A stretch of 64,000 nucleotides of DNA. Source: a virus (lineage: Duplodnaviria; Caudoviricetes). Of this stretch, positions 1 through 64,000 are shown piece by piece. The translations under genes were made by a program, and so were the position numbers. Within the stretch, counting starts at the first letter, position 1, and each line of letters opens with the position of its first letter. Location of the stretch: the IMG/VR virus record IMGVR_UViG_3300049740_002155, one strand, 5' to 3'. The notes under the pieces are model-generated. The model saw only the letters and a list, made by a program, of their open reading frames with translations, was not told the DNA's origin and did no database searches.

Positions 1-18
1 TCAGTAAATAATCATTTC

Positions 19-210
19 GTGGATAGCAGTTATTCCTCGGAAGTTGCAAACTTTCTAAATGAACTTATCGTGGAAATGAAAGGTGAAAGGTATTTTAATG
101 ATACCGATATTATGACCGATTATTTTCATTGTTCTCATTATCTTGACATTGAAGTCGGTAATTGGGAAAAACCTTACATCTATAACCAAGAACTTGCTCA
201 AGCAGCTTAA
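19..210 (+). CDS. hypothetical protein (GTG start, may extend beyond window)
   Basis: 63-aa ORF leading a tightly packed + strand run. Confidence 0.5.
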   Translation: MDSSYSSEVANFLNELIVEMKGERYFNDTDIMTDYFHCSHYLDIEVGNWEKPYIYNQELAQAA

Positions 211-212
211 TT

Positions 213-446
213 ATGAAACTAACAAACTACAACGGAACGAAGGCAAGTGAAAAGGCCTGCAATATTCAAGAAAGCATCGATTTGATTCAAAATGAAACGA
301 TACCAAGATTACAAGAAAATTACTTTGATTTATCAGATGAAGAAAATGCCGAACGCATTACTAACCTGAAGAACTATCTTAAAAGATTGCAATATGATCT
401 CGGTGTTGAACTCGGCAACAATGATGCGTTTGAGAATGTTGAATGA
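213..446 (+). CDS. hypothetical protein
   Basis: 77-aa ORF, 2 nt after previous stop. Confidence 0.6.
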   Translation: MKLTNYNGTKASEKACNIQESIDLIQNETIPRLQENYFDLSDEENAERITNLKNYLKRLQYDLGVELGNNDAFENVE

Positions 447-449
447 TAT

Positions 450-749
450 ATGACACTTTACGATTACAATGTAGATAAACATCAAGTTTTTGATGGCAAC
501 CCCAATCATCTGATCGTAGATGCTTCCAAGATAGGTCTTCCACCAGGATTCTTTCCAAATTGGATAAGTACAAATGATATTGGTAACGGAAATCCGTTTT
601 ATTCAGATAAAATAATTCGTGAAATGGTCGGACAAACCGATAGTGAAATTGAAGATATTATGTACGGAGATGTTGAGTGTTATGTGTACAAGCAAAATGG
701 TGGTGGCACCGTATTACTTGTAGTAAATGATTCATATAATGCAAAATAA
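450..749 (+). CDS. hypothetical protein
   Basis: 99-aa ORF, tight packing. Confidence 0.6.
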   Translation: MTLYDYNVDKHQVFDGNPNHLIVDASKIGLPPGFFPNWISTNDIGNGNPFYSDKIIREMVGQTDSEIEDIMYGDVECYVYKQNGGGTVLLVVNDSYNAK

Positions 750-814
750 TGCTTGACTTTTTATAATAATCGTGCTTTAGTAATAATTGAGAGTAAAAAA
801 GTAAAAAGAGAAAA
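744..814 (+). promoter_or_regulatory. repeated promoter/leader cassette (copy with degenerate -10)
   Basis: AAAATAATGC-TTGACT(753-758)-TTTTATAATAAT core shared with 1558, 18303, 19142; GAGAG leader box. Confidence 0.6.
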
Positions 815-1558
815 ATGAAATTAAACGAACTTAAAAATAAATTAAAAATCATCTCAAATAAGGGATATATACCAACACTTAGAAACGGAGATACCGGTGT
901 TGGGCAAACACTTGAGCAAGAACTTGGTCTAACTGAAAATAATGACTCTGCACCTGACTTGGGAAGTTTGGGGGAATTGAAGGCAAGACGATCAAAACAA
1001 AATTCCTTAATATCTCTTGTTTCAATTAATAGGTGCATTGAGTGGGGAAGTCGTTGTGGATGCCTATATGATGCAATTACATATTTTGGAAAGGAACGAA
1101 CAGACGGAGAATTTGTTTTAAATTTGTCGTTAAACTTTAAAGGTAAAACTGAAATTGTAAATGAAGAAAGAGGTTTTACTGCGAAAATTTGGGGAAATAA
1201 AATAAGATTCTATGGCACAGAACAATGGATGCCTTCTGGATACTTTTTTAGTATAAACTTGAATAAAGCATATGAATTGTACGAAAACAAGTTTGGAAGT
1301 GGGTTAATTTCAGTTAATGCGGATACAATGGGAACTGGAGTTCACGAAAAATTTCATTACAAAAGTGCATATAGATATTCTTTTTTGAATCTTCAAAGAC
1401 TTGTAAATTTAGTAAAAAGTGGAATAATTAAGATTGATTTCAGATGTCGTACACAAAATGGTGGGTACGGAGTTCGTGATCGTGGTACGGTGCTTAGAAT
1501 TCATCCAAAGGATGTCGGTTGCTTATACAATCACACAGAAAATCTATTATCTGCATAA
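815..1558 (+). CDS. MvaI/BcnI-family PD-(D/E)XK restriction endonuclease-like protein
   Basis: GDTGVGQTLEQELGLTENN..APDLGSLGELKARR signature typical of this family. Confidence 0.8.
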   Translation: MKLNELKNKLKIISNKGYIPTLRNGDTGVGQTLEQELGLTENNDSAPDLGSLGELKARRSKQNSLISLVSINRCIEWGSRCGCLYDAITYFGKERTDGEFVLNLSLNFKGKTEIVNEERGFTAKIWGNKIRFYGTEQWMPSGYFFSINLNKAYELYENKFGSGLISVNADTMGTGVHEKFHYKSAYRYSFLNLQRLVNLVKSGIIKIDFRCRTQNGGYGVRDRGTVLRIHPKDVGCLYNHTENLLSA

Positions 1559-1633
1559 AAATAATGCTTGACTTTTTATAATAATTGTGATAGATTACTT
1601 GTATTGAGAGTGAGAAAAGAGAAAGATACAAAA
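1558..1633 (+). promoter_or_regulatory. sigma70-type promoter plus leader cassette
   Basis: TTGACT 1568-1573, 17-nt spacer, TGn-TAGATT 1591-1596; near-identical to 19142-19208. Confidence 0.8.
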
Positions 1634-2017
1634 ATGACATTAGAATTAGTAGAAACACGCAAAGCATATGTAGTTCAATTTTGGGGAACGAGAACGCACG
1701 TTACGTCTCCTATTTTCAAAAGCAAGCAAGCAGCTGCCAACTATGTAGTTCGTGAAGGTTATAGGGTAGTTGAAGATTTGCAACTTCTTGAAATTGATTT
1801 GGACAAAATTGCCAATAATGAAAATGCGGTAGTTGAACAATATCACATTAGTACTGCAAAGGTGGGGTTTCGTATGAGTGAAGGTGATGATCCTCACGAA
1901 TTTGTGTTTGATTCAATCAGTCAATCAGAACGTCAAAAGAATTCATTGTATTCTTTGAATGCTTTTAGTATTCCTTTTCCGATGATTGCTAAGTTGACTA
2001 ATATGGCAAATGTCTAA
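1634..2017 (+). CDS. hypothetical protein
   Basis: ATG at 1634 after the cassette; the ORF-track start at 1568 lies inside the -35 box. Confidence 0.6.
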   Translation: MTLELVETRKAYVVQFWGTRTHVTSPIFKSKQAAANYVVREGYRVVEDLQLLEIDLDKIANNENAVVEQYHISTAKVGFRMSEGDDPHEFVFDSISQSERQKNSLYSLNAFSIPFPMIAKLTNMANV

Positions 2018-2348
2018 TAAACTTTACAAAGCAACTTTTAAGGGGGTTCGCAAAACTGCGAAATCTCCTTTATACAGCAACAAAAATGCTTGTTTACGGT
2101 GGGTCGCAAATAATTCACATCGTGTGCTTGGAGAGTTGTTGGTATACGAACTTGATTCAGAAAAAGCAAAACAATCCGATGATCGTGTAGCAAGTGCATA
2201 CGAGTACCCTGAATTAAGACTTGATGATGAACAAACAATTTCGGTGGAAAATTTATTGAATGCAGAAAAATTTGCATTTGATTTAGGAAGAACCACATTA
2301 TTCGGAATATTAAATTTAACGGAAGAACTTAAACTTGGTATTGCATAA
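2010..2348 (+). CDS. hypothetical protein
   Basis: 112-aa ORF overlapping previous stop. Confidence 0.6.
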   Translation: MSNKLYKATFKGVRKTAKSPLYSNKNACLRWVANNSHRVLGELLVYELDSEKAKQSDDRVASAYEYPELRLDDEQTISVENLLNAEKFAFDLGRTTLFGILNLTEELKLGIA

Positions 2349-2375
2349 TTAATCCAAATTTGTAATAATAATAAT

Positions 2376-2594
2376 ATGACAAAAGTAACAATGATTGATC
2401 CCGATGGAGGGTGGAAATATGGATTTCCAAAGATGCTACCAAACGAACTTGAAGGTAAGGATGTTACCGAGTGGTTAATTGAAAAAGGTTATCCACGTGA
2501 GGTGATTGACAAATGGAAACAATCTGACTTGGGATATCTACCTTGCAGATACTGGGAAACGGAGATAATAAATGTCACACAAGAAAACAAGTAA
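2376..2594 (+). CDS. hypothetical phage protein
   Basis: 72 aa, IDPDGGWKYGFPK motif resembling small phage proteins. Confidence 0.6.
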   Translation: MTKVTMIDPDGGWKYGFPKMLPNELEGKDVTEWLIEKGYPREVIDKWKQSDLGYLPCRYWETEIINVTQENK

Positions 2595-2737
2595 TTTTCA
2601 CCAGATACTTCGTAATTTGACAATCGAGTTGCGAAAAGGTGACCAAATTACGATTTGGCACGATGGATACCAAGTTTGTTTTAAAAATGTAGGAACAAGT
2701 AATTTCAAAATAGTAAAAAATCAAGATAATAATAAAA

Positions 2738-3907
2738 ATGCAAGCACTAACTACTCTATATAAATTAGATACAACTGGTAAAATCCGTCAATGGACGGTC
2801 AAGGTAAAGGACAATTCGTTTTGGACTGAGCAAGGTCAAGTGGATGGTAAGATTGTAATTAACAAACCTACAATTACCACTCCCAAGAACGAAGGACGTG
2901 CTAATGCTACAACTGCTGAAGAGCAAGCAATACTTGAAGCAAAAGCAAAATATACCAAGTATCTTGATAAAGGATATGTAGAAAACATTGAAGATGTTGA
3001 TAAAATCACTTTGTATAATCCTATGCTTGCTCAGAAGTTTGAAGACCGTGTAGATGGTCTTACGTTTCCTTTATACACTCAACCCAAGTTGGATGGAGTT
3101 CGTTGTATTGTGTATATGCAAGACGGAGAATTGGTTGCTAAGTCTCGTCAAGGAAAACCTATTGATACCGTTGTTCATATTCTTGAAGAATTGAAACCTT
3201 TTTTTGAGCAAAGTCCAAATGCAGTTCTTGATGGAGAACTTTACAATCACGATTACAAAAACGACTTTAACAAAATCATTTCACTTGTCCGCAAAATGAA
3301 ACCGGTTCGTAGTGAAAAAGATACCGACAAAACATTCGCAAAGAAACAGGAAAAGTTTGCGATTGCTCTTGAAGAAGCAAAATCTAAAATTCAGTATTGG
3401 ATTTATGATGTTCCACGTGATGGTAATCTAACAGAAGCAGATGATTTTCATCCTCGTTTTTTTGGTGTGGAAATTCCAGAAACGAATTCGTGTGTAATTG
3501 TTAAAACCGGCATCGTTAATGATATGAAACAACTTGATGAATATTATGACACTTACATGGAGTTTGGATACGAAGGACAAATCGTTCGTATAAATGGTCC
3601 TTACGAAAACAAACGAAGCAAACTTCTTCTTAAACGAAAAGACTTTACAGATGCTGAATATCTTGTTATTGGCATCAACGAAGGAGATGGTAATCGCACC
3701 GGTACTGCAAAAAACCTTGTATGCAAAGATGAAGCAACTGGTAAAATCTTTAATAGCAACATCAAGGGAACGCACGAATATCTTGCGGAAATTCTTGTGA
3801 ATAAAGAAAATTATATCGGAAAGCAAGCAACCATCAAGTTCTTTGAGTTAACACCTGATGGTATTCCACGTTTTCCTTATGCTATCGCATTTCGTGATTA
3901 CGAATAA
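2738..3907 (+). CDS. ATP-dependent DNA ligase (phage type)
   Basis: motif I QPKLDGVR, LDGELY, motif IV EGQIVR, motif V LLKRKD, C-terminal GIPRFP. Confidence 0.95.
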   Translation: MQALTTLYKLDTTGKIRQWTVKVKDNSFWTEQGQVDGKIVINKPTITTPKNEGRANATTAEEQAILEAKAKYTKYLDKGYVENIEDVDKITLYNPMLAQKFEDRVDGLTFPLYTQPKLDGVRCIVYMQDGELVAKSRQGKPIDTVVHILEELKPFFEQSPNAVLDGELYNHDYKNDFNKIISLVRKMKPVRSEKDTDKTFAKKQEKFAIALEEAKSKIQYWIYDVPRDGNLTEADDFHPRFFGVEIPETNSCVIVKTGIVNDMKQLDEYYDTYMEFGYEGQIVRINGPYENKRSKLLLKRKDFTDAEYLVIGINEGDGNRTGTAKNLVCKDEATGKIFNSNIKGTHEYLAEILVNKENYIGKQATIKFFELTPDGIPRFPYAIAFRDYE

Positions 3908-3910
3908 TCC

Positions 3911-3939
3911 TTGACAATACAATACTAAAATTATATTAT
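3911..3939 (+). promoter_or_regulatory. sigma70-type promoter, ATG 7 nt after -10
   Basis: TTGACA-17-TATTAT. Confidence 0.75.
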
Positions 3940-3946
3940 ATAAATT

Positions 3947-4183
3947 ATGATTATACAAAGTGAAACAATAATGTCGGTTGTAAGTTCTCTTGAGAAAATC
4001 GCAGATCAATCTGATGATGTCGCAAGTAGATTTCTTGCAAATGCTCTTAAAACTGCATCTGAGGAGAATCGTACTGAACTTCTATATTCAGAGAAAAACG
4101 AGTATGAGGTGTTATCAGAACGTGCTGACGCATTAAAAGGAGCAGTTACAGAAATCAAATCACAATTACAAGATAATGAGTGA
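3947..4183 (+). CDS. hypothetical protein
   Basis: 78-aa ORF directly after promoter. Confidence 0.6.
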   Translation: MIIQSETIMSVVSSLEKIADQSDDVASRFLANALKTASEENRTELLYSEKNEYEVLSERADALKGAVTEIKSQLQDNE

Positions 4184-4409
4184 AGAATTTCAAAAGTGTC
4201 CTGTTGTTCAAGAAACAATTTTGCGAGTAGCAGCCGATCCGTATTCAGAGAATGTTACTCATGGTGGGTTGCATCCAAGTTCTTTGGCAAAAATTGTAGA
4301 AAATGTTTTTTGGTCTGGTGACAAAAACTTTAATAGTGTTACTCTTGAAATAAAAAAAGAGTTGGATGATCATCATATATCAGTAAAAGTAGTAGAACGA
4401 GGTCACTAA
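4176..4409 (+). CDS. hypothetical protein
   Basis: 77 aa, overlaps previous stop. Confidence 0.6.
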   Translation: MSEEFQKCPVVQETILRVAADPYSENVTHGGLHPSSLAKIVENVFWSGDKNFNSVTLEIKKELDDHHISVKVVERGH

Positions 4410-4410
4410 T

Positions 4411-4439
4411 TTGACAATAACGATAGGTTGTGGTATAAT
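4411..4439 (+). promoter_or_regulatory. consensus sigma70 promoter with extended -10
   Basis: TTGACA-17-(TGG)TATAAT; ATG 5 nt downstream. Confidence 0.85.
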
Positions 4440-4444
4440 ACAGT

Positions 4445-4720
4445 ATGAGCAATAAAAAAAGATATAGTGAAACTCCTATTCACGAATATCGTATTAAATA
4501 TTTGACGAAAGGAGCAACTGTACCTAATTATCACTATTATATGTGTGAAGATGCAGAACAGGCACTTGCATTTCAATTAGAAATGGCAAAACACAAAAAG
4601 TGGGAATTTGAAATTCTTAAAATAGAAAAATTTTTTAAATACGCAGATAAATGGGTAGATGAAAGTGATGTAATCACAGATGACAATAAATACATAACAA
4701 AGGATATGCATAATGAGTAA
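4445..4720 (+). CDS. hypothetical protein
   Basis: 91-aa ORF. Confidence 0.6.
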   Translation: MSNKKRYSETPIHEYRIKYLTKGATVPNYHYYMCEDAEQALAFQLEMAKHKKWEFEILKIEKFFKYADKWVDESDVITDDNKYITKDMHNE

Positions 4721-5012
4721 CTTATACGAAATTCCAATTCAAAAAGATGAAGAAACAGACGAATGTTTTTTTGAATTACCTGATGCTTTGCTAAATAATC
4801 TTGGGTGGAAACCTGGTGACGATTTAAAGTGGGAAGAAACAAATGAAGGAGTTCGTCTTAGAAAAGTAAAATATCAAACGGTTGAACTTGAACTTGACGA
4901 AGAAGATTATGTAAAGTATTTAAAGTATGCTCACGAAAACAATATGAGTTTCAATGAGTTGGCAGAAAACGCAGTAAAAGAAGCAATGGAGAAAAAAAAT
5001 GGAACAACTTGA
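4713..5012 (+). CDS. AbrB/MazE-like putative DNA-binding protein
   Basis: FELPDALLNNLGWKPGDDLKW resembles the AbrB swapped hairpin; C-terminal helical extension. Confidence 0.5.
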   Translation: MSNLYEIPIQKDEETDECFFELPDALLNNLGWKPGDDLKWEETNEGVRLRKVKYQTVELELDEEDYVKYLKYAHENNMSFNELAENAVKEAMEKKNGTT

Positions 5013-5220
5013 AGCAGATATGTCAGATACTTACAATATCTTCAATGAACTTGAAACAATATTGTACAAGGTAGGAGATGCTCCAACACAACCTACCGAA
5101 GATCAACTAATGAATATGCTCATCGGAGTAATTGATTTGCACAAAGTTCGTTACGAAAAAATGTGGGCATCTTGGAACGAATTTCAAAAACAAAATACCA
5201 AAGTTGATATTACGATATGA
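4999..5220 (+). CDS. hypothetical protein
   Basis: 73 aa, overlapping packing. Confidence 0.55.
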   Translation: MEQLEADMSDTYNIFNELETILYKVGDAPTQPTEDQLMNMLIGVIDLHKVRYEKMWASWNEFQKQNTKVDITI

Positions 5221-5420
5221 GTAAAAAACCTTCGTATGAAGAATTCACAAAAGATTGGTCTATCAGCCAGAAAATTAAATTTTATTACGAGGTTGATATA
5301 GATAATTTTGATGGAGATATAAATGAAGTCATACGACATATATCTCATGAGGTTACTCGCATTCAACAATTTGAATCAGAATTTAAACAATACCTAATAG
5401 AAAAAGAATACATACAATGA
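5217..5420 (+). CDS. hypothetical protein
   Basis: 67 aa, ATGA coupling. Confidence 0.55.
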   Translation: MSKKPSYEEFTKDWSISQKIKFYYEVDIDNFDGDINEVIRHISHEVTRIQQFESEFKQYLIEKEYIQ

Positions 5421-5578
5421 GCGAAATAACAACTGGAGAAGAAGTAACAATTAAACTAAGTCACTATACCGATGAATTTGGTGGAACGCAATATGATTGG
5501 GATGCAATCATTGAAGAAGCAGAGCAACAAATAAAAGAAACCACAGGTCGTGATGTCGGTGTGTGGATGAGTGAGTAA
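5417..5578 (+). CDS. hypothetical protein (53 aa, not in ORF track)
   Basis: MSEITTGEEV...VWMSE; overlaps both neighbours' start/stop codons. Confidence 0.6.
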   Translation: MSEITTGEEVTIKLSHYTDEFGGTQYDWDAIIEEAEQQIKETTGRDVGVWMSE

Positions 5579-5835
5579 TGAGTGAACAAATAACAGAAAG
5601 TGTATATTTTGATCGTGGGTACAATAAAGGATTTGTATCTGGTTTAAAAAGAGCATTTGAGTTGGTTGACCAACTTGGTGATTTTTATGAAAATGGAGTG
5701 GGTATATCAGAAAATGCAACAGATGAAGAAAAACTATTTCACGAAAATTCAAGAAAGAGTCAAGTGAATGCGTGTCGTTATGCCCAACACCTCATTCGCA
5801 AAAATTCATTTGGAGAAGAAGATTTACCTTGGTGA
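5578..5835 (+). CDS. hypothetical protein
   Basis: 85 aa, TAATG coupling. Confidence 0.6.
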   Translation: MSEQITESVYFDRGYNKGFVSGLKRAFELVDQLGDFYENGVGISENATDEEKLFHENSRKSQVNACRYAQHLIRKNSFGEEDLPW

Positions 5836-5837
5836 TT

Positions 5838-6068
5838 ATGAATACAATTAAAGAAAAATATAAAACTACATTAAATCATCGTCTTGAGTGTATTCAAGAA
5901 GATTTGGCAGTATTAGTGGATTTCATTGAAAAGCAAAATCTAACAGAAGCATTCAAAAAAAGCACAGAGTTTGCTGAAGAAGCATGGCATCATATCAGTA
6001 ACATTGAAATTGCGTGTGATTTGAAAGATGATGCTCCTAACGAATGGAGTTGTGCTTCTTGTAAATGA
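5838..6068 (+). CDS. hypothetical protein
   Basis: ATG 2 nt after previous stop (MNTIKEKY...). Confidence 0.55.
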   Translation: MNTIKEKYKTTLNHRLECIQEDLAVLVDFIEKQNLTEAFKKSTEFAEEAWHHISNIEIACDLKDDAPNEWSCASCK

Positions 6069-6223
6069 ATAAATTAGTTTCAATATTTGCGTGTATTTTA
6101 ATTTACGGATTGGGATTTTTACACGGCAATAGTTCAGATAGTAAACTAGTTGGTTATATCGTGTGTGGTATCATTGGTTATTTTGTTGGTACTGCAATTT
6201 ATCAATATTTTAAAAGAAGTTAA
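6065..6223 (+). CDS. small membrane protein (52 aa, not in ORF track)
   Basis: MNKLVSIFACILIYGLGFL...VGYIVCGIIGYFVGTAIY, two hydrophobic segments. Confidence 0.6.
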   Translation: MNKLVSIFACILIYGLGFLHGNSSDSKLVGYIVCGIIGYFVGTAIYQYFKRS

Positions 6224-6225
6224 TT

Positions 6226-6486
6226 ATGAAAATTAAACTTGGAGTGCGTGGAAATTCCGATGCCGTAAAAGGGATTATCATAAAAATGGATGATCTTATG
6301 CTTGTTACTGCTGATAATATATTTTTTATTGGTGAGGAAAGTCGTAATAAGATGGGAAAGAACATTGTTGCTTTGCTTGATTCTTTGAGCAAAGAGCATG
6401 AAATAGAAATCGGAGAAAAGGTAGTACCTATGATAGAATCCGAATTAAACTTAAAAGAAGGAACATTTAACAAATATCGTAAATGA
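6226..6486 (+). CDS. hypothetical protein
   Basis: 86-aa ORF. Confidence 0.55.
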   Translation: MKIKLGVRGNSDAVKGIIIKMDDLMLVTADNIFFIGEESRNKMGKNIVALLDSLSKEHEIEIGEKVVPMIESELNLKEGTFNKYRK

Positions 6487-6498
6487 TAATAACTTCTT

Positions 6499-7026
6499 AT
6501 GAAGAATAAAAAAGAAATAGGATTTTTATATGGCAATCTACTTGATTTTCCATATGGAATAAATACGATAGCACATTGTTGCAATACTATGAATGTGATG
6601 GGTGCAGGTATTGCAAAATCAATTGCAGAAAGATACCCACAAGCAAAAGAAGCAGATGATGAATGTGCAAAAATTGGACAAAATGAATTAGGAGAAAGAA
6701 GTTTTGCGGAAGTTGAAATAGAAGATGCAAATACATTTCCACATCAGGAGTTCGGAAAAAATACACGCAAATGTAAAATCTATAATTTGTACACTCAGGA
6801 TGGTATAGGTTTTGGTCGTGAAGTAAATTATGAAGCATTGTATCGTAATCTGCATTTAATGCGAAATGCATTAAACAATGATCCTAATTGTGTTCTTGGT
6901 TTACCGTATCAAATGAGTAGTGGACTTGCAGGAGGAAGTTGGGAAATTGTAAATGCCATGATCAACACAATATTTGCATCTGATGCAACTTATTTTAAAA
7001 CTTATATAGTAAAATACGAACCATAA
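6499..7026 (+). CDS. macrodomain (ADP-ribose-processing) protein
   Basis: IAHCCN..NVMGAGIAKSI and GLPYQMSSGLAGGSW macrodomain motifs. Confidence 0.85.
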   Translation: MKNKKEIGFLYGNLLDFPYGINTIAHCCNTMNVMGAGIAKSIAERYPQAKEADDECAKIGQNELGERSFAEVEIEDANTFPHQEFGKNTRKCKIYNLYTQDGIGFGREVNYEALYRNLHLMRNALNNDPNCVLGLPYQMSSGLAGGSWEIVNAMINTIFASDATYFKTYIVKYEP

Positions 7027-7052
7027 GTTGATTTGCTAAATATATATATTTT

Positions 7053-7649
7053 ATGAAATTAAGTACACTTAAATCTATTGTTAAAGAGGAAGTTAAAAAT
7101 CTTCTTACAAGCAAACCAAAAATGTCAAAGCATCTTGAGTATCACATGGAAAATCACTCAACATTAGTTGAAGGGGTATTTCGTTATGGTTCTGACTCTT
7201 ATATTGATTTGTTTGAAGAAGCAAGAACTCTTCACGGAAAAAATAAAATTCAGTTAAGTGAGGTAGATCAGCATTTGATTGAGAATACAGATATTGGTAA
7301 ATGGGGTGAATATAATGAAATGCGTGTTCCATTGGATTGTCCGTTTCAAATTCATGAATCAGAATATCAAGGAAAAGATGTTGAACTCAACAAACCAAAA
7401 CGTGGTGGAAAAAAGAAGTTTTATGTTTATGTAAAAGACCCAAGTAGTGGAAACATCAAGAAAGTATCATTTGGTGATACCACGGGATTAAGTGTAAAGT
7501 TCAAAGATCCTGAAAAACGCAAAGCATTTGCTGATCGTCATAATTGTTCTACCAAGAAAGATAGAACCAAAGCAGGATATTGGTCTTGTAATCTTCCTCG
7601 TTATGCAAAGCAACTTGGAATGGGTGATAACCAAAATACCTATTGGTAA
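7053..7649 (+). CDS. two-module hypothetical protein with MKLSTLK..VKEE leader
   Basis: C-terminal KKFYVYVKD..IKKVSFGD..RHNC..KAGYWSC module recalled from large tailed phages. Confidence 0.6.
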   Translation: MKLSTLKSIVKEEVKNLLTSKPKMSKHLEYHMENHSTLVEGVFRYGSDSYIDLFEEARTLHGKNKIQLSEVDQHLIENTDIGKWGEYNEMRVPLDCPFQIHESEYQGKDVELNKPKRGGKKKFYVYVKDPSSGNIKKVSFGDTTGLSVKFKDPEKRKAFADRHNCSTKKDRTKAGYWSCNLPRYAKQLGMGDNQNTYW

Positions 7650-8174
7650 ATGAAACTTGGTAGTTTAGTTTCCGAAATACAATTAGAAAGCAAACTCGGT
7701 GATGAGTTTGCAGATATCGGTGACGAACTTGCACAAGAATTAAAAGACGAACTTGAAAACCAAGATGAATTAAACGAGGTGGTAATGAGCATCGTTGCTT
7801 ATGTAATGTTAAGCAACGGAATAATGGGACTTACAAGTAAACTCGTTAAAAGAATTAGCAAGAAATATAATTTTGGTAAGGGTCAAGTAGCCGCAGAGAA
7901 AATAGAAGCATTTGCAAAAGCAAACGATGATCGTTTTATGTATCCAATTCGTAAAGCAGTTTCATTGTTTACCAAAGATGAAAAGAAAATAAAAAAGGTC
8001 ACTCATATTCTATTTGCGATTGCTGTGCTAAGTATGGCATTAAACGCAGGTATGGAAGTATTTGATTTAATTAAAAATTCTGACTTTATGCAAAGTTCAG
8101 TTAACTCGTTGAGAACGGCTGTGGGTGGTACAAAAGTACACGCACTCGTTAGAACAATAGCAAAATTATTGTGA
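7650..8174 (+). CDS. hypothetical protein with hydrophobic segments
   Basis: 174 aa, MKLGSLVSEIQLE start. Confidence 0.55.
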   Translation: MKLGSLVSEIQLESKLGDEFADIGDELAQELKDELENQDELNEVVMSIVAYVMLSNGIMGLTSKLVKRISKKYNFGKGQVAAEKIEAFAKANDDRFMYPIRKAVSLFTKDEKKIKKVTHILFAIAVLSMALNAGMEVFDLIKNSDFMQSSVNSLRTAVGGTKVHALVRTIAKLL

Positions 8175-8434
8175 ACCCATACACTGAGCAAAAAATTTGG
8201 CACAACACTTATCTTCGCACTTTTTCTGCGGATACACCTGAAACCGATTTAATATGGCATCTTGATCGTGAGGACCGTGTTATAGAAGCAACTCATTATA
8301 CTGATTGGAAGTTTCAGTTTGATGATGAATTGCCGGTGTCTTTGAACAATTTAATTACTATCCCAAAAAATACATTCCATAGAATCATCAAAGGAACTGA
8401 TGATTGTACAATTAGAATTACGAAGTATGAATAA
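8171..8434 (+). CDS. cupin-like small protein
   Basis: WHLDREDR...ITIPKNTFHRIIKG pattern. Confidence 0.5.
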   Translation: MNPYTEQKIWHNTYLRTFSADTPETDLIWHLDREDRVIEATHYTDWKFQFDDELPVSLNNLITIPKNTFHRIIKGTDDCTIRITKYE

Positions 8435-9254
8435 AAAGTTAATTGAAATAAAAAACAAAATTACTGAGATGGTCAATAAAGGTGAACACGTAGATAAAGT
8501 AATTGAGAAAACAACTTTATATTTAAGCACGAAGGAAAAAATAGAACTAAAATTGCTATTTGAAGATGCCATGCGAACACATCGATTAAACGCAGAAAAT
8601 TGGACGCAAACAGATTTAATATTTCCATTAAGTGAGATATTGAAATCCAGATTGTTTGTATATCCAGAGTCAAGTGAACAATACTATGGATATGAACCAA
8701 GTCCACTTGAACAAAAAATACAAAGATGGAAAGAGTTGGAAAATGAAGAAGGTGGTTTGTACGCATTAATTTACAATGACATAGAAAAACGAAATAAAGC
8801 AATTTATGATTTAGCAGACAAAGTAGCAAGAAATAATCAATCCAATATTGACTTGGGAATTTTTATAAGTGAACTAGATAAGCATATTACAAGATACTCA
8901 AGTGATATAGATTTAATGTCAGGTTTACATCTTCGTTATAGTATTCCACAAAAAAATATATTAGTGTGGGATACTTTAACTTGTGCTGAAAATATAGGAG
9001 GAACAAATTCGCAAACTTTTGGTAGATACAAAATCTCTTGTAAGTTTCAATGGGAAATTCTCAATAGAACTCCTGAACCAGAGGTAGGTTATCTTCAAAT
9101 AGAAGAAAACGATGATGTCAAAAATTTAAGTGATTCGTTTAGTCCTATTTTTGTGGAAATGGTGGAAAACTTTTATGATCTTGATAAAAAATTAGATTTA
9201 CTATATAATATACTTAATGATATTAGACAAACAAACGATAGAGTCACAGACTGA
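8427..9254 (+). CDS. hypothetical protein
   Basis: 275-aa ORF overlapping both neighbours. Confidence 0.6.
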   Translation: MNKKLIEIKNKITEMVNKGEHVDKVIEKTTLYLSTKEKIELKLLFEDAMRTHRLNAENWTQTDLIFPLSEILKSRLFVYPESSEQYYGYEPSPLEQKIQRWKELENEEGGLYALIYNDIEKRNKAIYDLADKVARNNQSNIDLGIFISELDKHITRYSSDIDLMSGLHLRYSIPQKNILVWDTLTCAENIGGTNSQTFGRYKISCKFQWEILNRTPEPEVGYLQIEENDDVKNLSDSFSPIFVEMVENFYDLDKKLDLLYNILNDIRQTNDRVTD

Positions 9255-10227
9255 ATATTTTCTATCAGAATTTGAAAGATTACTTGTTTGTGAAATAGAA
9301 TCTTTAGACAAACGAGTTCAGTATCTTGTAGACTTCGTATTAAAAAATAAAGGAAAACGACTTAGACCTTTGTTGGTTCATAGTTGTTGTGATATTAAAA
9401 CCAAGCATACATTTGATGATGCAATAAAAGCAAGTATTATTGTTGAACTAATTCACATCGCAACATTGATTCACGATGATGTAATTGATAACGCAAATGT
9501 TCGTAGAAATCAAGCAACACTTCACAGCATCACTAAAGCAAATGAAGCAATTTTGGTAGGAGACATTTTATTTTCACACGCACTTGAAATGGCATCTTCG
9601 TTTCCTGATACAATGGTATGTCGTGAAGTAGCATCGGCAGTTAAGTTGACCTGCATGGGTGAAGTAAGTCAATCATTTGCTCAATGCAACTATGACACTA
9701 CACTTGAAGAATACGAAGATATTCTGATTGGTAAAACAGGTAAACTATTTGCGTGTGCGTGTCGGTTGGGAGCAAGATTAAGTAATCAAAAAATAAATGT
9801 CGTTGGAAGTGTAGAACGATTCGCAGAAAATCTCGGACTTGCTTATCAATTATACGATGACACAGTTGATGTATTTGGTTCAGAAAGTAATGCTCATAAA
9901 ACATTAAAGACCGATTTGAAAACAGGTAAAGTAACATTGCCTGTTATATTACTTTTGCAAAGTTGTTGCGAAGAAGAAAGAAAACCAATCATAGATTTAT
10001 TTCAAAATTATGATGTGTGCAATATAGGTGACTTTGACGATAATGCAAATAAACTTAATGAACTATTTGAAGCATATTCTATCAAACAAAAATGTTGCGA
10101 CATCATTGCGAACAAAATAAACGAAATCAAAAACTGTATTGCTAACATTAGTTATTTACCAATATCAGATAGAATGAAATCTATATCAGAAAATGTTTGC
10201 AATAAAATCCAAAACACTATAGTATAA
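9217..10227 (+). CDS. ispB: polyprenyl diphosphate synthase (IspB-like)
   Basis: GKRLRP, first Asp-rich LIHDDVID..RR, KTGKLF, QLYDD, DLKTGKVTLP. Confidence 0.9.
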   Translation: MILDKQTIESQTEYFLSEFERLLVCEIESLDKRVQYLVDFVLKNKGKRLRPLLVHSCCDIKTKHTFDDAIKASIIVELIHIATLIHDDVIDNANVRRNQATLHSITKANEAILVGDILFSHALEMASSFPDTMVCREVASAVKLTCMGEVSQSFAQCNYDTTLEEYEDILIGKTGKLFACACRLGARLSNQKINVVGSVERFAENLGLAYQLYDDTVDVFGSESNAHKTLKTDLKTGKVTLPVILLLQSCCEEERKPIIDLFQNYDVCNIGDFDDNANKLNELFEAYSIKQKCCDIIANKINEIKNCIANISYLPISDRMKSISENVCNKIQNTIV

Positions 10228-10234
10228 TATTATT

Positions 10235-10666
10235 ATGACAACAGGAACTATTAAAACAAATGCTGGCTCAATGAAGATTGAGTTTTATGATAACGATGCA
10301 CCTAACACAGTGAAGAACTTTTGTGATTTGGCAAATAAAGGATTTTATGAAGGATTGAATTTTCATAGAGTGATACCTGGATTTGTGGCACAGGGTGGTT
10401 GTCCAGACGGAACTGGTGCAGGTGGACCGGGTTATACAATTGATTGTGAAACGCAAGGTGGTAATCAATATCACGATAAAGGAGTATTGAGCATGGCACA
10501 CGCAGGACCTAACACAGGAGGTTCTCAATTCTTTTTAGTCCACACTCGTCAAGCAACGCAACATCTTGATGGTGGTCACACCTGCTTTGGTAAGGTTACA
10601 GTGGGTTTAGAAGTTATTGATCAAATTCGTCAAGGTGATACTTTTAGTGTAACCATAGACGAATAA
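10235..10666 (+). CDS. cyclophilin-type peptidyl-prolyl isomerase
   Basis: APNTVKNF, FHRVIPGFVAQGG, LSMAHAG..TGGSQFF, LDGGHTCFGKV. Confidence 0.95.
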   Translation: MTTGTIKTNAGSMKIEFYDNDAPNTVKNFCDLANKGFYEGLNFHRVIPGFVAQGGCPDGTGAGGPGYTIDCETQGGNQYHDKGVLSMAHAGPNTGGSQFFLVHTRQATQHLDGGHTCFGKVTVGLEVIDQIRQGDTFSVTIDE

Positions 10667-10792
10667 TGTTGCACGAAGCATTTTGGTATATAGGAATTGC
10701 TTTTACTTTTCTTATATTTTTGGTAGCAATTCTTCATTATTTTGATGATGAAGATGAATGATTTTTTTTGAACTTTATATATATTTATCGTT

Positions 10793-11089
10793 ATGGATAT
10801 AAATGAACAATTCAAATCACTAATGGAAAATTCCACGGAAATCAATGAAGCAGAAGAGGTTGACATCAACTATATGGAAAGAAAACCTCGTCTTTCTATT
10901 AAATATTGGGAAAAACTTTTCAAAGGAAAAGCAGAAACTGCGTTTGATGGAATTCATGGGTATATAGTTTTCATAAAAGTATCTGCAATACAAAAAAGAC
11001 ATGAGTCCACAACATTTGAATACTTGACAAAAGGTCCTGAGTATCGTTGGATTGAATTTGATGTCAGACACATTAAGATTGGATTCTAA
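10793..11089 (+). CDS. hypothetical protein
   Basis: ATATTTAT-N4-ATG start; INE motifs near N-terminus. Confidence 0.6.
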   Translation: MDINEQFKSLMENSTEINEAEEVDINYMERKPRLSIKYWEKLFKGKAETAFDGIHGYIVFIKVSAIQKRHESTTFEYLTKGPEYRWIEFDVRHIKIGF

Positions 11090-11421
11090 TGAATAAAACA
11101 CAATTAAAGCAAGTTATAGAAGAAGAGTTCCAAAAACTTCTTAAAGAATACAAATACGAATTGTATCATAAGTCTTTTACTGCGGCTGCTCAAGAAGCAC
11201 GTAAAGTTGCAGAAAAGAAAGGATTTGAAATAGACGAAGAAAATTGGACAACTGAAGTTGCATTTGGTGGAAAGTATAAACGAGCAAGACCAAGTGTTGG
11301 AAAAAGTAATTCATTTACTGTCGCATTAATCAAGAACGGAAAACCACAACGCAAGCATTTACACTTTCAGGTATACGGAATGGAAAGTGGAAACTTTGAA
11401 TTAAACGCATACGTTTCTTAA
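11089..11421 (+). CDS. hypothetical protein with MNKTQLKQVIEEE leader
   Basis: 110 aa, TAATG coupling. Confidence 0.65.
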   Translation: MNKTQLKQVIEEEFQKLLKEYKYELYHKSFTAAAQEARKVAEKKGFEIDEENWTTEVAFGGKYKRARPSVGKSNSFTVALIKNGKPQRKHLHFQVYGMESGNFELNAYVS

Positions 11422-11636
11422 TGTCTAAACGATGCAAAGCAAGAAATCAAGTAATTGCTGAACTTGATTTTATTGAAGGACTTACTCACAATCTTCGTGA
11501 AGTAGTAGATAATGCAGATTGGCCAAAAGAAGTTTGGGAAGCAAAAGCAAAAGTATTAAAAGACGTTCAGAATACAATCGTAGACTTTTTAAAAGATATT
11601 GACGAAGAAAACGAAAAAAAAAATAAAAAAAGTTGA
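11421..11636 (+). CDS. hypothetical protein
   Basis: 71 aa, TAATG coupling. Confidence 0.55.
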   Translation: MSKRCKARNQVIAELDFIEGLTHNLREVVDNADWPKEVWEAKAKVLKDVQNTIVDFLKDIDEENEKKNKKS

Positions 11637-11698
11637 CTTTTTTTGAAATAAAGTCATAATATACATATATATATCTTATATATCACCATCATCTCCCA

Positions 11699-11738
11699 GA
11701 GTTGCCATTGAAATTCGTTTTAGTGGCAACTCTTTTTT
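11699..11738 (+). terminator. intrinsic terminator-like hairpin
   Basis: GAGTTGCCATTGAAA-TTCG-TTTTAGTGGCAACTC followed by a T run. Confidence 0.75.
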
Positions 11739-11799
11739 ATAAACAAAATTAGTGTTAAATGTATTGATAATTTGTTTATATTCATATATATTTATTGGT

Positions 11800-12294
11800 A
11801 TGAATAAAAGTAAACTGGTTGAAATAATTCGTGGTATTGTCGCAGAAGAATGGGACAAAGATGTTGAAGTAAAATCAACAGGTGAACACGCAGACAAAAC
11901 CATAACACAAATCAAAAAAGAAATGGAAGCATTGAAAGGCAAAAAACCTTTTAATCGTGAACAATTTTCAGAACTAATGTTTGCTCTTCGTGCAAAGCAA
12001 GGATGGAAAAAAGGCAAAGGTGCAACAGGAACAACAGAAGGTATTACAATGAAGAAATCAGAATTAAAAGAACTCGTCAAAGAAGAACTCAATAAAATTC
12101 AAGAAAACAAAGCATTAAGTGTTGAAGATGCATACTATAAGTTTTCTGATGGAGTGTATGGTTTGTTAAATATGGAACATGAAAATGGTGGATACGATAA
12201 CGATAAGTTCATTAAAAAGACGTTTCGTTCTGCAAAAAAATTGTTGATGGACTTAGAAATGCATCTAAATAAAAACTACGAAGGGTGGGAGTAA
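11800..12294 (+). CDS. two-module protein with MNKSKL and internal MKKSELK leaders
   Basis: ATATTTAT-N4-ATG at 11800; second leader MKKSELKELVKEE at 12049. Confidence 0.7.
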   Translation: MNKSKLVEIIRGIVAEEWDKDVEVKSTGEHADKTITQIKKEMEALKGKKPFNREQFSELMFALRAKQGWKKGKGATGTTEGITMKKSELKELVKEELNKIQENKALSVEDAYYKFSDGVYGLLNMEHENGGYDNDKFIKKTFRSAKKLLMDLEMHLNKNYEGWE

Positions 12295-13346
12295 TGAAAA
12301 AATCGGATATTAAACAAGTGATAAGAACAGAACTTTCTGAACTTTTATCAGAAAACACAAACTCGTTAAATCAAGCATATGTGGTTTACACAAAAGCATT
12401 AAAGTCATTTGAACAAAATGCAAATGAATTAAAAGACAAAGTAATGCTCAAAATCTATAAAGAGTTTGATAAACTTCATTTGAAAATTACTCAACATCTT
12501 GATGCTAATTATGAAGGATCACTTGATGAATCGTATGCGGATACAATGCAAGCAAATTTACCAAGAGCATCATTTGCCGAACTTGATGAAGCAGGTGATG
12601 CGTTAAAGTCTTTGTTAAAGAATACGAGAAATGATCGTGAATTGCTTAAATTATACAAAGCACACATAAAATTGACTAAAGTATTTCAAAAGCATTTGGA
12701 CAAAAATTATCCTGATTGGGATAAACGAATGGAAGAAGATGTCAAAACTATTAATGTACGACATAAAACAACCAAAAAAAAGTTGGATATTCCGGATGAC
12801 CCAGATACCATTAAAAAGTATAAGAAGTTGGGGTATACATTGTGGATTGGTTCCCGAGGAAAAAATGAATCGGTGGATGAAAGAACGATTCAAGAACACG
12901 ATAAAGCAAAAGTGTTGCAAGCAATGCTGAAAGCAGGATCAAACAAAGCAGAAGCACACGCACTTCTTAAAAAGCATTATGCGTATGTTGATAAAAAGTA
13001 TCGTGATGTTCCTGCAAGCAAAAAAGCAGAAATCATTGTAACACTTGCGGGTACTACATCCGAAGCAAAAATAAACGAAAGATCAGAATCATACCGTGAA
13101 GCAGAATTAAAAAAGGTTGCACAATTTACTGATCGCAATCAACATTTGGAAGCAAGGCATTTTGTTGCAAGAAAAGGTGGTTATGAAAAACACCGTAAAG
13201 CATATCTTGCTTTAATTGATTTACAAGATGCGTTGGGTCACACACCAAGAGGAGCAGATCAGGTTCGTTCAGATTTAGACAAAGACCTTAAAAAGTATTT
13301 ATCAAAAGATGTTGATAATTGGGAAGAAGTTTGGGGAAATCTTTAA
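12294..13346 (+). CDS. multi-module protein with MKKSDIK leader
   Basis: 350 aa; short helical modules separated by LSE/LDE/KNE/INE. Confidence 0.7.
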   Translation: MKKSDIKQVIRTELSELLSENTNSLNQAYVVYTKALKSFEQNANELKDKVMLKIYKEFDKLHLKITQHLDANYEGSLDESYADTMQANLPRASFAELDEAGDALKSLLKNTRNDRELLKLYKAHIKLTKVFQKHLDKNYPDWDKRMEEDVKTINVRHKTTKKKLDIPDDPDTIKKYKKLGYTLWIGSRGKNESVDERTIQEHDKAKVLQAMLKAGSNKAEAHALLKKHYAYVDKKYRDVPASKKAEIIVTLAGTTSEAKINERSESYREAELKKVAQFTDRNQHLEARHFVARKGGYEKHRKAYLALIDLQDALGHTPRGADQVRSDLDKDLKKYLSKDVDNWEEVWGNL

Positions 13347-13693
13347 TGAAGAAATCAGAATTAAAGCAAATGATCCGTGAAATTCTTGAAGAAGATTTGC
13401 GTAACTGGTTTAAAAAGAAATGGGTCAACATTGGTAAAAAAGACAAAGATGGAAAACATCCTCCGTGTGGTACAAGTGGAGACAAACGAGGATATGCTAA
13501 ATGCGTTCCTCAAGCAACTGCCAACAAAATGACCGACAAAGAAAAAGAAAGTGCAACTCGCAGAAAACGGTCTGCCCAAAATGATGCAAATCGTGGTGGA
13601 AGAGAATCAGCAGGTCAAGGAAAGAAACCAATTAATGTCAGCACTTACACAAAACGAAGTGGAAAAAAAAGTGGAACAGGCAAAGGATCATGA
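13346..13693 (+). CDS. basic hypothetical protein with MKKSELK leader
   Basis: LRNWFKKKWV..GKHPPCG..YAKCVP module recalled from large tailed phages. Confidence 0.65.
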   Translation: MKKSELKQMIREILEEDLRNWFKKKWVNIGKKDKDGKHPPCGTSGDKRGYAKCVPQATANKMTDKEKESATRRKRSAQNDANRGGRESAGQGKKPINVSTYTKRSGKKSGTGKGS

Positions 13694-14028
13694 ACGAAGA
13701 GTGGAGCAACGACTACAAAAAGAAAATAGATTGTAGTAATCCCAAAGGATTTAGTCAAAAAGCACATTGTGCAGGTCGTAAAAAACGACAAGCAGGAAAA
13801 CAAACCAAATCAAAACCTGTGAAAGAATTTATGGAAAAGAAAACAATAGAAGAAAGATTACAATTATTTTTAGAAAAGAACGTTCCCACTTCTCCAAGCA
13901 AGTGGTCATATTGGGTAGGCCAAGCAAAAAAGAAATTTGATGTTTATCCTTCAGCCTACGCAAACGGATGGGCAGCCAAGATGTATAAAGATGCAGGCGG
14001 TAAGTGGAAAACTGAAAAGAAGAAGTGA
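13690..14028 (+). CDS. two-module basic hypothetical protein
   Basis: IDCSNPKGFSQKAHC and KKKFDVYPSAYANGW..YK..GGKW modules. Confidence 0.65.
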   Translation: MNEEWSNDYKKKIDCSNPKGFSQKAHCAGRKKRQAGKQTKSKPVKEFMEKKTIEERLQLFLEKNVPTSPSKWSYWVGQAKKKFDVYPSAYANGWAAKMYKDAGGKWKTEKKK

Positions 14029-14216
14029 AGAAACTTTGGCTCATTTGGGCAAGAACCGTTGATCATCGTGTCGGTAAAACTGATGATGACGAACCAGATA
14101 TTCCTATATTAACTCAGAAGCAAGCAAGAGTTAGTTTAATGCTTCGGACATTCATTATTTTGTTGAATGTTATCACTTGTTTCTTTATAATTGCTAATGC
14201 AATAAGACATTGGTAA
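14025..14216 (+). CDS. small membrane protein
   Basis: MKKLWLIWART...RTFIILLNVITCFFIIANAIRHW. Confidence 0.6.
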   Translation: MKKLWLIWARTVDHRVGKTDDDEPDIPILTQKQARVSLMLRTFIILLNVITCFFIIANAIRHW

Positions 14217-14623
14217 TGACAGACGAAGAAAAAAAGATTCCTGATAATGTAGTTCCACATCCGAATGCACTTCCGTATGCAAGTGATTTGGCTGCACCTG
14301 TAATTAAACCTGATCACTCGTTAACCGGTTGGAAACACGGAGCAGTTCATTCAGCAAACAAACATTATACAGACAAATTTGATGCTCTTAAAAAGCAATT
14401 TGAAGAACTTGCGGAAGATTTCAAATGGAATGATATTATGTTCAACGCAGAGTTTCGTTTGAAACCTGTTATAGGCAATGAGTATCATTTATACACCAAG
14501 AGCAATGCAACACATAAGCATACTATTTCATTGTTTGCTCCTAATGAACGAATAGGTGGATACGACAATTATGTAGGAACATTTCGTTTGAACTACGATA
14601 ATCGTTGGGAAAAGATAAAATAA
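14216..14623 (+). CDS. conserved hypothetical protein (DUF2452-like)
   Basis: ALPYAS..AAPVIK...YHLY...ISLFAP.E pattern; family call from memory. Confidence 0.5.
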   Translation: MTDEEKKIPDNVVPHPNALPYASDLAAPVIKPDHSLTGWKHGAVHSANKHYTDKFDALKKQFEELAEDFKWNDIMFNAEFRLKPVIGNEYHLYTKSNATHKHTISLFAPNERIGGYDNYVGTFRLNYDNRWEKIK

Positions 14624-14664
14624 GACTTGACTTTTTATAAGATTTTTGGTAGTATATAAACATA

Positions 14665-14778
14665 ATGAGAGATACAAATACTACTATAAAACCAAAAGTA
14701 AAATTAACCGAGAGAGAAAAAATCATTTTCTATTTCAAGTTCGGACCTGGTAGGTTCAAGCAAGTGTTTAATGCCTAA
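14665..14778 (+). CDS. small hypothetical protein (37 aa)
   Basis: follows TTGACT(14627)-17-TAGTAT promoter. Confidence 0.4.
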   Translation: MRDTNTTIKPKVKLTEREKIIFYFKFGPGRFKQVFNA

Positions 14779-14790
14779 TCAACTATTATT

Positions 14791-15003
14791 ATGGAAAACA
14801 TCAAAGAATTTATTGAATACTGCAAAGATTTCTATTTCGGTAGCAAAGCAGTTTATCCTTTACAAAATGTATCGCATCTTGATTTCGTTTATGCGTGTAA
14901 TTTAGTCGCACGAAGAACAGATATAGAGTTCGCAGCCGATTCTATTGATCGTGAACGAGTTCGTGATATTCTTGAATCAGTAGGATTCAAGCAAGTAAAC
15001 TAA
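14791..15003 (+). CDS. hypothetical protein
   Basis: 70-aa ORF. Confidence 0.55.
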   Translation: MENIKEFIEYCKDFYFGSKAVYPLQNVSHLDFVYACNLVARRTDIEFAADSIDRERVRDILESVGFKQVN

Positions 15004-15017
15004 TTTACATACACTAT

Positions 15018-16436
15018 TTATTTTTGTGGGGTGTCCGCTGAGTATTCGGAGTTCACCCCCTTTTTTGTGTCTATTTGCTGACCTTGCTTTCCCCACTTTT
15101 TCTGAAGATACTTACGTTCTTCTTTCCAATCTTTAAAAGGTTTTCCACGCATCGCAAGCAATTCGTCGAGACTAACATCGTTTTTAGGATTACCGTGTTT
15201 TATAGGTTCAGGTAAATCTGCATACTTTTTCATTGAATTGAATAATTCTGTGAAGTCTTTATCGTCTACATTACCAATCAAACAATCAGTAAGCAATCCA
15301 CGAAGTTTTTCATTTTGTTTTACAACATCTGCGAAACTGAAATTTTCATCGTAAAACGCATAAACAATTTTTCGCATAATTTCTATGGAGTTGTTCATTT
15401 GATCGGAATAATTTTGAAATGAAGATGATGAAAAATTTTTGGAAGAACATAATATTGAATCTATATCATCTGCCAAAAGACTTCCACTTTTTAATGCAAG
15501 AAACACTCCACTTGAAAACACAGGATCAAGAAATCCAAAAGCATCTCCTCCAAGCACCAATCCATTTTCAGCACTAAATCGATTACGATACGAGTATTCA
15601 CCGGTTACACGATACTCACCAATTTGAGTAGCATCTTTAAGATGATCCTGAATCCAAGCATTGTTTTTAATTTCACGATCAAAGATTTCAGAATGATCAC
15701 GGGTTGTTCCATTGAAAAGATATTTGTTTTCTGCTACGATACCAACACTTACTTTATTGTTTTTAAGTGGAATATACCAAAACCATCCTTTGTTGGGAAG
15801 ATACGCAATGGTAGTTGCTCCTTCATTTAAACCAGGATCACGTTTAGCATTTTCATAGTATGTCCACATCGCAATCTTTTTTAATTTAGGATCACGTTCC
15901 ATCCAACGATTTTTCAAACTTGCAAAGCAATCACGACCTGACGCATCTACAACAACATCAGCAGATACAGATTGTTTACCAAATTGCTGACTATCAATTT
16001 CAATGCCAATCACCTTATTATTTTCCTTGATAAGATTCGTTGCTTTGGTTGATTGCAAAACATTTGCTCCGTTGTCAATCGCACGATTCAAAATCATTTC
16101 ATCAAACTCACTTCGTTCAATTTGCCAAGTTGTTGATGATGGATGATCAAAGTGTTGAAAGAAATAAAAGGGTTGTGATCCTTCTCCGTTTTCTTTTACG
16201 AACTGAACACAATACTTTTTAGGATTTGCACTTTGCATTAAAGTATCTACAAGTTTAAGTCGTTCCAACGGAAAATAACAAAAAGGCATCAACGACTCAC
16301 CAACATGGTATCGTGGGAATTGCTCTTTTTCAACAATCAATACATTGTGATTATTTTCAGCAAGTAACGCACCTGTGGTTGATCCACACGGTCCTGCTCC
16401 AACTATTGCAACATCAAACTTTTGTGCGAAATTCAT
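15018..16436 (-). CDS. FAD-dependent oxidoreductase, flavin-dependent halogenase family
   Basis: VGAGPCG (GxGxxG), FPRYHVGESL, GWFWYIP (WxWxIP), GDAFGFLDPVFSSGV. Confidence 0.8.
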   Translation of the reverse strand: MNFAQKFDVAIVGAGPCGSTTGALLAENNHNVLIVEKEQFPRYHVGESLMPFCYFPLERLKLVDTLMQSANPKKYCVQFVKENGEGSQPFYFFQHFDHPSSTTWQIERSEFDEMILNRAIDNGANVLQSTKATNLIKENNKVIGIEIDSQQFGKQSVSADVVVDASGRDCFASLKNRWMERDPKLKKIAMWTYYENAKRDPGLNEGATTIAYLPNKGWFWYIPLKNNKVSVGIVAENKYLFNGTTRDHSEIFDREIKNNAWIQDHLKDATQIGEYRVTGEYSYRNRFSAENGLVLGGDAFGFLDPVFSSGVFLALKSGSLLADDIDSILCSSKNFSSSSFQNYSDQMNNSIEIMRKIVYAFYDENFSFADVVKQNEKLRGLLTDCLIGNVDDKDFTELFNSMKKYADLPEPIKHGNPKNDVSLDELLAMRGKPFKDWKEERKYLQKKWGKQGQQIDTKKGVNSEYSADTPQK

Positions 16437-16520
16437 TCAAATACTATAAAGTATATAATAAGCACCTGCAACAATTAAACAGATTGTTATTAATAATGAA
16501 ATGATGCAATTTAAACTCAC
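16437..16520 (-). CDS. 27-aa hydrophobic micropeptide
   Basis: GTG start, MSLNCIISLLITICLIVAGAYYILYSI; stop abuts halogenase ATG. Confidence 0.5.
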   Translation of the reverse strand: MSLNCIISLLITICLIVAGAYYILYSI

Positions 16521-16528
16521 ATAAATAA

Positions 16529-16720
16529 TTACTTGTTAGAGCAAGGAAATCTTCCATAATTTCCCATTCCGTCATAGTCCATGACGTCTCCTTTATACTC
16601 ATTCAGAGTTTCATAGGTAATTGGTTTTGGTTGCTCCTTCTGTTTCTTTGGACTTTTTTTACGACCAATGAGGTTCAGAAGTTTCGTTGTGATATTGATT
16701 GATAATTCGAACGGGTACAT
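16529..16720 (-). CDS. hypothetical protein
   Basis: 63 aa, same strand and packing as neighbours. Confidence 0.5.
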   Translation of the reverse strand: MYPFELSINITTKLLNLIGRKKSPKKQKEQPKPITYETLNEYKGDVMDYDGMGNYGRFPCSNK

Positions 16721-16748
16721 AATTTATATTTCTATTGTTAAAGGAGAA

Positions 16749-16779
16749 GACGGGAGAAGTCTTAACCACTTCTCCCGTC
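16749..16779 (-). terminator. perfect 12-bp hairpin (terminator/attenuator candidate)
   Basis: GACGGGAGAAGT-7nt-ACTTCTCCCGTC; only a partly T-rich tail on -. Confidence 0.55.
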
Positions 16780-16799
16780 CTAAACCACTTTGTTACCAA

Positions 16800-16898
16800 T
16801 CAAATACTAAAAATGTAAAATGCACCGCTGGAAATAGCAAGTAACATAACCGATACCATAAGTTGTACGATACGAAAACATTGTTTGTCTGTTAGCAT
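16800..16898 (-). CDS. 32-aa hydrophobic micropeptide
   Basis: MLTDKQCFRIVQLMVSVMLLAISSGAFYIFSI with upstream AGGAAG. Confidence 0.55.
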   Translation of the reverse strand: MLTDKQCFRIVQLMVSVMLLAISSGAFYIFSI

Positions 16899-17058
16899 TT
16901 TAGTGATTCTTCCTATTGTTATTTGTTGTGGATTTACGAAGTTGAAACAGAAGTGCTTCAACATAATATATAACGATGCAACTTTGCATTTGGTTCACAA
17001 AAAATATATACTTTTTTTCATAGTTGACGTAATTTATTGATTGCCATATAATTGCGAT

Positions 17059-17583
17059 ATGAAAAAAATTTTAATAATGTTGATTCCCTGCATTGCAATT
17101 GCAAATAGTTCTCCTTTACTGACAATTCCTGAACCAGAGTATCATTTTCCTGCGAAGACTTCATTTGATATTCAACGAGAAATACAACCTGACTTTAATA
17201 ATAAAGTTCCATCAGTTACATTAGATAGACATTTTGTGGGAGTCAAATATTCTTACTTTGAAAAATTTAATGTTTGGTACAAAGAAACCACGAACGGAAT
17301 CAACAACAAACAAAACAATGAATCATTTGATTGTGACAATCACGCATTGTTATATAAATCTTTATTCAGCATTTCTACTTTGAGAAAAGATGTGAAACGA
17401 GAAATCTTGGTTGGTGTAATTCTCGTAGAGCAATCAGAACAATTTCTTGGAATACCTGCAACTAATCGTCACGCACTCAATGTAGTGTTTACCGATAAAG
17501 GTTGGGTGGTGTATGAACCTCAGACTAATATGCTTTGTATGTTGGCAGATTATCCTCTTGCAATTAAAGCATTTGTATTTTAG
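17059..17583 (+). CDS. secreted papain-like/transglutaminase-like cysteine hydrolase (MOA agglutinin C-domain-like)
   Basis: signal peptide; FDCDNHA, HALNVVF, YEPQT; promoter TTGACG(17024)-17-TATAAT 6 nt before ATG. Confidence 0.6.
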   Translation: MKKILIMLIPCIAIANSSPLLTIPEPEYHFPAKTSFDIQREIQPDFNNKVPSVTLDRHFVGVKYSYFEKFNVWYKETTNGINNKQNNESFDCDNHALLYKSLFSISTLRKDVKREILVGVILVEQSEQFLGIPATNRHALNVVFTDKGWVVYEPQTNMLCMLADYPLAIKAFVF

Positions 17584-17594
17584 TATTAAAAATT

Positions 17595-17873
17595 ATGCCT
17601 TATATAGATAAAGAAGATCAAGCAAAATACAATGCCAATAAACTTGAGCATTGTGGAATTTTAAATTATGCCATCAATCAGTTGGTTAACGATTACATTG
17701 AACAAAATGGTAAATGCTACCAAACTTTCAATGATGTAACAGGAGCATTGGAAAATGCCAAGTTAGAAATTTATCGTAGAATGGTTGCTCCATACGAAGA
17801 TGAAAAAATTATTGAAAATGGAGATGTGCTTCCTTATACTCAATACGATGATTTCAAGACAAAGAAGTATTGA
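17595..17873 (+). CDS. conserved hypothetical phage protein
   Basis: MPYI...LNYAI...GALENAKLEIYRR..APYED.KI.ENGDV pattern recalled from phage proteins. Confidence 0.65.
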   Translation: MPYIDKEDQAKYNANKLEHCGILNYAINQLVNDYIEQNGKCYQTFNDVTGALENAKLEIYRRMVAPYEDEKIIENGDVLPYTQYDDFKTKKY

Positions 17874-18304
17874 TGATGTGTTGTAGTTCAACCGGTGGAA
17901 CTCCAAATTTAGAAAATGCAACATTTTTACACCGTAAGTTTCTGACTAAACAACAGATATTTGACTTAATTTCAGAATACGATGGCCAGATATATGGTGA
18001 ACATAACCCCAATACCACAGAAAACTATTATAAAATTGTACCATATTATGATAAAGTTCTGAATAATGTCCGTAAAGGCATTAAAAACGACTTGATTACC
18101 GATAATGTCACTAAGTTAGCATACAAACTTAAAGACAATCCTAGTACCCTTCTTGACCTTGCACCGATACTTATAGTAAATGGGGGATTCTGTGATGGTT
18201 CGCATAGGTTGTCTGCTTTACATTTATTGTCGGAACATCTTGATAAAGAGAATTTTAGATGGAACAAGATCAAATTAAACGTTCATTTTTATTCTCAGAC
18301 TTAA
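17870..18304 (+). CDS. ParB/Srx-like domain protein
   Basis: PILIV....DGSHRLSAL motif. Confidence 0.5.
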   Translation: MMMCCSSTGGTPNLENATFLHRKFLTKQQIFDLISEYDGQIYGEHNPNTTENYYKIVPYYDKVLNNVRKGIKNDLITDNVTKLAYKLKDNPSTLLDLAPILIVNGGFCDGSHRLSALHLLSEHLDKENFRWNKIKLNVHFYSQT

Positions 18305-18312
18305 AATAATGC

Positions 18313-18341
18313 TTGACTTTTTATAATAATTTTGGTAGGTT
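18313..18341 (+). promoter_or_regulatory. sigma70-type promoter of repeated cassette family
   Basis: TTGACT-17-(TGG)TAGGTT; ATG 6 nt downstream. Confidence 0.75.
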
Positions 18342-18347
18342 ATTACC

Positions 18348-18656
18348 ATGATGATGATTAAAAGTAAATTCGCAATTACATTAACGATGTTGCTCGGATC
18401 AATTTTTGCTGAAGCAAGTTCCATTATGGATAGATTCAACTCAGGTGAAGGTAGACCCAAGTTGAGACAGATGAAACGGACTAGTGTAGTAGAAATTTAC
18501 ACAGGTAGTCATCATGCAAGGGCATTGGAAGCACAAAAACGTGCGTATCGTAACTCTGCCCGTGAAAATGAACGAGTGTTTGGAAGAGGTACAACTACGA
18601 GTAGGAGAAGGTATTCTCCTTACATCATATATAACAAAACTTTTCCCAATTTGTGA
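18348..18656 (+). CDS. secreted hypothetical protein
   Basis: N-terminal signal-like segment ending AEA. Confidence 0.55.
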   Translation: MMMIKSKFAITLTMLLGSIFAEASSIMDRFNSGEGRPKLRQMKRTSVVEIYTGSHHARALEAQKRAYRNSARENERVFGRGTTTSRRRYSPYIIYNKTFPNL

Positions 18657-18666
18657 TATTTTATTG

Positions 18667-18695
18667 TTGACTTTTTATAATAATTTTGGTAGTTT
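18667..18695 (+). promoter_or_regulatory. sigma70-type promoter of repeated cassette family
   Basis: TTGACT-17-(TGG)TAGTTT. Confidence 0.7.
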
Positions 18696-18891
18696 ATATA
18701 TGTAATGATGATTAAGAGAGAAATTCAAAAAAGGAGTTACCAAGTCTAAGTGGCACGTCCTGATCAAGTCAAGTTCCACATCCTTTGCATATTTCGTCAC
18801 ATCAAATTACATCACTTCAAAAAGATTTCATTCCACTTAAAAGGAATTTACAGAGCAATATTCAACATTAAAAATCAATAATCAAAATAAG

Positions 18892-19155
18892 ATGTATCAT
18901 TCATACGAGCAATATCAGGAACACATGGATCACGAATTTGGAGCACAATACGATGACACCCGTGAAAGGTATTCAGCAGAAATACAAGAAGCACAAAATG
19001 AATATGAACTCCAGCAATGGTACGATGAGTATATGACTAAGGTATATGAAGCAGGATTTGGTGATGATTCAGACGCATACGAAGCATCTTGGAGAAGAAC
19101 CTTTGAGTATGCTAAAAGTGGTGCAATTGATGATTTACTTGAAAATAATGCTTGA
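18892..19155 (+). CDS. acidic hypothetical protein
   Basis: 87-aa ORF. Confidence 0.6.
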   Translation: MYHSYEQYQEHMDHEFGAQYDDTRERYSAEIQEAQNEYELQQWYDEYMTKVYEAGFGDDSDAYEASWRRTFEYAKSGAIDDLLENNA

Positions 19156-19226
19156 CTTTTTATAATACTTGTGGTAAAGTACTTGTATTGAGAGTGAGAA
19201 AAGAGAAAAACAAAAACGAGAGAAAA
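19142..19226 (+). promoter_or_regulatory. sigma70-type promoter plus leader cassette
   Basis: TTGACT 19152-17-(TGG)TAAAGT; near-copy of 1558-1624. Confidence 0.8.
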
Positions 19227-19712
19227 ATGAAATTTACAAAAACAAGAAAATCCGAGTGGTTCACTAATCCTACAATGTGTGGGGAAATTTGGTCGCAAGA
19301 AACAGTTGCTACTGCTGAAGCAATCATCACCAAGTATGCAAAAACAAAACGGACCAAGGCACTTGCTAATTATGTTATTCGTGACATACCCGAGTGGCAT
19401 TATTGGAACAACATTTCCAAAAAGGAATTGAATATGCTTCGTTTCGTGTTGCGTAGATTGGATAAGGCATTTTCAGAAAAGGGTGGTCTTACTCGTTTGC
19501 TCGCAATGTATCAGAACCGTACCGGTTGTCTTAAAGGACATTTGGATTGGGTTCTTGAACATCTTGCTTTTACTTTTGATAAGTCAGCACGTGTAAAAGA
19601 TTACACTCGTAATATGGGATTTTGGGGAATGACCAAAAAAGAAGCAACCAATAGATTGACTGAGTATCATAAAAACTTAATCAATAAACACGAAGTGGAA
19701 AGTGTAGCATAA
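19227..19712 (+). CDS. hypothetical protein
   Basis: ATG after cassette (MKFTKTRK...). Confidence 0.6.
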   Translation: MKFTKTRKSEWFTNPTMCGEIWSQETVATAEAIITKYAKTKRTKALANYVIRDIPEWHYWNNISKKELNMLRFVLRRLDKAFSEKGGLTRLLAMYQNRTGCLKGHLDWVLEHLAFTFDKSARVKDYTRNMGFWGMTKKEATNRLTEYHKNLINKHEVESVA

Positions 19713-19919
19713 ATGAGGGAAACAAGAAAATTTGATATTACTATTGACGATCACCGATTCGTTGGAGAAGAAGAATACGGTGGACACATTTACATCAATC
19801 AAGTATTCATAAACCACAAAGAAATTGGTCTTTGGAATAAACGAATTGGATACGCACTTTCTGCGAAGAGATTAGAAGGTTGGGAAACCCAAGTTCAAAA
19901 CTATTTTAAGAATCATTAA
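19713..19919 (+). CDS. hypothetical protein
   Basis: 68 aa, abuts previous stop. Confidence 0.55.
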   Translation: MRETRKFDITIDDHRFVGEEEYGGHIYINQVFINHKEIGLWNKRIGYALSAKRLEGWETQVQNYFKNH

Positions 19920-19988
19920 GACTATGCAACTATCAACTTATTTATTTCTTGTAACTTATTCAACCATTTTTATTTCACTTGGAACAAT

Positions 19989-20246
19989 TTGTTACATACT
20001 ATCCAACTCGATATAATGGACATCGGAGAAAAAAGTCAAATGTTTGTTGCCTGGCACATGATAAACACATTTGCCGAACTATTCTCAAAACGTGAAACTA
20101 TGATAGGATTATGGCATGAAGTTTCAGGTGAAATTCGTTACGAAGCAATTTTGACTCAAACTCGTAAAGAAAAAAAAAATGAAGAAACACCGATCAGTAT
20201 TCTGTTTCCTCCATTTAATCCAGACGAGGATTATTACCTTGACTAA
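19989..20246 (+). CDS. hypothetical protein
   Basis: 85-aa ORF, start uncertain. Confidence 0.45.
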   Translation: MLHTIQLDIMDIGEKSQMFVAWHMINTFAELFSKRETMIGLWHEVSGEIRYEAILTQTRKEKKNEETPISILFPPFNPDEDYYLD

Positions 20247-20272
20247 TAAGTAGGAAAACATTAATATGTTGC

Positions 20273-21001
20273 ATGATTGTCGTAGACTCACATAAAAACC
20301 ACTCAATCAAAATTGCGAAAAGCATTGCAGAGGAAATTCGTCTTAGACAAAGATTTGATGAAAATATTGTTCTTGGTCTTGCTACTGGGTCAACACCGAT
20401 ATTATTATACAATGAATTGGTTCGTCTTCATATAGAGGAAAATTTATCATTTAAAAATGTTTTAACATTTAACTTGGATGAATATTGTGGATTGTGTACT
20501 GAAGATGATAACTCTTATTATCATTTTATGCAAAAGTATTTATTCAATCATATTGATATTCCAAATGAAAATACTTTTATTCCAAGTGGTCAAGTAGAAC
20601 CATTATTTGAAAGAGATTATTGCGAAGGTTATGAGCAAACTATAAAAGATTTGGGTGGAATAGATATACAAATTTTAGGAATTGGTAGAAGTGGACATAT
20701 TGGATTTAATGAACCAGGAAGTGATGTCAACTCTATCACACGGATGGTAAAGTTGCATGATATTACAAGAAGTGATGCTTCGGAAGATTTTAATGGACTT
20801 GAAAATACTCCAACTCATGCCATTACAATGGGTATGCAAACCATTATGAATGCAAGGAAAATATTCTTTATGGCATTTGGTGAGTCAAAAAAAGAAATTA
20901 CACAAAAAGCATTTATGGGTGAAATCACAAATGATATACCTGCAAGTCATTTACAAAAACATAAACACACAACGATCTGCTTAGATTTTAATATAAGATA
21001 A
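20273..21001 (+). CDS. nagB: glucosamine-6-phosphate deaminase
   Basis: LGLATGSTP, FNLDEY, DIQILGIGRSGHIGFNEPG, HAITMG, PASHLQ.H; promoter TTGACT(20239)-17-TAATAT 5 nt before ATG. Confidence 0.93.
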   Translation: MIVVDSHKNHSIKIAKSIAEEIRLRQRFDENIVLGLATGSTPILLYNELVRLHIEENLSFKNVLTFNLDEYCGLCTEDDNSYYHFMQKYLFNHIDIPNENTFIPSGQVEPLFERDYCEGYEQTIKDLGGIDIQILGIGRSGHIGFNEPGSDVNSITRMVKLHDITRSDASEDFNGLENTPTHAITMGMQTIMNARKIFFMAFGESKKEITQKAFMGEITNDIPASHLQKHKHTTICLDFNIR

Positions 21002-21012
21002 GGAACACAAAA

Positions 21013-21246
21013 ATGAAATTATTCAAAGATAAAAAGAAATATAAACTTGTAACACACGACACATGGGGAAATTACACTGAAAATGTTGAACTCGTTCTCA
21101 AAGGAACAAAACTAGAAATTGAATCTTATGCAGAAAAAAATGGTTTAACATGGGTAAAAGATAAAAATGAACAAAATGGTGGTTTCTATCAAAAATCAAT
21201 TGATGGTTATCGTTCGCAGAAATTCAAAATTATTGAAGTTGTATAA
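21013..21246 (+). CDS. hypothetical protein
   Basis: 77-aa ORF. Confidence 0.55.
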   Translation: MKLFKDKKKYKLVTHDTWGNYTENVELVLKGTKLEIESYAEKNGLTWVKDKNEQNGGFYQKSIDGYRSQKFKIIEVV

Positions 21247-21579
21247 ATGCTAAGTGTTCGCATAGAACGTCATATGACTCCGTTCGGTGACCCGGATGAA
21301 GATTGCAATCATGCAGATTTCTTTTTCAGTGATGGTTATATGGCAACTGCTTATCATAACGAAGAGCATATGATAACCGAATATTACAAATCACCGATTG
21401 ACAAAGAATTATTACAAGAAGGAAAAGAAGAAGAATTGTATGATATGCTAAGTTACACTCCAATGTCAAATAAGGACTGGCCTAACAAGCAAGTAGTTGA
21501 TGAAGAAATAATCACGGACATTCTTGATTATTATGCAGAGGGTGAACTTGTAAAAGTTGAAGAAAATTACTATGAATAA
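21247..21579 (+). CDS. hypothetical protein
   Basis: 110-aa ORF. Confidence 0.55.
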   Translation: MLSVRIERHMTPFGDPDEDCNHADFFFSDGYMATAYHNEEHMITEYYKSPIDKELLQEGKEEELYDMLSYTPMSNKDWPNKQVVDEEIITDILDYYAEGELVKVEENYYE

Positions 21580-21988
21580 AGCAATAGCAATATTATCGTG
21601 TGCGTTACTAATTGGATGTAATAGCACAAAACAACAACGCATTCAAACTACTGAGAGTTTTGATTTAAAACAAATTGGTCAGTTTTATTATCAAGCATAT
21701 GATCACAAATGGAGAACTGATCCAACAATCAACCCTGCGTTTGATACAAAACAAGAAGCATACGAGTATGCGAATATGTTCAACGAAAACAACGCACATT
21801 TGTATATTGTCAGAATGATAAACTATCGTTATGAAATTCGTATCGTGAATCCTAATCAGAACGAGTTGATGTATACAACCAACGATCTTAATGATGCGGT
21901 TGATTATATTGATTCTTATTCACCTGCTCACGATGACTTGGTGCTTTACGATTTAAAGACCGGAGAGTTTTACGAAGGAGATTTGTAA
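21572..21988 (+). CDS. putative lipoprotein
   Basis: MNKAIAILSCALLIGC lipobox-like N-terminus. Confidence 0.6.
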   Translation: MNKAIAILSCALLIGCNSTKQQRIQTTESFDLKQIGQFYYQAYDHKWRTDPTINPAFDTKQEAYEYANMFNENNAHLYIVRMINYRYEIRIVNPNQNELMYTTNDLNDAVDYIDSYSPAHDDLVLYDLKTGEFYEGDL

Positions 21989-22383
21989 TGGGTTGTAAAG
22001 CAGGAATATCCGTTCAGTTTAAAAAAACTGATAAAACTTCTGATTCTTTAGATGTATTGTTGCATAGATTCAAACGATATATTCAAACCAAAAGCAGTGC
22101 AAGACCATACATTGATTGGTATTTAAATTTTGAGTATCACGAACATGGTGATATGATTGAGTATTATTACAAGAATTTTAAACCTGCTGATTGGTTGAAA
22201 GAAAATGAATTTGAATTCAAATTCACCATTTGGGATGACAACGAAGAAACTGCAAAAGAAATTTATGCTGATACTAAATGGTGCTACAAAACCAATTCTG
22301 AGGTAACACACGAAACGAGTGTAATTACTCTTTCCAAGGATTTTGCAAAAAGAAACAATTTGGAATTTTTACACGTTAACTGA
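21988..22383 (+). CDS. hypothetical protein
   Basis: 131 aa, TAATG coupling. Confidence 0.55.
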   Translation: MGCKAGISVQFKKTDKTSDSLDVLLHRFKRYIQTKSSARPYIDWYLNFEYHEHGDMIEYYYKNFKPADWLKENEFEFKFTIWDDNEETAKEIYADTKWCYKTNSEVTHETSVITLSKDFAKRNNLEFLHVN

Positions 22384-22388
22384 CACGT

Positions 22389-23336
22389 TTAATTGGGAAA
22401 AAATTTATTTAGTTGGTTAGTTAGAAACTCTGTATTTGCAGTTCTTTGATCGTCAGAAATAATCTTGTCAGTAAATGGCAATTTTAATTTATTTACATTG
22501 TTTCTGATACAACAATCACGATATCTAAAGTGATCAAGGTAGAAATTTTCTTTTAATCGTTTTCCATTGGAATGCTTGAATTCGTGGATGTAATAATTGG
22601 TGCTAGTTGAAATGTATTTTTTTGCTGATAAATAAGGTTGTAGAACAACAAATCTTTCTTTCATATTATACAAATTATTTACACGAAATGAAATCTGAGT
22701 TTCAGCATGAGTTGCTATCACTCCGGCTACTTGATTATATGATCCATATAAAATACTAGCAAATCCATTCATATTGTCACCCACAAAAACTACTCTGGTA
22801 TAAGGTTCAATCATTTTTTTGATGTATCTTGATGTTTCAAGAAATGTATCACCAATTTGGTTTATCTTGTTTAAAAACCAACCATTATTGGGGTCTCTTA
22901 TTGTAATGATATCTGCATTTGGAAATTTTGATTTTGTGGGAATTCTTGAATCAAATACATTAGGTTCTCTATCAAGAAGTCTTTCAATTTCAGATACATT
23001 TATATAAACAGAATACTCGTTTAGTGTATGATCGTAATTAGCAAGATAATCAAGTAAACTTTGATTGAATTCATCATAAGACTGATGATAATATTTTGAG
23101 TATGACTCTGAATACCAATTATTTTCAACTGCAACATCGTAATTTTCTTTGTTCTTGGGAGCATAATCCTCTTTTAACTTAGAAATTCCATTATCAAGAA
23201 TTGTTTTTTCATCCTGAGTATACAACAACTCAATTTCATTAAACGTAGTGTTCGGAATGTTGTTTTTAAATAACACTATCAAATTTTTAGGAGTTCTATT
23301 TTTACACAATTTGACTACATTTATATGCTCTTCCAT
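22389..23336 (-). CDS. alpha/beta-hydrolase-like protein with degenerate nucleophile motif
   Basis: VVFVGDNMNGFASILYG aligns by eye with VCCVGNSAGGFASLLFG of 29572; ATATTTAT-N4-ATG start. Confidence 0.5.
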   Translation of the reverse strand: MEEHINVVKLCKNRTPKNLIVLFKNNIPNTTFNEIELLYTQDEKTILDNGISKLKEDYAPKNKENYDVAVENNWYSESYSKYYHQSYDEFNQSLLDYLANYDHTLNEYSVYINVSEIERLLDREPNVFDSRIPTKSKFPNADIITIRDPNNGWFLNKINQIGDTFLETSRYIKKMIEPYTRVVFVGDNMNGFASILYGSYNQVAGVIATHAETQISFRVNNLYNMKERFVVLQPYLSAKKYISTSTNYYIHEFKHSNGKRLKENFYLDHFRYRDCCIRNNVNKLKLPFTDKIISDDQRTANTEFLTNQLNKFFPN

Positions 23337-23419
23337 TTATATAAATATCATTTTTGTTGCAAATCATATAAAAACAAATTAATATAATATTATAAAATAA
23401 ATTTAACAAAGGAAAAAAC

Positions 23420-23878
23420 ATGGGATTAGATCAATGGGCATATTGCAGACCTCCAAGAAAACGAAACGCAGATGATGATGAGCATTTAGAAGAATGGAGA
23501 AAACACAATAGACTTCAAGGCTGGATGGAGCAACTATGGGAAGAAAAAGGTTGTCCTGTTGCTGAAACATCCTACGAAGAAGATGATGAGGAAGATGAAG
23601 ATGATTACGATGATTATGGTAGTGGATTCAACGGAATTGAACTACAACTAGATTCATCGGATATCGAGTATCTTGAGGAAGCAATTAAGAACCAAGAGTT
23701 ACCTGAGGCATCAGGATTCTTCTTCGGAAGTGATTCGTACACTTGGAATCAAGAAGGATACGCAGAGGACGATATCCAAGAAAACTATTTCTATAAAGAA
23801 AACGATCTTCAGTTTATAGAAAGTGCGAAAGAAGCATTAAAGAAAAAGTATAGGGTTTACTATAATTGCAGTTGGTGA
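23420..23878 (+). CDS. conserved phage protein (MGLD..WRKHN type)
   Basis: MGLDQWAY, WRKHNRLQGWM, GFFFG, VYYNCSW; SD AAGGA. Confidence 0.7.
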   Translation: MGLDQWAYCRPPRKRNADDDEHLEEWRKHNRLQGWMEQLWEEKGCPVAETSYEEDDEEDEDDYDDYGSGFNGIELQLDSSDIEYLEEAIKNQELPEASGFFFGSDSYTWNQEGYAEDDIQENYFYKENDLQFIESAKEALKKKYRVYYNCSW

Positions 23879-24547
23879 TTAAAGAATCATATATTGAACA
23901 TACTCTTGATTAGGATAATTTTCAAGTTCAATATATTTCCCTGTTTGTGGTTCAAATATTAACCACTTACCGGGTGTAAACACAAGATTAACCATGTGAA
24001 GTCCACCGGTGCCTGGTATTCCACCAAATTCATTAACTTGACGAACAACAACAACTGCTACTCCCATTTCAAGTTTATCACCACTTTTATATGCACTTAC
24101 ACCCATAAGTGATTTGTATAGCATTGCGAAGTTATCACAATCTAATGCTTGGTGATTACTTACTATGCCTGGTTGAATTCCTGCTTCAAACATAAGTTTT
24201 TTAAACCAATTGTTAAATTTGCGAAAATGAAAATAATCAACTTGACGATAACGAGTATCAAGCATCACAACTTTAAAGTCAGTAGGAACTTTAGTTGGAA
24301 CCCAGTTTGCTGATTTTTGCATTGAAAAGTGCTGACCAATAGTATGACGATCAATATAATTTTTAGGTTTAAACGAATTTTCAATTTTTTCACCTTGCAT
24401 AACTGGTATGTCAATTAACTCACGCATATCAGTTTTTGTTTTACAACTCGAACCTGCCATAAAAACAATCGTTACCCCTATCACTACAAATGCTAAACAA
24501 CTCCAACAAATACTTTTTAATTTATTAGTAATATTATATTTCATCAT
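23879..24547 (-). CDS. membrane/lipoprotein cysteine hydrolase, paralog of 17059
   Basis: LDCDNFA, HMVNLVF, FEPQT; hydrophobic N-terminus; SD AGAGGAG. Confidence 0.6.
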   Translation of the reverse strand: MMKYNITNKLKSICWSCLAFVVIGVTIVFMAGSSCKTKTDMRELIDIPVMQGEKIENSFKPKNYIDRHTIGQHFSMQKSANWVPTKVPTDFKVVMLDTRYRQVDYFHFRKFNNWFKKLMFEAGIQPGIVSNHQALDCDNFAMLYKSLMGVSAYKSGDKLEMGVAVVVVRQVNEFGGIPGTGGLHMVNLVFTPGKWLIFEPQTGKYIELENYPNQEYVQYMIL

Positions 24548-24627
24548 CAAATCTCCTCTTATATAAATATGAGTTTTTATAATATTTTATAGTTGCGGTA
24601 TCAGTTTACTTACTTTAGTATAAGAAA

Positions 24628-25071
24628 ATGTACGATGATATTGTAATATGTGAGATTTTACACGAAGACCCTGATGAAGAGGAGGGTTGCAATCCACATC
24701 AAATCATAGTTGGAAACTCAAGCACCGAAGGTATACTTGTTACAATGTTATTCAAGGAGGACGATAGAAAGTCTGCGATTTCACCAAGATTTCGTGATCT
24801 TGGCATTGATATTTTTGCGGAAGTAATAGATAGTGATAAAACAGAGTATCAAGATAAATATGACATACAAACAGGAGTTGAATTTACAATTACAAATAAA
24901 AATGAAAAGTACAAGATGCTAATTGGAAGCAACGGAGAGCATTTTCACTATTTTACAAATATTCCTGCGATTAACAATACAACTGATTTTGGTAATACTA
25001 TATTTTTAAGTTTTCCACATACAGTTGAGGGATTTACCTATAAAGATTCAAACTACAAAACTTTTCAATGA
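24628..25071 (+). CDS. hypothetical protein
   Basis: 147 aa; TTGCGG-17-TAGTAT 6 nt before ATG. Confidence 0.55.
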   Translation: MYDDIVICEILHEDPDEEEGCNPHQIIVGNSSTEGILVTMLFKEDDRKSAISPRFRDLGIDIFAEVIDSDKTEYQDKYDIQTGVEFTITNKNEKYKMLIGSNGEHFHYFTNIPAINNTTDFGNTIFLSFPHTVEGFTYKDSNYKTFQ

Positions 25072-25562
25072 ACTTACCAAAATATTCACTAATAGCTGCT
25101 ATGGACAATAATCGTATTATTGGACATAAGAACAAAATACCTTGGAAAGCAAAAGGAGAACAAGCATTATTTAAACGCATTACATTAAACTCGGTTGTGA
25201 TAATGGGACGAAATACTTTTGAGTCGTTACCAAATGGAGCATTATCAGAACGATACAATGCGGTTTTAAGTAGAGATCCATATTTTGAAGCACTTGGATG
25301 TTTTAAATTTTCAAGTTTTGAAAAAGCACTTGTGAGTATGCACGAAGAATTTCCTACTTGCGAAATATTTGTTATTGGAGGTGCTTCATTATATGAACAA
25401 ACTATTGAAAATGCTAATGAGTTGCATATTACTCGCATTGAAAGAAGTTATGAGGGTGATGCGTATTTTCCAAAATACGATAACGACAAATTTAATTTAA
25501 AAAATATTGAATGGTTTGATACTAATATGCGTTATATCTATTATCACTATATACGCAAATGA
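25068..25562 (+). CDS. folA: dihydrofolate reductase
   Basis: IAAMDNNRIIG..IPW, VIMGRNTFESL, R.NAVLSR, FVIGGASLY, GDAYFP. Confidence 0.93.
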   Translation: MNLPKYSLIAAMDNNRIIGHKNKIPWKAKGEQALFKRITLNSVVIMGRNTFESLPNGALSERYNAVLSRDPYFEALGCFKFSSFEKALVSMHEEFPTCEIFVIGGASLYEQTIENANELHITRIERSYEGDAYFPKYDNDKFNLKNIEWFDTNMRYIYYHYIRK

Positions 25563-27250
25563 AATACTTACTACTATTATTTATGTCCGCAACATTATTT
25601 GCGGAAGAACCAATTAGAACATTTACGGCTAAAGGTGCAACTATTCAAGCACGTGCAGTTGAGTATAAAGGAAAACTAATTGTATTAGAAAACGCACAAG
25701 GACAAAGATTTCAAGTTACTTATGACATTCTTAGTTCAGCAGATCAAGATTATATGCTAAAAGTTGTTATGGAGAAAAGAATTCCTGAGCAAGGAACACC
25801 GAGTCAAATAAAACCACAACCTAAAGTAGAACAACCGAAAATACAAGAAACCAAGCAACTCGTTTTACAACCAATCAAAAAAGAAACATTTCGTGAAGGA
25901 TCATTTTTTAGTCATCCACCAATTTTATTAGGAGAAGACCCAAAAGTAAAAAAGAATCCGTTGGAAGATTCATTGCCGATAGAAGGAGAGCCCATTGATT
26001 TCAATAAGCATCTGTTACCGATACTAAATGCAAAATGCAATGATTGTCATGCAGCCCCATATATGAAAGGTGATCGTAAGATTGCTCCAAAAGCAGGATT
26101 GCAATTAGATAATTATGAAATGGTAATGAAAGGCAATTTAAACGGAGAAGTCGTTTCGGCCGGAAAACCTGAAGAAAGTTATTTGTATGAAGTAGTAACA
26201 TTACCAACAGACGATGAAATGTTTATGCCACCAAAAGGAACTGCTATGACTCCAACAGAGATTGATATTCTTAAAAGATGGATAGCAGAAGGAGCAAGAA
26301 AAACTGCATCATCAGAAGCATTATCAGAAATGCCAAAAATACCAAATGCTGATCAACCGGTTAGTTATGTTCATCACATTGCTCCAATTTTTGCGGAAAA
26401 CTGTATTGACTGTCATAAAGAACCTTATGTTAAAAATGGAAGAACTATTCGTCCTAAGGCTGCTCTTCAATTAGATACATACGAAATGGTAATGAAAGGA
26501 AATCTTGATGGTACTATAATAGAACCATTCAAACCAGAGGTTAGTAGTTTATATCATGTTGTTACATTACCAGTAGATGATTCTGAGATAATGCCACCAA
26601 AAGGTGATCCACTATCTAAAGAGCAAACTGATACTATCAAACGATGGATACTTGAAGGAGCAGGAAAAGAACCTGCAAAGCAAGTTGCTGATTTAAATGC
26701 TAAACCGGTCATTCAAGAAATTGAAACTCCGATAGTATCCAATGATAATCTCAAGAAAGTAGATATTTTAGGAAAACGACTAAGACCCATTGGAAAAGCA
26801 ATGTTAGAATCAGCAAGTAAAACACGAGCATTAGTAACTCCATTATCAACTCGGCATAGTATGATCCGTGTAGAATTTCCATCAGGACCCAATCTTATAG
26901 AAGATTCTGCGTTATCTGCGTTATCAAGTATCAAGAATAATATATCTCATATCAATTTTACATCCACGAACATAACCGACAAATCAATGTCGTTTGTTGC
27001 AGGAACTCCTAATTTGGTTTATTTAAATTTGCGGAATACAAAAATAACGGATCGTGGAATACAAGCAATAAGCAAATTGGAACATTTGGAATATCTTAAT
27101 ATAGTAGGAACAGAAATAACCGACAAAAGCATAAAGACGATAATGATGCTTCCTAATTTGAAAAGTCTGTATACTTGGAATTCTAAAATAACAGAAGAAG
27201 GAATAAAACTTATTCAATCAAGATTGCCTAATACAAAAATAGTTTATTGA
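25559..27250 (+). CDS. secreted di-heme planctomycete-type cytochrome c with SHD1-like and LRR domains
   Basis: signal peptide; two repeats with CNDCH and CIDCH, each followed by MPPKG and WI.EGA; C-terminal LRRs. Confidence 0.85.
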   Translation: MKYLLLLFMSATLFAEEPIRTFTAKGATIQARAVEYKGKLIVLENAQGQRFQVTYDILSSADQDYMLKVVMEKRIPEQGTPSQIKPQPKVEQPKIQETKQLVLQPIKKETFREGSFFSHPPILLGEDPKVKKNPLEDSLPIEGEPIDFNKHLLPILNAKCNDCHAAPYMKGDRKIAPKAGLQLDNYEMVMKGNLNGEVVSAGKPEESYLYEVVTLPTDDEMFMPPKGTAMTPTEIDILKRWIAEGARKTASSEALSEMPKIPNADQPVSYVHHIAPIFAENCIDCHKEPYVKNGRTIRPKAALQLDTYEMVMKGNLDGTIIEPFKPEVSSLYHVVTLPVDDSEIMPPKGDPLSKEQTDTIKRWILEGAGKEPAKQVADLNAKPVIQEIETPIVSNDNLKKVDILGKRLRPIGKAMLESASKTRALVTPLSTRHSMIRVEFPSGPNLIEDSALSALSSIKNNISHINFTSTNITDKSMSFVAGTPNLVYLNLRNTKITDRGIQAISKLEHLEYLNIVGTEITDKSIKTIMMLPNLKSLYTWNSKITEEGIKLIQSRLPNTKIVY

Positions 27251-27351
27251 TTTTAAAAAGTGCTTGACTTATTATACTTTTAGTATAAGGTTAATTTCAG
27301 TAGACCTCATAAGATGTGTGGTAAACTAAACAAATCTAAATATAAAATAAA

Positions 27352-27678
27352 ATGTATTATAGAATTGAAGATAATGACGGAAATTACCGTTACAATAATA
27401 AATCAGATGAGATTATCAACAATCCGTCTGCAAGTGCAGAGGAAGTTCTTTGTTCAGATGCTTATTGGAACAATCGTGAAGAGATTGCCGATGAAGAGAA
27501 TCGTTTATTAATTGGTTGCGTTTTGGATATGCTTGCAGGAGGTAACGGAGATCCTGCACGGAAAGACTTCCTTTGTGAGTGTCCTGTCCCTTCATCAGAA
27601 GATATGAGTGAACTTCTTGGGAAAATGGAAGAAGCAAGAATGGAGGTTATTGCAGATTGGTTTGAGTCTGTTTCATAG
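27352..27678 (+). CDS. hypothetical protein
   Basis: 108-aa ORF after TTGACT(27264) promoter. Confidence 0.6.
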   Translation: MYYRIEDNDGNYRYNNKSDEIINNPSASAEEVLCSDAYWNNREEIADEENRLLIGCVLDMLAGGNGDPARKDFLCECPVPSSEDMSELLGKMEEARMEVIADWFESVS

Positions 27679-27702
27679 TTGTAATTTATTATTACTCATT
27701 AC

Positions 27703-27734
27703 GAGGGGAGCAGATAATCTGCTCCCCTTTTTTT
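27703..27734 (+). terminator. intrinsic terminator
   Basis: AGGGGAGCAG-ATAAT-CTGCTCCCCT then T run. Confidence 0.85.
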
Positions 27735-27842
27735 ATATTAGATATTTATATTGTATGAATTGCTTTGATGATGCTATTGATTACATTGAATAAAACATTG
27801 AATCTTTGTTGATTCAAATACAAACTTGATATATATTATTAT

Positions 27843-28451
27843 ATGTCGAGCAAAATTTTTTTGATATGCACTGGTTTATTGATTGTATGTAATTTATTTG
27901 CTAATCGGTACTACCCGCAAATCTCAGATTTTCTCTGCGGATGTAAATATTGCGAGAGTGTTAATAAACACGAACCACTAGATATTGGTATTCATTTCTC
28001 AAGATGTTTATCTCGTAACAAACAATTTCAGAAAACAATGAATATCTTGAATGAAAGCAAACCCGATCCATTTGGCATTCCAGCAAGAGATATGTTACCC
28101 GATCCTTCGAGGAAAAATTTTTCGGAAGAACCTAAAAATGTTCATAAGGTAGATACTACTATTAAAGAACCTAAACTTAGTATTATTGACGATCCATACA
28201 ATGACTATGAATGGAGATATATTGATAATCACGGATGGACTTATTCAACTACTATTCAAAGTTCCACTCATGATACATGGATATATCGTGAAGATTTGGG
28301 ATGGGTATTCAGTTTCGGTTTCGAGCAAAATTTTTTATATAGTGAAGAACACGGATGGTTTTATTCAATGCGATATAATGACCGTTATATACTATATTGG
28401 TATGACCGTAAATATTGGTTATATGCCCACGATTTTTGGTGGAAGAAATAG
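27843..28451 (+). CDS. membrane-anchored protein with Trp/Tyr-rich HGW repeats
   Basis: N-terminal hydrophobic segment; NHGWTY, WIYREDLGWVF, EEHGWFY. Confidence 0.65.
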   Translation: MSSKIFLICTGLLIVCNLFANRYYPQISDFLCGCKYCESVNKHEPLDIGIHFSRCLSRNKQFQKTMNILNESKPDPFGIPARDMLPDPSRKNFSEEPKNVHKVDTTIKEPKLSIIDDPYNDYEWRYIDNHGWTYSTTIQSSTHDTWIYREDLGWVFSFGFEQNFLYSEEHGWFYSMRYNDRYILYWYDRKYWLYAHDFWWKK

Positions 28452-28454
28452 TAT

Positions 28455-29500
28455 ACAATGATTCACTCAAAAGAAATAAATGCTTGCTTTCGCAACCATT
28501 TGATTTCTTCTTCTTTCATCATATTATATAGCCGTGTTTTTTGCCCCACCCAATTACCCATAAAATGCGACTAGATATGGCCTGAAAAAGTTATATAAAT
28601 TTTTGCGGAAATAATGTATAATAGTAATAGTAATAGCTATACAAGTAATAGTAATGATAAAGTAGATAATATACGCATAATGCATAATAGTATAGGTAAT
28701 AGTAATATAGGTAATATAAACAAAATAGTAATAGTATCGTCTAACCTGTCTATAAATGCTAAATGCGTATAACATCAGGCTAGTTGCCCCCACGCATCAA
28801 CTGAGTATAATATTCATTATCATTCATATCATCAACTAACATCAATTATCATATACTTTGAATAACCTGATATAATAGTAATAATACGAGTATAGGTAAT
28901 AGACGAACAAGACTTTATTTAGGTAGGGTTATATGTCCCCAAAAATACCTTTTAACCTTGTATGCATGATAAACCTTGTATTATAGGTGTCAAATGCGTT
29001 CTTGGTGTCAAGGTGTATGTATTGATAGGTATATACATTTATTTATGTATAATATAATAGCTTACTGCTTACAAGAGGTGACAGCCTGCCATGCCCCCAA
29101 AAACAGCAAGGGGTTTCTCGCAGAGGCAACCAAATTATGCCATAGCTACTCATAGCAAAAAACACTATTGCTGTCAAGCCATTTCATACACATCCCTTAT
29201 TACTATTACTATTACTAATGATAATATGCATTGCCCCCACTAGCAACGGCCTGTATAAAGCAATTAGCACCTACGAAAAATAATTGCTGATATTCATTAC
29301 CTACACAAAATACTGAATACTAGCAACTTACACAAGGCCGTTAAATATTTTTTCTAGGTGCATATTATTTGCAGTAGGTGCTGGTTGCTATTATACTATA
29401 CTATTACTATGATGTACTTCATTACTATTACTATTACTTATAGCTTTACTATTATCATTATTATGAGTTGACTTTTCGCAAAAAATTTGGTACAATCATG
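28455..29500. repeat. ~1 kb non-coding low-complexity region with mirrored (TAATAG)n/(CTATTA)n arms and short direct repeats
   Basis: no credible ORF; AACCTTGTAT x2, GGTGTCAA x2, GCCCC(C)A boxes. Confidence 0.7.
29468..29496 (+). promoter_or_regulatory. sigma70-type promoter
   Basis: TTGACT-17-(TGG)TACAAT. Confidence 0.75.
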
Positions 29501-29571
29501 GGATTGTGGGAGGGGCCAAAGCTACACCCAAAATAGACTTCATTTTTCTTGATAAATTTATATTTATAAAA

Positions 29572-30279
29572 ATGGACAATTACGAAAATGCAATGCAATA
29601 TATTAACGAACAAGAAGCAACTGATATATCATATGTTAAAGTAGGTGATAATAACAAAAAACTGATCGTTTCCTTTGCAAGCAATGAACATCGTGGATTT
29701 GAAAGAAAAACCTCATTGATGACCTTGAAATACGAACACAATAACTTTGATGTATTGTATTTAAGAAATCAGTTTAAATGGTATCTCGATGGTTTAAACG
29801 GAATTGGAAAAAACATTAATTGTACCATTGAGTTTCTTAAAAAAGAATTTAGTAAATACGATAAAGTTTGTTGTGTAGGTAATAGTGCAGGAGGTTTTGC
29901 AAGTTTATTATTTGGAAGTTTGCTGAATGCAAATAAAGTAATTACTGTTAGTGCTCAAACTGATGTGCAATATTGTGCTGATAATTTACCCAATGATGCA
30001 TTCGGTAAAAGTAACTTAATTAAAATATCCGAGAAATGTCCGATTACTTGGAATAAATACAATAAAATAGCAAGTGTATTAAACAATGCTATTACATATC
30101 ATGTATATTATAGAGGTGATGCGTTTTGGAATAAACGGAATGAATTGAGAAATAGTCCTGAGCCTAAGGTTCTTCACGGAGACTATCACTACGACCTAAT
30201 CAAACATTGTCCGAGTGTAAGTAAATTTGATTCGAAGCCGGATGTTCATCCACTTATAGAAAAGTTCCTCGAAGAATAA
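29572..30279 (+). CDS. alpha/beta-hydrolase fold protein
   Basis: GNSAGG nucleophile elbow; ATATTTAT-N4-ATG start. Confidence 0.65.
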   Translation: MDNYENAMQYINEQEATDISYVKVGDNNKKLIVSFASNEHRGFERKTSLMTLKYEHNNFDVLYLRNQFKWYLDGLNGIGKNINCTIEFLKKEFSKYDKVCCVGNSAGGFASLLFGSLLNANKVITVSAQTDVQYCADNLPNDAFGKSNLIKISEKCPITWNKYNKIASVLNNAITYHVYYRGDAFWNKRNELRNSPEPKVLHGDYHYDLIKHCPSVSKFDSKPDVHPLIEKFLEE

Positions 30280-30296
30280 AGTTTTTATAATAATCT

Positions 30297-30325
30297 TGAC
30301 AAATTATAAAAACAACGTTACACTC
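30297..30325 (+). promoter_or_regulatory. sigma70-type promoter with no adjacent ORF
   Basis: TTGACA-17-TACACT followed by GGAGTGGGAGGGTGGG. Confidence 0.6.
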
Positions 30326-30619
30326 TAAGGAGTGGGAGGGTGGGTTACATATAAGTTATTCGGAAGTCAAAAAAAGTACCAAATGTTTTTGCAATGAATA
30401 CGACAGTTGAAAATCATCGCAAAGCATAACCATGTACTATATTACGCAAACTGGTGCATACGCACATTGTGAATTAAATTTTCAAATTAGAAATTATATT
30501 CTGGTTATTATACTGGTTATAGCTCATATTCAAAATTGAAATTAAAAATGCTGTTGTGCTTCGTGTGCTCTGCATAAAGTATTTGACTAATACCAATTTA
30601 TATTATAATATATAGTAAT

Positions 30620-30817
30620 ATGAAAAATGTGATATTAAATGTTTTAAAGAAATACTCGGATATGCAACTCAATTTAGAAAGCAAGGCTGCTCAACAGTTT
30701 CTGGCAAACAAAATAAATGAAGCACTATTAACTGAGATTAGAAAACAAAAACCTAAAGAGTGTAATGTTGCTGATATAAACCATGAATCGTTAACGGATA
30801 TGTTTCATCGTTCATGA
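30620..30817 (+). CDS. hypothetical protein
   Basis: 65 aa; TTGACT(30583)-17-TAATAT 8 nt before ATG. Confidence 0.6.
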   Translation: MKNVILNVLKKYSDMQLNLESKAAQQFLANKINEALLTEIRKQKPKECNVADINHESLTDMFHRS

Positions 30818-30891
30818 TAACCTATTTTGCTATTGCTATGTGTGCTTTGATGTTGTGTTGTTTGGTGTACGATTTGTTTTTTCATGATTGA
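30814..30891 (+). CDS. 25-aa hydrophobic micropeptide
   Basis: MITYFAIAMCALMLCCLVYDLFFHD, ATGA-coupled. Confidence 0.5.
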   Translation: MITYFAIAMCALMLCCLVYDLFFHD

Positions 30892-31051
30892 TTTTAGTGA
30901 TCCGGTATTTTACTGCATTATATTGCTGATGTGTGTGTATGCTTATATCGGAGGAAAATGGTTGGACAACCGTAATAAGATACATAACGATAAATTGAAA
31001 GAAGAAGAACGTAAAAATCGCATAAAAGAATTTAAGTCGGAAAAAATATAA
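30884..31051 (+). CDS. 55-aa single-pass membrane protein
   Basis: MIDFSDPVFYCIILLMCVYAYIGGKWL plus charged tail; overlaps previous stop. Confidence 0.6.
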   Translation: MIDFSDPVFYCIILLMCVYAYIGGKWLDNRNKIHNDKLKEEERKNRIKEFKSEKI

Positions 31052-31083
31052 AGTACTGATAATACGCAACTTACGAAAAAAAC

Positions 31084-31572
31084 GTGAATTCTCCAAAAAA
31101 ATTAAAAACGTATAATATCACATATCGTGAACATGAACATAATCCAATTAGTAACAAAACGGTTACCTATAAAGCAAATACTGCACAAGAAGCAGAAGAA
31201 CTTTTTTATGCTGATTATCCTGAACAAAAAGAACGCACTTATATAGAAATACATTCTCCACTAAGCAATTACCAAATTGACCACGACAATGAAAAAATTG
31301 CGGAAATACCAAAAGATACTAACATGAAAAAAATTAATATACTAAACGTATTCAAAACTGTAAATGAGTATGTACAACAAATAACAATGCTTATTATAGG
31401 ACTTATACCATTGCTATTATTAGGAGTCGTTATATTCGGTGATAATTTCTTTTTAGGCAATGTAGTAGTATATAACATACAGAACATACTAGATAGCATG
31501 GCTGGATTTGTAGGGTTAGTCACACTTATACTCATTGTATACTTTTATAGTCGCACTACCTCAAGCAAATAA
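31084..31572 (+). CDS. soluble N-terminal module fused to two-TM membrane module
   Basis: internal MKKINILN start near 31324; ..VIFGDNFFLGNVV..AGFVGLVTLILI. Confidence 0.55.
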   Translation: MNSPKKLKTYNITYREHEHNPISNKTVTYKANTAQEAEELFYADYPEQKERTYIEIHSPLSNYQIDHDNEKIAEIPKDTNMKKINILNVFKTVNEYVQQITMLIIGLIPLLLLGVVIFGDNFFLGNVVVYNIQNILDSMAGFVGLVTLILIVYFYSRTTSSK

Positions 31573-31659
31573 TCTCGCATACTCTTCCCACAAAATAAGT
31601 TATTATAATATTTATAATAACAAGGTCATATACGGCCTGTTATTTGTGGGAGAAAAAAT

Positions 31660-31764
31660 GTGGAAGATCTAAAAGATACTTTAATAGGTATAGCTATATT
31701 CGTAGTAGGAATACTAATCATCAATTATGTAGTTAAGTTCATAGGATTATTTATGTGCAACTAA
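31660..31764 (+). CDS. 34-aa hydrophobic micropeptide
   Basis: GTG start, EDLKDTLIGIAIFVVGILIINYVVKFIGLFMCN; GGGAG upstream. Confidence 0.45.
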   Translation: MEDLKDTLIGIAIFVVGILIINYVVKFIGLFMCN

Positions 31765-31824
31765 TCATTAGTATATATAATAGTATAATTTCTAGTAAAA
31801 TTAGTTTTTATAATATTTATAGGT

Positions 31825-31944
31825 ATGCGTAACTATATAACACCAGTACAACAGCCATTACTAAATAAAAAAACACTAAAAGTAAGTAAAAAAGCACTAT
31901 TAATAACAAGTGTACTAGTAGTAGCAGTATTGTGTAGTGGATAA
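31825..31944 (+). CDS. 39-aa basic/hydrophobic micropeptide
   Basis: ATATTTAT-N4-ATG; ...KKALLITSVLVVAVLCSG. Confidence 0.5.
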   Translation: MRNYITPVQQPLLNKKTLKVSKKALLITSVLVVAVLCSG

Positions 31945-32269
31945 TATAGGTATAATACTACTTAATACGATACTAATTTTTATTTTGCTTTATTCGGTTA
32001 GTGTTATAGTAGCATTGGTATATTAGTAGAACTACTAACATAAGTGGCTAACTTTTTTTTGTAACCAGAAAGCGAAACCGCCGAAAAACCGCCGGGCAGA
32101 CCTACTCTTGTGTGGATGACCATTTTTTTGTCAGATCTTTACTATACAAAAAACGTGACATCTAAAAAATGTTTTTTTGCCCGAAAAACCAAAAAATTAA
32201 AATGATAAATTTTTTTCTGAGGAATTTACTATGTGATTATTCAAGAAAAAGTAAATATTTATATACTAT

Positions 32270-32500
32270 ATGAAAAAATCGGAAAGTATAAATGAAGATT
32301 ATGTAATGGTATTGCACAATCCCGAACAAAATACCTATGACTACTTAATATATCGTGTATTAGACATCAGTTATATCAATGACAACAAAGTAGTAAACAT
32401 ACAACATCGCACCAAGAACAATCAATTAAACCGTCTTATTATGCCGTATCATATTTTCTTGGGACTTATAGAAGAAGATATTCTAACCAGATTACAATAA
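32270..32500 (+). CDS. hypothetical protein
   Basis: 76 aa, ATATTTAT-N7-ATG. Confidence 0.55.
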   Translation: MKKSESINEDYVMVLHNPEQNTYDYLIYRVLDISYINDNKVVNIQHRTKNNQLNRLIMPYHIFLGLIEEDILTRLQ

Positions 32501-32501
32501 T

Positions 32502-32897
32502 ATGAAGATATTAAACGGAAATAGGTACTTTGATAAAGACGATGTATCAGAACTCAAAAAGAAAAGCATTTATTTTGTGTCAAATAACCCGTCAAATGAG
32601 TATGATTTCATATATTCATTGGAAAAAGATGAATTAGATACCTTAATTGAAGGTATTACTGCAATGAATAACACTATAATGTGGGAATTTTTACAAGAAA
32701 CTGCGATTAACATGACTAAAATTGAGAAATGTTACAAAACTTTGCGTGTATATAGAACCAATAAAATATCATTTGACGAATTTAGAAACATACCAGCAGA
32801 CCAAGTAACCAGTTATTGTGTAGCAAAATACGAAAATTGGTTAAAAAACATCGGACAAGACATTTTTCTCAACTTTTTTGTGGAATACAAAATATAA
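32502..32897 (+). CDS. hypothetical protein
   Basis: 131-aa ORF. Confidence 0.55.
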   Translation: MKILNGNRYFDKDDVSELKKKSIYFVSNNPSNEYDFIYSLEKDELDTLIEGITAMNNTIMWEFLQETAINMTKIEKCYKTLRVYRTNKISFDEFRNIPADQVTSYCVAKYENWLKNIGQDIFLNFFVEYKI

Positions 32898-32932
32898 GTT
32901 AAAAAAACTAATCTTACTTCATATATATATTT

Positions 32933-33253
32933 ATGATAAATTTACTTGGATTCGGTAAAAACAAACCCAAAGGCATCAAAGTGACGATTGAGTATTGTCC
33001 TAAGAATGTTACTTTACCGTATAAAGTAAAAAAGTTAATAAATCAAGCATCATTACAAGTTCCTTCTTCTAAAGTTGATAATTCTAAGAAAGATCCTTTT
33101 AATTTTGCCGAAAAGACTGTGCGTGTTGGTGAGTTTCTAAATGAATACCAAGTTCAGCATTTAGTTGATAAAGCACGTGAAAACACAAATGAGTTTGAAA
33201 GTATCGAGATAGTAGAAAGAGAATCATCAGGACCTGAAATTCTTATTGATTGA
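32933..33253 (+). CDS. hypothetical protein, paralog family member 1 (distant)
   Basis: VRVGEFL motif resembling VSVGDR in neighbours. Confidence 0.55.
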   Translation: MINLLGFGKNKPKGIKVTIEYCPKNVTLPYKVKKLINQASLQVPSSKVDNSKKDPFNFAEKTVRVGEFLNEYQVQHLVDKARENTNEFESIEIVERESSGPEILID

Positions 33254-33258
33254 TTTTT

Positions 33259-33552
33259 ATGAATAAAATAGTAAAAGTACATCTTACCCGTTATGTAGGA
33301 GAACATCCTATTGCTATAAATACACCTGATCGTGTATATGAAATTGCGGAAATGGAAAATGCAGTAGTAGTTAATGTTAATAAACAAGCAAAACTGGAAT
33401 ACGGAGAAGGAACTCAAATAGAAGTTAGTGTAGGAGATAGATTAAGTAAACAACAAGCAGTACAAATAGCGAATACTTATGAAACTACTTTAATTGCTAT
33501 ATCATCAGATAATAATACTTCTACTGAGCATGGCTCATTATTAAAAGGTTAA
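33259..33552 (+). CDS. hypothetical protein, paralog family member 2
   Basis: LTRYVGEHP, EIAEMENAV, VSVGDRL. Confidence 0.6.
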   Translation: MNKIVKVHLTRYVGEHPIAINTPDRVYEIAEMENAVVVNVNKQAKLEYGEGTQIEVSVGDRLSKQQAVQIANTYETTLIAISSDNNTSTEHGSLLKG

Positions 33553-33596
33553 ATAGTTATTGACTAATTTTTGGGGACATTATATAATTCCCTATC

Positions 33597-33854
33597 ATGT
33601 TTAATAGTAAATCATCAGAAGGCACTACATATGTGTATTTAAAAAGATATGTAAAAAGTCATCCTACTGCTATGCTGGCTAGTGATGCTCACTTTGAAAT
33701 TATGAAAATTGAAAATGGTGTATGCTTTGAAATAAACAAAAACTCAGGATCAAAGCCTAAGATAGTTAGTGTAGGAGATAGAGTAAATATAAATCAAGCA
33801 TATGAAATCTCTTTAGAAGCAAACTGCATTGTAGAACCTGTGTATCCTAACTAA
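33597..33854 (+). CDS. hypothetical protein, paralog family member 3
   Basis: LKRYVKSHP, EIMKIENGV, VSVGDRV; TTGACT(33560)-17-TATAAT promoter. Confidence 0.6.
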   Translation: MFNSKSSEGTTYVYLKRYVKSHPTAMLASDAHFEIMKIENGVCFEINKNSGSKPKIVSVGDRVNINQAYEISLEANCIVEPVYPN

Positions 33855-33937
33855 GTGGTATACATCAATTTTTTGGGGGAATATTTACCCAACCTACATA
33901 ATAATTCTAAATTATAAAAAAATTATAAAAATAGATG

Positions 33938-33966
33938 TTGACGTTGAGAAGGTATTATGGTAAGAT
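33938..33966 (+). promoter_or_regulatory. sigma70-type promoter of rIIA
   Basis: TTGACG-17-(TGG)TAAGAT. Confidence 0.75.
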
Positions 33967-34101
33967 GATATCATAATGAGAAATACGAGAGAGATAGAAA
34001 ATCATTTTTTTCTAAGAACTATAATATAACTATAATAAATCGTAGACCTTATTCAGATTCTATTAAACCACTAACATATATTACATCAACTATCATCTAT
34101 T

Positions 34102-36360
34102 ATGCAAGTTAAGACAGCTCCTAACGTAGTAAGTAACACATTACCTAATACTACTCAGTATTCAATTAAAGCATCAGCAAAAGCATTTAAGATATTAAGT
34201 GATGGTTTATATAGTGACAAAATAGCTGCTCCTATTCGTGAGTTATCTACTAACGCATATGATGCTCACGTAGCCAAAGGTAATACTCATACACCTTTTG
34301 ATGTACACCTGCCTTCTGTAGCAGAGCCTTGGTTTGCTATTAGGGATTATGGTATTGGTATGAGCAAGCAAGAACTTGAAACTACTTATACTACTTACTT
34401 TGATAGCAACAAAACTCATAGCAACGACTTTGTGGGTTGTATGGGATTAGGAAGTAAAACTCCTTTTACTCTTAGTGATGCCTTTACGGTTACTTCTGTA
34501 AAAAACGGCAAGAAGACTACGGTTATCAATTACTTGGACGAGGATGTCCCAAATTTTTCTATCATCTCTGAGGAGAACACCGATGAAACATCTGGTACTG
34601 AAATCAAGTTTACTCCTTCTGAAGCAAATACCTACGATAAACTTCGTGAGTCTGCACAACGCATTCTTGGTTACTTTGATGTAACTCCGAATCTCACTAT
34701 CGGATCAACTAAAGAAGAAGTTAAAGTTCCTACCAAGAGACTTGAAGGAAAAGATTGGTATTATGTAGATTCACAACTTGCTTACTCTGATTCTATTATT
34801 CTTATGGGTAATGTTGCTTATCCTTTTAACTTCTCTGATGTTTCTGATGACTTTGAGAAAAAACACGGATGGAGCAACACTTACGAATATCGTAGACTGG
34901 TTAGCAATCTTGTATTTCGTGTTCCTATCGGTAACTTGGATATTACCGCAAGTCGTGAAGAAATCGGTTGGACAAGTGAAGGTCGTGAATACATGGTTAA
35001 TTTCGTTGAACGTGTTAACAACGAAATTAAGGATATAATGAACGAGCAATTAAATAAATGTGAGAACTTTTGGGATGCTCGTATTCTTTTTAATAGTATG
35101 GTTGGTTACAACGAAGAATACTACTCTGACATTGATCGTAACGGAAGTGGAAGCATTGGACACTTCAAGTGGACTGAACAACTATCGTGGAATGGAATAG
35201 ATGTATCTGAACGATACGGTGATGTTTCCAAGAATCCTAATCTTCAAAAAATGGAGTATCGTTTGTTTTGGTTGGGTTACGCAAAACGCAATCGGTATAG
35301 TAGTGGTGATAAGGTAAATCGTAGAAGTGATGTGAATGGTATTCTTCCGTTTGATGCCGAGGTTGAGTTTTTTCAAAATGATCTTCCGACTGGAAGTGTT
35401 AGTCGTGTAAATCATTATGTTCGTGAGAACAATCAAAAAGTAGTTCTTGTGTTTGATAAGTTTTCCAACAAAGAACGTAAGTATCTGAAACTCATTGGTT
35501 ATCCTTCTAAAGTTCGCAAAACTTCTGAATTAGAGAAACCTACGGTTAATCGTACTACATCCACTAAAACCAAAGGAACAATTATTGCTTGCAAGAAGAT
35601 TGATGATTGTGGGTGGAATCATGCGTGTAATTTCTCATCTGATGAAGAACTTCTATTAAACTCAAAGAAAACCATTTATTATGTTCCGATTCGTAATTGG
35701 AAAATTATTCATAAGAACGATGAGTATCATAATTCTCGTCACCTTGAGCAACTTCTTAAAAGGGTTACTGGACAAGATGAAGTGGACATTTATGGAATTA
35801 AGATTGGGCAAACCAAGAAATTATCCAAGTATGAAAACTTCAAGAATGTATTTGATGTAATTTCCGAATACATTGTTTCTTCGTTTGAAAACAAAACTGG
35901 TTCTCTTTATGAAAGTATTACCGCAAGAAAGTTTGATCACTTCAAAACTACACATTCTTACAAAACGGTACTTAATATCATTGATAATCGTGTTTTCAAA
36001 CGAGTTTGTGTTCTTCTCAAGCAATCTGGTAACGATGAATTGGTAAAAGAACTTTTCAAGATTCGTAGAATTATATCTATCAATCGTGATGCTTCCAAGA
36101 ATATATCTGAAGAAGATAATGGATTTGCCAATGACTTTGGAAACTTTGCAAGATACACTCGTAGTTTTGATGATAATAGTCTTACTTCATACTTTGCTTG
36201 TAAGGTGTCATACGAACTCAAGAACATCTATTCTATGCTTTCTAAAGAGTATCCTATGGTAAGGTATATGGGAAATGCTTTAGAGGGTTCTGGTAACTAC
36301 ACCAACGCAATGAACAATCTTGTAGAATACATGGAATTGATAAATTCCACTAAAAAGTAA
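34102..36360 (+). CDS. rIIA: rIIA-like protein (GHKL/Hsp90-type ATPase N-terminus)
   Basis: LSDGLYSDK.AAPIRELSTNAYDAH, IRDYGIGM, GCMGLGSKTPF, GTEIKF; followed by rIIB-like gene. Confidence 0.85.
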   Translation: MQVKTAPNVVSNTLPNTTQYSIKASAKAFKILSDGLYSDKIAAPIRELSTNAYDAHVAKGNTHTPFDVHLPSVAEPWFAIRDYGIGMSKQELETTYTTYFDSNKTHSNDFVGCMGLGSKTPFTLSDAFTVTSVKNGKKTTVINYLDEDVPNFSIISEENTDETSGTEIKFTPSEANTYDKLRESAQRILGYFDVTPNLTIGSTKEEVKVPTKRLEGKDWYYVDSQLAYSDSIILMGNVAYPFNFSDVSDDFEKKHGWSNTYEYRRLVSNLVFRVPIGNLDITASREEIGWTSEGREYMVNFVERVNNEIKDIMNEQLNKCENFWDARILFNSMVGYNEEYYSDIDRNGSGSIGHFKWTEQLSWNGIDVSERYGDVSKNPNLQKMEYRLFWLGYAKRNRYSSGDKVNRRSDVNGILPFDAEVEFFQNDLPTGSVSRVNHYVRENNQKVVLVFDKFSNKERKYLKLIGYPSKVRKTSELEKPTVNRTTSTKTKGTIIACKKIDDCGWNHACNFSSDEELLLNSKKTIYYVPIRNWKIIHKNDEYHNSRHLEQLLKRVTGQDEVDIYGIKIGQTKKLSKYENFKNVFDVISEYIVSSFENKTGSLYESITARKFDHFKTTHSYKTVLNIIDNRVFKRVCVLLKQSGNDELVKELFKIRRIISINRDASKNISEEDNGFANDFGNFARYTRSFDDNSLTSYFACKVSYELKNIYSMLSKEYPMVRYMGNALEGSGNYTNAMNNLVEYMELINSTKK

Positions 36361-36493
36361 TATCAATGGATACTAACAAGTCGATGGAAAGTTTTTTTTG
36401 ATTTCGCATGAAATTAAAAAAAAGTTGACGAGAGACGTTTTATGAGGTATTATTATAATAATTAAATTTAACTAAAAGGAAATATATATAATT

Positions 36494-36634
36494 ATGAAAG
36501 CATCACAACATTGGAAACATCGTTTAAAGAAAAAGTTTGGAATGGGAAAGCAAGCAAAACTTGCTAAGAAATACAAATATGTTCAAATTGAATCAACAAG
36601 AAGAATCAACGAAAGGGAAGCACAAGAACAATGA
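36494..36634 (+). CDS. 46-aa basic protein
   Basis: SD AAGGA; promoter TTGACG(36425)-17-TATTAT. Confidence 0.55.
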   Translation: MKASQHWKHRLKKKFGMGKQAKLAKKYKYVQIESTRRINEREAQEQ

Positions 36635-36852
36635 GTAAGAAAGCACGACTTAATCTACCTGATAAAGAAAAGCATCCACAACTTTATTCTATTGCAAAAA
36701 AAACCGGTCGAAGTTCCGGAGCATTGGTAAAAGGAATTTATGGAACTATGGTTACACCGAAAATGAATCGGGCGCAAATCGCAAATAAAAACAAAGCAAG
36801 AAAGAAGCATGGTCTTGCTCCTCTTGGAGAAGACGGTCAACCACAATCTTAA
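36631..36852 (+). CDS. 73-aa basic protein
   Basis: ATGA coupling. Confidence 0.55.
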   Translation: MSKKARLNLPDKEKHPQLYSIAKKTGRSSGALVKGIYGTMVTPKMNRAQIANKNKARKKHGLAPLGEDGQPQS

Positions 36853-36873
36853 TTTAACTAAAAGGAATTAATT

Positions 36874-38484
36874 ATGCAAAGTATCATCACCGACTCAACT
36901 ATTACACTAATCTCCGAAACGGGTCCTTCCGTTATCGGTAAAACGCATCCTAACTTCTACAAAATTAAAAAAGCATTGCTTCAAAAAAATTTCCTCGAAG
37001 TTGAAGATATGCTTGATGTCAAGGATGGATACAAAGAATTCTCCAATGGTCGTATTGCCGTTGATGGAGATAATCTTATTTATGATGGAGCAATCATTCA
37101 CACTGTTCTTACACAACGCATCGTAGAAATGATTCACAACGGAGACGAAGCAACACCTATGTTGAACTTCCTCGTTAATCTTATGGATAATCCCTCTGAA
37201 GGTAGCATAGATCAACTTTATACTTTCTTGGAGCATGAGAACCTTCCTATCACCGAAGACGGTTGTTTCCTTGCTTACAAAGCAATTAATCGTGATTATA
37301 CCGACAAGTATACTGGAAAGATTTCCAATAAAGTCGGTGATAAAGTAAAAATGCCTTATGAAGAAGTAACTGCTGATCCAACAAAACATTGTTCACGTGG
37401 TCTTCATTGTGGTAGCATTGATTATGTTCGTAGTTATGGAAACTTTCAAGTTAACGAAATTGGTGAACATACGGGTGATCGTCTTGTTACCGTTAAAGTT
37501 AATCCTAATGCGGTAGTTAGTGTACCGGAAGATAGTGATCGTCAAAAAGTTCGTGTTTATCGTTATGTTGTCCACGAAGAAATTGAAAATCCTTATGATT
37601 TAGTTCCTAAGTACGAAGCACCTGTATATTATGATAGTGAAGGCAATGTATACGATGAAGATATATTTGGTGATGACGATTACGAAAATTATGAACATTG
37701 GGACGAAGATGAATGGACACCGGTAGATGATGGTGTTGTACCAAATGGTCAATCTCAATACGATTGGGTGGGTGATCCATATAAAGATGAGTTAGGACCT
37801 GATGATTCTAATCTTTATTCCGAAAACGGAGTAGAAGGTGAACCTGGTAATCCAGTTGAAGGTCTTATTGATTTTGATGATGTTAAACGCAAAGAATCTA
37901 TTATTGCCGGTTGTATTCGTCAAAGTACCGACAACCCATTGAAAAAAAATTCTTTCGAAACTAATAATATTGTTGGTGATGTAGATGTAGATATGTTTGA
38001 TGCGATGTATAATAACACCGATTATGCAACTGGACAAACGTCCGAAAAAAATTCTTTCGACGTTGTCGAAAAGACAAATGAATCGGATAGTAGTTTTACT
38101 TACGATTGGCACGGTGTTGCGAATACTGAGTGGGATGTTATTCATACAATCAATAATGATAACATACGTGAAGATATGCACCCCAAGGCACGTGAAATTT
38201 TTGAATACTACGAAAACAAGTATGGCAGGAACATTACTGATTGTGTGACCATTACTAGTGTAATTGATGATTTGAAAGATGCTGGATTTGATATGTCTGG
38301 AAATCCTCTTGAAGAATCTAATGATCAAAAAAATTTCCTTGATGAAATGTTCCAAGACGCATCTTGTTATGCAAAAAAGGATGCTGAAAAAAATTCCTTC
38401 GACGTTGTCGAAAAAGACTCTAACGAAGAAAGTGTTGTGAAAGTTGAAAAACCAAATAACATTATTCTTCCTGACAATAACTAA
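36874..38484 (+). CDS. rIIB: rIIB-like protein with long acidic C-terminal extension
   Basis: LYTFLEHENLPITEDGCFLAYK, CSRGLHCG, VKVNP..VVSVP.D..KVRV..Y. Confidence 0.85.
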   Translation: MQSIITDSTITLISETGPSVIGKTHPNFYKIKKALLQKNFLEVEDMLDVKDGYKEFSNGRIAVDGDNLIYDGAIIHTVLTQRIVEMIHNGDEATPMLNFLVNLMDNPSEGSIDQLYTFLEHENLPITEDGCFLAYKAINRDYTDKYTGKISNKVGDKVKMPYEEVTADPTKHCSRGLHCGSIDYVRSYGNFQVNEIGEHTGDRLVTVKVNPNAVVSVPEDSDRQKVRVYRYVVHEEIENPYDLVPKYEAPVYYDSEGNVYDEDIFGDDDYENYEHWDEDEWTPVDDGVVPNGQSQYDWVGDPYKDELGPDDSNLYSENGVEGEPGNPVEGLIDFDDVKRKESIIAGCIRQSTDNPLKKNSFETNNIVGDVDVDMFDAMYNNTDYATGQTSEKNSFDVVEKTNESDSSFTYDWHGVANTEWDVIHTINNDNIREDMHPKAREIFEYYENKYGRNITDCVTITSVIDDLKDAGFDMSGNPLEESNDQKNFLDEMFQDASCYAKKDAEKNSFDVVEKDSNEESVVKVEKPNNIILPDNN

Positions 38485-38501
38485 AATATACATAAATATA
38501 T

Positions 38502-38702
38502 ATGAAAAGATATAATAACCACGACCCTCAAACTGAAGTTTATGTGGTCACCCGCGATAGACGCAGAACTTCCGACCGAAATTTCATTAATGAAAATGAT
38601 GCTAAAATTGAGGCTCAATACTGGATTGGAATTTGTAGAAACTATGATCCTTCTTCAAAGGTATCTATTGTTAGAACTAACAAACCTAGAAAGATTAGGT
38701 AA
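38502..38702 (+). CDS. hypothetical protein
   Basis: 66-aa ORF. Confidence 0.55.
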   Translation: MKRYNNHDPQTEVYVVTRDRRRTSDRNFINENDAKIEAQYWIGICRNYDPSSKVSIVRTNKPRKIR

Positions 38703-38704
38703 TT

Positions 38705-39358
38705 ATGTACGATTGGAAATTTGAGAAAGCAAACGGTGAACCCACTTCTCCTAAAAAGAAAGTAACACCACCAAAAAAGAAAGTTACAGCAAAAAAGGCT
38801 GCTGATACTGGTTCTATGGACACGGTTGAAGGAGATGATAATATCATTTATTTTTATGCCGGTGTTTCTATGAAAGAAAACTTTACCCTCAACAAAGAGA
38901 TTTCAAGACTTGATCGTGAAATGCAAATGATCTCGATGAAACTTGGATTAAAAGTTCCAATTCCTATTCATTTGAGAATTAATAGTTATGGTGGTAGTGT
39001 ATTCGCCGCATTTAGTAGTATTGATTACATGAACCAAAGCAAGACACCTATATATACGTATATTGATGGTTGTGCGGCTAGTGCAGGAACTATCATGAGT
39101 GTGTGTGGTGACCAAAGGTTTATTGGTGAAAATTCTTATATGCTTGTCCACCAACTTAGTTCTGGTATGTGGGGTAAATATCAAGAACTTCAAGATGATA
39201 TGAAGAACTCTGATAATTTGATGAAACGCATCAAAGAAATCTATGAATCAAAAACCAAGATTCCTAAAACGAAAATGGATGAGATACTCAAACATGACTT
39301 GTGGTGGGATGCACGTACTTGTTTAAAGTATGGTCTTGTAGACGAAATTCTTACTTAA
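38705..39358 (+). CDS. clpP: ClpP-like serine protease
   Basis: INSYGGSV, DGCAASAG (catalytic Ser), YMLVHQ (His). Confidence 0.85.
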   Translation: MYDWKFEKANGEPTSPKKKVTPPKKKVTAKKAADTGSMDTVEGDDNIIYFYAGVSMKENFTLNKEISRLDREMQMISMKLGLKVPIPIHLRINSYGGSVFAAFSSIDYMNQSKTPIYTYIDGCAASAGTIMSVCGDQRFIGENSYMLVHQLSSGMWGKYQELQDDMKNSDNLMKRIKEIYESKTKIPKTKMDEILKHDLWWDARTCLKYGLVDEILT

Positions 39359-39369
39359 TAGATTTTCAT

Positions 39370-39678
39370 ATGTCTCGCAAAAATAATTCAGACATCATTG
39401 AGATGGAAGGTATAGTTACAAAACTTCTTCCTGGAACAATGTTCGATGTAGAATTTCAACAAGGAGACGCAAAGGTTATGTTACTTTGTTCACTTGCCGG
39501 AAAACTTAAACAACATTTTATTAAGTTGACGGTGGGTGACAAAGTTCTTGTTGAAATAAGCAAATATGATATGTCAAAAGGTAGAATTACATATCGTCTT
39601 AAAAACAAAACAAGTTACAATACATCAAATAAATCTGTACCAATCAAAAGTGGTGGTGTGGGTAAGAAAAAGAAATAG
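39370..39678 (+). CDS. infA: translation initiation factor IF-1 with basic tail
   Basis: IEMEGIV...LP..MF.V, L.GKL....I....GDKV.VEIS.YD.SKGRITYR. Confidence 0.9.
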   Translation: MSRKNNSDIIEMEGIVTKLLPGTMFDVEFQQGDAKVMLLCSLAGKLKQHFIKLTVGDKVLVEISKYDMSKGRITYRLKNKTSYNTSNKSVPIKSGGVGKKKK

Positions 39679-39680
39679 AT

Positions 39681-40739
39681 TTATTTAGTCTTTCTATATA
39701 AGTCTAAAATACTTTTTTGTTCTAAACTTATATTCTTGGGAAATTTTGGTTTTATCATTACATACATATCACCTTTAGTACTTCCATTCCTAAGATTGGG
39801 CAATCCATAATTGTTAATTCTTAGAACCGACTCTGGTTGGGTACCTGCGGGTATCTTTAAATTTACTTTTCCGTATAATGAGTTTATTGTTTTTGTGTGA
39901 CCTAATATCATATCATAAAAATCTATGTGTTCTTCACAAACCAAATGGTCACCGTCTCTGTCAAAATACTCATCTTTTTTTACATATATTACTGCATACA
40001 AATCTCCAAATTCTCCACCCTTCGCATAATTTCCATAATTAGATACTCTTAATTTTACCCCGGAGTGACATCCCTTTGGAATTTTAATACGGGTTTCTAC
40101 ACTTTCACTTTGCACTCCTTTTCCACTGCATTGAACACAACCTCCGTGCAATTCACTACCAGAACCTTCGCATACTGGACATATTTGTTCCATTTGCATG
40201 GGTCCCATTCTTCGGTAAACTGCACCTCTACCTCCACACTGTTTACATGATTTGTATGTAGAAGAACTTGTTTCACCAGTTCCATTGCAACTTCCACATT
40301 TTCCGTTTCTATTAAACTTAATTGTTCTATGAACATCATCTACGATCTCACTCAATTTTACTTCTATATCTATTTTTAAATCAGAACCTTGTGTTTGTCT
40401 TCTTCTTTTTCTGTTATCGGATGTAAAAAAACTATCAAAGTTCCCACCACCACCTCCGAAAAATGAATTAAACATATCAAACGGGTCAGAGTGAAATCCA
40501 CCTCCTCCACCACCTTGTTGGAAAGCCGCATGACCAAATTGATCATATTTTGCTCGTTTCGTGGTGTCTGATAAAATATCATATGCTTCTGAAATCTTTT
40601 TAAAGTGTTCTTCTGCATTAGCATCACCTTTATTTTTATCTGGATGCCACTTTATTGCTAGTTTTCTATATGCCTTTTTGATTTCATCTTGTGTAGCAGT
40701 TTTTGATACACTTAAAATATTGTAATAATCTTCACTCAT
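39681..40739 (-). CDS. dnaJ: DnaJ chaperone
   Basis: J domain with HPD, G/F region, four CxxCxGxG repeats, C-terminal domain. Confidence 0.95.
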
Positions 40740-40829
40740 GGTTTGACTTTATTTGTAATGTTTGTATATTATACTATTATTATTGATTACACAATTAAAT
40801 AATTGTTGGTTTTTTCTATATTTATATAT

Positions 40830-41222
40830 ATGTTTACAAAATTAATTGCCAAGTTGCTGAAGAAAAAGTTATATAAATCTAAAATAACTATTCTTGGAGA
40901 TGATTTCGTTGCTACACACGATAGTAATTCTTTACTAGAATCATTAAAGTGGACATTACACGGAATCCATGAGGCTAATGCAACTCAACCAGAACATCAT
41001 AAAAAAAGCATTTCAACTACCAATGGTATTTATGGTCATATATGTGAATTTAGATTATTTAATGTAACGAGATCGTCAATTACGATATGTGGATATAAAA
41101 CACCTAAAAACGAAGATATTCTATTTATGACAGAGCAAATGGTTTATATTCCACAAAAAATTCTCAATACATTGCGAGAACAAGATGCTCACTTACAAGA
41201 CTTGGAAATAATGACTAAATAA
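40830..41222 (+). CDS. hypothetical protein
   Basis: ATATTTAT-N4-ATG start. Confidence 0.55.
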   Translation: MFTKLIAKLLKKKLYKSKITILGDDFVATHDSNSLLESLKWTLHGIHEANATQPEHHKKSISTTNGIYGHICEFRLFNVTRSSITICGYKTPKNEDILFMTEQMVYIPQKILNTLREQDAHLQDLEIMTK

Positions 41223-42558
41223 TTCCGTGGGCAACAGCTGCATTTGCTACTCTTAAAAACCCACCAACATTTGCTCCGAGAGTATAATCTCCTTCTGTTC
41301 CGTATTTCCTTGCATTACGCAAACATGAAGCATGAATCTGCTTCATTATTTCTCGTAATTTATTATCGACTTGTGGCATACTCCACTTTTCCCATCCTGC
41401 GTTCTGACGCATTTCTAGTGCTGATACTGCAACCCCACCTGCGTTTACTGCTTTACTTGGTGCAACCACTACCAATTTATCATTAAATAACTTTATTGCG
41501 TCTTCTGTGCAAGGCATATTGGCTGCTTCTGCAACAAACTTACAATCATTATCAATAAGCATTTCCGCATCTTTTTCGTTTATTTCGTTTTGAATTGCAC
41601 TTGGTATTGCTATATCACACGGAACTTCCCAAGGTTTTTTTCCTTTGATATAATCAACTCCGAATTTTTCTGCGAATGGTTTTACAATGTCTTTGTTACT
41701 TTCACGCAACACTTCCATATACGGAATCATATTCTTTTTAATTCCATTCTTCATGTGAACATATCCATCTGGACCAGAAATAGTAACTACTTTAGCACCC
41801 ATTTCTACTGCTTTTTTTACAACACCAAATGCAACTTGACCAAATCCACTTACCGTAATAATTTTTCCTTTAATATTGGTGTGATGGTTTTTTAGCATTT
41901 CTTCTGTAAAATAAATTGTTCCGAATCCAGTTGCTTCTTTTCTTCCGTGTATACCTCCCCATGCAGGTGCTTTACCTGTAATAAGACCAGGTTCATATTT
42001 GCTATATAATGCTTTATATTGACCGAATAAATACCCTATCTCTTTATACCCAACTCCAATGTCACCCGCCGGTACATCTGTCTTGTGACCAAGGTGTTCA
42101 TGAAGTTTAGTCATAAACGACTGACAAAATCTCATAATCTCCAAATCTGTTTTTCCGTTAGGATCAAAATCACTTCCACCCTTTGCTCCTCCAATTTGTA
42201 AACCAGTTAATGAGTTCTTAAATGTTTGTTCAAATCCAAGAAACTTCATCGTTCCTAAATTCACACTTGGATGGAATCTCAATCCACCTTTGTATGGTCC
42301 TAGTACACTATTAAATTGAACACGATACCCACGATTAACATGAACATTTCCTATTTCGTCAATCCAAGGAACACTAAATATAATTTGTTTTTCTGGTTCT
42401 GCTAATCTTTCTAATAGATTTACTTTCTTAAACTCAGAATGTTTATCTATGACAGTGTGTAAACTTGAGTATACTTCATTTACTGCCTGTATAAATGTTG
42501 GTTCAGAATGATTTCTTTCTTCTACCCGTTTTATTACATCATCAACATACTTGCTCAT
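41215..42558 (-). CDS. gdhA: NAD(P)-dependent glutamate dehydrogenase (copy B)
   Basis: [41 protein letters not shown]. Confidence 0.93.
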   Translation of the reverse strand: MSKYVDDVIKRVEERNHSEPTFIQAVNEVYSSLHTVIDKHSEFKKVNLLERLAEPEKQIIFSVPWIDEIGNVHVNRGYRVQFNSVLGPYKGGLRFHPSVNLGTMKFLGFEQTFKNSLTGLQIGGAKGGSDFDPNGKTDLEIMRFCQSFMTKLHEHLGHKTDVPAGDIGVGYKEIGYLFGQYKALYSKYEPGLITGKAPAWGGIHGRKEATGFGTIYFTEEMLKNHHTNIKGKIITVSGFGQVAFGVVKKAVEMGAKVVTISGPDGYVHMKNGIKKNMIPYMEVLRESNKDIVKPFAEKFGVDYIKGKKPWEVPCDIAIPSAIQNEINEKDAEMLIDNDCKFVAEAANMPCTEDAIKLFNDKLVVVAPSKAVNAGGVAVSALEMRQNAGWEKWSMPQVDNKLREIMKQIHASCLRNARKYGTEGDYTLGANVGGFLRVANAAVAHGII

Positions 42559-42577
42559 ATAGATATATATGTATTTA

Positions 42578-43990
<1,413 letters not shown>

Positions 43991-44011
43991 TTACTATTAT
44001 AATAAGTAATA

Positions 44012-44296
44012 ATGAAATACTATATAAAAGACTCAACACTTAAAGATTCTCCTGTTAAGTTGTTTGAATCCACCGAGTATGCGATAAACTATCTCAAGAG
44101 TATGGTTCAACGAAAGACAGGTATGAATTATGAACAATATTTAACACATCTTGCTGATTTAGGGCATTTTGGTTACGATGATCGTGAATTATACGAAAGT
44201 ATGCGTGATTCAGTAGATATGGGTGTATTGCGAGGAGAACAATTTCTTCGTTGCAATATATACGAAGCAACAATCAATAAAGATGGAAGTGATTAA
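44012..44296 (+). CDS. hypothetical protein
   Basis: 94 aa after TTGACT(43972)-17-TATTAT. Confidence 0.6.
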   Translation: MKYYIKDSTLKDSPVKLFESTEYAINYLKSMVQRKTGMNYEQYLTHLADLGHFGYDDRELYESMRDSVDMGVLRGEQFLRCNIYEATINKDGSD

Positions 44297-44302
44297 TTTA
44301 TT

Positions 44303-45241
44303 ATGACACAAGTAGCAGCTGGAGAAAAAAAAGAAGTAAAAGAAAAGAAGTTTAACAAGTATGTGAGTTTCTCACAATACTCAATGTATTACAAGTGTCC
44401 TCGTAGTTGGAAACTTGCATATGTTGATAATCTTCGTAAGAAAGAAGCAAATATACATTTAGTATTTGGAACTTCTATGCACGAAACTATACAAGATTAT
44501 CTTGAGATGTTATACAACCAACCACACCTTGATACTGAAAGTGTTGATTGGAAAGCAAAGTTATTGCAAATAATGACTGAACTTGCCGATAATGAACGTA
44601 ATCTTATTGATGGTAAACGTTGTATGGACGATGCCACCTTCAATGAATTTATTCAAGATGGCAATGAAATACTTGATTATTTGCTTTCGGATGATATTCG
44701 CAGTAAATTCTTTTCAAAAACTCGTTATTCGTTATCTGGCATTGAAACTTCAATTGATTTAGAAGTTCGTAACAATGTTGGATACATTGGATTTCTTGAC
44801 GTTGTGCTATTTGATAAAATCAATCAAAAGTATAAAATCATTGACTTGAAAACATCTACACGTGGATGGAACAAGTGGCAAAAAGCAGATGAAAGTAAAA
44901 CTCATCAATTGCTCTTGTATAAAGTATTTTATGCTAAAGAATTTAATGTACCCTTGGATAAAATAGAGGTTGAGTTTATTATTCTTAAACGTAAACACGA
45001 TCCAGATGATCCTTGGGGTGGTGACCGTATTCAACGATTTATTCCACCTCACGGAACAATGAGTAGCAAAGAAGCATGGTCAAGTTTCAATAACTTTTTA
45101 AATGAATCATTTACCAAACGTGGTGAATATAATATGGATTGTTCTTTCCCAAAAACACCTGGTAAAAACAAAAAGAATTGTCGTTATTGCGAGTTTGCAA
45201 AAAAGGCCGGAGGTCCGTGTGACGGAAAAGAAGGAGAATAA
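44303..45241 (+). CDS. PD-(D/E)XK exonuclease, Cas4/AddB/RecB-like
   Basis: SFSQY...CP, FGTSMH, IIDLKTS, QL.LY, CRYC....C Fe-S cysteines. Confidence 0.85.
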   Translation: MTQVAAGEKKEVKEKKFNKYVSFSQYSMYYKCPRSWKLAYVDNLRKKEANIHLVFGTSMHETIQDYLEMLYNQPHLDTESVDWKAKLLQIMTELADNERNLIDGKRCMDDATFNEFIQDGNEILDYLLSDDIRSKFFSKTRYSLSGIETSIDLEVRNNVGYIGFLDVVLFDKINQKYKIIDLKTSTRGWNKWQKADESKTHQLLLYKVFYAKEFNVPLDKIEVEFIILKRKHDPDDPWGGDRIQRFIPPHGTMSSKEAWSSFNNFLNESFTKRGEYNMDCSFPKTPGKNKKNCRYCEFAKKAGGPCDGKEGE

Positions 45242-45347
45242 AAGTATTTTAGATTATATTTATATAAAGATAATGCTCAACGGAGATTGTCTAGAATGCT
45301 CAAACGAGATTCAAACAAAACTAACAAAATAAAAAGAGGAATAAAAA

Positions 45348-47279
45348 ATGGCTAAAGTAATTGGCATTGATTTAGGTACATCGAACAGTTGTGTTGCGGT
45401 GGTAGAAGCAGGAGAACCAAAAGTGATAACCAACTCAGAGGGAGCAAGAACTACCCCAAGTATAGTTGGATTTGCAAAAGACGGAGAAAGACTTGTAGGT
45501 CAATCCGCAAAAAGACAAGCAGTCACTAATCCAGAGAATACAATTTTTTCTGCGAAACGTTTAATCGGAAGAAAATACAAGGAAGTAAAAAACGAAGTTA
45601 AAAATCTTCCCTATGAAGTTGTCTCGGGTAAAAACGGAGATGCTTATATTAAGTGTAAAGAAGGTGACGAAGAAAAAGAATATGCACCTGAATTCATTTC
45701 AAGTATCATTCTGAGTAAACTTAAAGCAGATGCAGAAGCATATCTTGGTGAGGAGGTAAAACAAGCAGTTGTTACAGTACCTGCTTACTTTAACGATTCA
45801 CAAAGACAAGCAACTAAAGATGCAGGTGAAATCGCAGGACTTGAAGTGTTGCGTATCGTCAACGAACCAACGGCTGCATCTCTTGCCTATGGATTAGAAA
45901 AAAAGAACGAAGAAACAATCGCAGTTTATGACCTCGGTGGTGGAACTTATGATGTTTCTATTTTAGAAATCGGAGACGGAGTATTTGAAGTTAAATCTAC
46001 CAACGGTGACACTCAATTGGGTGGTGACAATTGGGATGAAACTCTTATTCAATATTTGTTAGATGAATTTAAAAAAGATTCTGGAATTGATTTAAGTGGT
46101 GACGGACAAGCAATGCAACGTCTTAAAGAAGAAGCTGAAAAAGCAAAAGTTGCTTTATCGTCAAGTGCTTCCACCACAATTAATCTTCCGTTTATTACTG
46201 CGGATGCAAGTGGTCCTAAGCATTTGAATGTAGAAGTTACTCGTTCAAAGTTTGAACAAATTTGTGATCCTCTTTATACTCGCACAAAAGAACCATTTGA
46301 AAAATGTCTTGATGATGCGGGTATCACAATGAGTGAAGTTAAAAATCTAATTCTCGTTGGTGGGATGACTCGTAGTCCTAAAGTTGTTGAGATAGCAAAA
46401 GAACTTGCAGGTGGTAATGATCCACACCAAGGAGTTAATCCAGATGAGGTAGTTGCTTTGGGTGCGGCTATTCAAGGTGCTATATTAGCAGGAGACGAGG
46501 GTGTAAGTGATGTTTTGTTGCTTGATGTAACTCCTCTTACTCTTGGAATAGAAACTGCCGGTGGAGTGTCTACACCGATGATTGAACGCAACACTACAAT
46601 TCCAACAAAAAAGTCGCAAATATTTACAACCGCAGGTGATAATCAACCAGCAGTTGATATTGTAATTCTTCAAGGAGAACGAGCAATGTCTGTTGATAAT
46701 AAAAAACTTGGTACATTCAAGTTAGATGGAATTCAACCTGCACCAAGAGGTACTCCACAAATTGAAGTTACATTTGATATTGATGCAAATGGTATTCTTA
46801 ATGTAAGTGCTACTGATAAGGGTACAGGTAAAGATCAAAAGATTACAATTAGTGATTCTAGTGGTCTTGACAAAGAAGAAGTTGAACGCATGAAAGCAGA
46901 TGCTGAAAAGTATGCTGACGAAGATAAACAAAAGAAAGAAGGAATCGAACTTCGTAATCAAGTAGATTCCACCGTTTATCAAATTGAAAAAATTCTTGAG
47001 GAAAACAAAGAAAAGATTCCTGAAGAAGAATCAAAGCAAATAAGTGAACTTCTTGAAGATGTTAAAAAGCAACTTGAGAATACTTCACTTGAAAGTGATA
47101 AATTGAAAGAACTTAATTCTTCTTTGATGGAACAACTCCAAAAACTTGCTCCACATATGCAAGCAGAGCAAGAAAGTGCTACTCCGGAAGACGAACCATC
47201 TACTACTGAGTCCGAAGATGTAGTGGATGCTGACTTTGAAGTTGTTGATGAAGAAGAAAAGGAAGAAACTAAAAAGTAG
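45348..47279 (+). CDS. dnaK: DnaK/Hsp70 chaperone
   Basis: [38 protein letters not shown]; SD AGAGG. Confidence 0.97.
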
Positions 47280-47300
47280 TTTTTAGATAGTATTAGTAAA

Positions 47301-47335
47301 TAAAAAAGGTGGAATTTATTTCCACCTTTTTTTTA
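47301..47335. terminator. bidirectional intrinsic terminator
   Basis: AAAAAAGGTGGAA-TTTA-TTCCACCTTTTTTT. Confidence 0.85.
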
Positions 47336-47367
47336 TAAAAACAGTTAGTTGCTTTATATTTATATGC

Positions 47368-47556
47368 GTGAAGAATGGTGAAGTAATTACAAGAATAAAA
47401 AAACGAGCCTATCAACTTAGGCATTTTCGCAAAGAAGGATTTGATGACTCACACTTGGATTCTAAGTGCATAATACACGAAATCAAGTTTCTTTTTAATA
47501 TGCTATCTAAAAAAGAGCAAAGTGATATTCTAAATAAACCATGGCTAGACGATTAA
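47368..47556 (+). CDS. hypothetical protein
   Basis: ATATTTAT-N4-GTG start. Confidence 0.55.
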   Translation: MKNGEVITRIKKRAYQLRHFRKEGFDDSHLDSKCIIHEIKFLFNMLSKKEQSDILNKPWLDD

Positions 47557-47572
47557 TAAAACACTTACTATA

Positions 47573-48022
47573 ATGGAAAAAATAATTAAAGGATTTACGT
47601 GTGGGGCAATGGATGTGTTTCATGCAGGCCATGTGCTTATGATGGAAGATTGTAAACGTCATTGTGATTATTTAATTGTGGGATTGCACACCAACCCGCA
47701 ATTAGATAGAGCAGATAAAAACAAACCAGTTCAATCGGTTGTGGAAAGATATATACAGCTTCGTGGCAGTAAATTCGTTGACGAAATCATTCCATATGAA
47801 ACTGAATCCGATTTATTAGAAATTTTAAAAGGCATTGATTATGATGTTCGTTTCGTTGGAGATGATTGGAAAGATAAACCATTTACTGGTCATGATCTTC
47901 CTGGACATTTAGATAAAGTCCTGTACAATTCTCGTAAGCATGATTATAGTAGTTCTGCACTCAGACGAAGAGTTGCCGAAGGTGAGAAATTAGAAAAGAA
48001 AAATAAAACAAAGAGTAAATAA
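47573..48022 (+). CDS. cytidylyltransferase (TagD/RfaE-like)
   Basis: FTCGAMDVFHAGH (HxGH), VDEIIPY, YSSSALR. Confidence 0.85.
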   Translation: MEKIIKGFTCGAMDVFHAGHVLMMEDCKRHCDYLIVGLHTNPQLDRADKNKPVQSVVERYIQLRGSKFVDEIIPYETESDLLEILKGIDYDVRFVGDDWKDKPFTGHDLPGHLDKVLYNSRKHDYSSSALRRRVAEGEKLEKKNKTKSK

Positions 48023-48067
48023 AAATATATATTATATTTATATTCAAATAAAGGTTATATTCACTTA

Positions 48068-48553
48068 TTGATGAATTGTGATATGAACTTTATTTACTTT
48101 ATATGTCCCGAAACTCCCCAATTTGCAAAATATTGTGAGGGGTTCTATAACTACTTAACATATGGATACAAAAATTGGACACGTGACAGATATGTATCAT
48201 CCAACCCAAAGGATAAAGACGGAAGATCGAGAACTTTGATTTCAAAAAATGCTCCTGTTTCGGATGAAATGAAAACATCAGATTGGGTATTTGACAGAAT
48301 ATATCAAAAAGTAATTACAAGTGATTGTTACACTCACACATATCAACAGATTACAAAAGAAGAAATAGAATCAAGTAAGCAGATAGTATTTATTACTTCA
48401 AACTCTAAACCAAGATCAATTCCATCGTATTTATATACAAAACACAATTCTGTAACTGTTTGGAAACTATCTAATATACACAAACACTCCGATGCAAAGT
48501 ACTCATTACTTGAGTCTAAGTTAAGAGGTATGGCCAAACCTTATCAGTCGTAA
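48068..48553 (+). CDS. hypothetical protein
   Basis: 161 aa, converges on 48544 ORF with overlapping ends. Confidence 0.5.
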   Translation: MMNCDMNFIYFICPETPQFAKYCEGFYNYLTYGYKNWTRDRYVSSNPKDKDGRSRTLISKNAPVSDEMKTSDWVFDRIYQKVITSDCYTHTYQQITKEEIESSKQIVFITSNSKPRSIPSYLYTKHNSVTVWKLSNIHKHSDAKYSLLESKLRGMAKPYQS

Positions 48554-50970
48554 AGATTTCCTACGACATCTCCGAAGTTACGCATAATAATACCAGCACA
48601 CGCATTTGCTTCATTCTCTATATCACTACCAGTTTCTCCACTATCTATTTCAAGTAGACCCAGTTCGTTTTGTTTTTGGTGAACCATTTCGTGTGCTATA
48701 CTTCTACAAACATCAGCAAATGCTCTTTCTTTTGTATATATAGAAATTTCATTGGTATTCGGATCATAACAAGCAGCCGTCATATGCTCATGTCGTTTCT
48801 CTAAAAGTTTTACTGATACTTTTTCTTTTAATTGTAGTGCGTTTTTTGCAAATTTGATAAACTCTTGAACATTGTCTTTGTTCATTGCGACTTCGTTTAA
48901 TGCTTTTTTATTATTCATTATTTTAATTTCCTTGATAGTTGCTCCTCCTGTTCTAACGATTTCACGAAAGAACCAACGAGTCCATTCTCCTAATTTACCA
49001 GGACCTCTTATTATATATAGTTTAAATGCTTCTGCAAATGCTTCTTCTGGATTTGTATTCCCGTAGTTAGTAATGTGTTCAATCGGAATTTCCTTACCAG
49101 GACCAACCCATCTATCTGCTAATTTTGTTACAACTTCTTTTCTGTTCTCGGTTGACCAAACCGATGACATTTGCATTGCCTTGAACTTTGCTTTGGTCTC
49201 GACATTGTCTTCGTTTTTATCAATGACTTTTAATCCTGCTCGTCTTTTGTATATCTTGCTTCCATTCTTATCAAAATACTTTTCTACATAATCTTCTACA
49301 TCTTTACGTTCAATAGATACTTTCTTGCTTTTGATCGTATCTTGCCAATGCTTCTTTGCATTAGATGGAACATTACGATACCAAAAACGATGACCAAGTT
49401 CGTGAGTGAATGTATCTTGGGTCATTCCACATCCGTACAACTTGAGCATATCTTTATTCATATAATACTCACCATTAACCATTTCTCCAGTATCTGCTGT
49501 TAATCCGAAGTCTAAATCAACGGTTAATCCTTCTATACACTTTCCGAAACCTGCTTTTTGAATTTTCTTTGACCAACTCTTAATTCCATTTACTAACTCA
49601 TTGAAACTTTTTTCACGACTTGCTTCTCCTTGTTCTGTTCCACCTTTTCTTTTGAAGTTATGAATAACCAATTTGACAGGTCCTATTTGTGCTTGTTCAA
49701 TTGGTTTCTCTCGTTCTTGATCACCTTCTATCGCAATGTACTGAAGAAGTGCTTTGATTCCCAAACGGAATTCTGCACGATACCTTCGAATGTTTGTTTC
49801 TCGTTCTCGTGCCAGTATTTGTGGACTTACACGATGCTTTTTATCTATAAAGTCCCACATCTCTGGAAAGTTACCACCAAGACTTGTAACTGCTCTCCAA
49901 CATTTTTCACGAACTTCTTTTTCTTCCCAGGTTTCCAGTTCCTTACCCTTCGCACCTGTATGTTTATACTGCAAAAAGAATTTGTAAACCCATTGTTCAA
50001 AGTTTTCTTGGAATGTACCAAATGCTCTTCTTACTTTCTTAAAGTCTTTGATTGTCTGTGGGTCTTCACTGTTACCACCAATTGCTTTGTATGCTTTAGT
50101 AAGAACTCTTAAATCCTTTGCCCACTTCTTTACTGAGTTGCTATCAACCTTTACTTTGCTTTCTGAAATGATTTCCGACAGATTACCTTTTTGTATATAC
50201 ATATATAAACCTGCTAATCGTTTCTTAAACTTTTTGAGATATTTACTGTTGATATATGTAAGAAAGTCTTTATCAAAAAACTCTACATCAATTGCCCAAT
50301 CTTGAAATGATTTGTAACTTTCTAATTTCTTCTTTTTAAAGTCGGCAAGAAATTCCGGACGATGTGCAAACCGATCAGATAGATTTTTCCATACACGAAC
50401 TATCTGAGATTGTCCTGCTTGATAATATGCATTAAATTCTTCTGGTGTGTTGTAGTATCCTTCTATATCTTGTGTATCTAAGTACTTGGCACTTGTTTTT
50501 CCTAAACCACGACTACGATACCTTAAATGATCAAGAAAGTGTATATATTCGTGAATGAATGTATCTTTATCAAGACGAGTATCCATATACTTGCCATTGT
50601 AATCACCAATTAGATTGGCATTTACAATTACACCTTTAAATGATATTCCCCCAACTTTCAAACTTTTGTTTGTAAAACCACCTGCGATTGTTACTCCACC
50701 ACGTGATGAGCTTTTTGTTGGAATGAAAAATAATACTACCTCACTTAAAGACGGAAAGTTTTTATCTATGTCTGTTCCTCTAAGAGCAACACCTTTCCAT
50801 TGTGTAAGTGGTATAAATGGTTTGTTGACTATACTATTCTCACCTTCACCTTCTAATTTATCTTTATGTTTAGTTAAAAATCGCACCACTTTATCATATG
50901 CTTTTTCGGCAATACCTGTGTAATACATATCTTGCTCTACATTTGCTTCTTTTATATGGGTGCTATTCAT
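48544..50970 (-). CDS. multi-domain protein with three zincin-like HExxH metallopeptidase modules
   Basis: HEYIH 50539-50553, HELGH 49390-49404, HEMVH 48679-48693, each with a downstream E.F/E.A motif. Confidence 0.75.
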   Translation of the reverse strand: MNSTHIKEANVEQDMYYTGIAEKAYDKVVRFLTKHKDKLEGEGENSIVNKPFIPLTQWKGVALRGTDIDKNFPSLSEVVLFFIPTKSSSRGGVTIAGGFTNKSLKVGGISFKGVIVNANLIGDYNGKYMDTRLDKDTFIHEYIHFLDHLRYRSRGLGKTSAKYLDTQDIEGYYNTPEEFNAYYQAGQSQIVRVWKNLSDRFAHRPEFLADFKKKKLESYKSFQDWAIDVEFFDKDFLTYINSKYLKKFKKRLAGLYMYIQKGNLSEIISESKVKVDSNSVKKWAKDLRVLTKAYKAIGGNSEDPQTIKDFKKVRRAFGTFQENFEQWVYKFFLQYKHTGAKGKELETWEEKEVREKCWRAVTSLGGNFPEMWDFIDKKHRVSPQILARERETNIRRYRAEFRLGIKALLQYIAIEGDQEREKPIEQAQIGPVKLVIHNFKRKGGTEQGEASREKSFNELVNGIKSWSKKIQKAGFGKCIEGLTVDLDFGLTADTGEMVNGEYYMNKDMLKLYGCGMTQDTFTHELGHRFWYRNVPSNAKKHWQDTIKSKKVSIERKDVEDYVEKYFDKNGSKIYKRRAGLKVIDKNEDNVETKAKFKAMQMSSVWSTENRKEVVTKLADRWVGPGKEIPIEHITNYGNTNPEEAFAEAFKLYIIRGPGKLGEWTRWFFREIVRTGGATIKEIKIMNNKKALNEVAMNKDNVQEFIKFAKNALQLKEKVSVKLLEKRHEHMTAACYDPNTNEISIYTKERAFADVCRSIAHEMVHQKQNELGLLEIDSGETGSDIENEANACAGIIMRNFGDVVGNLYD

Positions 50971-51020
50971 CAAGTATAAATATTAACTAGCTATAAATAT
51001 ATACATTTTATATAAGTACA

Positions 51021-51052
51021 AAAAAAGAACCAATCCGAAGACTGGTTCTTTT
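51021..51052 (-). terminator. intrinsic terminator with UUCG loop
   Basis: minus strand AGAACCAGTC-TTCG-GATTGGTTCT-TTTTT. Confidence 0.85.
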
Positions 51053-51072
51053 ATACATAACCTTTTTTTGTG

Positions 51073-51177
51073 TTATTCGTTTCCAGTTAATATAAACCAA
51101 ATCTGCAAACACATAATAAAAGCAAATGCTACTATTCCACCTAGCAACTCGTATATTGCATATAGTCTTCTTTTCAC
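51073..51177 (-). CDS. 34-aa membrane micropeptide
   Basis: GTGA-coupled to clamp loader stop; KRRLYAIYELLGGIVAFAFIMCLQIWFIL. Confidence 0.5.
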   Translation of the reverse strand: MKRRLYAIYELLGGIVAFAFIMCLQIWFILTGNE

Positions 51178-52136
51178 TCTAGCATTTTTTCTAATATTTG
51201 AACAATTGTTGATGCAAATGTGATTTCTTTATCGACAACTAAACTATCATGGTAGGTTTGTTGGTCAAGAATGACTACGACCTTTCCACTTTTACCGGGA
51301 GCATATTCGTCTACATTATCAAACAAAAACTTGTATACATCTGTGAAATCGTTTATTTTTTCATTTGCAATAAGTTGACGGACATCTTTCCATGCTTTCT
51401 TGGGGTCTTTACTTGCATTCTTTAGAATTTCCAATAATTTCAACTTATAGTCACCTTCAATGAGGTCTTCTTTGACAACCTCAAGAGTACCATTGATACT
51501 ATTTTGTTGTGCGTTGTTGATTACCTTACGAATATCAGGATATCCTTTATTCACCATCAATGCAATATCATCTGGTTGTGCTTTAACGGACTCCTTTGCA
51601 AGAATCTTAGCAAGATGAATTGCAACATCTTTACGATTGGGAGGAACGATGTTGAATGTTTGACAACGACTGACAATCGGTTCAATGATTTTTTCGTGGT
51701 AATTACAAGTAAGAATAAAACGAGTAGTGGCACTAAACTGCTCCATAAGATTTCTTAAAGCAGCCTGAGCATTACCTGTAAGAAAGTCACACTCATCAAG
51801 TAGAATAATCTTAAGGTCATTGAAACCCATACTACTTGCGAACGACTTAATCTTTGTACGAACGGTATCCACATTATTTTCATCACTCGCATTGATGTAC
51901 AGATAATCACAAGGAACTTGTTTGGTAATCAACTTACCTAAAGTTGTTTTACCCGTACCTGCTTTACCATACAAAAGCAAATGAGGAATGTCCTTGGACT
52001 CAATCCAAGATGCAGCCCGTTTCTTTAAAGGTTCGTTTCCGATATAATCGGATAAGTCTTTGGGTCGATATTTCTCAACCCAAAGACTATTTTCCGATTC
52101 AACTGGAGACTTTGTTGCTTCTTCTAAGAAATTCAT
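51174..52136 (-). CDS. clamp loader AAA+ subunit (gp44/RFC-small-like)
   Basis: LWVEKYRP, LLLYGKAGTGKTT, ILLDECD, SRC motif. Confidence 0.95.
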   Translation of the reverse strand: MNFLEEATKSPVESENSLWVEKYRPKDLSDYIGNEPLKKRAASWIESKDIPHLLLYGKAGTGKTTLGKLITKQVPCDYLYINASDENNVDTVRTKIKSFASSMGFNDLKIILLDECDFLTGNAQAALRNLMEQFSATTRFILTCNYHEKIIEPIVSRCQTFNIVPPNRKDVAIHLAKILAKESVKAQPDDIALMVNKGYPDIRKVINNAQQNSINGTLEVVKEDLIEGDYKLKLLEILKNASKDPKKAWKDVRQLIANEKINDFTDVYKFLFDNVDEYAPGKSGKVVVILDQQTYHDSLVVDKEITFASTIVQILEKMLE

Positions 52137-52861
52137 TAATCGGTTGTTTGAATTTCAACCAAGTAATAACTGCTACGGAAGTCACCGACTTCAAACTCAA
52201 TGCTTGCAATTCCCTTGGAACTAACATTGAGGACACTCTTTTCAGAGTCACTGTTTGCATTAAGAATTTCCTTAAAATACTTTGAGGAAAAACTAATAGG
52301 ATCTGTGATTGTACTCTTACCTTCGGTGATCGCATTCAAAGAAACACGATTGCTATTGATAGTAGAATAACCAATTACCAACTGAATTCCGTCCTTAGAC
52401 GGAACGATGGTAAAGGTATCACAATCACTCAATGCACTTGCTGAACGAACAAACTTCTTTGCGAAGTCGTTGCTAAAAGGAATTTGCAGATCAAAATCTG
52501 GCAAGTCCTTCAATGCAGGTACATTAGGAATTACTGCTAAATCAGCAAGCATGAAGTTAACACTTGTTGTGTCATCTGAAACATTAATGCTGACATTCTT
52601 TTCGTTCTTTTCAACGACCTCAACATTAATTTCGTCACCAACGACTGACAACAACTGCTTCAACTTTGCAGTATCATAAACACCAACTTCACCTTCTGTG
52701 AGTTCAAAGTCCTTTGCAGATACTTTGCCGAGAACACTTTTGTCATCGGTAATGAAGGTGGTTTCGCAAACGTTGTCTCCGTTAGTTTCCCACTTAACTG
52801 ATTCTACGTTACCATTAAGATTGTAACGAGAAATGAATTGTAGTACTTTATCTTTTTTCAT
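52136..52861 (-). CDS. sliding clamp (gp45-like)
   Basis: 241 aa, coupled to clamp loader, beta-rich pattern; TTGACA-17-TAATAT 7 nt before ATG. Confidence 0.75.
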   Translation of the reverse strand: MKKDKVLQFISRYNLNGNVESVKWETNGDNVCETTFITDDKSVLGKVSAKDFELTEGEVGVYDTAKLKQLLSVVGDEINVEVVEKNEKNVSINVSDDTTSVNFMLADLAVIPNVPALKDLPDFDLQIPFSNDFAKKFVRSASALSDCDTFTIVPSKDGIQLVIGYSTINSNRVSLNAITEGKSTITDPISFSSKYFKEILNANSDSEKSVLNVSSKGIASIEFEVGDFRSSYYLVEIQTTD

Positions 52862-52906
52862 AGTTTATATATTATTATTTTAATTGTTAATTGTCAATAT
52901 TTGTTT

Positions 52907-53158
52907 TCAGTCTTCTGGACTTTTTAGAATTTTCTCATAAGAAAAACCATCTTTATTTTTTGCACAATTTGTAACTAACTCTTGAACGTATTGTGATAAT
53001 ACCTGAGGTGATACTTTCTTTATTTTCTTTTCAGTTTTTATCATATCTAAGAAAGCATCATTTACTTCAAACAACATATCAGGCACACCCTCGGAGGTTT
53101 CTGTTATGTCTATTACTTCAATGTGTGGAGTTTTGCTTTTCTTATGATAATCGTCCAT
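52907..53158 (-). CDS. hypothetical protein
   Basis: 83-aa ORF. Confidence 0.55.
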   Translation of the reverse strand: MDDYHKKSKTPHIEVIDITETSEGVPDMLFEVNDAFLDMIKTEKKIKKVSPQVLSQYVQELVTNCAKNKDGFSYEKILKSPED

Positions 53159-53522
53159 CGGTAATCATGCTTCTTATTTGAACTGGTATTATTTCTATAT
53201 CATTACCTTTTGTATTTTTCAGTGTAATCGAATGATTGTTTAGTTTTGCTTCCATGAAACTTTCTATATCAAAGAAATATAATTTATCTTTGATTGAAAT
53301 CTCCAAGATTCTATCTGATGGTTTCATGCTTTTAATATCCAATAATGTATGATTGCAAATTTTATTATTAATTGTAATTGCATGGCATTCCATCAATGCA
53401 GAGTACATTGCATAAAACTTTTTTTCTCGTTTCAATTCAAATATAGAACTAAATCCAGAAGCATATTTTTTATGTCTATCTGTATAATCTTCTTCTATAT
53501 CAAATAAATCTTCGTAAAACAT
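53142..53522 (-). CDS. hypothetical protein
   Basis: 126 aa; TTGACG-17-TATAAT 6 nt before ATG. Confidence 0.6.
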   Translation of the reverse strand: MFYEDLFDIEEDYTDRHKKYASGFSSIFELKREKKFYAMYSALMECHAITINNKICNHTLLDIKSMKPSDRILEISIKDKLYFFDIESFMEAKLNNHSITLKNTKGNDIEIIPVQIRSMITDGRLS

Positions 53523-53560
53523 GAATATATTATATTATATATGTATATATTCGTCAACCA

Positions 53561-54679
53561 TTATTTCAATAATTGATCGGGGTTGAGTGGAATTAAATCA
53601 TTAACAACGAACTCTCCGTCTTTACGAATAAGTTCATCATCAAAGTAAATTTCACCTCCACCATAATCTGGTCGTTGAATCTTCACCATGTCCCAATGAA
53701 CTTGTGAATCGTTTCCGTTGCTCGCATCGTCATAGCATTGTCCAGGTGTGAAATGAAAACTACCACCAATTTTTTCGTCAAATAAAATATCACGCATTGG
53801 ATGTGTAACATATGGATTGAATCCAATAGCAAACTCACCAATGTATCTTGCTCCATCGTCACTATCAAGAATTTCATTTAGTGCTTCGGTGCTTGAATTG
53901 CTATTTGCATAAGCATCAATAATCTTTCCTTTATTAAATTCTAACTTAATTCCGTCAAAGTCAATTCCACGATAAATTGTTGGGGCATTGAACTGAATGT
54001 GACCATATACACTATCTTTAATTGGACAACTAAATACTTCTCCATCTGGTATATTATGAGTACCACCACAAGCAACTGCACCAATTCCCTTTATAGAGAA
54101 TCGCAAATCTGTGTCATCACCTTTAATGTGAACTTTATCTGCGTTCTGCATTCTCTTTTGCAGATTGCTCATACCAGGATTAAATTTAGCATAATCAAAT
54201 GTACAAACATCAAAGTAAAAGTTTTCAAATGCTTCGGTACTCATATTTGCTTGTTGTGCCATAGCAGGATGCGGCCATCTTAAAATACACCATTTGGTTT
54301 CGTTTACACGATAATCAAGATAAGGTTTGGTAATCTTAGACATCATTGTTTTAATATCTGGATCAACATCACTTGTTTCGTATATATTATGAGAACCTGC
54401 GATAGCAATATAAGCATCCATTTCTTGAATCTTAGGCATACTGAACTTCATAAAGGTTTCCATTTGTTCTTTGGTTGCATGAAGCATAATTTCACGACCT
54501 ATGCGACTTTGTGAGGTTTGTACAAAAGGAATTCCTCCATATTCACGAACTGCACGAACAAGTGCAATCGTCATATTCTCTGGTACTTCGGTGTTGTCTA
54601 TTAAAACCTTTTCACCTTTCTTTAAAGATACACTATGCCTTACAAGAAGGTCTGCTAATTTTGTATAGTTCTGTTCCAT
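53561..54679 (-). CDS. M29 (AmpS/AmpT-type) aminopeptidase
   Basis: [33 protein letters not shown]. Confidence 0.92.
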
Positions 54680-54719
54680 AATGATTTATATTTTATATAT
54701 TTATGTATGTATATACAAG

Positions 54720-56135
54720 TTAAAATGCAAAGAATTCTTTGCTTTTATTTTTTTCACTTGCTTGTGTAGGACTCTCTGCATCATTTACTCGTGTTTTGGC
54801 AATAATAGCATAATCCTTTTCTTTTTCAATTCCGATATATTTTCTATCAAGCAGTTTGGCCGCAATACAAGTTGTTCCACTTCCAACAAACGGATCAACA
54901 ACAACATCATTTTCACGACTTCCAAGTGTTACTAAATAACTCATAAGTTCAATAGGTTTGACAGTTGGATGAACGTTTTGTTTTTCCGTGACAAATCTAC
55001 CGGTAACATCGTGGTCGATTTTGCTATTGCTCATATCTTCTGCATTTCTTCTTCCTGGCATTGATGAACTTTTCTTTTTGGGAAGATGTTCAAGACCTTT
55101 GTTTTTTTCTGCTTTGCTTGCTTTTGCGACAATCATAAAAGGAAATGTCTTTTGAACACTTTTGGGTAATTTATGTATTTGTGATTTCCACCAAGAATCC
55201 AAATCGTAAAAACGAGAAAATGATCCTTCGTCTCCGTAAGTTCTTCCGGCAGGTTTGCCTGTACTTTCTTGCCAAATACCACCAGATGCACTTCCACTAT
55301 CTGTGTGTTTTCCTTTGCTTCGTTTTACTCCATCATTAAGTACATCATCTTGTACAATCAAATTGGCTGCAAATCTTCCGTCTGGTTTGTCGTAACCAAT
55401 TTGTTCCCCACTTGAATAAACTCCAGTATTTTCTCCGTGGAATCCACCACGATCATCACTTTGTTTATTTTGAGATTCGGATTGATCATCTTCGTTTTTG
55501 TAAGGAATTCTACAATCGTCCAACCAAGTAATTCCTTTGCCATTTTTCATTGCTTGTTCAATGGTGGTTTTTTCTGTGATTGGTTTCATTGCAACAAGTA
55601 CAACTTCTACCGCAGGTTTTGGTTGATAACCAACATAAGAACCTTCAAGTGCTTTTGCTTCATCGGATGCAGGTTCAGTTATATCGGGTGTTCTTCTTTC
55701 TTGCGTGTCACTATCCTTCCAATTGTTATATGTAGTTAGTTCTTGGTTGCCTTCAGGAGTTTTGTATTTTCCAATAACTTTTCTTTTTTTACCAAGTTGC
55801 TTGTCCACCGTCTTTCCTACATTATGTGCTTTTGGAAATCCTGTTGCGTATGTCCAATAAATCGGAGTGAATCCGATATTGAATCCTGCATCTTCTAAAC
55901 GAACCATCATACGACTTTGTACATCTGAACGAGGTGCTGACATAACGAAGCAGAATCCTCCTGGTTTCAAAACTCGTAGACACTCTTGCCAAATTTCTAA
56001 TGCAGGAACTGCTTTGTCCCAATCACGATTCATAAACGAATAACCATAAGGTGGGTCTGTGCAGATCAAGTCTACCGATTCATCCTCAAGTTTCTTGAGA
56101 ACTTTCAAACTATCTCCATTGATTATTTTATTCAT
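54720..56135 (-). CDS. N4/N6 DNA methyltransferase, beta class, with large insertion
   Basis: GDSL, TDPPY near N-terminus; HPTVKP and DPFVGSGT near C-terminus. Confidence 0.9.
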   Translation of the reverse strand: MNKIINGDSLKVLKKLEDESVDLICTDPPYGYSFMNRDWDKAVPALEIWQECLRVLKPGGFCFVMSAPRSDVQSRMMVRLEDAGFNIGFTPIYWTYATGFPKAHNVGKTVDKQLGKKRKVIGKYKTPEGNQELTTYNNWKDSDTQERRTPDITEPASDEAKALEGSYVGYQPKPAVEVVLVAMKPITEKTTIEQAMKNGKGITWLDDCRIPYKNEDDQSESQNKQSDDRGGFHGENTGVYSSGEQIGYDKPDGRFAANLIVQDDVLNDGVKRSKGKHTDSGSASGGIWQESTGKPAGRTYGDEGSFSRFYDLDSWWKSQIHKLPKSVQKTFPFMIVAKASKAEKNKGLEHLPKKKSSSMPGRRNAEDMSNSKIDHDVTGRFVTEKQNVHPTVKPIELMSYLVTLGSRENDVVVDPFVGSGTTCIAAKLLDRKYIGIEKEKDYAIIAKTRVNDAESPTQASEKNKSKEFFAF

Positions 56136-57024
56136 AACTAAAAAACTTATTTGAGTTAACACGAAGCTCGTCTTGCTCACAATAATCGGGTATTTCATAT
56201 TCACCTTTTTTGCGAAAAACCATAATATATTCGTGTATTTTACTTGTGTATCTTTTGCTTGCTACTTTCGCACATTGAACATAAGCAAACGGACTAAGAT
56301 TCTTCATAATAATTGTATCGTGGTGAATCATTCCTTCGTTTACAAATGCAGTAATCAAGTCCGAATGAAAACTACGAAGACCACTACCTGTCATATCTCT
56401 CCAATCTGAAACAACCCATACGCAAAATGCTCCTGGTTTCAAAACACGATTTATATTTTTACCACACTTTTGAATTTGAGTCATAAAGTCTTCGTATGTT
56501 TCACATTCACTTAATTGATTTTTTGCAGTTTCGTATTTTTCAAGATTGTGATACGGAGGACAAGTAAATACCAAATCAGCAGTTTCATTTCGTGTATATA
56601 ACATCTCTGTTCCATCACAATTAAAAAGTTTGGGTGATACCTTGAACTTTTTAAAATGTTTCATACAACGATCATATGTTTGCTTTGATACTTCGTAACC
56701 TTGATAGTTACGACCAAGTTTACTTGCAACCATAGCACGTGTAGCACGACCTGAAAATGGGTCTACGATTACACTTCCACGCATACTCCAATAACGAAGA
56801 ATTTGCTCTGCTAATCCTGCGTGAAACTCACTGAATCTAAGACCAGGAAGATTCTCTGCATCTTTACTTCTTTTTGTTTCACGAATTCCATCATCAAGAT
56901 ATGCTTCCGGCCATTGTTCACGGTGATCACGACTTGGTTCTAATACACTCAAAGGCAACCAACCGAATTGTTCGTCAATTCTACAATCTTTTCTGATTGG
57001 AAGTATTTGATTATAGTTTGCCAT
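56128..57024 (-). CDS. N4/N6 DNA methyltransferase
   Basis: VDPFSGRAT (motif I) then FTCPPY (motif IV). Confidence 0.85.
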   Translation of the reverse strand: MANYNQILPIRKDCRIDEQFGWLPLSVLEPSRDHREQWPEAYLDDGIRETKRSKDAENLPGLRFSEFHAGLAEQILRYWSMRGSVIVDPFSGRATRAMVASKLGRNYQGYEVSKQTYDRCMKHFKKFKVSPKLFNCDGTEMLYTRNETADLVFTCPPYHNLEKYETAKNQLSECETYEDFMTQIQKCGKNINRVLKPGAFCVWVVSDWRDMTGSGLRSFHSDLITAFVNEGMIHHDTIIMKNLSPFAYVQCAKVASKRYTSKIHEYIMVFRKKGEYEIPDYCEQDELRVNSNKFFSYE

Positions 57025-59531
57025 TAGAAAGCAAAAAACTTTTGAGCAGTTGCAAGATTCTCACTTGCAAAGTCCCAACTAAGTGCATCGTAAAAGTCAC
57101 GCAACTTTCCTTCAAGTTCTCGTTCAAACAATTTATCTTTATCTGCATACTTCTCAATAAACTCCATAAGTTGTGGTGGGTCTTCATAACCACGAAACGC
57201 AAGTGCATCTAAACCAAGTTCATTGTTCTTCAAATAAATCCACTTAATTTTTTCACCATTACGAATAGGTTCACTTTGTATTTTAAACTTTTTGAGAAAC
57301 TGATTGTGAATGATACTTGATTTAACGTGTGCGGGTGTACTTTTTGCACACTCACCCATAACTGCACCTTTATCCATCATCTTTACATACTTGGATATAT
57401 TTTTAACTGCACTCGTCTTTGCAATATCATCAACCGACTCGTTCTTAACTTGCTTTTTGAGTGTAACAATCTTTTCATCAATTTCTTCTTTCGGTACATC
57501 CTTCAAAATATCTTTGAGGATTTCCGTCATAAACTTACGAAACCGAGTTGGAAAACTACTACGCACAACATCAAGACCTTTAACTTCCAATTCGTCACAA
57601 GTAACACCGTTGTTGTTGATAATCCATTGTGCATATCGTTTCTTTGCCAACCACATACTTGCTTTGGCAATCACTTCTTGTTTAATGTCATAACGATGCT
57701 CTTCAATGTTGAAGAAACGTTTTGCCATAACATCATAACTTTTATTGATGAAGTTTTGTACATCACCCGCAACTTCAAGAATTGCAGTTGCCATTTCGTC
57801 ATCGTTCTTTACATCAACGTGAGGCATCGTTTTTTCTACGATAGGCAATGCTGAAAAGAAAACCGAGTCGGTATCAATGTATATACAATGATCTTCTGTA
57901 TCACCAAGTGTTTTATTGTAATAGTGATTCGCAATCTTGCGACTAAACTTAATCACGGACACACCTGTGGTCGTAACTGCTTCTGCATTGTCCACATCAT
58001 AAAACCGAAAAATAGGCAAACCAAGAACACCATACAACGAATTAAGAAGAATCTTTTGCACGTGCTGACGTCTTTTATAGAACACATACTTTGCATCGTC
58101 ACCTGAGTTACCATACTCTTTCATTTTGTTCTTGAACTCAACACGTTGGTTGAACCATTGATCAAGAATCGCAGGAATAAGTCCGACCTTATTCTTGGTA
58201 TACATAACTCCGTTGCTACTGATAGAAAGATTGTTATCTTTTAGAAATGCCTTGAACTCATCTGCTGAATATGTTTCTCCACGAAATCCAACTTCGGTTT
58301 GTTCTCCGTCACAAAACTTCTCGGGACTCCAATTATCAACAACACCCACTTTGGTTTCTGGTGAAATATTCGTGGACATAATAATAGATGGATACAGAGA
58401 AGTTAAATCCAAGTCAAACACCCACTTGTATTTGCCAGGTGTCGGTGCAGCCACATATGCTCCACTAAACTTCTTGGATTCGTCACCTTTAATTTCATTG
58501 AATCGTTCACGACCATTTGGGTCTTTATTTGGTGCGACAAGATTGTGTCTGCGAAGATAAGTAAGCAATGCACCTTCAAGATAACGAGACGAAAATAAAA
58601 TGTCTTCATACGGAACGTGTCCAACGTGACAAATGCTACGAGTCAATTCAATGAGTTCCATCTTTCTATCAATCTCAACAACAATCTTTACGTCGTTCAA
58701 ATTGTATTCAATGAACTTCTCAATATCTTGTGAAAACAAATCATCAAGATTACCTTCGTATTCAACTTTACCAATACCAACTTCTTTACGACCAATTGCA
58801 TCCAAACGATAACTTGGTTCAACACTAAATGTAAAGTTCTTGTATAACGCAAGATAATCCAAGCAACTAACACCTGCAATAACAATACGTTTCTTGAACT
58901 GATGATAATATGCGTGTCCAATAGGACTCAAACGATTTGCATCACCTTGCCCTAAAACTCTTGCGAGTCTACGATACAAATAAGGAACGTCAAAGTAATC
59001 AATGTTCCAACCGGTCAATATTGTCGGACTAATCTCTTGATAAAAATCAAGAAAGTGTTCAAGCATTGCTCGTTCTGTATCATAAGAATAAACCGAAACT
59101 TCATCATTAGAATAGTCGGTGATTTTATCTTCCTTGTCTAAAACAAGAACCACATAGTTATTAGAACAACTATCGTGATACGCAATGGAAGTAATAGGAT
59201 TGTTTGCTCGTTCTGTGTCAGGCAACTCTCCTTCCATACTAACCTCAATATCGAAGTTTAATACACAATGACCTGTACTTGGTTCATCGTCATCTTCGTA
59301 CAAATCAATTAAATTACGTGTTTCAATCGGAACATCTGATTCAAACAAACCTTCGTCTTCATAACGATACTTAGTTACCTTTTCTAACTTGTCACCATAC
59401 ATACTACGATACATTCCGTTCGGAGACTTTCTGTATGCGTATGGTTTGTTTTTGTAGGTTACTAAACCTTGTTTATCATCCCACAAATAAATTGTGTTGT
59501 TCTTTTTGCTTACGAATATATTTTGGTACAT
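57024..59531 (-). CDS. family B DNA polymerase (gp43-like)
   Basis: exo FDIE, GWNIDYFD, YNLND; pol DLTSLYPS, KILLNSLYG, YIDTDS; TTGACT-17-TACGAT 8 nt before ATG. Confidence 0.97.
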   Translation of the reverse strand: MYQNIFVSKKNNTIYLWDDKQGLVTYKNKPYAYRKSPNGMYRSMYGDKLEKVTKYRYEDEGLFESDVPIETRNLIDLYEDDDEPSTGHCVLNFDIEVSMEGELPDTERANNPITSIAYHDSCSNNYVVLVLDKEDKITDYSNDEVSVYSYDTERAMLEHFLDFYQEISPTILTGWNIDYFDVPYLYRRLARVLGQGDANRLSPIGHAYYHQFKKRIVIAGVSCLDYLALYKNFTFSVEPSYRLDAIGRKEVGIGKVEYEGNLDDLFSQDIEKFIEYNLNDVKIVVEIDRKMELIELTRSICHVGHVPYEDILFSSRYLEGALLTYLRRHNLVAPNKDPNGRERFNEIKGDESKKFSGAYVAAPTPGKYKWVFDLDLTSLYPSIIMSTNISPETKVGVVDNWSPEKFCDGEQTEVGFRGETYSADEFKAFLKDNNLSISSNGVMYTKNKVGLIPAILDQWFNQRVEFKNKMKEYGNSGDDAKYVFYKRRQHVQKILLNSLYGVLGLPIFRFYDVDNAEAVTTTGVSVIKFSRKIANHYYNKTLGDTEDHCIYIDTDSVFFSALPIVEKTMPHVDVKNDDEMATAILEVAGDVQNFINKSYDVMAKRFFNIEEHRYDIKQEVIAKASMWLAKKRYAQWIINNNGVTCDELEVKGLDVVRSSFPTRFRKFMTEILKDILKDVPKEEIDEKIVTLKKQVKNESVDDIAKTSAVKNISKYVKMMDKGAVMGECAKSTPAHVKSSIIHNQFLKKFKIQSEPIRNGEKIKWIYLKNNELGLDALAFRGYEDPPQLMEFIEKYADKDKLFERELEGKLRDFYDALSWDFASENLATAQKFFAF

Positions 59532-59564
59532 TGAATACTATCGTATCTTAATTTATATAAAAAG

Positions 59565-60092
59565 TCAAGCACCTGTGCTTCCAAAACCACCGTTTCCTCG
59601 GTCTGTCTCTGACAATTCTTCTACGACTTCAAATTCAACTTTATGCGTTTCTGCAATTACAAGTTGTGCAATGCGTTCACCTTTTTTATATATCTTCTCC
59701 ATATTAACATTTGTTAACATAGGAACTTGGGTACAATGACCTTTAATTTTTGCATAAATATCTTCTGGTTGAGTAATATACTTAAAACGAATAAGTAACT
59801 CTCCACGATAACCTGCATCAATCAATCCAATTGAATTCGCAAGCATAAGATTTTTATTGCTGATACTACTTCTTGGAAAAATATTAGTATGATAAACTTT
59901 ATCATCAACACACGGTTCTATATACAAGTCTGTGTGGTATTGTATATAATCTATTCGTGACCAAGCCTGTGCTTCTTCGTCATATTCACCAGAAATTGCT
60001 GGATGTGATGATGCAACTAAATCATAACCCACATCGTATTGCGTTAAATTTTTTGGTACAATAGTTCCAGTATTTTTTATCTTAATTTTCAT
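59565..60092 (-). CDS. dut: trimeric dUTPase
   Basis: GYDL, PRSS, GLIDAGYRGE, RIAQL, RG.GGFGSTG. Confidence 0.95.
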   Translation of the reverse strand: MKIKIKNTGTIVPKNLTQYDVGYDLVASSHPAISGEYDEEAQAWSRIDYIQYHTDLYIEPCVDDKVYHTNIFPRSSISNKNLMLANSIGLIDAGYRGELLIRFKYITQPEDIYAKIKGHCTQVPMLTNVNMEKIYKKGERIAQLVIAETHKVEFEVVEELSETDRGNGGFGSTGA

Positions 60093-60558
60093 TTAGATAT
60101 AATACTGCATCTTCAAAGGTGTTGACAACCTTAATATTATTTTCTTTTGCTTCGTGTTCAAGCATCCCTCTCCAAAATTTAATTGTTGCCCACATATGAT
60201 TCTGATTTATTTCCAACAAATTTTGCTTATGTCGTTCTTCATCAATAGTTACAAGAACATCAGGTTTAATAGACCATTCCCAAAAACTTCTTGCACTCCA
60301 CACTTCTGGTATACTTAAAATTACATCATTTTCATTTGTATAATTCTCAAGAACTTTCCAAGAATCACGTGAAAACTGAACTGCGAGTTCATGTTCATCA
60401 ATTAAAGATGAAGAATATATTTTGTCGGAAAACTCTTTTTTGTCAAAATGAGATGGCCAACCAATTGCTTCTCCGATTATTTTATCACAATCTACGAAAT
60501 TAAGTGATTTACTATGATAGGTTTTTCCTGAATGTCTAACTGCTGATAATATTTTCAT
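60082..60558 (-). CDS. hypothetical protein, possible divergent P-loop kinase
   Basis: N-terminal AVRHSGKT followed by VDCD. Confidence 0.4.
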   Translation of the reverse strand: MKILSAVRHSGKTYHSKSLNFVDCDKIIGEAIGWPSHFDKKEFSDKIYSSSLIDEHELAVQFSRDSWKVLENYTNENDVILSIPEVWSARSFWEWSIKPDVLVTIDEERHKQNLLEINQNHMWATIKFWRGMLEHEAKENNIKVVNTFEDAVLYLNEN

Positions 60559-60895
60559 CTGGGTAATATTTGTTTATTAATTTTACGATAATATCTCCGT
60601 GACAAGGTTTGGGTTTGCACCAGCATCCTAATCGTTTTCCTTTTAATCCTTTAAGTGCTTCTAATAGTTTAGGAGACGATTCTAAATATTCCTCGTAACT
60701 TTGTATTGCTTCTGATTTGCTTCTGACTAAATACTTGGCAAGAGTTCCTTTTTTTGAGGAATACGGATTACCCCACAAAGAAGGCCTTCCAATATAAACA
60801 TCATATTCGGACTTTTTGCAATGTACTATTTGCGTTGTATTTGTTGTCGTTTCTAAGTTAGAATAAAATGATAAATTAACTGCTTTTTTTGTCAT
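60536..60895 (-). CDS. DUF4326-like protein
   Basis: VYIGRPS.WGNP, LKGKRLGCWCKPKPCHGD. Confidence 0.8.
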   Translation of the reverse strand: MTKKAVNLSFYSNLETTTNTTQIVHCKKSEYDVYIGRPSLWGNPYSSKKGTLAKYLVRSKSEAIQSYEEYLESSPKLLEALKGLKGKRLGCWCKPKPCHGDIIVKLINKYYPDENIISS

Positions 60896-61217
60896 CCAAA
60901 TCTATATCAGTATCTTTATCAAAATTTTCTATGTCGGTGAATAATTCTTTTACAAAATCAAACTCTAATTGCTGATTTTGGAATTCTGGTTGATTTACAT
61001 CTGCGTAACTTGTATTTGTTGGATTATTATTTTCATCAACAAATTCAAGGTGACCATCAAAATGAAATCCAGCACCTCTTAAAAACAATTCAAATGCATT
61101 TAATACTTCTCCAAGAGTTTCATCTGCGGTTGTATGTCTTGTTCTTGAAACAAGATTATCATCAGAATCTCTCCAAGTATAATCAAATGTGAATTTTGCT
61201 GTATTATCGTATTTCAT
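60876..61217 (-). CDS. hypothetical phage protein
   Basis: VLNAFELFLRGAGF motif; ATATTTAT-N6-ATG. Confidence 0.6.
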   Translation of the reverse strand: MKYDNTAKFTFDYTWRDSDDNLVSRTRHTTADETLGEVLNAFELFLRGAGFHFDGHLEFVDENNNPTNTSYADVNQPEFQNQQLEFDFVKELFTDIENFDKDTDIDLDDKKSS

Positions 61218-61259
61218 ATATACATAAATATATACACAATAATACCAAACGTAAAGTCT

Positions 61260-61469
61260 TTATTTTTTAGGAATCGTATGAATTGTAGATGCCTTTATTA
61301 TTAATTGCAAATATAATTGCAAAAATGCTACACCTAACCAATTCCATAATGTATATTCAATGTTCAATTGAAAAACAATATTGACCGACCAAATAAATCC
61401 AAGTGGTAAAATAATTAGACCAAGAATACCTGCAAGAAATGTTGCTAATTTAGTTGTATCTATTTCCAT
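61260..61469 (-). CDS. small two-TM membrane protein
   Basis: 69 aa, hydrophobic. Confidence 0.6.
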   Translation of the reverse strand: MEIDTTKLATFLAGILGLIILPLGFIWSVNIVFQLNIEYTLWNWLGVAFLQLYLQLIIKASTIHTIPKK

Positions 61470-61474
61470 CTGTA

Positions 61475-61765
61475 TTACTTTTTTATTTCACAAATTTTTT
61501 CATGCAACAATTTTACATCATCGCAAGTCATCCCAAATATTGCTTCAACCCCTTCGACCATTTTTGTAAAGTTTATGAGTGTACCAATTTCTCTTGGGTC
61601 ACCTTCGGATTCTGTTATTTTGTATTTTAGGTCCAGTGTATCATCCTGAACTTCTTCAAGTTTACACAATGTCATATGCTCGTACAACGCAACAAAGTCA
61701 TCAACGGAGCAAGTCGTTAAAAAGTCAAGAGACTCTTGTTCAATTCTATTTTCTTCGGAATCCAT
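61475..61765 (-). CDS. acidic hypothetical protein
   Basis: 96-aa ORF. Confidence 0.55.
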   Translation of the reverse strand: MDSEENRIEQESLDFLTTCSVDDFVALYEHMTLCKLEEVQDDTLDLKYKITESEGDPREIGTLINFTKMVEGVEAIFGMTCDDVKLLHEKICEIKK

Positions 61766-61823
61766 TTTTATTTTCTAGTTAAGGTTATGTATTTATATAA
61801 ATATATATTATAATCAACAAATG

Positions 61824-63050
61824 TCAATTCTTTTTCCAAATCCAAATTGGTTCTGCGAATGCAACATCTTTATTTTCTTCGGTAATTTCTTTGAGGTCTT
61901 CCGAGAAATATTCACTCTTGGCATTACCTGCTCCACCTGAATTAAATCGTTTCGTCATTTCCATTCCAACGCAACCAAGATATTCAAGACCTTGTGATTT
62001 AATAAAGTCATTCATTGGATTTGTGATTTCAACATAGTCGTTGATAGGAGCATTGAATACATCTGCAATGTTGATGGCAAGAATACCATTCTTCTTTATT
62101 GCCGGAATTATCTTACCGAGGGTGGTGTGAAGAAACTTCTCGTTCCAATCATCTATCTTTTTATATCGTACCCAAGATTGCGTATCATCTTCTGAATACT
62201 TTTCTGTATTAAAATAAGGTGGACTTGTAAACACCGTATCAAAGTAATTTTCATATTGGGAGTAATCTACGTCTTCGGCAGGACTTTCTATTAAGTCTGC
62301 TTTTCTATTCTGTTCAAAAAAGGTAGAATACTTTTCATAGAACTGAATTTGCTTTTGGTAATTAGGATGGTTAAGTGTATTGGGATCAATTCCAACATAA
62401 TGCTCTGTGGTTTCACCTGTATAAAATCCCGCTAATCTATCTCCCCAACCTGCACTAAAGTCTAATACGTTCTTGCTTTGAAAGTGATCATAAAATGCTT
62501 TTGCTACTGCTGGTTTGAATTGTGATGCGACATACTTACGAAGGGTCGTAGCAACACGAAGAGTATTAACATCAACACGATTAAGAACTTTATCCAATGT
62601 CCAATAAGCACGAACAATTGTTTTGATTCCTTTCACCGTCTGCCAAGTTTTCCAACCACTTGGTGTTCTTGTCCAGTCTACTTTCCAACGAGTTTCTACA
62701 TGAAATGGATTAGAAGCATTGTTACCCGAGTTGTTTCTTTTCAATAGAAACTGAGAATCTTTGTAGTTAAGGTGGTAGTTGCTTTTTCTTTCATTGCGAG
62801 GAAACCACTTTTTTTCTACAAGCACATCATTGTGCTTTATTCCTTTTAACTTGTTCAAACTATCAAGAGTTTGCTTATCCGTAATCTCGGGTAAAGGAGC
62901 AGGATATGTGTGTAATACTTTAGCAAGTTCTTCTACAACATCTTCTTTATCATACTTTTGCATGATATCTTTCCATTCATCTTCTTCAATTAGAAGGTAT
63001 GGTTTCATGTTGTAGAACTTTTTAAAATGTTCTTTTAAGTCAACACACAT
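61824..63050 (-). CDS. N4/N6 DNA methyltransferase-like protein
   Basis: VLDFSAGWGDRLAG (motif I), FTSPPYFNTEKY (motif IV). Confidence 0.85.
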   Translation of the reverse strand: MCVDLKEHFKKFYNMKPYLLIEEDEWKDIMQKYDKEDVVEELAKVLHTYPAPLPEITDKQTLDSLNKLKGIKHNDVLVEKKWFPRNERKSNYHLNYKDSQFLLKRNNSGNNASNPFHVETRWKVDWTRTPSGWKTWQTVKGIKTIVRAYWTLDKVLNRVDVNTLRVATTLRKYVASQFKPAVAKAFYDHFQSKNVLDFSAGWGDRLAGFYTGETTEHYVGIDPNTLNHPNYQKQIQFYEKYSTFFEQNRKADLIESPAEDVDYSQYENYFDTVFTSPPYFNTEKYSEDDTQSWVRYKKIDDWNEKFLHTTLGKIIPAIKKNGILAINIADVFNAPINDYVEITNPMNDFIKSQGLEYLGCVGMEMTKRFNSGGAGNAKSEYFSEDLKEITEENKDVAFAEPIWIWKKN

Positions 63051-63872
63051 TTAGTCAGAGTTTTCAATTTTATTTTGAGTAGACGTGACATCTGACTCCT
63101 TCAGTATTGATTCGGTTATCTCTTCAGGTTCGTCTTGGTGATCTGTGATTATAGTTTCGGAAAAACTTCCACTTGAATTTTTATCAGTACCCTGTTGTGC
63201 TTTTTTTAATTTATTTTCGTTGTGTGCTTTTAGTTTCTGTGTAATATAGTCATCAACTTCATCGTTGTTGCCACCTGGCATACCATTTACACTTTCTCCA
63301 TTGGCTGCTCTGATTATCGCTTGTTGAGATAAACCATCAGAGGTTTGTGCTCGTTTATTCATTTCAGGATACTGATCACCATATCGTGTTCTATCTACTA
63401 CTAAATCCTGTGGGGTGTTTTGTTTGGGTTTTATGTCGTTGGTTTTGTTTTTTGAATCTACTATCTGTACATTAGTTTGCTCTACAACTAAATTTGAGAT
63501 TGGATTCTTTTCAACTGACTTACTTTCTTCATTGATTGGTTCACTCTTTTTACTCAAGAGATCAGCAATTTCTTCTTTGGATACTTCGGATTTAGTAGAA
63601 TCGTTTGATTTAGTTATTATGTCATTTGAAGTAACTGATATAGTATCAAACTCAGAACCATCTTTTATTCTTTCTTTTGTTGACTGCTCAAGTTTTTTTT
63701 GAAACATTGACAAAAGTCCAGATGTATCGTTGAAACTTTTTTCATACTTTTCTTTGTCTGAGTTATGCTGTTGTTGTGCGTGTTTCATTGCATCTTGCTC
63801 AACGGAACTCGTATGCTCATTTTTATTTTGAGCAACTTTTTCAAAGTTTTGATCTAGGTTTTCAAATGACAT
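63051..63872 (-). CDS. acidic low-complexity hypothetical protein
   Basis: 273 aa; ATATTTAT-N5-ATG. Confidence 0.55.
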   Translation of the reverse strand: MSFENLDQNFEKVAQNKNEHTSSVEQDAMKHAQQQHNSDKEKYEKSFNDTSGLLSMFQKKLEQSTKERIKDGSEFDTISVTSNDIITKSNDSTKSEVSKEEIADLLSKKSEPINEESKSVEKNPISNLVVEQTNVQIVDSKNKTNDIKPKQNTPQDLVVDRTRYGDQYPEMNKRAQTSDGLSQQAIIRAANGESVNGMPGGNNDEVDDYITQKLKAHNENKLKKAQQGTDKNSSGSFSETIITDHQDEPEEITESILKESDVTSTQNKIENSD

Positions 63873-63911
63873 GGTATATAAATATGTATATACAAATCAA
63901 ATAATTTAGAA

Positions 63912-64000
63912 TTAATCAATTTTTTCAAATAGCAAAGTTGGTCTTCCAATTTCACCTTCTACTTTACCTGCTTGTTTTATTGTTCCGTTTTCCAATGCTT
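63912..64000 (-). CDS. partial CDS (3' end only)
   Basis: ...ALENGTIKQAGKVEGEIGRPTLLFEKID-stop. Confidence 0.5.
   Translation of the reverse strand, partial: ALENGTIKQAGKVEGEIGRPTLLFEKID

Follow-up and report, generated by a model that had tools for sequence, protein, structure and literature searches.

Introduction

R.CviJI recognises RGCY, and chloroviruses carry this and other frequent cutters. Restriction-site avoidance has been surveyed in lytic dsDNA phages (Rusinov et al. 2018, PMC6286503), and pandoravirus genomes have lost AGCT, with the selective agent not identified (Poirot et al. 2019, bioRxiv 10.1101/712018). Phage C5-methyltransferases specific for GC[C/T/G], not GCA, and coupled to TET enzymes have been described from contigs that stem partly from marine viromes (Burke et al. 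2021, PMC8256090). BcnI (CCSGG) and MvaI (CCWGG) are reported to act as monomers, each strand being cut in an event of its own (PMC3089477, PMC3203586, PMC1874612).

Here we analyse a 64,000-nt stretch of DNA (the window) that belongs to a marine T4-like jumbo phage, as its gp43-type polymerase, rIIA/rIIB and clamp loader show. Its sequence contains almost no GC for which the base immediately before the G is other than T on both strands, a class denoted VGCB. As in known restriction-site avoidance, short words are scarce in a non-temperate dsDNA phage, their scarcity is maintained by selection and many palindromes are avoided, but here the avoided class includes tetramers that are not palindromes, its depletion varies with the flank, and one T is enough for full rescue. 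With the specificity of R.CviJI, a virus-borne and very frequent cutter, it shares a GC core and degenerate flanks. As in pandoraviruses, the elimination of a GC-core tetramer from a large viral genome is lineage-specific; there, however, one palindrome is missing from an amoeba virus, whereas here a whole flank-defined class is missing from a bacteriophage. The split between A and not-A after the C is that of the phage C5-methyltransferases, and VGCB is exactly the set that these would mark on both strands, yet the window phage removes the sites instead of modifying them.

Results

VGCB tetramers are depleted across the window

The window contains 1,686 GC dinucleotides, which divide into 925 TGCN, 659 VGCA and 102 VGCB. 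The surviving VGCB sites comprise 26 GGCT, 24 AGCC, 19 AGCT, 19 GGCC, four CGCC, four CGCT, three AGCG, two GGCG and one CGCG. A preliminary description had proposed window-wide avoidance of these tetramers, a claim that a Markov-corrected ratio near 1 would contradict; the dinucleotide (Markov-1) model gives 614 expected sites and a ratio of observed to expected (O/E) of 0.17. Trinucleotide-conditioned (Markov-2) ratios are too mild (GGCC 1.50, AGCT 0.17) because the trinucleotides themselves already carry the depletion. Scaling a neutral-flank model on the non-V classes predicts ~1,275 VGCB sites over positions 1–64,000, which corresponds to a survival of 0.080, or ~92% removed. The codon-preserving shuffles suggested by the same description gave a consistent result: 92 crude coding sequences hold 74 VGCB sites, compared with 409 ± 13 under synonymous-codon permutation and 454 ± 15 under permutation of codon order (z ~ -25 in both cases), and the lowest count in any such shuffle was 368. 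VGCB is thus under-represented against nulls that keep composition, codon usage and protein sequence.

The bias is equal on both strands and present in each of the three codon phases (O/E 0.27, 0.10 and 0.10), while GC as a whole occurs at a normal frequency (O/E 0.94). Counted on both strands, TGCA (642), TGCB (1,263) and VGCA (1,263) stand in the proportions expected from base composition under the neutral-flank model (631, 1,268 and 1,268), showing that the pattern is a clean filter against VGCB alone. Spot counts in the preliminary description proved accurate: positions 1–3,900 contain three VGCB sites, every one of them RGCY, positions 34,330–38,484 contain one, and the plus-strand dnaK gene (Hsp70; 45,348–47,279) contains four among 64 GC dinucleotides. 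The flank dependence of alanine codons noted there is equally clear, GCA making up 403 of 455 (89%) after A, C or G and 212 of 503 (42%) after T. Depletion extends across the whole window with one richer stretch at positions 28,530–34,325, assigned to no strand, which holds 33 of the 102 survivors, several of them within ATAGCT contexts. This stretch has ~30% G+C and includes a repeat region that is non-coding, as well as small ORFs. Genome-wide, a 170-kb relative has 327 VGCB sites among 3,940 GC dinucleotides.

Depletion is graded by flank and fits a half-site product

Depletion is strongest with C as the flank, weaker with A and weakest with G. Survival is lowest in words outside RGCY, namely CGCG (0.006–0.012) and the non-palindromic AGCG/CGCT (~0.02); CGCC/GGCG survive at 0.04–0.11, AGCT at 0.06, AGCC at 0.16–0.20, and GGCC, the least depleted class, at 0.24–0.49. 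A CviJI-type enzyme would deplete RGCY words alike and spare other GC words, whereas here the RGCY classes are depleted unequally and the hardest-hit words lie outside them. With GGCC spared most, this is not avoidance of CviJI, AluI or HaeIII sites.

A half-site model takes its factors for A, C and G from the three palindromes (AGCT, CGCG and GGCC), and products of these factors predict how well the mixed classes survive. In the window, predicted and observed survivals are 0.027 and 0.022 for AGCG, 0.119 and 0.157 for AGCC, and 0.054 and 0.037 for CGCC; in a relative that is ~88.5% identical (G001), they are 0.018 and 0.017 for AGCG and 0.170 and 0.203 for AGCC. The fit is poor for CGCC in G001 (0.053 predicted, 0.114 observed) and for AGCG, with small counts, in a more distant lineage described below (L049).

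The filter is under ongoing selection

In the comparison with G001 at third codon positions, 8.9% of protecting flanks have changed, compared with 27.7% of free ones, meaning that a protecting T or A evolves three times slower than a free flank. Between the two sequences we counted 21 double swaps from TGCB to VGCA and 53 moves via TGCA, but only 11 single steps that gained or lost a VGCB site. The slow protecting flanks and compensatory swaps show a filter under ongoing selection, not a relic. With ~8% of sites surviving, and 33 of 54 aligned survivors conserved in G001, a VGCB site is costly rather than lethal.

These comparisons also bear on mutational loss, raised in the preliminary description, whereby methylated cytosines at VGCB would disappear by deamination. 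Where a VGCB site and its counterpart in G001 differ in the core alone, the change is indeed a transition in 15 of 17 cases, but transitions predominate in ordinary divergence anyway. The suggested search for deamination products found VGTB slightly in excess under the codon-shuffle null (O/E 1.12) and VACB at 1.04 under a fixed-codon null; an excess of 4–12% is of a size that a fixed-codon null yields alone, and Markov ratios for both scatter around 1. CpG-like decay leaves its target depleted overall and its products in excess, whereas here total GC is normal and alanine GCN codons, in which a C-to-T change alters the protein, are depleted by way of the flanking base rather than the core. 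Protecting flanks are conserved or swapped in a compensatory manner, and a methylase acting on GCB strand by strand would erode TGCB and VGCA too, both of which stand at neutral proportions. In addition, a search of five related records (G001–G005; G001 is 84% complete) for C5-methyltransferases (PF00145) returned no match while positive controls matched. We consider decay very unlikely, and this part of the preliminary account is not supported.

A second lineage shows the same filter

Using the minus-strand family B (T4 gp43-like) DNA polymerase gene (57,024–59,531) as a marker, we collected relatives of the window. A second depleted lineage (L049/L044), whose polymerase shares 53% identity with the window's and 91% with the polymerase of G005, a complete and undepleted phage, has a VGCB survival of 0.090 with its non-V classes in neutral proportions, compared with 0.56 in G005. 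The same graded filter has therefore arisen independently in this lineage. In a set of 74 related, non-redundant loci, variation runs mainly between AGCT, AGCG, AGCC and CGCC on one side and TGCA and CGCA on the other.

The nearest bacterial relative of the window's DnaK is found in a Puniceicoccaceae MAG (68% identity), followed by other Verrucomicrobiota, from which the host group is probably marine Verrucomicrobiota. In the bacterial loci that surround these nearest DnaK genes, VGCB occurs as often as expected. These data weigh on the idea that no reader of DNA is involved and that the depletion is a by-product of codon usage, amino-acid content or host oligonucleotide style. AT-rich relatives are indeed already somewhat low in GC-rich tetramers, as the G005 value illustrates, but the shuffle deviation arises despite preserved codon usage and protein sequence, the bias is strand-symmetric and spans three codon phases, VGCB differs six-fold between phages with 91% identical polymerases, and the loci of the candidate host group are undepleted. 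We regard this idea as close to refuted and give it hardly any weight.

The clade avoids further restriction-type words

The clade is without dozens of palindromes overall. RCATGY is absent, as is ACATGT (73 expected), and AAGCTT occurs twice where 49 are expected; ACTAGT, AGATCT, GATATC, CTGCAG, GTGCAC, GGATCC, CACGAG, TCGA (ratio 0.21) and ACGT (0.41) are also low, as are CATG (0.44) and many 6-bp palindromes. Relatives avoid different sets of words, for example GTSAC, GASTC and TGWCA in G005. The genome that avoids VGCB thus avoids further words of restriction type. Restriction pressure, the other explanation in the preliminary description, is supported in kind by purifying selection, flank swaps and this co-avoidance of palindromes; the enzymes named there, CviJI, AluI and HaeIII, are not, GGCC being the least depleted word.

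Since so many separate words are plainly avoided, several ordinary GC-core enzymes (for AGCT, GCGC, CGCG, RGCY and others) might sum to an apparent VGCB class. Partial versions do exist elsewhere: in one group of loci (L070) AGCT (0.03), AGCC (0.14) and GGCC (0.22) are low, and the phage contigs L295–L307 show a true RGCY purge, with RGCY near 0 and AGCG normal. However, the most depleted mixed classes, AGCG/CGCT and CGCC/GGCG, are non-palindromic and cannot be removed by palindromic 4-cutters, while 6-cutters are unable to empty a tetramer. The mixed classes moreover follow the product of the palindromic ones, the non-V classes stand in exact neutral proportions, and the grading is identical in an independent lineage, all of which makes such a composite rather improbable.

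The window encodes an MvaI/BcnI-family endonuclease and methyltransferase-fold proteins

The plus-strand ORF at positions 815–1,558 matches the MvaI/BcnI restriction endonuclease family over its full length (Pfam PF15515, E 4.9e-23; 82.8 bits, above the curated cut-off of 25; positions 2–227 of the 227 in the profile) and keeps the catalytic PD...E-x-K motif, with D48, E54 and K56 invariant in the alignment. On this basis, its product is a member of the family, distant from both R.BcnI (1e-11) and R.MvaI (3e-8). If the enzyme cuts strand by strand, as reported for BcnI and MvaI, it would yield a pattern dependent on both flanks with multiplying costs. CCWGG (26 sites) and CCSGG (six sites) are not eliminated from the window, and no methyltransferase gene lies beside the ORF, whose neighbours have no Pfam match. 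The product is a candidate phage-borne reader of one purged word. Another phage contig encodes an enzyme close to MvaI and contains no CCWGG sites, and together with the intact gene in the window this indicates that phage-borne enzymes of this kind exist. Near the endonuclease gene, profile search places a plus-strand ATP-dependent DNA ligase (2,738–3,907), which could reseal single-strand nicks.

Directly downstream of the polymerase gene, the minus strand encodes a beta-class DNA amino-methyltransferase with a DPPY motif and a long insertion (54,720–56,204; PF01555, E 7e-32; PHROG DNA methyltransferase). Sequence motif and paralogy further point to an SPPY-motif methyltransferase-like protein on the same strand (61,824–63,050). 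It is a paralogue, though shorter, of the methylase-fold enzyme encoded in a hypermodification cassette that lies beyond the end of the window. The clade has three such amino-methyltransferase-fold genes, the one in the cassette accompanied by a 2OG hydroxylase and a PLP enzyme, and DNA modification could therefore be part of the story. A search for TET/JBP (PF12851) gave no match in the five related records, but its positive control was likewise unmatched anywhere, which makes this negative uninformative.

One of the phage's methylase-fold enzymes, or the nearby hypermodification cassette, might modify a base in TGC/GCA and shield the adjoining GC, leaving unprotectable VGCB sites to be purged. 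Consistent with this, the depleted L049 carries, beyond what is present in the undepleted G005, a PLP enzyme and another four or five methyltransferase genes, and the known methyltransferases for GC[C/T/G] (PMC8256090) show that enzymes do distinguish A from not-A after GC. Modification would also accommodate a further regularity once a modification-dependent cutter is added: each GCNGC contains one VGCB site, and forms in keeping with the flank rule are absent, which the simple flank model does not predict. Nevertheless, words containing TGC/GCA are strongly avoided (CTGCAG, GTGCAC, ATGCAT, GCATGC, TGCGCA, GCAGCA), showing that this context confers no general protection. Contigs with the cassette methylase have a VGCB index no lower than the polymerase-sampled set (median 0.46 vs 0.52) and include lineages of opposite bias, with TGCA and GCA low. 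A nuclease attacking bare GC would still be required, and we think it unlikely that modification accounts for the pattern in this way.

Discussion

We infer from the VGCB depletion a restriction-type nuclease that needs both strands, a reading to which we give about an even chance; this inference covers the nature of the agent (a nuclease), its number (one) and its owner. Natural selection would hold the phage DNA almost free of VGCB because such sites get cut. The enzyme would read the GC core and require a suitable flank on each strand, with C serving best, A next, G weakly and T never. One flanking T, read as an A on the opposite strand, would then render the site harmless. The need for both strands and the multiplying flank costs fit either an enzyme that cuts each strand in separate events, like the monomeric MvaI/BcnI types, or a symmetric dimer with additive half-site energies. 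Its owner could be the host, rival phages or the phage itself, through the lone MvaI/BcnI-family gene. We found no enzyme of VGCB-like specificity in the literature searched and know of none; the avoided class, with its GC core and not-T/not-A flanks, matches no recognition site that we found described.

More tentatively, in a reading that is less likely than not, these genomes may record an undescribed class of GC-core nucleases, widespread at sea and repeatedly reshaping jumbo-phage genomes. Such enzymes would read GC followed by non-A on each strand, with VGCB alone giving a double-strand break, and may be lone MvaI/BcnI types carried by phages against host DNA or rival phages. The GCNGC rule would then be a second layer, arising from a methylation shield or a second cutter. 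If this is true, the GC[C/T/G] methyltransferases known from marine phages would be an alternative, chemical answer to the same threat.

A flank filter on GC dinucleotides

The GC pattern of the window is most cleanly described as a filter. A T directly before the GC is found at 925 of its 1,686 GC dinucleotides and an A directly after it at a further 659, and 102 belong to the VGCB class, which has no T directly 5′ of the G on either strand. Coding VGCB sites number 74, against 409 ± 13 expected from shuffles that preserve each protein and the codon usage of each gene, and the depletion is seen in all three codon phases. Counted on both strands, TGCA, TGCB and VGCA sites (642, 1,263 and 1,263) match the 631, 1,268 and 1,268 predicted when flanks follow base composition, whereas on the same scale 102 VGCB sites are observed and 1,275 predicted, a survival (observed over predicted from neutral flanks) of 0.080. 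GC overall is not reduced (O/E 0.94). The window-wide avoidance claimed in a preliminary description is borne out by these counts, and its spot counts, along with its rule that alanine codons favour GCA unless a T precedes, were all correct on recount.

One relative was taken in full, G001 (170 kb, DNA 80–94% identical to the window), and it shows the same filter over its length, with 327 VGCB sites among 3,940 GC dinucleotides. Islands in which the VGCB fraction rises up to 0.17–0.20 lie at 125–130 kb, 160–165 kb and 90–95 kb of G001 (loci L086, L088 and L090); they may consist of non-coding DNA or of DNA gained recently.

Flank costs multiply

Survival in the window differs strongly between the palindromic classes CGCG (0.012), AGCT (0.060) and GGCC (0.236), from which we derived one factor per flank (a = 0.25, c = 0.11, g = 0.49). 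Products of these factors predict 0.027 for AGCG/CGCT, 0.119 for AGCC/GGCT and 0.054 for CGCC/GGCG, compared with observed values of 0.022, 0.157 and 0.037, and the product rule is similar in G001 for two of the three mixed classes. A T on either side rescues a GC site completely; therefore both flanks must be permissive and their costs multiply, as expected if each strand is engaged or cut separately, or if a symmetric dimer binds with additive half-site energies. The CviJI, AluI or HaeIII specificities suggested earlier do not fit this ranking, in which CGCG is lowest and GGCC highest, and we know of no enzyme with such a specificity, a GC core whose flanks are 'not T / not A' and rank in the order C > A > G. 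That several enzymes sum to this pattern seems unlikely. A nickase model, in which nearby sites on opposite strands are avoided, was rejected, as the GCA/TGC spacing profiles are normal past 4 bases.

Selection maintains the filter

We aligned the window to G001 (88.5% identity) and examined third codon positions at which the GC is retained. The protecting flank (T in TGCB, A in VGCA) is changed in 8.9% of cases versus 27.7% for the free flank. Changes of class between the two genomes comprise 53 via TGCA, 21 double swaps between TGCB and VGCA, and only 11 single steps that enter or leave VGCB, showing that flank changes are compensatory evolution along permitted states.

The filter is upheld by selection, not by mutation. 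It had been proposed as an alternative that methylated cytosines at VGCB sites are lost by deamination, which we now regard as highly improbable: deamination products show no meaningful excess, and a methylase acting strand by strand would also erode hemi-sites, which are instead present at neutral proportions. Also, alanine codons are freed of VGCB through the flanking base, by using GCA or a T-ending codon before, and C-to-T in an alanine codon would change the protein.

The phage, its relatives and its host group

The window has a G+C content of 33.6% and is ~88% coding, and no tRNA genes were found in it. Its DNA polymerase is a T4 gp43-type family B enzyme (best cultured match Microcystis phage Mel-JY01, 47% identity), and rIIA, rIIB, a clamp-loader subunit, a dUTPase-like protein, DnaK, DnaJ, ClpP, two glutamate dehydrogenases and further host-like genes are also encoded. 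The host-like metabolic genes, at 9217–10227, 15018–16436, 20273–21001, 25068–27250 and 41215–43960, include a polyprenyl synthetase, a tryptophan-halogenase-like flavoenzyme, a member of the 6-phosphogluconolactonase/glucosamine-isomerase family, DHFR, a PSCyt1 cytochrome-LRR protein and the glutamate dehydrogenase pair in tandem. A non-coding stretch at 28600–29500, possibly an origin or regulatory region, carries direct and inverted (TAATAG)n-type repeats with arms 500–800 bases apart, and several surviving AGCT sites lie inside it in ATAGCT contexts.

A search of the window DNA against phage records gave no match; close relatives in IMG/VR have polymerases 92–100% identical, alongside a large family at ~54% identity. 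Across the family sampled by polymerase, the VGCB index ranges from ~0.14 to 0.96, and over 74 non-redundant loci the ten GC-core classes vary along a first principal axis that opposes AGCT, AGCG, AGCC and CGCC to TGCA and CGCA. The same filter is seen in one distant lineage, L044/L049, where survival is 0.090 and the remaining classes keep neutral proportions. The complete phage G005, with a polymerase 91% identical to the one in this lineage, has a survival of 0.56, which is the family baseline; the filter has therefore evolved on at least two occasions, and rapidly. Among other lineages, the L070 group shows an RGCY-type purge, and a further state is low in TGCA and GCA.

Compared with syntenic G005, L049 differs at 159–2073, 6855–9237, 12571–14061 and 15770–17125 by four or five additional DNA methyltransferase genes, a gene for a PLP enzyme, an ORF with weak similarity to HincII, and a 496-residue protein without assigned function that is shared with the L070 group at 82%. 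Three SPPY methyltransferase genes stand in tandem before the L049 polymerase gene.

Bacterial loci around the closest DnaK genes, from a Puniceicoccaceae MAG (nearest, 68% identity) and then other Verrucomicrobiota, are not depleted in VGCB, and the phage is therefore not imitating host style. Together with the excess still expected by the codon-preserving shuffles, this makes composition effects the least credible explanation, and an extremely improbable one.

Endonuclease and methylase genes

The window encodes an intact MvaI/BcnI-family restriction endonuclease (815–1558, + strand) with no adjoining methylase gene. Copies 87–93% identical occur in other metagenomes; searching IMG/VR with the single window protein gave no match, and searching with an alignment found only relatives at 25–32% identity. 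Distant homologues were located on 13 viral contigs. CCWGG is missing from one of these, which has an enzyme closely resembling MvaI, and seven of them, jumbo-phage contigs of up to 284 kb (L295, L296, L298–L300, L302 and L307, from IMG/VR) lack CCSGG and have almost no RGCY (O/E 0.00–0.05); CCWGG is almost absent from L297 and L305. Phages can thus clear their DNA of words that are the probable targets of enzymes they encode. Annotation of one of the seven contigs, L300, shows that the endonuclease gene is followed in an operon by an N6/N4 methyltransferase gene.

Three methylase-fold genes are found in the clade. A DPPY amino-methyltransferase gene at 54720–56204 adjoins the polymerase gene, and an SPPY methylase-like paralogue is encoded in the window at 61824–63050; a second, larger SPPY enzyme belongs to a cassette that lies just past the window end and also encodes a 2OG hydroxylase and a PLP enzyme. 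VGCB sites could in principle be the unprotectable remainder of a TGC/GCA-directed modification, a reading that we consider unlikely, since across contigs the filter and the methylase of the cassette do not go together. A link between this methylase and lower VGCB was rejected, as contigs carrying it have a median VGCB index of 0.46 versus 0.52 in the polymerase-sampled set, some with the opposite bias. The ORF at 63051–63872, whose translation is coupled to that of the SPPY methylase-like gene, was discarded as a nuclease candidate, being charged, of low complexity and without a domain, with only close relatives.

Avoidance of other short words

Low counts of many restriction-type words are the established mark of restriction avoidance (PMC6286503), of which the GC filter is the most extreme case in the window clade. 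RCATGY is absent from the window and G001, where ACATGT numbers 0 (73 expected) and AAGCTT 2 (49 expected). In the pair, dozens of 6-bp palindromes are missing, almost missing or much reduced, among them ACTAGT, AGATCT, GATATC, CTATAG, CTGCAG, GTGCAC and GGATCC. The asymmetric BssSI-like CACGAG is similarly affected, and TCGA, ACGT, CATG, CTAG, GATC and GTAC are likewise low. G005 avoids a different set (GTSAC, GASTC, TGWCA and AGWCT).

Additionally, GCNGC contains exactly one weak VGCB site in all 32 window cases and in 126 of the 127 from G001, accounting for ~30 of the 102 VGCB survivors in the window. The forms in use are GCAGCC, GCAGCT and [A/G]GCCGCA; those that would obey the flank rule are missing (GCAGCA/TGCTGC, 0 against ~87 expected; TGCNGCA, 0 against 16–80). 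L049 and G005 do not follow this rule, which is specific to the window clade and so a separate constraint. It may reflect two more avoided words, with VGCB forms as the sole outlet. Of several methylation-pattern models compared by hand, only two were kept as candidates: methylated VGCB sites may shield against a GCNGC cutter, or a GCA-specific modification may be combined with a modification-dependent cutter. A TpG-specific thymine modification (an idea from PMC13229309) was rejected, as the apparent enrichment of C before AGC at survivors is confined to GCAGC[C/T] and so belongs to the GCNGC rule, and TG-containing words such as ACATGT are absent.

Discussion

The reading that a restriction-type nuclease selects against its own target sites has, in our view, evenly balanced chances. 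Such a nuclease would read a GC core and would require, on both strands, that the 5′ flank is not T. From the earlier suggestion of host restriction pressure, avoidance of restriction-type activity is retained as the best reading, without the enzyme specificities attached to it.

The clean filter, the flank product rule and the compensatory swaps make this an unusually quantitative natural case of selection on short DNA words, with a specificity graded C > A > G that emerged separately in two lineages of marine jumbo phages, which are abundant and uncultured. Should the agent prove real, it would be a new frequent-cutting nuclease and a possible tool, and would account for the evolution, in some marine phages, of methyltransferases with odd GC[C/T/G] specificity. 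The window is an example of a T4-like phage with a restriction endonuclease gene of its own and no adjoining methylase; phages may thus purge their DNA in response to weapons that they or their rivals carry. Word avoidance in phages is a fossil record of the nucleases they have met.

Follow-up and report, generated by a model that had tools for sequence, protein, structure and literature searches.

Candidate promoters in the window and their genes

The stretch of viral DNA analysed here, in the following called the window, comprises 64,000 nucleotides and stems from an uncultured marine T4-like phage. Its G+C content is 33%, and AT-rich words are plentiful upstream of its genes. The octamer ATATTTAT, hereafter termed the box, recurs a few nucleotides 5' of start codons on both strands (Table 1). 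Within the window, box genes encode a glutamate dehydrogenase, an 808-aa protein and proteins of unknown function, and they are not proven late genes. The Pfam domains of the glutamate dehydrogenase begin at residue 56, as expected of the full-length enzyme, and both box and spacing of this gene are retained in the close relative G001.

Table 1. Positions of box sites, host-type promoters and a translation factor gene in the window. Distances in nt separate the promoter element from the start codon.
Span	Strand	Arrangement	Gene or remark
3911-4447	+	TTGACA-N17-TATTAT-N7-ATG 3947; TTGACA-N17-TATAAT-N5-ATG 4445	two perfect host-type promoters of leaderless type
10781-10795	+	box 10781-10788, 4 nt, ATG 10793	ORF 10793-11089, 98 aa, no family match
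11788-11802	+	box, 4 nt, ATG 11800	ORF 11800-12294, 164 aa, no family match
23334-23348	-	box 23348-23341, 4 nt, ATG 23336	ORF 22389-23336, 315 aa; first gene of divergent pair, 83-nt gap
24545-24570	-	box 24570-24563, AGAGGAG, ATG 24547 (15 nt past box)	leadered form with Shine-Dalgarno (SD) sequence
27703-27757	+	terminator hairpin and T-run 27703-27733, box 27742-27749, 5 nt, ATG 27755	12-codon ORF only; next real gene from 27843
29560-29574	+	box, 4 nt, ATG 29572	ORF 29572-30279, 235 aa
31813-31827	+	box, 4 nt, ATG 31825	39-codon ORF; weak case
32255-32272	+	box, 7 nt, ATG 32270	ORF 32270-32500, 76 aa
39371-39678	+		phage-encoded translation initiation factor IF-1; context for leaderless or SD-less translation
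40818-40832	+	box, 4 nt, ATG 40830	ORF 40830-41222, 130 aa; divergent from dnaJ (39681-40739, -)
43913-43927	-	box, 4 nt, ATG 43915	glutamate dehydrogenase 42578-43915, 445 aa
45256-45350	+	box 84 nt upstream, SD, ATG 45348	dnaK; leadered form
47302-47370	+	terminator 47302-47335, box 47356-47363, 4 nt, GTG 47368	ORF 47368-47556, 62 aa
50968-51049	-	terminator 51049-51020, boxes 51000-50993 and 50983-50976, 5 nt, ATG 50970	808-aa protein 48544-50970
52859-52897	-	TTGACA-N17-TAATAT-N7-ATG 52861	241-aa gene adjoining clamp loader
59529-59568	-	TTGACT (59568-59563), 17 nt, TACGAT (59545-59540), 8 nt, ATG 59531	family-B DNA polymerase
61215-61231	-	box, 6 nt, ATG 61217	ORF 60876-61217, 113 aa
63870-63885	-	box, 5 nt, ATG 63872	ORF 63051-63872, 273 aa

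The window contains 24 exact copies of ATATTTAT, compared with 11.6 +/- 3.3 in dinucleotide shuffles, and none of 100 shuffles reached this number. Among all 8-mers, the box ranks first for ending 3-8 nt 5' of the ATG of ORFs with at least 60 codons. Ten of the 24 copies do so, against a background of 2.0% (binomial p = 1.5e-11), with 6, 2, 1 and 1 sites at spacings of 4, 5, 6 and 7 nt, respectively. The strong positional enrichment in this motif scan and spacing histogram confirms that the association of the box with start codons in the window is genuine; all 14 box coordinates given in the initial annotation, as well as every spacing, were correct. Since ATG 27755 opens only 12 codons and ATG 31825 only 39, 11 short-spaced sites head ORFs of 62-808 codons. 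These 11 genes start with ATG in ten cases and with GTG in one, and none of them has an SD sequence.

The word itself is highly specific. Control words of the same composition, including TATAAATA, ATAAATAT and TTATTTAT, yielded 0-1 start-proximal matches each, and 22 of the 24 single-base variants lacked the start-proximal geometry. The exceptions with the same geometry as ATATTTAT were ATACTTAT, in a relative, and, weakly, ATATATAT, indicating that all eight positions are constrained. The orientation of 21 of the 24 copies agrees with that of the local genes, and only about one site in two has a T directly 5' of the box. Upstream of the box, the information content was nil in six genomes, in line with the earlier observation that no TTGACA-like -35 element is evident. 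It had also been pointed out that the short spacings leave no room for an SD sequence, which is true but not discriminating: an SD-like 4-mer at -18 to -4 precedes only 9% of all genes in the window, a frequency equal to that at control positions, so that its absence from box sites proves little. For the SD-bearing gene at 24547, box, SD and start are retained in G001.

Promoter-like arrangement and host-type promoters

The box was found directly after intrinsic terminators four times in the window, where 0.14 cases were expected, and six times in one relative (0.42 expected); in the tightest cases, no more than 23-25 nt separate the terminator T-run from the ATG. It also heads divergent units in gaps of 83-96 nt, and it precedes none of the 44 translationally coupled internal genes. 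In the comparison with relatives, box, spacer length and ATG are conserved, whereas the region from -14 to -30 is variable. Upstream of the gene starting at 61217, for example, the block from box to ATG is identical in seven relatives while the adjoining 20 nt vary, and the arrangement upstream of the 808-aa gene is conserved in G001, L009 and L010.

A second class of promoters follows the host-type pattern TTGACN-N16-18-TANNNT, for which 13 of 36 matches end 5-9 nt before a start codon (p = 8e-10). The -10 boxes of these promoters vary freely, unlike ATATTTAT. The host-type promoter of the DNA polymerase gene is preserved without indels in seven relatives. The 241-aa gene at 52861 probably encodes the sliding clamp, as judged solely by its position next to the clamp loader gene, which matches phrog_168. 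For one gene, the relatives carry a 17-nt insertion between -10 box and ATG, indicating that the leaderless form is not obligatory. Altogether, 25 of about 60 unit-initial genes in the window (~40%) have a leaderless-type promoter. Leaderless genes are generally recognized by a Pribnow box located 6-8 nt 5' of their start codons (PMC6028130, PMC12340547), and the -10 geometry of such genes is present both at the 11 box sites (4-7 nt) and at 14 host-type sites (5-9 nt). With promoters of both types 4-9 nt before the start codon, transcription would be expected to begin at or near the AUG.

The box in relatives and cultured phages

The box-start pattern was replicated in four other genomes. In G001, the same spike occurs at spacings of 4-5 nt (14 of 74 copies, p = 2.6e-10), and the distant relative G004 likewise has a spike at 4-5 nt, with the box again as top 8-mer. 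In G001, the box precedes the genes for baseplate hub, tail tube, sheath, prohead protease and large terminase, the last of these in leaderless geometry with a spacing of 5 nt. Sheath, tube, hub, protease and terminase genes of relatives also have the box 11-100 nt upstream. In the cultured Flavobacterium phage immuto, 30 of 34 copies lie on the coding strand, and genes annotated as terminase, sheath, tube, hub and spike have the box upstream. Of the 90 copies in Microcystis phage Mel-JY01, 30 are located 8-60 nt before ORFs and none at 3-7 nt; in both cultured phages the box is almost never start-proximal. The type of early promoter varies between genomes (sigma70-type in the window, 35 compared with 14 in shuffled sequence; Bacteroidetes-type in G003, 32 compared with 8), but the box remains constant. 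Virion genes are marked by the box and replication genes by host-type promoters.

A candidate sigma factor

The initial annotation had postulated a phage sigma factor encoded outside the window. The search for a gp55-like protein yielded a candidate with a sigma fold in the relatives, for which T4 gp55 is the nearest structure, although the gp55 sequence families phrog_234 and phrog_12791 did not detect it by HMM. This 236-aa protein is conserved in near relatives and in cultured distant ones (G001, G002, G003, Mel-JY01, immuto), and its family comprises 1535 cluster representatives at 50% identity. In a structure search with the AF2 model (pLDDT 91), the best 50 matches were all sigma factors, headed by gp55 (7d7c_F) with a Z score of 10.7 over 117 aligned residues, which is a range in which helical folds can match by arrangement alone. 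Residues ~10-115 superpose on sigma2 domains with 2.2-2.9 A over ~90 residues. A profile search of the PDB with the family also returned gp55 as best match (E 0.21), and hhalign against gp55 gave an E value of 5e-4. Since the Pfam Sigma70_r2 model scored 12.6-13.6 bits, below its cut-off of 24, we refer to the protein as sigma-fold and gp55-like and do not file it as a Pfam family member. It contains a second, sigma4-like domain that gp55 lacks, and yet no -35 box accompanies the octamer. The operon encoding the protein in G001 starts with TTGACA-N18-TATTAT-N6-ATG, and its next gene has the box 5 nt before the ATG. No phage RNA polymerase was detected in our search.

Proposed function of the box and alternative explanations

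With a spacing of 4 nt and the A of the ATG as +1, tATATTTA occupies positions -13 to -6, which is the location of the T4 late box (PMC1524935), and six of its eight bases are identical to the T4 late box TATAAATA in the same orientation. This makes the original idea of an inverted T4 box unnecessary, and it should be replaced. Judged from sequence comparisons, ATATTTAT is probably the -10-like core of a T4-type phage late promoter that is read by a phage sigma factor and generates many leaderless mRNAs; the analysis indirectly supports the initial proposal of a promoter, a phage sigma and leaderless transcripts. The single 8-bp AT box without -35 element would constitute a phage-specific late promoter, and its putative reader would be the host RNA polymerase together with the phage-encoded gp55-like sigma factor. 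Transcription may start on the AUG or no more than about 3 nt away from it, and spacings of 5-7 nt would leave a leader of 1-3 nt. The leaderless state is suggested by the agreement of the box geometry with the TTGACN-N17-TANNNT promoters of the phage and with known leaderless bacteria (PMC6028130). Box genes would be expressed late. Highly expressed virion genes of the relatives retain the box but place it 15-100 nt from the start as a leadered form, which in many cases includes an SD sequence. The host-type promoter on the sigma operon of G001 points to a cascade in which the host sigma factor serves the phage sigma gene and the phage sigma in turn serves the box genes.

An unlikely alternative is that the box is a -10-only promoter for the primary sigma factor of the host and that the sigma-like phage protein has another role. 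The preceding T and the box contain TATATT, a 5/6 match to TATAAT, at 7-8 nt from the ATG and hence within the 5-9 nt of the phage's own host-type promoters. Moreover, -10-only promoters adjoining ORFs function in Deinococcus (PMC12340547), and middle and late transcripts of phage phiYS40 are mostly leaderless (PMC3594737). However, host-type -10 boxes vary, whereas constraint on ATATTTAT extends to all eight positions, three of which lie 3' of the putative hexamer, and the T that would complete this hexamer is missing from about half of the sites. The same box also occurs in Flavobacterium and Microcystis phages and in genomes with Bacteroidetes-type early promoters, although the primary sigma factor of Bacteroidetes recognizes a different -7 consensus. 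The division between virion genes with the box and replication genes with host-type promoters likewise argues against reading by host sigma.

Still less probable is a function at the RNA level within a longer transcript, either as an AU-rich enhancer of ribosome loading or S1 binding at SD-less starts or as a site at which an endoribonuclease of phage or host trims mRNAs to the AUG; a translational element had been named as the alternative in the initial annotation. A ribosome-binding element would also show a fixed short spacing, and the near absence of SD sequences from the phage calls for another initiation signal. But such a signal would not be expected 15-100 nt upstream of genes with their own SD in the same genomes, nor directly behind terminators, and its lack at the coupled internal genes and its rarity near starts in Mel-JY01 and immuto are also difficult to reconcile with it; furthermore, a loose AU-rich enhancer would tolerate the single-base changes that ATATTTAT does not. 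A mere by-product of AT-rich composition and ATG-rich intergenic DNA, conceivable at 33% G+C with AT-rich words common upstream of genes, was rejected as practically negligible in view of the p value against the window's own background, the 0-1 matches of reverse, complement and shuffled-composition words and the replication in four other genomes.

If the box is indeed a phage-specific late promoter, the late-promoter code and the likely sigma factor would be at hand for an extensive clade of T4-like phages from aquatic habitats that has hardly been studied; cultured members of the clade defined by the sigma family infect Flavobacterium and Microcystis. Gene-start calling would improve: when the box is ignored, several starts in the window are wrongly assigned to GTG or TTG codons further upstream. 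Wholesale leaderless expression would then not be confined to phages of Actinobacteria and Thermus, and an AT-rich marine system could couple it to a phage sigma factor. A link to phage-borne translation factors such as IF-1 and bS21 would also emerge. We consider it rather doubtful, albeit conceivable, that leaderless, SD-free mRNAs serve a widespread marine T4-like clade as a dedicated, orthogonal route of expression. Both temporal promoter classes would be fused to the AUG, translation components of the phage (IF-1 in the window, bS21 in complete relatives) would retune host ribosomes to 5'-terminal AUGs so that phage messages outcompete those of the host, and the sigma protein with its two domains would unite the functions of gp55 and gp33 in a single chain.

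Comparison with known systems

T4 late promoters and phiYS40 are precedents for the box promoter. The late promoters of T4 are read by gp55 together with gp33 and the sliding clamp gp45 (PMC1524935, PMC2988020, PMC7892883). They likewise rely on one 8-bp AT box at -10, highly conserved and without a -35 element, and stand before virion genes. The phage itself is a T4 relative by its rIIA, rIIB, PolB and clamp loader, the relatives encode the 236-aa protein with a sigma2 fold closest to gp55 among solved structures, and the weak conservation of the T at -13 is typical of T4-like phages, too. In contrast to the T4 box, the box has TT instead of AA at -9/-8 and an additional conserved T at -5, and the candidate sigma differs from gp55 in escaping the gp55 HMMs and in its sigma4-like domain. 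Late mRNAs of T4 have leaders with SD sequences, whereas here many start codons coincide with the predicted +1.

The -7 element of Bacteroides and Flavobacterium promoters is TAnnTTTG. tATATTTA fits TAnnTTT, but the invariant final G is an A here; in addition, the box lacks the TTTG partner at -33, and the early promoters of the window are of the TTGACA/TATAAT type.

For phiYS40, Sevostyanova et al. reportedly described in 2007 promoters with a single -10-like element and no -35, and in the original work the host holoenzyme is said to have transcribed middle and late promoters in vitro. Middle and late transcripts of this large myovirus of Thermus thermophilus are mostly leaderless (PMC3594737), as predicted for many box genes here, but its host belongs to a leaderless-rich phylum and has a high-GC genome, and no phage sigma factor is reported to be involved. 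Early genes of phiYS40 are conventional, whereas in the present phage the host-type promoters have leaderless geometry as well. Bacteria of group C (GeneMarkS-2, PMC6028130; Deinococcus, PMC12340547) similarly have a Pribnow-type box at a distance of 6-8 nt from operon-leading genes, and this applies to 25-50% in these bacteria compared with ~40% of unit-initial genes here. Described for Actinobacteria and Deinococcus-Thermus, the group C architecture is seldom seen in Proteobacteria and Firmicutes, whereas the present case concerns an AT-rich marine phage and two promoter classes.

The window and its relatives

The window phage is a distant relative of T4. Its 64 kb have 33% G+C, no tRNA genes were found in them, and they encode rIIA, rIIB, a family-B DNA polymerase (PolB), a clamp loader, a DNA ligase, a dUTPase-like protein and methyltransferases, together with DnaK, DnaJ, a ClpP-like protease, two tandem glutamate dehydrogenases and the translation factor IF-1. 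The best cultured match of PolB was Microcystis phage Mel-JY01 (47% identity), followed by T4-like cyanophages (~32%). A near-identity search among cultured phages yielded no match to the window; close relatives are present in IMG/VR. We compared the window with G001 (IMGVR_UViG_3300046758_000611, 170 kb; 80-94% nucleotide identity across window positions 23.9-63 kb), with two more distant phages known from complete genomes, G003 (253 kb) and G004 (214 kb), whose PolB is ~54% identical, and with two phages in culture, Mel-JY01 and vB_FspM_immuto (hereafter immuto), the latter a phage of Flavobacterium sp. LMO8. An IF-1 orthologue is present in G001, and bS21 in G003, G004 and Mel-JY01; IF-3 (PF00707) was not found in five relatives.

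Features of the window discussed in the text
Feature	Position	Strand	Observation
IF-1	39371-39678	+	Pfam eIF-1a/IF-1, E 3.8e-18; directly after the ClpP-like gene
Tandem glutamate dehydrogenase paralogues	41215-42558, 42578-43915	-	Upstream copy box-N4-ATG; downstream copy ATATATAT-N4-ATG
808-aa protein	48544-50970	-	Preceded by a terminator and two boxes; sole match weak (Reprolysin-like zincin)
Box overlapping an ATG by 2 nt	32927-32935	+	ATG of ORF 32933-33253; the working element may be a ATATATAT copy 4 nt upstream
PolB C-terminus	57024-57100	-	KFFAF
Cassette TTGACTTTTTATAA...TGGTAG	1568, 14627, 18313, 18667, 19152	+	Repeated early promoter; a start codon follows each copy after 6-9 nt, in some cases that of a very short ORF

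A start-proximal octamer

The octamer ATATTTAT, hereafter the box, gives a real and strong signal. It occurs 24 times in the window versus 11.6 ± 3.3 times in shuffled sequences, and in an unbiased scan, in which each 8-mer was counted when it ended 3-8 nt ahead of the ATG of an ORF of 60 codons or more, it ranked first among all 8-mers, with 10 of 24 copies start-proximal against a background of 2% (p = 1.5e-11). The distances to the start codon form a sharp histogram (6, 2, 1 and 1 sites at 4, 5, 6 and 7 nt). The site coordinates reported in the initial annotation all proved right on re-check; weak among the cited starts are 27755 (12 codons) and 31825 (39 codons). Start-proximal matches numbered 0-1 for the reverse, for the complement and for further words of equal base composition. 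Only two of the 24 single-base variants examined behaved similarly, ATACTTAT and, weakly, ATATATAT, the remaining 22 being at background; six of the ten ATACTTAT copies in G001 are start-proximal (4-7 nt), compared with neither of the two window copies and 1 of 31 copies in G004. In the G001 orthologue of ORF 32933-33253, the box directly abuts the ATG.

A spike at these distances was also found in G001, with 7, 6 and 1 copies at 4, 5 and 6 nt (14/74, p = 2.6e-10), and the box was again the top-ranked 8-mer in G004. G003 has 6 start-proximal copies and 29 copies 13-60 nt upstream of starts. None of the 90 copies in Mel-JY01 is start-proximal; 30 of them lie 8-60 nt before ORFs, a placement that most control words show 9-16 times. 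Of the 34 copies in immuto, 30 lie on the coding strand, for the most part 11-31 nt ahead of genes.

Evidence for promoter function

The interpretation of the box as a promoter is well supported. A terminator hairpin followed by a box was found 4 times in the window (0.14 expected) and 6 times in G001 (0.42 expected), and in the tightest cases the ATG follows the T-run after only 23-25 nt, which leaves no space for another promoter or a leader. Boxes also head divergent units within gaps of 83-96 nt. At orthologous sites in up to seven relatives, box, spacer length and ATG are invariant, whereas the 20 nt upstream are variable. A -35-like or AACAA-type element upstream of the box was absent in all six genomes examined, in agreement with the missing -35 described initially, and no extended -10 (TGn) was seen by eye in the box-site alignments. 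Genes with a distant box often carry a Shine-Dalgarno (SD) sequence (24547, dnaK; tube and hub in G001) and those with a box at 4-7 nt do not, a distribution that fits a transcription signal and not a translation signal.

Genes behind the box encode the baseplate hub, tail tube, tail sheath, prohead protease and large terminase in G001, and in immuto they are annotated as terminase, sheath, tube, hub, spike and structural genes. In the window, PHROG and Pfam searches identified only glutamate dehydrogenase among the box genes, with otherwise weak matches, and the replication genes (PolB, the dUTPase-like gene and the neighbour of the clamp-loader gene) stand behind host-type promoters. From the gene functions in the relatives, we infer late timing of the box genes.

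A sigma-like protein as candidate reader of the box

Host-type promoters (TTGACN-N16-18-TANNNT) are enriched in the window (35 versus 14 in shuffles), and the host looks like an organism with TTGACA/TATAAT-type promoters and low SD use. The opposite holds for G003, in which TTGACA is depleted and the Bacteroidetes-type TTTG-N18-21-TAnnTTTG is enriched (32 versus 8 shuffled). The box is identical in all the genomes, those of the Flavobacterium and Microcystis phages among them; a constant box combined with variable early promoters argues for a phage-borne specificity factor, and the clade apparently extends over more than one host phylum with a single late box retained.

A weak Sigma70_r2 signal pointed to a conserved protein (~236-258 aa) in G001, in the further relative G002, in G003, Mel-JY01 and immuto, whose family comprises 1535 cluster representatives. 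Searched against the whole PDB, the family profile matched T4 gp55 best, weakly (E 0.21) and co-linearly across 150 residues; hhalign against gp55 gave E 5e-4. The AlphaFold model (76 sequences) reached a pLDDT of 91, and its best 50 structural matches listed are all sigma factors, led by gp55 (Z 10.7, 117 residues). The sigma2 domains superpose at 2.2-2.9 Å, and residues ~135-230 align with sigma4 of full-length sigma chains, a domain without counterpart in T4 gp55. Foldseek alone gave weak E-values (at least 0.01), yet its rows were sigma factors, and phmmer found no meaningful match in the PDB. The gp55-like phage sigma factor predicted in the initial annotation has a sigma-fold candidate in the relatives with gp55 as nearest structure, but searches of five relatives with T4 gp55 and the PHROG HMMs phrog_234 and phrog_12791 gave no match. 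Since the gp55 HMMs miss the protein, we name it sigma-fold and gp55-like and do not file it as a gp55 family member.

In G001, the operon of the sigma-like gene opens with TTGACA-N18-TATTAT-N6-ATG and the next gene downstream has box-N5-ATG, the layout expected of a cascade in which the host sigma factor would drive expression of the phage sigma factor, which in turn would activate the box genes. Searches of the relatives for a phage RNA polymerase found none; the T7-type model used had no positive control.

The tails of T4 gp43 and gp55 have a common clamp-binding motif. Many members of the sigma-like family have aromatic C-termini (KFFEY, SGSFF, NFFNF; alignment A1) that resemble the end of the window PolB; the C-terminus of the G001 protein is less clear (SGEY). 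A 241-aa gene beside the clamp loader, without PDB or Pfam match, is by its position a candidate clamp.

Leaderless geometry

The initial annotation had argued for leaderless mRNAs because the box leaves no room for an SD. SDs are indeed missing at the 4-7 nt boxes, but the argument is weak alone, because an SD-like word precedes just 9% of all window genes, the same as at control positions; 44 translationally coupled genes likewise have none. A stronger argument comes from the geometry of the phage's own host-type promoters, for which a start codon follows the end of the match after 5-9 nt in 13 of 36 cases (p = 8e-10). Among them is the PolB promoter; the PolB start is fixed by a full-length alignment with Mel-JY01, and the promoter geometry shows no indel across seven relatives. 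Placement of a Pribnow box 6-8 nt ahead of the start is an accepted computational mark of bacterial leaderless genes (PMC6028130) and was shown experimentally for leaderless genes in Deinococcus (PMC12340547). Leaderless geometry occurs in ~25 of roughly 60 unit-initial window genes (11 box, 14 host-type), and the mRNAs of genes with this arrangement of promoter and start are probably leaderless. The arrangement is not fixed in evolution: at 53522 (-), the relatives L009, L010 and L011 have a 17-nt A-rich insertion between -10 and ATG, which would convert a leaderless gene to one with a short SD-less leader. The cassette TTGACTTTTTATAA...TGGTAG looks like a duplicated promoter module.

Comparison with T4 and other phages

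Literature searches on the motif, Mel-JY01 and leaderless T4-like phages found nothing relevant. The resemblance to an inverted T4 late box, proposed initially, did not hold: the reverse complement needs a following A, which is present in only about half of the sites, and the inverted reading also disregards the essential first A of the box. It is a by-product of a near-palindromic AT word. In the same orientation, the modal 4-nt spacing places t-ATATTTA at -13 to -6 and the last T at -5 (with the A of ATG taken as +1), and the T4 late consensus TATAAATA likewise spans -13 to -6 (PMC1524935). The two agree at -13, -12, -11, -10, -7 and -6 and differ only at -9 and -8, AA in T4 versus TT here; the T at -13 occurs in about half of the box sites, and -13 is also weak in T4-like phages. 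Among other phages, phiKZ is without leaderless transcripts, and a precedent is provided by Thermus phage phiYS40, whose middle and late transcripts are mostly leaderless (PMC3594737). The mechanistic model for the box is T4 late transcription (PMC2988020, PMC7892883).

Follow-up and report, generated by a model that had tools for sequence, protein, structure and literature searches.

RGCY avoidance is lifted at an old, clade-wide locus that reaches into rIIA in a marine T4-like jumbo phage

The phage analysed here, a marine, T4-like jumbo phage, has purged most RGCY words from its DNA. We found that at least two distinct layers of word avoidance operate in its genome and that only one of them, the RGCY layer, is lifted at a locus formed by a non-coding control element, a shuffled block of small early genes and the first ~340 nt of rIIA. 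This locus is old and clade-wide. As the initial annotation suggested checking, related phages carry the same island beside rIIA, in the same place and with the same boundaries, including the one inside the gene (~40 contigs from metagenomes, with rIIA identity as low as 56%). In these relatives the island extends from a 1.1-kb non-coding element to about +340 nt inside rIIA, and its length is steady at 5.5-7 kb despite a variable gene content. We infer, with a probability of roughly 0.35, that the locus is shielded from a separate, RGCY-specific agent.

The window (the whole 64,000-nt stretch of DNA that was analysed) contains 88 RGCY words against ~450 expected from base composition, and the clade-wide loss amounts to ~80-90%. 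The class avoided genome-wide is V-GC-B, within which RGCY is a weaker layer: only 102 of the 1686 GC dinucleotides in the window have neither T on the 5' side nor A on the 3' side, and the V-GC-B share of GC dinucleotides in the background is 4.6%. CGCB/RGCG, GCGC, CGCG and TCGA make up a hard, uniform layer, RGCY the softer one. RGCY avoidance is present in all three codon frames, and 89% of alanine codons after a non-T base are GCA. Since the flank-choice words RGCA (1.55) and TGCY (1.66) are in excess and the deamination products RGTY (0.92) and RACY (1.06) are not, RGCY words have been removed by flank choice, and an analogy with CpG islands, which would imply mutational decay outside an unmethylated domain, finds no support. 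Non-coding DNA outside the island is also purged (0.45-1.2 RGCY/kb in three genomes), and small-gene regions elsewhere in the window obey the avoidance too. About 1 RGCY/kb persists everywhere in the background, and some of these sites are old, such as 41521 (kept in 19 of 20 relatives) and 45350 (12 of 12). Residual AGCT outside the island is skewed to CAGCTG (3/10 in the window, 14/43 in G1 and 41/144 in G2), as expected if methylation of a longer motif rescues some sites.

All RGCY positions listed in the initial annotation are true RGCY sites. Thirteen lie in 28530-29523 and 29 in 28530-34330, which are the maxima for any 1 kb and any 5.8 kb, respectively. In a scan statistic, none of 5000 runs matched these values (P<2e-4), whether sites were placed uniformly or the RGCY label was permuted over the 1686 GC dinucleotides, and the hypergeometric probability of 29 RGCY among 166 island GCs is 6e-10. 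Thus, the claimed density far above background holds. The V-GC-B share of GCs is 15-27% in the island. RGCY occurs at chance frequency in the element and the rIIA 5' end, two conserved anchors where observed/expected ratios (O/E) peak at 1.9 and 1.4, and at about half of chance in the variable ORF block (0.5). The island is patchy, with no RGCY at ~32.2-33.4 kb in the window and almost none there in relatives. CTAG, also reported as commoner here, is indeed enriched ~2-fold (9 of 34 sites), but other TAG-containing words are enriched likewise, and the excess fits non-coding, TAATAG-rich sequence. Nor is the island unique: relatives carry further RGCY islands in two large structural genes (RGCC/GGCY-rich) and in one tRNA cluster.

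The relaxation is specific to the word. By first-order Markov O/E, with the window and the genomes of two relatives pooled, the island compares with the background as 0.84 to 0.28 for AGCC/GGCT, 0.95 to 0.66 for GGCC and 0.56 to 0.25 for AGCT. TCGA stays at 0.35 against 0.31, CGCG and GCGC at 0 against 0.05-0.07, and CGCB/RGCG is avoided as strongly as elsewhere. The statement that avoidance is switched off is therefore right for AGCC/GGCT and GGCC, which are at chance, but not for AGCT, still ~2-fold low, nor for CGCB/RGCG, GCGC, CGCG and TCGA, which remain purged. In contrast, an import-like cassette (L027, 1-2500) relaxes all avoided words. That RGCY alone is relaxed argues against foreign import, in line with the initial annotation, and also against a weakening of selection or a terminal repeat that tolerates breaks. 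The TCGA contrast presupposes that TCGA avoidance is likewise imposed on the DNA by a nuclease.

The core of the island is the conserved 1.1-kb non-coding element (28470-29560), with 13 RGCY and no CGCB/RGCG/TCGA; it is the phage's largest non-coding control element. A search of it for an ORF, a tRNA or an Rfam match gave none. Its GC-dinucleotide density is 44/kb versus 26/kb, and 27% of its 48 GC dinucleotides belong to RGCY words, versus 25% by chance. In 12 relatives the element is 59-88% identical in nucleotides (99% in one near-duplicate pair), lies always 4.2-6.4 kb upstream of rIIA and holds 3-17 V-GC-B sites. Its left arm consists of degenerate TAATAG hexamer arrays (28611-28902, plus strand), and its right arm of CTATTA arrays (29198-29464, plus strand), the reverse complement and inverted counterpart of the left. 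In the window, G1 and G2 alike, no 6-mer is more enriched in the island than TAATAG. Several AGCT sites in the left arm are the variant TAATAGCT, and the abundant ATAG words of the element yield ATAGCT. Two GGTGTCAA repeats (28966-29011, minus strand) lie between the arms, one of them a predicted sigma-70-like promoter, TTGACA-16-TATCAT (11 of 12 matches in a consensus scan), whose block is invariant in four aligned relatives. The same kind of scan predicts TTGACT-17-TACAAT as a sigma-70-like early promoter, with a GGGAGGGG leader after it (29468-29496, plus strand); this block is conserved in all aligned relatives.

Between the element and rIIA, all on the plus strand, lies the block of small early genes. 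It begins with a 235-aa accessory ORF of no family (29572-30279; 2 RGCY), missing at the same site in L001 and L003. A segment of patchy gene content among relatives (30280-32269; 7 RGCY) comprises a second conserved promoter (30296-30324), small ORFs, mini membrane-peptide ORFs and non-coding stretches; a GC-rich patch at 32071-32093 holds AGCG, CGCC and CGCC. Three small ORFs (32270-33253) form the RGCY-free hole, which in the clade site profile has 0-0.3 sites/kb per relative over most of its length and up to 2.6 in one 200-nt bin. Two paralogous small ORFs of 100 and 85 aa follow (33250-33854; 3 RGCY, 1 AGCG).

The island ends abruptly inside rIIA, as originally described. The first 340 nt (34102-34441, plus strand), encoding the N-terminal domain of a GHKL ATPase up to the G2 box, contain 4 RGCY at +15, +123, +171 and +224, every one removable by synonymous change; most relatives carry 5. 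The remaining ~2 kb (34442-36360, plus strand) contain none, either in the window or in 30-41 relatives. The contrast is modest in the window alone (4/18 GCs versus 0/31, Fisher P=0.014), and the 5' excess rests on 4-5 sites largely shared by descent. However, it recurs in ~40 contigs, where the V-GC-B O/E is mostly 0.4-1.0 in the first 340 nt and 0-0.17 in the rest (0.5 in one contig). In the clade-average profile (30-41 relatives), density is 6-13 sites/kb between 34.0 and 34.6 kb and then exactly 0 from 34.6 to 36.6 kb. Moreover, the sites turn over: the deep L035 lineage has lost three and gained two, with density kept.

Island sites evolve approximately as neutral characters, about as fast as the surrounding sequence. 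On average they are retained in 0.55 of relatives against ~0.46 predicted, compared with 0.41 against 0.56 for background sites, where the prediction is local identity to the fourth power and the means are our own arithmetic. At several sites, 67-100% of relatives retain the word, and the substitutions there leave R and Y intact; site 28579 is kept in 10/10 and 29144 in 12/14, and alignment column 102 shows all four RGCY variants. Three lineages (L053, L002, L040) retain the element with only 2-5 RGCY, so selection can act there.

It is tempting to propose that a distinct DNA-directed agent enforces the avoidance of RGCY. A restriction activity of the RGCY type would be the most plausible candidate, and the N4-cytosine methyltransferases encoded by the phage may give partial protection against it. 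Two PF01555 N6/N4 DNA methyltransferase genes (54720-57024, minus strand) adjoin the family-B DNA polymerase gene, and their products are candidates for enzymes that recognise short GC words; each relative has 5-7 matches to PF01555 and none to PF00145. Among methylated motifs in marine myovirus-like genomes, RGCY with m4C is the most frequent (PMC8919816). A link of the locus with methylation, as the initial annotation suggested, is thus plausible, but its reading as an origin or terminus finds no support. If the locus were shielded at the time the agent acts, its RGCY sites would cost little, and they would be tolerated rather than used as signals. The shield could be efficient local methylation, or the occupancy by proteins of both the iteron-like arrays and the strong early promoters. 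The RGCY-free hole and the largely purged element of the three lineages speak against shielding. The islands in large structural genes of relatives lie outside the reach of any control-region explanation.

A rather doubtful alternative is a recombination module, that is, a hyperplastic region between two anchors (the element and the rIIA N-terminal domain) where RGCY arrives repeatedly with exchanged cassettes or hitch-hikes in cassette sweeps, and where the boundary marks the end of nucleotide homology between lineages. Gene content at 29.6-33.3 kb does vary among relatives, many metagenome contigs end inside the locus, and the other islands in large structural genes are in genes of an often-exchanged kind. 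Moreover, rIIA codons 1-140 of L050 and L051 resemble the window (88-100% amino acid identity, third-position identity 0.73-0.95) and the remainder does not (25-75%), which places a crossover at about codon 140-160; in L003 a comparable break lies around codon 400. However, density is highest in the conserved anchors and not in the variable block, TCGA and CpG-containing words are fully purged, unlike in the L027 cassette, and other small-gene and non-coding regions are purged too. No RGCY-tolerant donor was found: RGCY is avoided in all contigs whose rIIA is similar (45-97% identity), and the element was not found outside the clade in IMG/VR. Conservation of island sites is also not below the prediction from local identity. 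It is quite improbable that there is no special cause, and that weak, uneven avoidance left a chance or compositional patch kept by shared descent. The persistent background sites, the other islands, the GC-dinucleotide richness of the element with its ATAG words and the modest rIIA contrast in a single genome would agree with it, but the scan statistic gives P<2e-4 even with GC-dinucleotide density fixed, the V-GC-B share differs several-fold, and L035 swapped its rIIA sites at constant density, with no site in the other 1.9 kb in any relative.

Following the initial annotation's idea of a methylation-gated domain, the RGCY sites could be working signals, a cluster of targets for the phage's own methyltransferase or a partner nuclease gating an origin, a packaging start or early transcription, on the model of GATC clusters at P1 pac and oriC. 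We consider this unlikely. The iteron-like inverted hexamer arrays flanking a conserved centre with promoters, the highly kept sites, the methyltransferases adjoining the polymerase and the m4C found on RGCY in marine myoviruses are all consistent with it. However, retention close to local identity, turnover of positions in rIIA, scatter over 6 kb including ORFs, and reduction to 2-5 sites in three lineages argue against required signals, and the authors of the marine study doubt that multi-motif m4C patterns serve as packaging delimiters (PMC8919816). GC skew shows no inflection at the island, which speaks against an origin, and related contigs share no common end there. Contigs of 80-359 kb run straight through, and those that break do so within the hexamer arrays at varying coordinates, so the evidence gives no support to a genome terminus or packaging start. 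For the same reason we regard as highly improbable a long direct repeat or usual terminally redundant segment with early genes, as in T5/SPO1, whose boundary would lie inside rIIA and whose sites would be tolerated because a cut is repairable from the second copy. Sharp, sequence-anchored boundaries (one intragenic), small early ORFs, strong sigma-70-like promoters, a repeat-rich non-coding end and the steady length fit such a repeat, but break tolerance should also relax TCGA and the other avoided words, and the hole does not suit one uniform domain. T4-type phages normally use headful packaging with permuted ends, which likewise argues against it.

The locus resembles P1 pac and E. coli oriC in that methylatable words cluster locally within a control region, non-coding or at the 5' end of a gene, that has hexamer repeats on its flanks, in a phage that encodes DNA methyltransferases. 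P1 pac has 7 sites within 162 bp, which are needed, and GATC is not known to be purged from the remainder of the P1 or E. coli genome. Here, in contrast, the sites spread over 6 kb, are approximately neutral and are nearly gone from the element in some lineages, with no terminus or skew signal found. Vertebrate CpG islands are similar in that a depleted short word persists near promoters and 5' gene ends; however, CpG depletion is mutational and leaves an excess of TpG/CpA, whereas here the words are removed by T before or A after GC and the corresponding excess is absent. In the hyperplastic regions of T4-type phages, mobile promoter cassettes (PeSL model) operate. As in those regions, relatives differ by the shuffling of blocks of small early ORFs, each preceded by a conserved sigma-70-like promoter with a leader, and the blocks adjoin conserved core genes. 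We know of no difference in restriction-word content reported for hyperplastic regions, and the other small-gene regions of the window obey the avoidance. The genomes of Hiraoka et al. 2022 (PMC8919816) share habitat, kind of phage, several N4/N6 methyltransferase genes and the RGCY word, but they carry and methylate RGCY, whereas the present clade has removed most of it.

In restriction-site avoidance by phages, such as the T7/T3 leading region or T5 first-step-transfer DNA, a short word is likewise depleted by synonymous or flank choice, and the depletion is common to relatives and uneven along the genome, as here. Work on Marinomonas Murciavirus (PMC12455610) shows that the importance of a motif can depend on its location. 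Where such position dependence is known, a small region that is injected first is kept clear of sites and the rest may carry them, whereas this phage has purged ~98% of its genome and is permissive at one 6-kb locus, with one word class relaxed.

At 28.5-34.45 kb, one of at least two independent layers of GC-dinucleotide avoidance in this genome is interrupted; the locus there is RGCY-rich, and the gap is conserved and specific to certain words. The window has a G+C content of 33.6% and holds 88 RGCY sites where base composition predicts about 450 (observed/expected, O/E, 0.20). RGCY is the weaker layer of a wider class, GC dinucleotides with neither a 5' T nor a 3' A (V-GC-B), to which only 102 of the 1686 GC dinucleotides in the window belong; the rest have T before or A after. 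Across the window, O/E is 0.02-0.03 for CGCG, GCGC and AGCG/CGCT, 0.06 for GGCG/CGCC, 0.10 for AGCT, 0.25 for AGCC/GGCT and 0.37 for GGCC, and TCGA (0.20) and CTAG (0.17) are avoided as well. Under Markov models, the background O/E of AGCT is 0.25 (first order) and 0.38 (second order). Depletion of the class is graded by flank, being strongest with C before or G after, weaker with A before or T after and weakest with G before or C after. A site is spared when a T stands 5' of its GC, on whichever strand, as might be expected if a modified thymine had a blocking effect.

A codon-pair, translational cause of this avoidance can be dismissed, since V-GC-B makes up only 1.7-5% of the GCs in each codon frame, so that all three frames avoid it, and non-coding DNA beyond the island is purged as much as coding DNA. 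Alanine codons preceded by a base other than T are GCA in 89% of cases. The products expected from deamination show no excess (RGTY O/E 0.92, RACY 1.06), while the words reached by changing a flank are in excess (RGCA 1.55, TGCY 1.66). The words have thus been lost because selection acted on the bases beside the GC, and not through mutational decay driven by methylation; the likeness to CpG islands drawn in the initial annotation does not hold for the origin of this pattern.

The clustering itself stands well above background. Every position listed in the initial annotation is indeed an RGCY site, and 29 sites fall in 28530-34330, 13 of them in 28530-29523. None of 5000 randomisations gave any 1-kb window with 13 sites or any 5.8-kb window with 29, either when sites were placed uniformly or when the RGCY label was shuffled among the 1686 GC dinucleotides. 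Therefore the cluster is real, and local density of GC dinucleotides is not its sole cause. No motif common to the two island boundaries was found.

Megablast returned no close relatives among sequenced phages. Used as a query, rIIA brought up 65 metagenome loci and three long contigs of IMG/VR. Outside the island, RGCY O/E is 0.00-0.25 in contigs whose rIIA is 45-97% identical, with the exception of the interrupted L043, and those with 29-50% identity (41-51% G+C) show no avoidance (0.63-0.98). Depletion is thus common to close relatives and absent from distant ones. In L043 (3548-4840) the rIIA match ends at codon 513 and gives way to unrelated RGCY-rich sequence, by insertion or assembly chimera; as its extra sites lie in that sequence, this contig does not count as an RGCY-tolerant relative.

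Among 14 relatives, RGCY O/E is 0.36-0.92 in the locus against 0.05-0.23 downstream. The core of the island, a non-coding element of 1.1 kb (28470-29560 in the window), lies 4.2-6.4 kb upstream of rIIA wherever there is enough flank, at 59-88% nucleotide identity. Averaged over up to 41 relatives, the element holds 4-14 sites per kb. Density is about 0 between 32.2 and 33.4 kb, then 4-9 (33.4-33.8 kb) and 6-13 (34.0-34.6 kb), and over 34.6-36.6 kb exactly 0. Relatives carry the same island with the same edge inside rIIA, and this profile, together with the constant position of the element, makes island and boundary a property of the clade. A search of IMG/VR with three conserved blocks of the element recovered only the three known contigs; other exact matches to these blocks share nothing else with the window.

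The rIIA ORF (34102-36360) was recognised by tblastn, with 29% identity to rIIA of KVP40-type vibriophages, and by an N-terminal HATPase_c_3 domain (Pfam). Its four RGCY sites in the window fall in the codon contexts ACA-GCT, ATA-GCT, GTA-GCC and GAG-CCT, and most relatives have a fifth in GGC-TGT; all five could be removed by synonymous change. The edge of the island falls on the G2 box of the GHKL domain. Composition explains part of the contrast within the gene, 18 GC dinucleotides lying in the first 340 nt and only 31 in the other 1.9 kb. Given the genome's context-free codon usage, the first 450 nt have 4 sites where 1.7 are expected, and the remainder has none where 4.2 are expected. These sites are mostly shared by descent, with three lost and two gained in the deeper L035/L037 lineage and one gained in L029; site density persists although individual positions change. 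The gene is also mosaic. In L050 and L051, codons 1-140 show 88-100% amino acid identity and 0.73-0.95 third-position identity to the window, and beyond codon 140 amino acid identity is only 25-75%. The break in L050 (rIIA at 3445) and L051 (4951) marks a recombination point at the end of the GHKL domain. L003 has a similar break near codon 400.

The element has no tRNA or Rfam match. RNA contigs from three metatranscriptomes do not cover it, a result that weighs neither for nor against its transcription. Degenerate TAATAG arrays occupy its left side and CTATTA arrays, their reverse complement, its right side; at the centre, two GGTGTCAA repeats form a minus-strand promoter (TTGACA-16-TATCAT). 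It also contains TGCCCCCA boxes and ends in a further promoter, TTGACT-17-TACAAT. The inverted arrays and the GGTGTCAA repeats are kept in relatives. A long imperfect hairpin at 29259-29389, with arms AGCACCTA...AAAAATAA and TTATTTTT...TAGGTGCT, appears to be kept too, its 3' arm shifted. After the element come ORFs of no family, a second conserved promoter, mini-ORFs and more non-coding stretches. Three small ORFs that contain no RGCY follow, and then a pair of small paralogous ORFs and rIIA. No island ORF has an informative match in PHROGs or Pfam. The adjacent paralogues (33250-33552 and 33597-33854) share the motifs (Y/H)L(K/T)RYV..HP and VSVGDR and match no family. A GC-rich patch at 32064-32100, non-coding and upstream of the ORF at 32270, carries a direct repeat, AAACCGCCG, and holds 3 of the 14 V-GC-B sites of the window that are not RGCY. 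Of the nine AGCT in the locus, seven stand in ATAGCT, itself a variant of repeat words of the ATAG type, which are abundant.

To see which words are relaxed, each of the 136 tetramers was compared between the island and its background, with the window and the records of two relatives, G1 (170 kb) and G2 (135 kb), pooled. First-order Markov O/E rises from 0.28 in the background to 0.84 in the island for AGCC/GGCT, from 0.66 to 0.95 for GGCC and from 0.25 to 0.56 for AGCT. It is nearly level for TCGA (0.31 and 0.35) and AGCG (0.08 and 0.13), and CGCG and GCGC (0.05-0.07 in the background) are at 0 in the island. The island is also richer in TAG-containing words and in G/C runs, both of which higher-order composition accounts for. 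At the rIIA locus all four RGCY words are relaxed in the window, in G1 and in G2.

G1 and G2 have further RGCY-rich patches, in a tRNA cluster, in roughly codons 445-1400 of a tape-measure-like ORF of 2775 aa and in an ORF of about 1200 aa, of no family, that is RGCY-rich in both. The structural-gene patches (L087:2820-11147, minus strand; L090:8188-11796, minus; L098:16295-19786, plus) are richer in G+C (37-42%). In G1, where these ORFs measure 2775 and 1202 aa, the patches show relaxation of GGCC and AGCC/GGCT and none of AGCT (0-1 sites); the homologous 1163-aa ORF of G2 has 15 AGCT, a word less avoided throughout G2. The tRNA cluster, with eight genes in G1 (L092:5284-6049, minus) and five in G2 (L096:19337-19677 and L097:457-532), is relaxed for all avoided words. 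The window contains no tRNA or known RNA genes, so these are not the cause of its island.

TCGA is avoided genome-wide about as weakly as AGCC/GGCT, yet it is not relaxed in the island. As a general cause should relax TCGA too, this weighs against a foreign origin, against selection weakened by genetic draft, which we reject, and against a break-tolerant terminal repeat. Recent import is further disfavoured, in agreement with the initial annotation, by the presence of the locus in every relative with enough flank and by the clear relaxation of RGCY only; an import-like cassette with all words relaxed does occur left of the element in L027 (1-2500). A recombination module, the reading to which the mosaic rIIA genes would belong, is a less likely alternative; within the locus, it is the conserved stretches and not the variable one that have the highest RGCY densities. 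Tolerance of breaks as in T5 or SPO1 finds no sign in TCGA, CGCG, GCGC or AGCG, all as depleted inside the island as outside. Contigs of 80-359 kb pass straight through the locus, and the assembled contigs that start within it do so at differing points in the hexamer arrays (window 28618, 28982, 29122, 29142 and 29218). An origin, also put forward at first, is not borne out by GC skew, which has no inflection here; cumulative skew climbs steadily over 17-39 kb, and inflections elsewhere track gene orientation. Nor does a trait common to non-coding DNA at large or to the 5' ends of genes look a likely source. The first 200 nt of 195 genes have a 1.6-fold excess of RGCY, too small to cause the rIIA sites. 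Across 15 genomes, island richness does not correlate significantly with background avoidance (Spearman 0.40, P=0.14).

That the RGCY sites are working signals, as the initial annotation had it by analogy with the P1 pac site, is unlikely. A few sites of the element are kept in most of the 13 sequences aligned, sometimes through changes that preserve R or Y. However, the density (13 in 1.1 kb, 29 in 5.8 kb) is not that of a tight cluster of required sites, V-GC-B counts per element range from 3 (L053) to 17 (L035), and L053, L002 and L040 keep the element with only 2-5 RGCY. Island sites are kept in a mean of 0.55 of aligned relatives against about 0.46 predicted from local identity to the fourth power, and background sites in 0.41 against 0.56. 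Thus island sites are roughly neutral, which argues against strictly required signals, and background sites are being lost.

RGCY sites at this locus seem to carry little cost. Of the possible reasons, we favour a proposed shielding of the locus from an agent that acts specifically on RGCY (probability roughly 0.35). Two clear PF01555 N6/N4 DNA methyltransferase genes, identified by profile match, lie on the minus strand at 54720-56204 and 56128-57024, with a weak match at 61824-63050 (minus), and they flank a family-B DNA polymerase gene (57024-59531). Relatives have 5-7 PF01555 matches each and no C5 methylase (PF00145). Marine myovirus-like genomes carry an average of 2.2 methyltransferase genes, mostly of the m4C type, and RGCY (m4C) was the commonest methylated motif in the viral genomes studied, CCWGG and GGWCC being further common motifs (Hiraoka et al., PMC8919816). 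Neither CCWGG nor GGWCC is strongly avoided here. The AGCT left outside the island is strongly biased to CAGCTG (1732, 41236 and 44317 in the window), possibly because a methyltransferase with a longer motif rescues some of the sites. G2 has 41 CAGCTG, 3.1 times the expectation, and 144 AGCT against 43 in G1; the CAGCTG excess suggests a lineage-specific, PvuII-like m4C methyltransferase. The PF01555 genes, the m4C at RGCY in marine myoviruses and the CAGCTG bias make it plausible, in general terms, that restriction, methylation and avoidance interact at RGCY.

Going beyond shielding, the reader of RGCY could be encoded by the phage itself, as a methyltransferase and/or as a nuclease or nickase that cuts often, like CviJI of chloroviruses. 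This whole reading is a long shot. If it applied, the genome-wide purge would give a reader of 4 bp the specificity of a locus; host DNA would be hit everywhere and phage DNA essentially only from the element to the start of rIIA. Marks, nicks or breaks there could then set off recombination-dependent replication, promote the exchange of cassettes or set the timing of early transcription, and self/non-self discrimination and site-targeting would both be achieved by avoiding a word, not by a long recognition sequence.

Avoidance of restriction words is usually read as a trait of the whole genome or as a sign that DNA is foreign. In this clade of abundant marine jumbo phages, the ban on a single class of words is suspended at one conserved locus, and other avoided words remain purged there. 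The pressures behind V-GC-B avoidance can therefore be told apart, at least one acts in a position-dependent way, and the main non-coding element with the rIIA leader offers a specific, testable stretch. If the phage's own methyltransferases shield or mark the locus, this would provide a role for the multi-motif m4C methylation seen in marine myoviruses, so far a puzzle; otherwise the locus is a warning against taking site-rich islands for imports.
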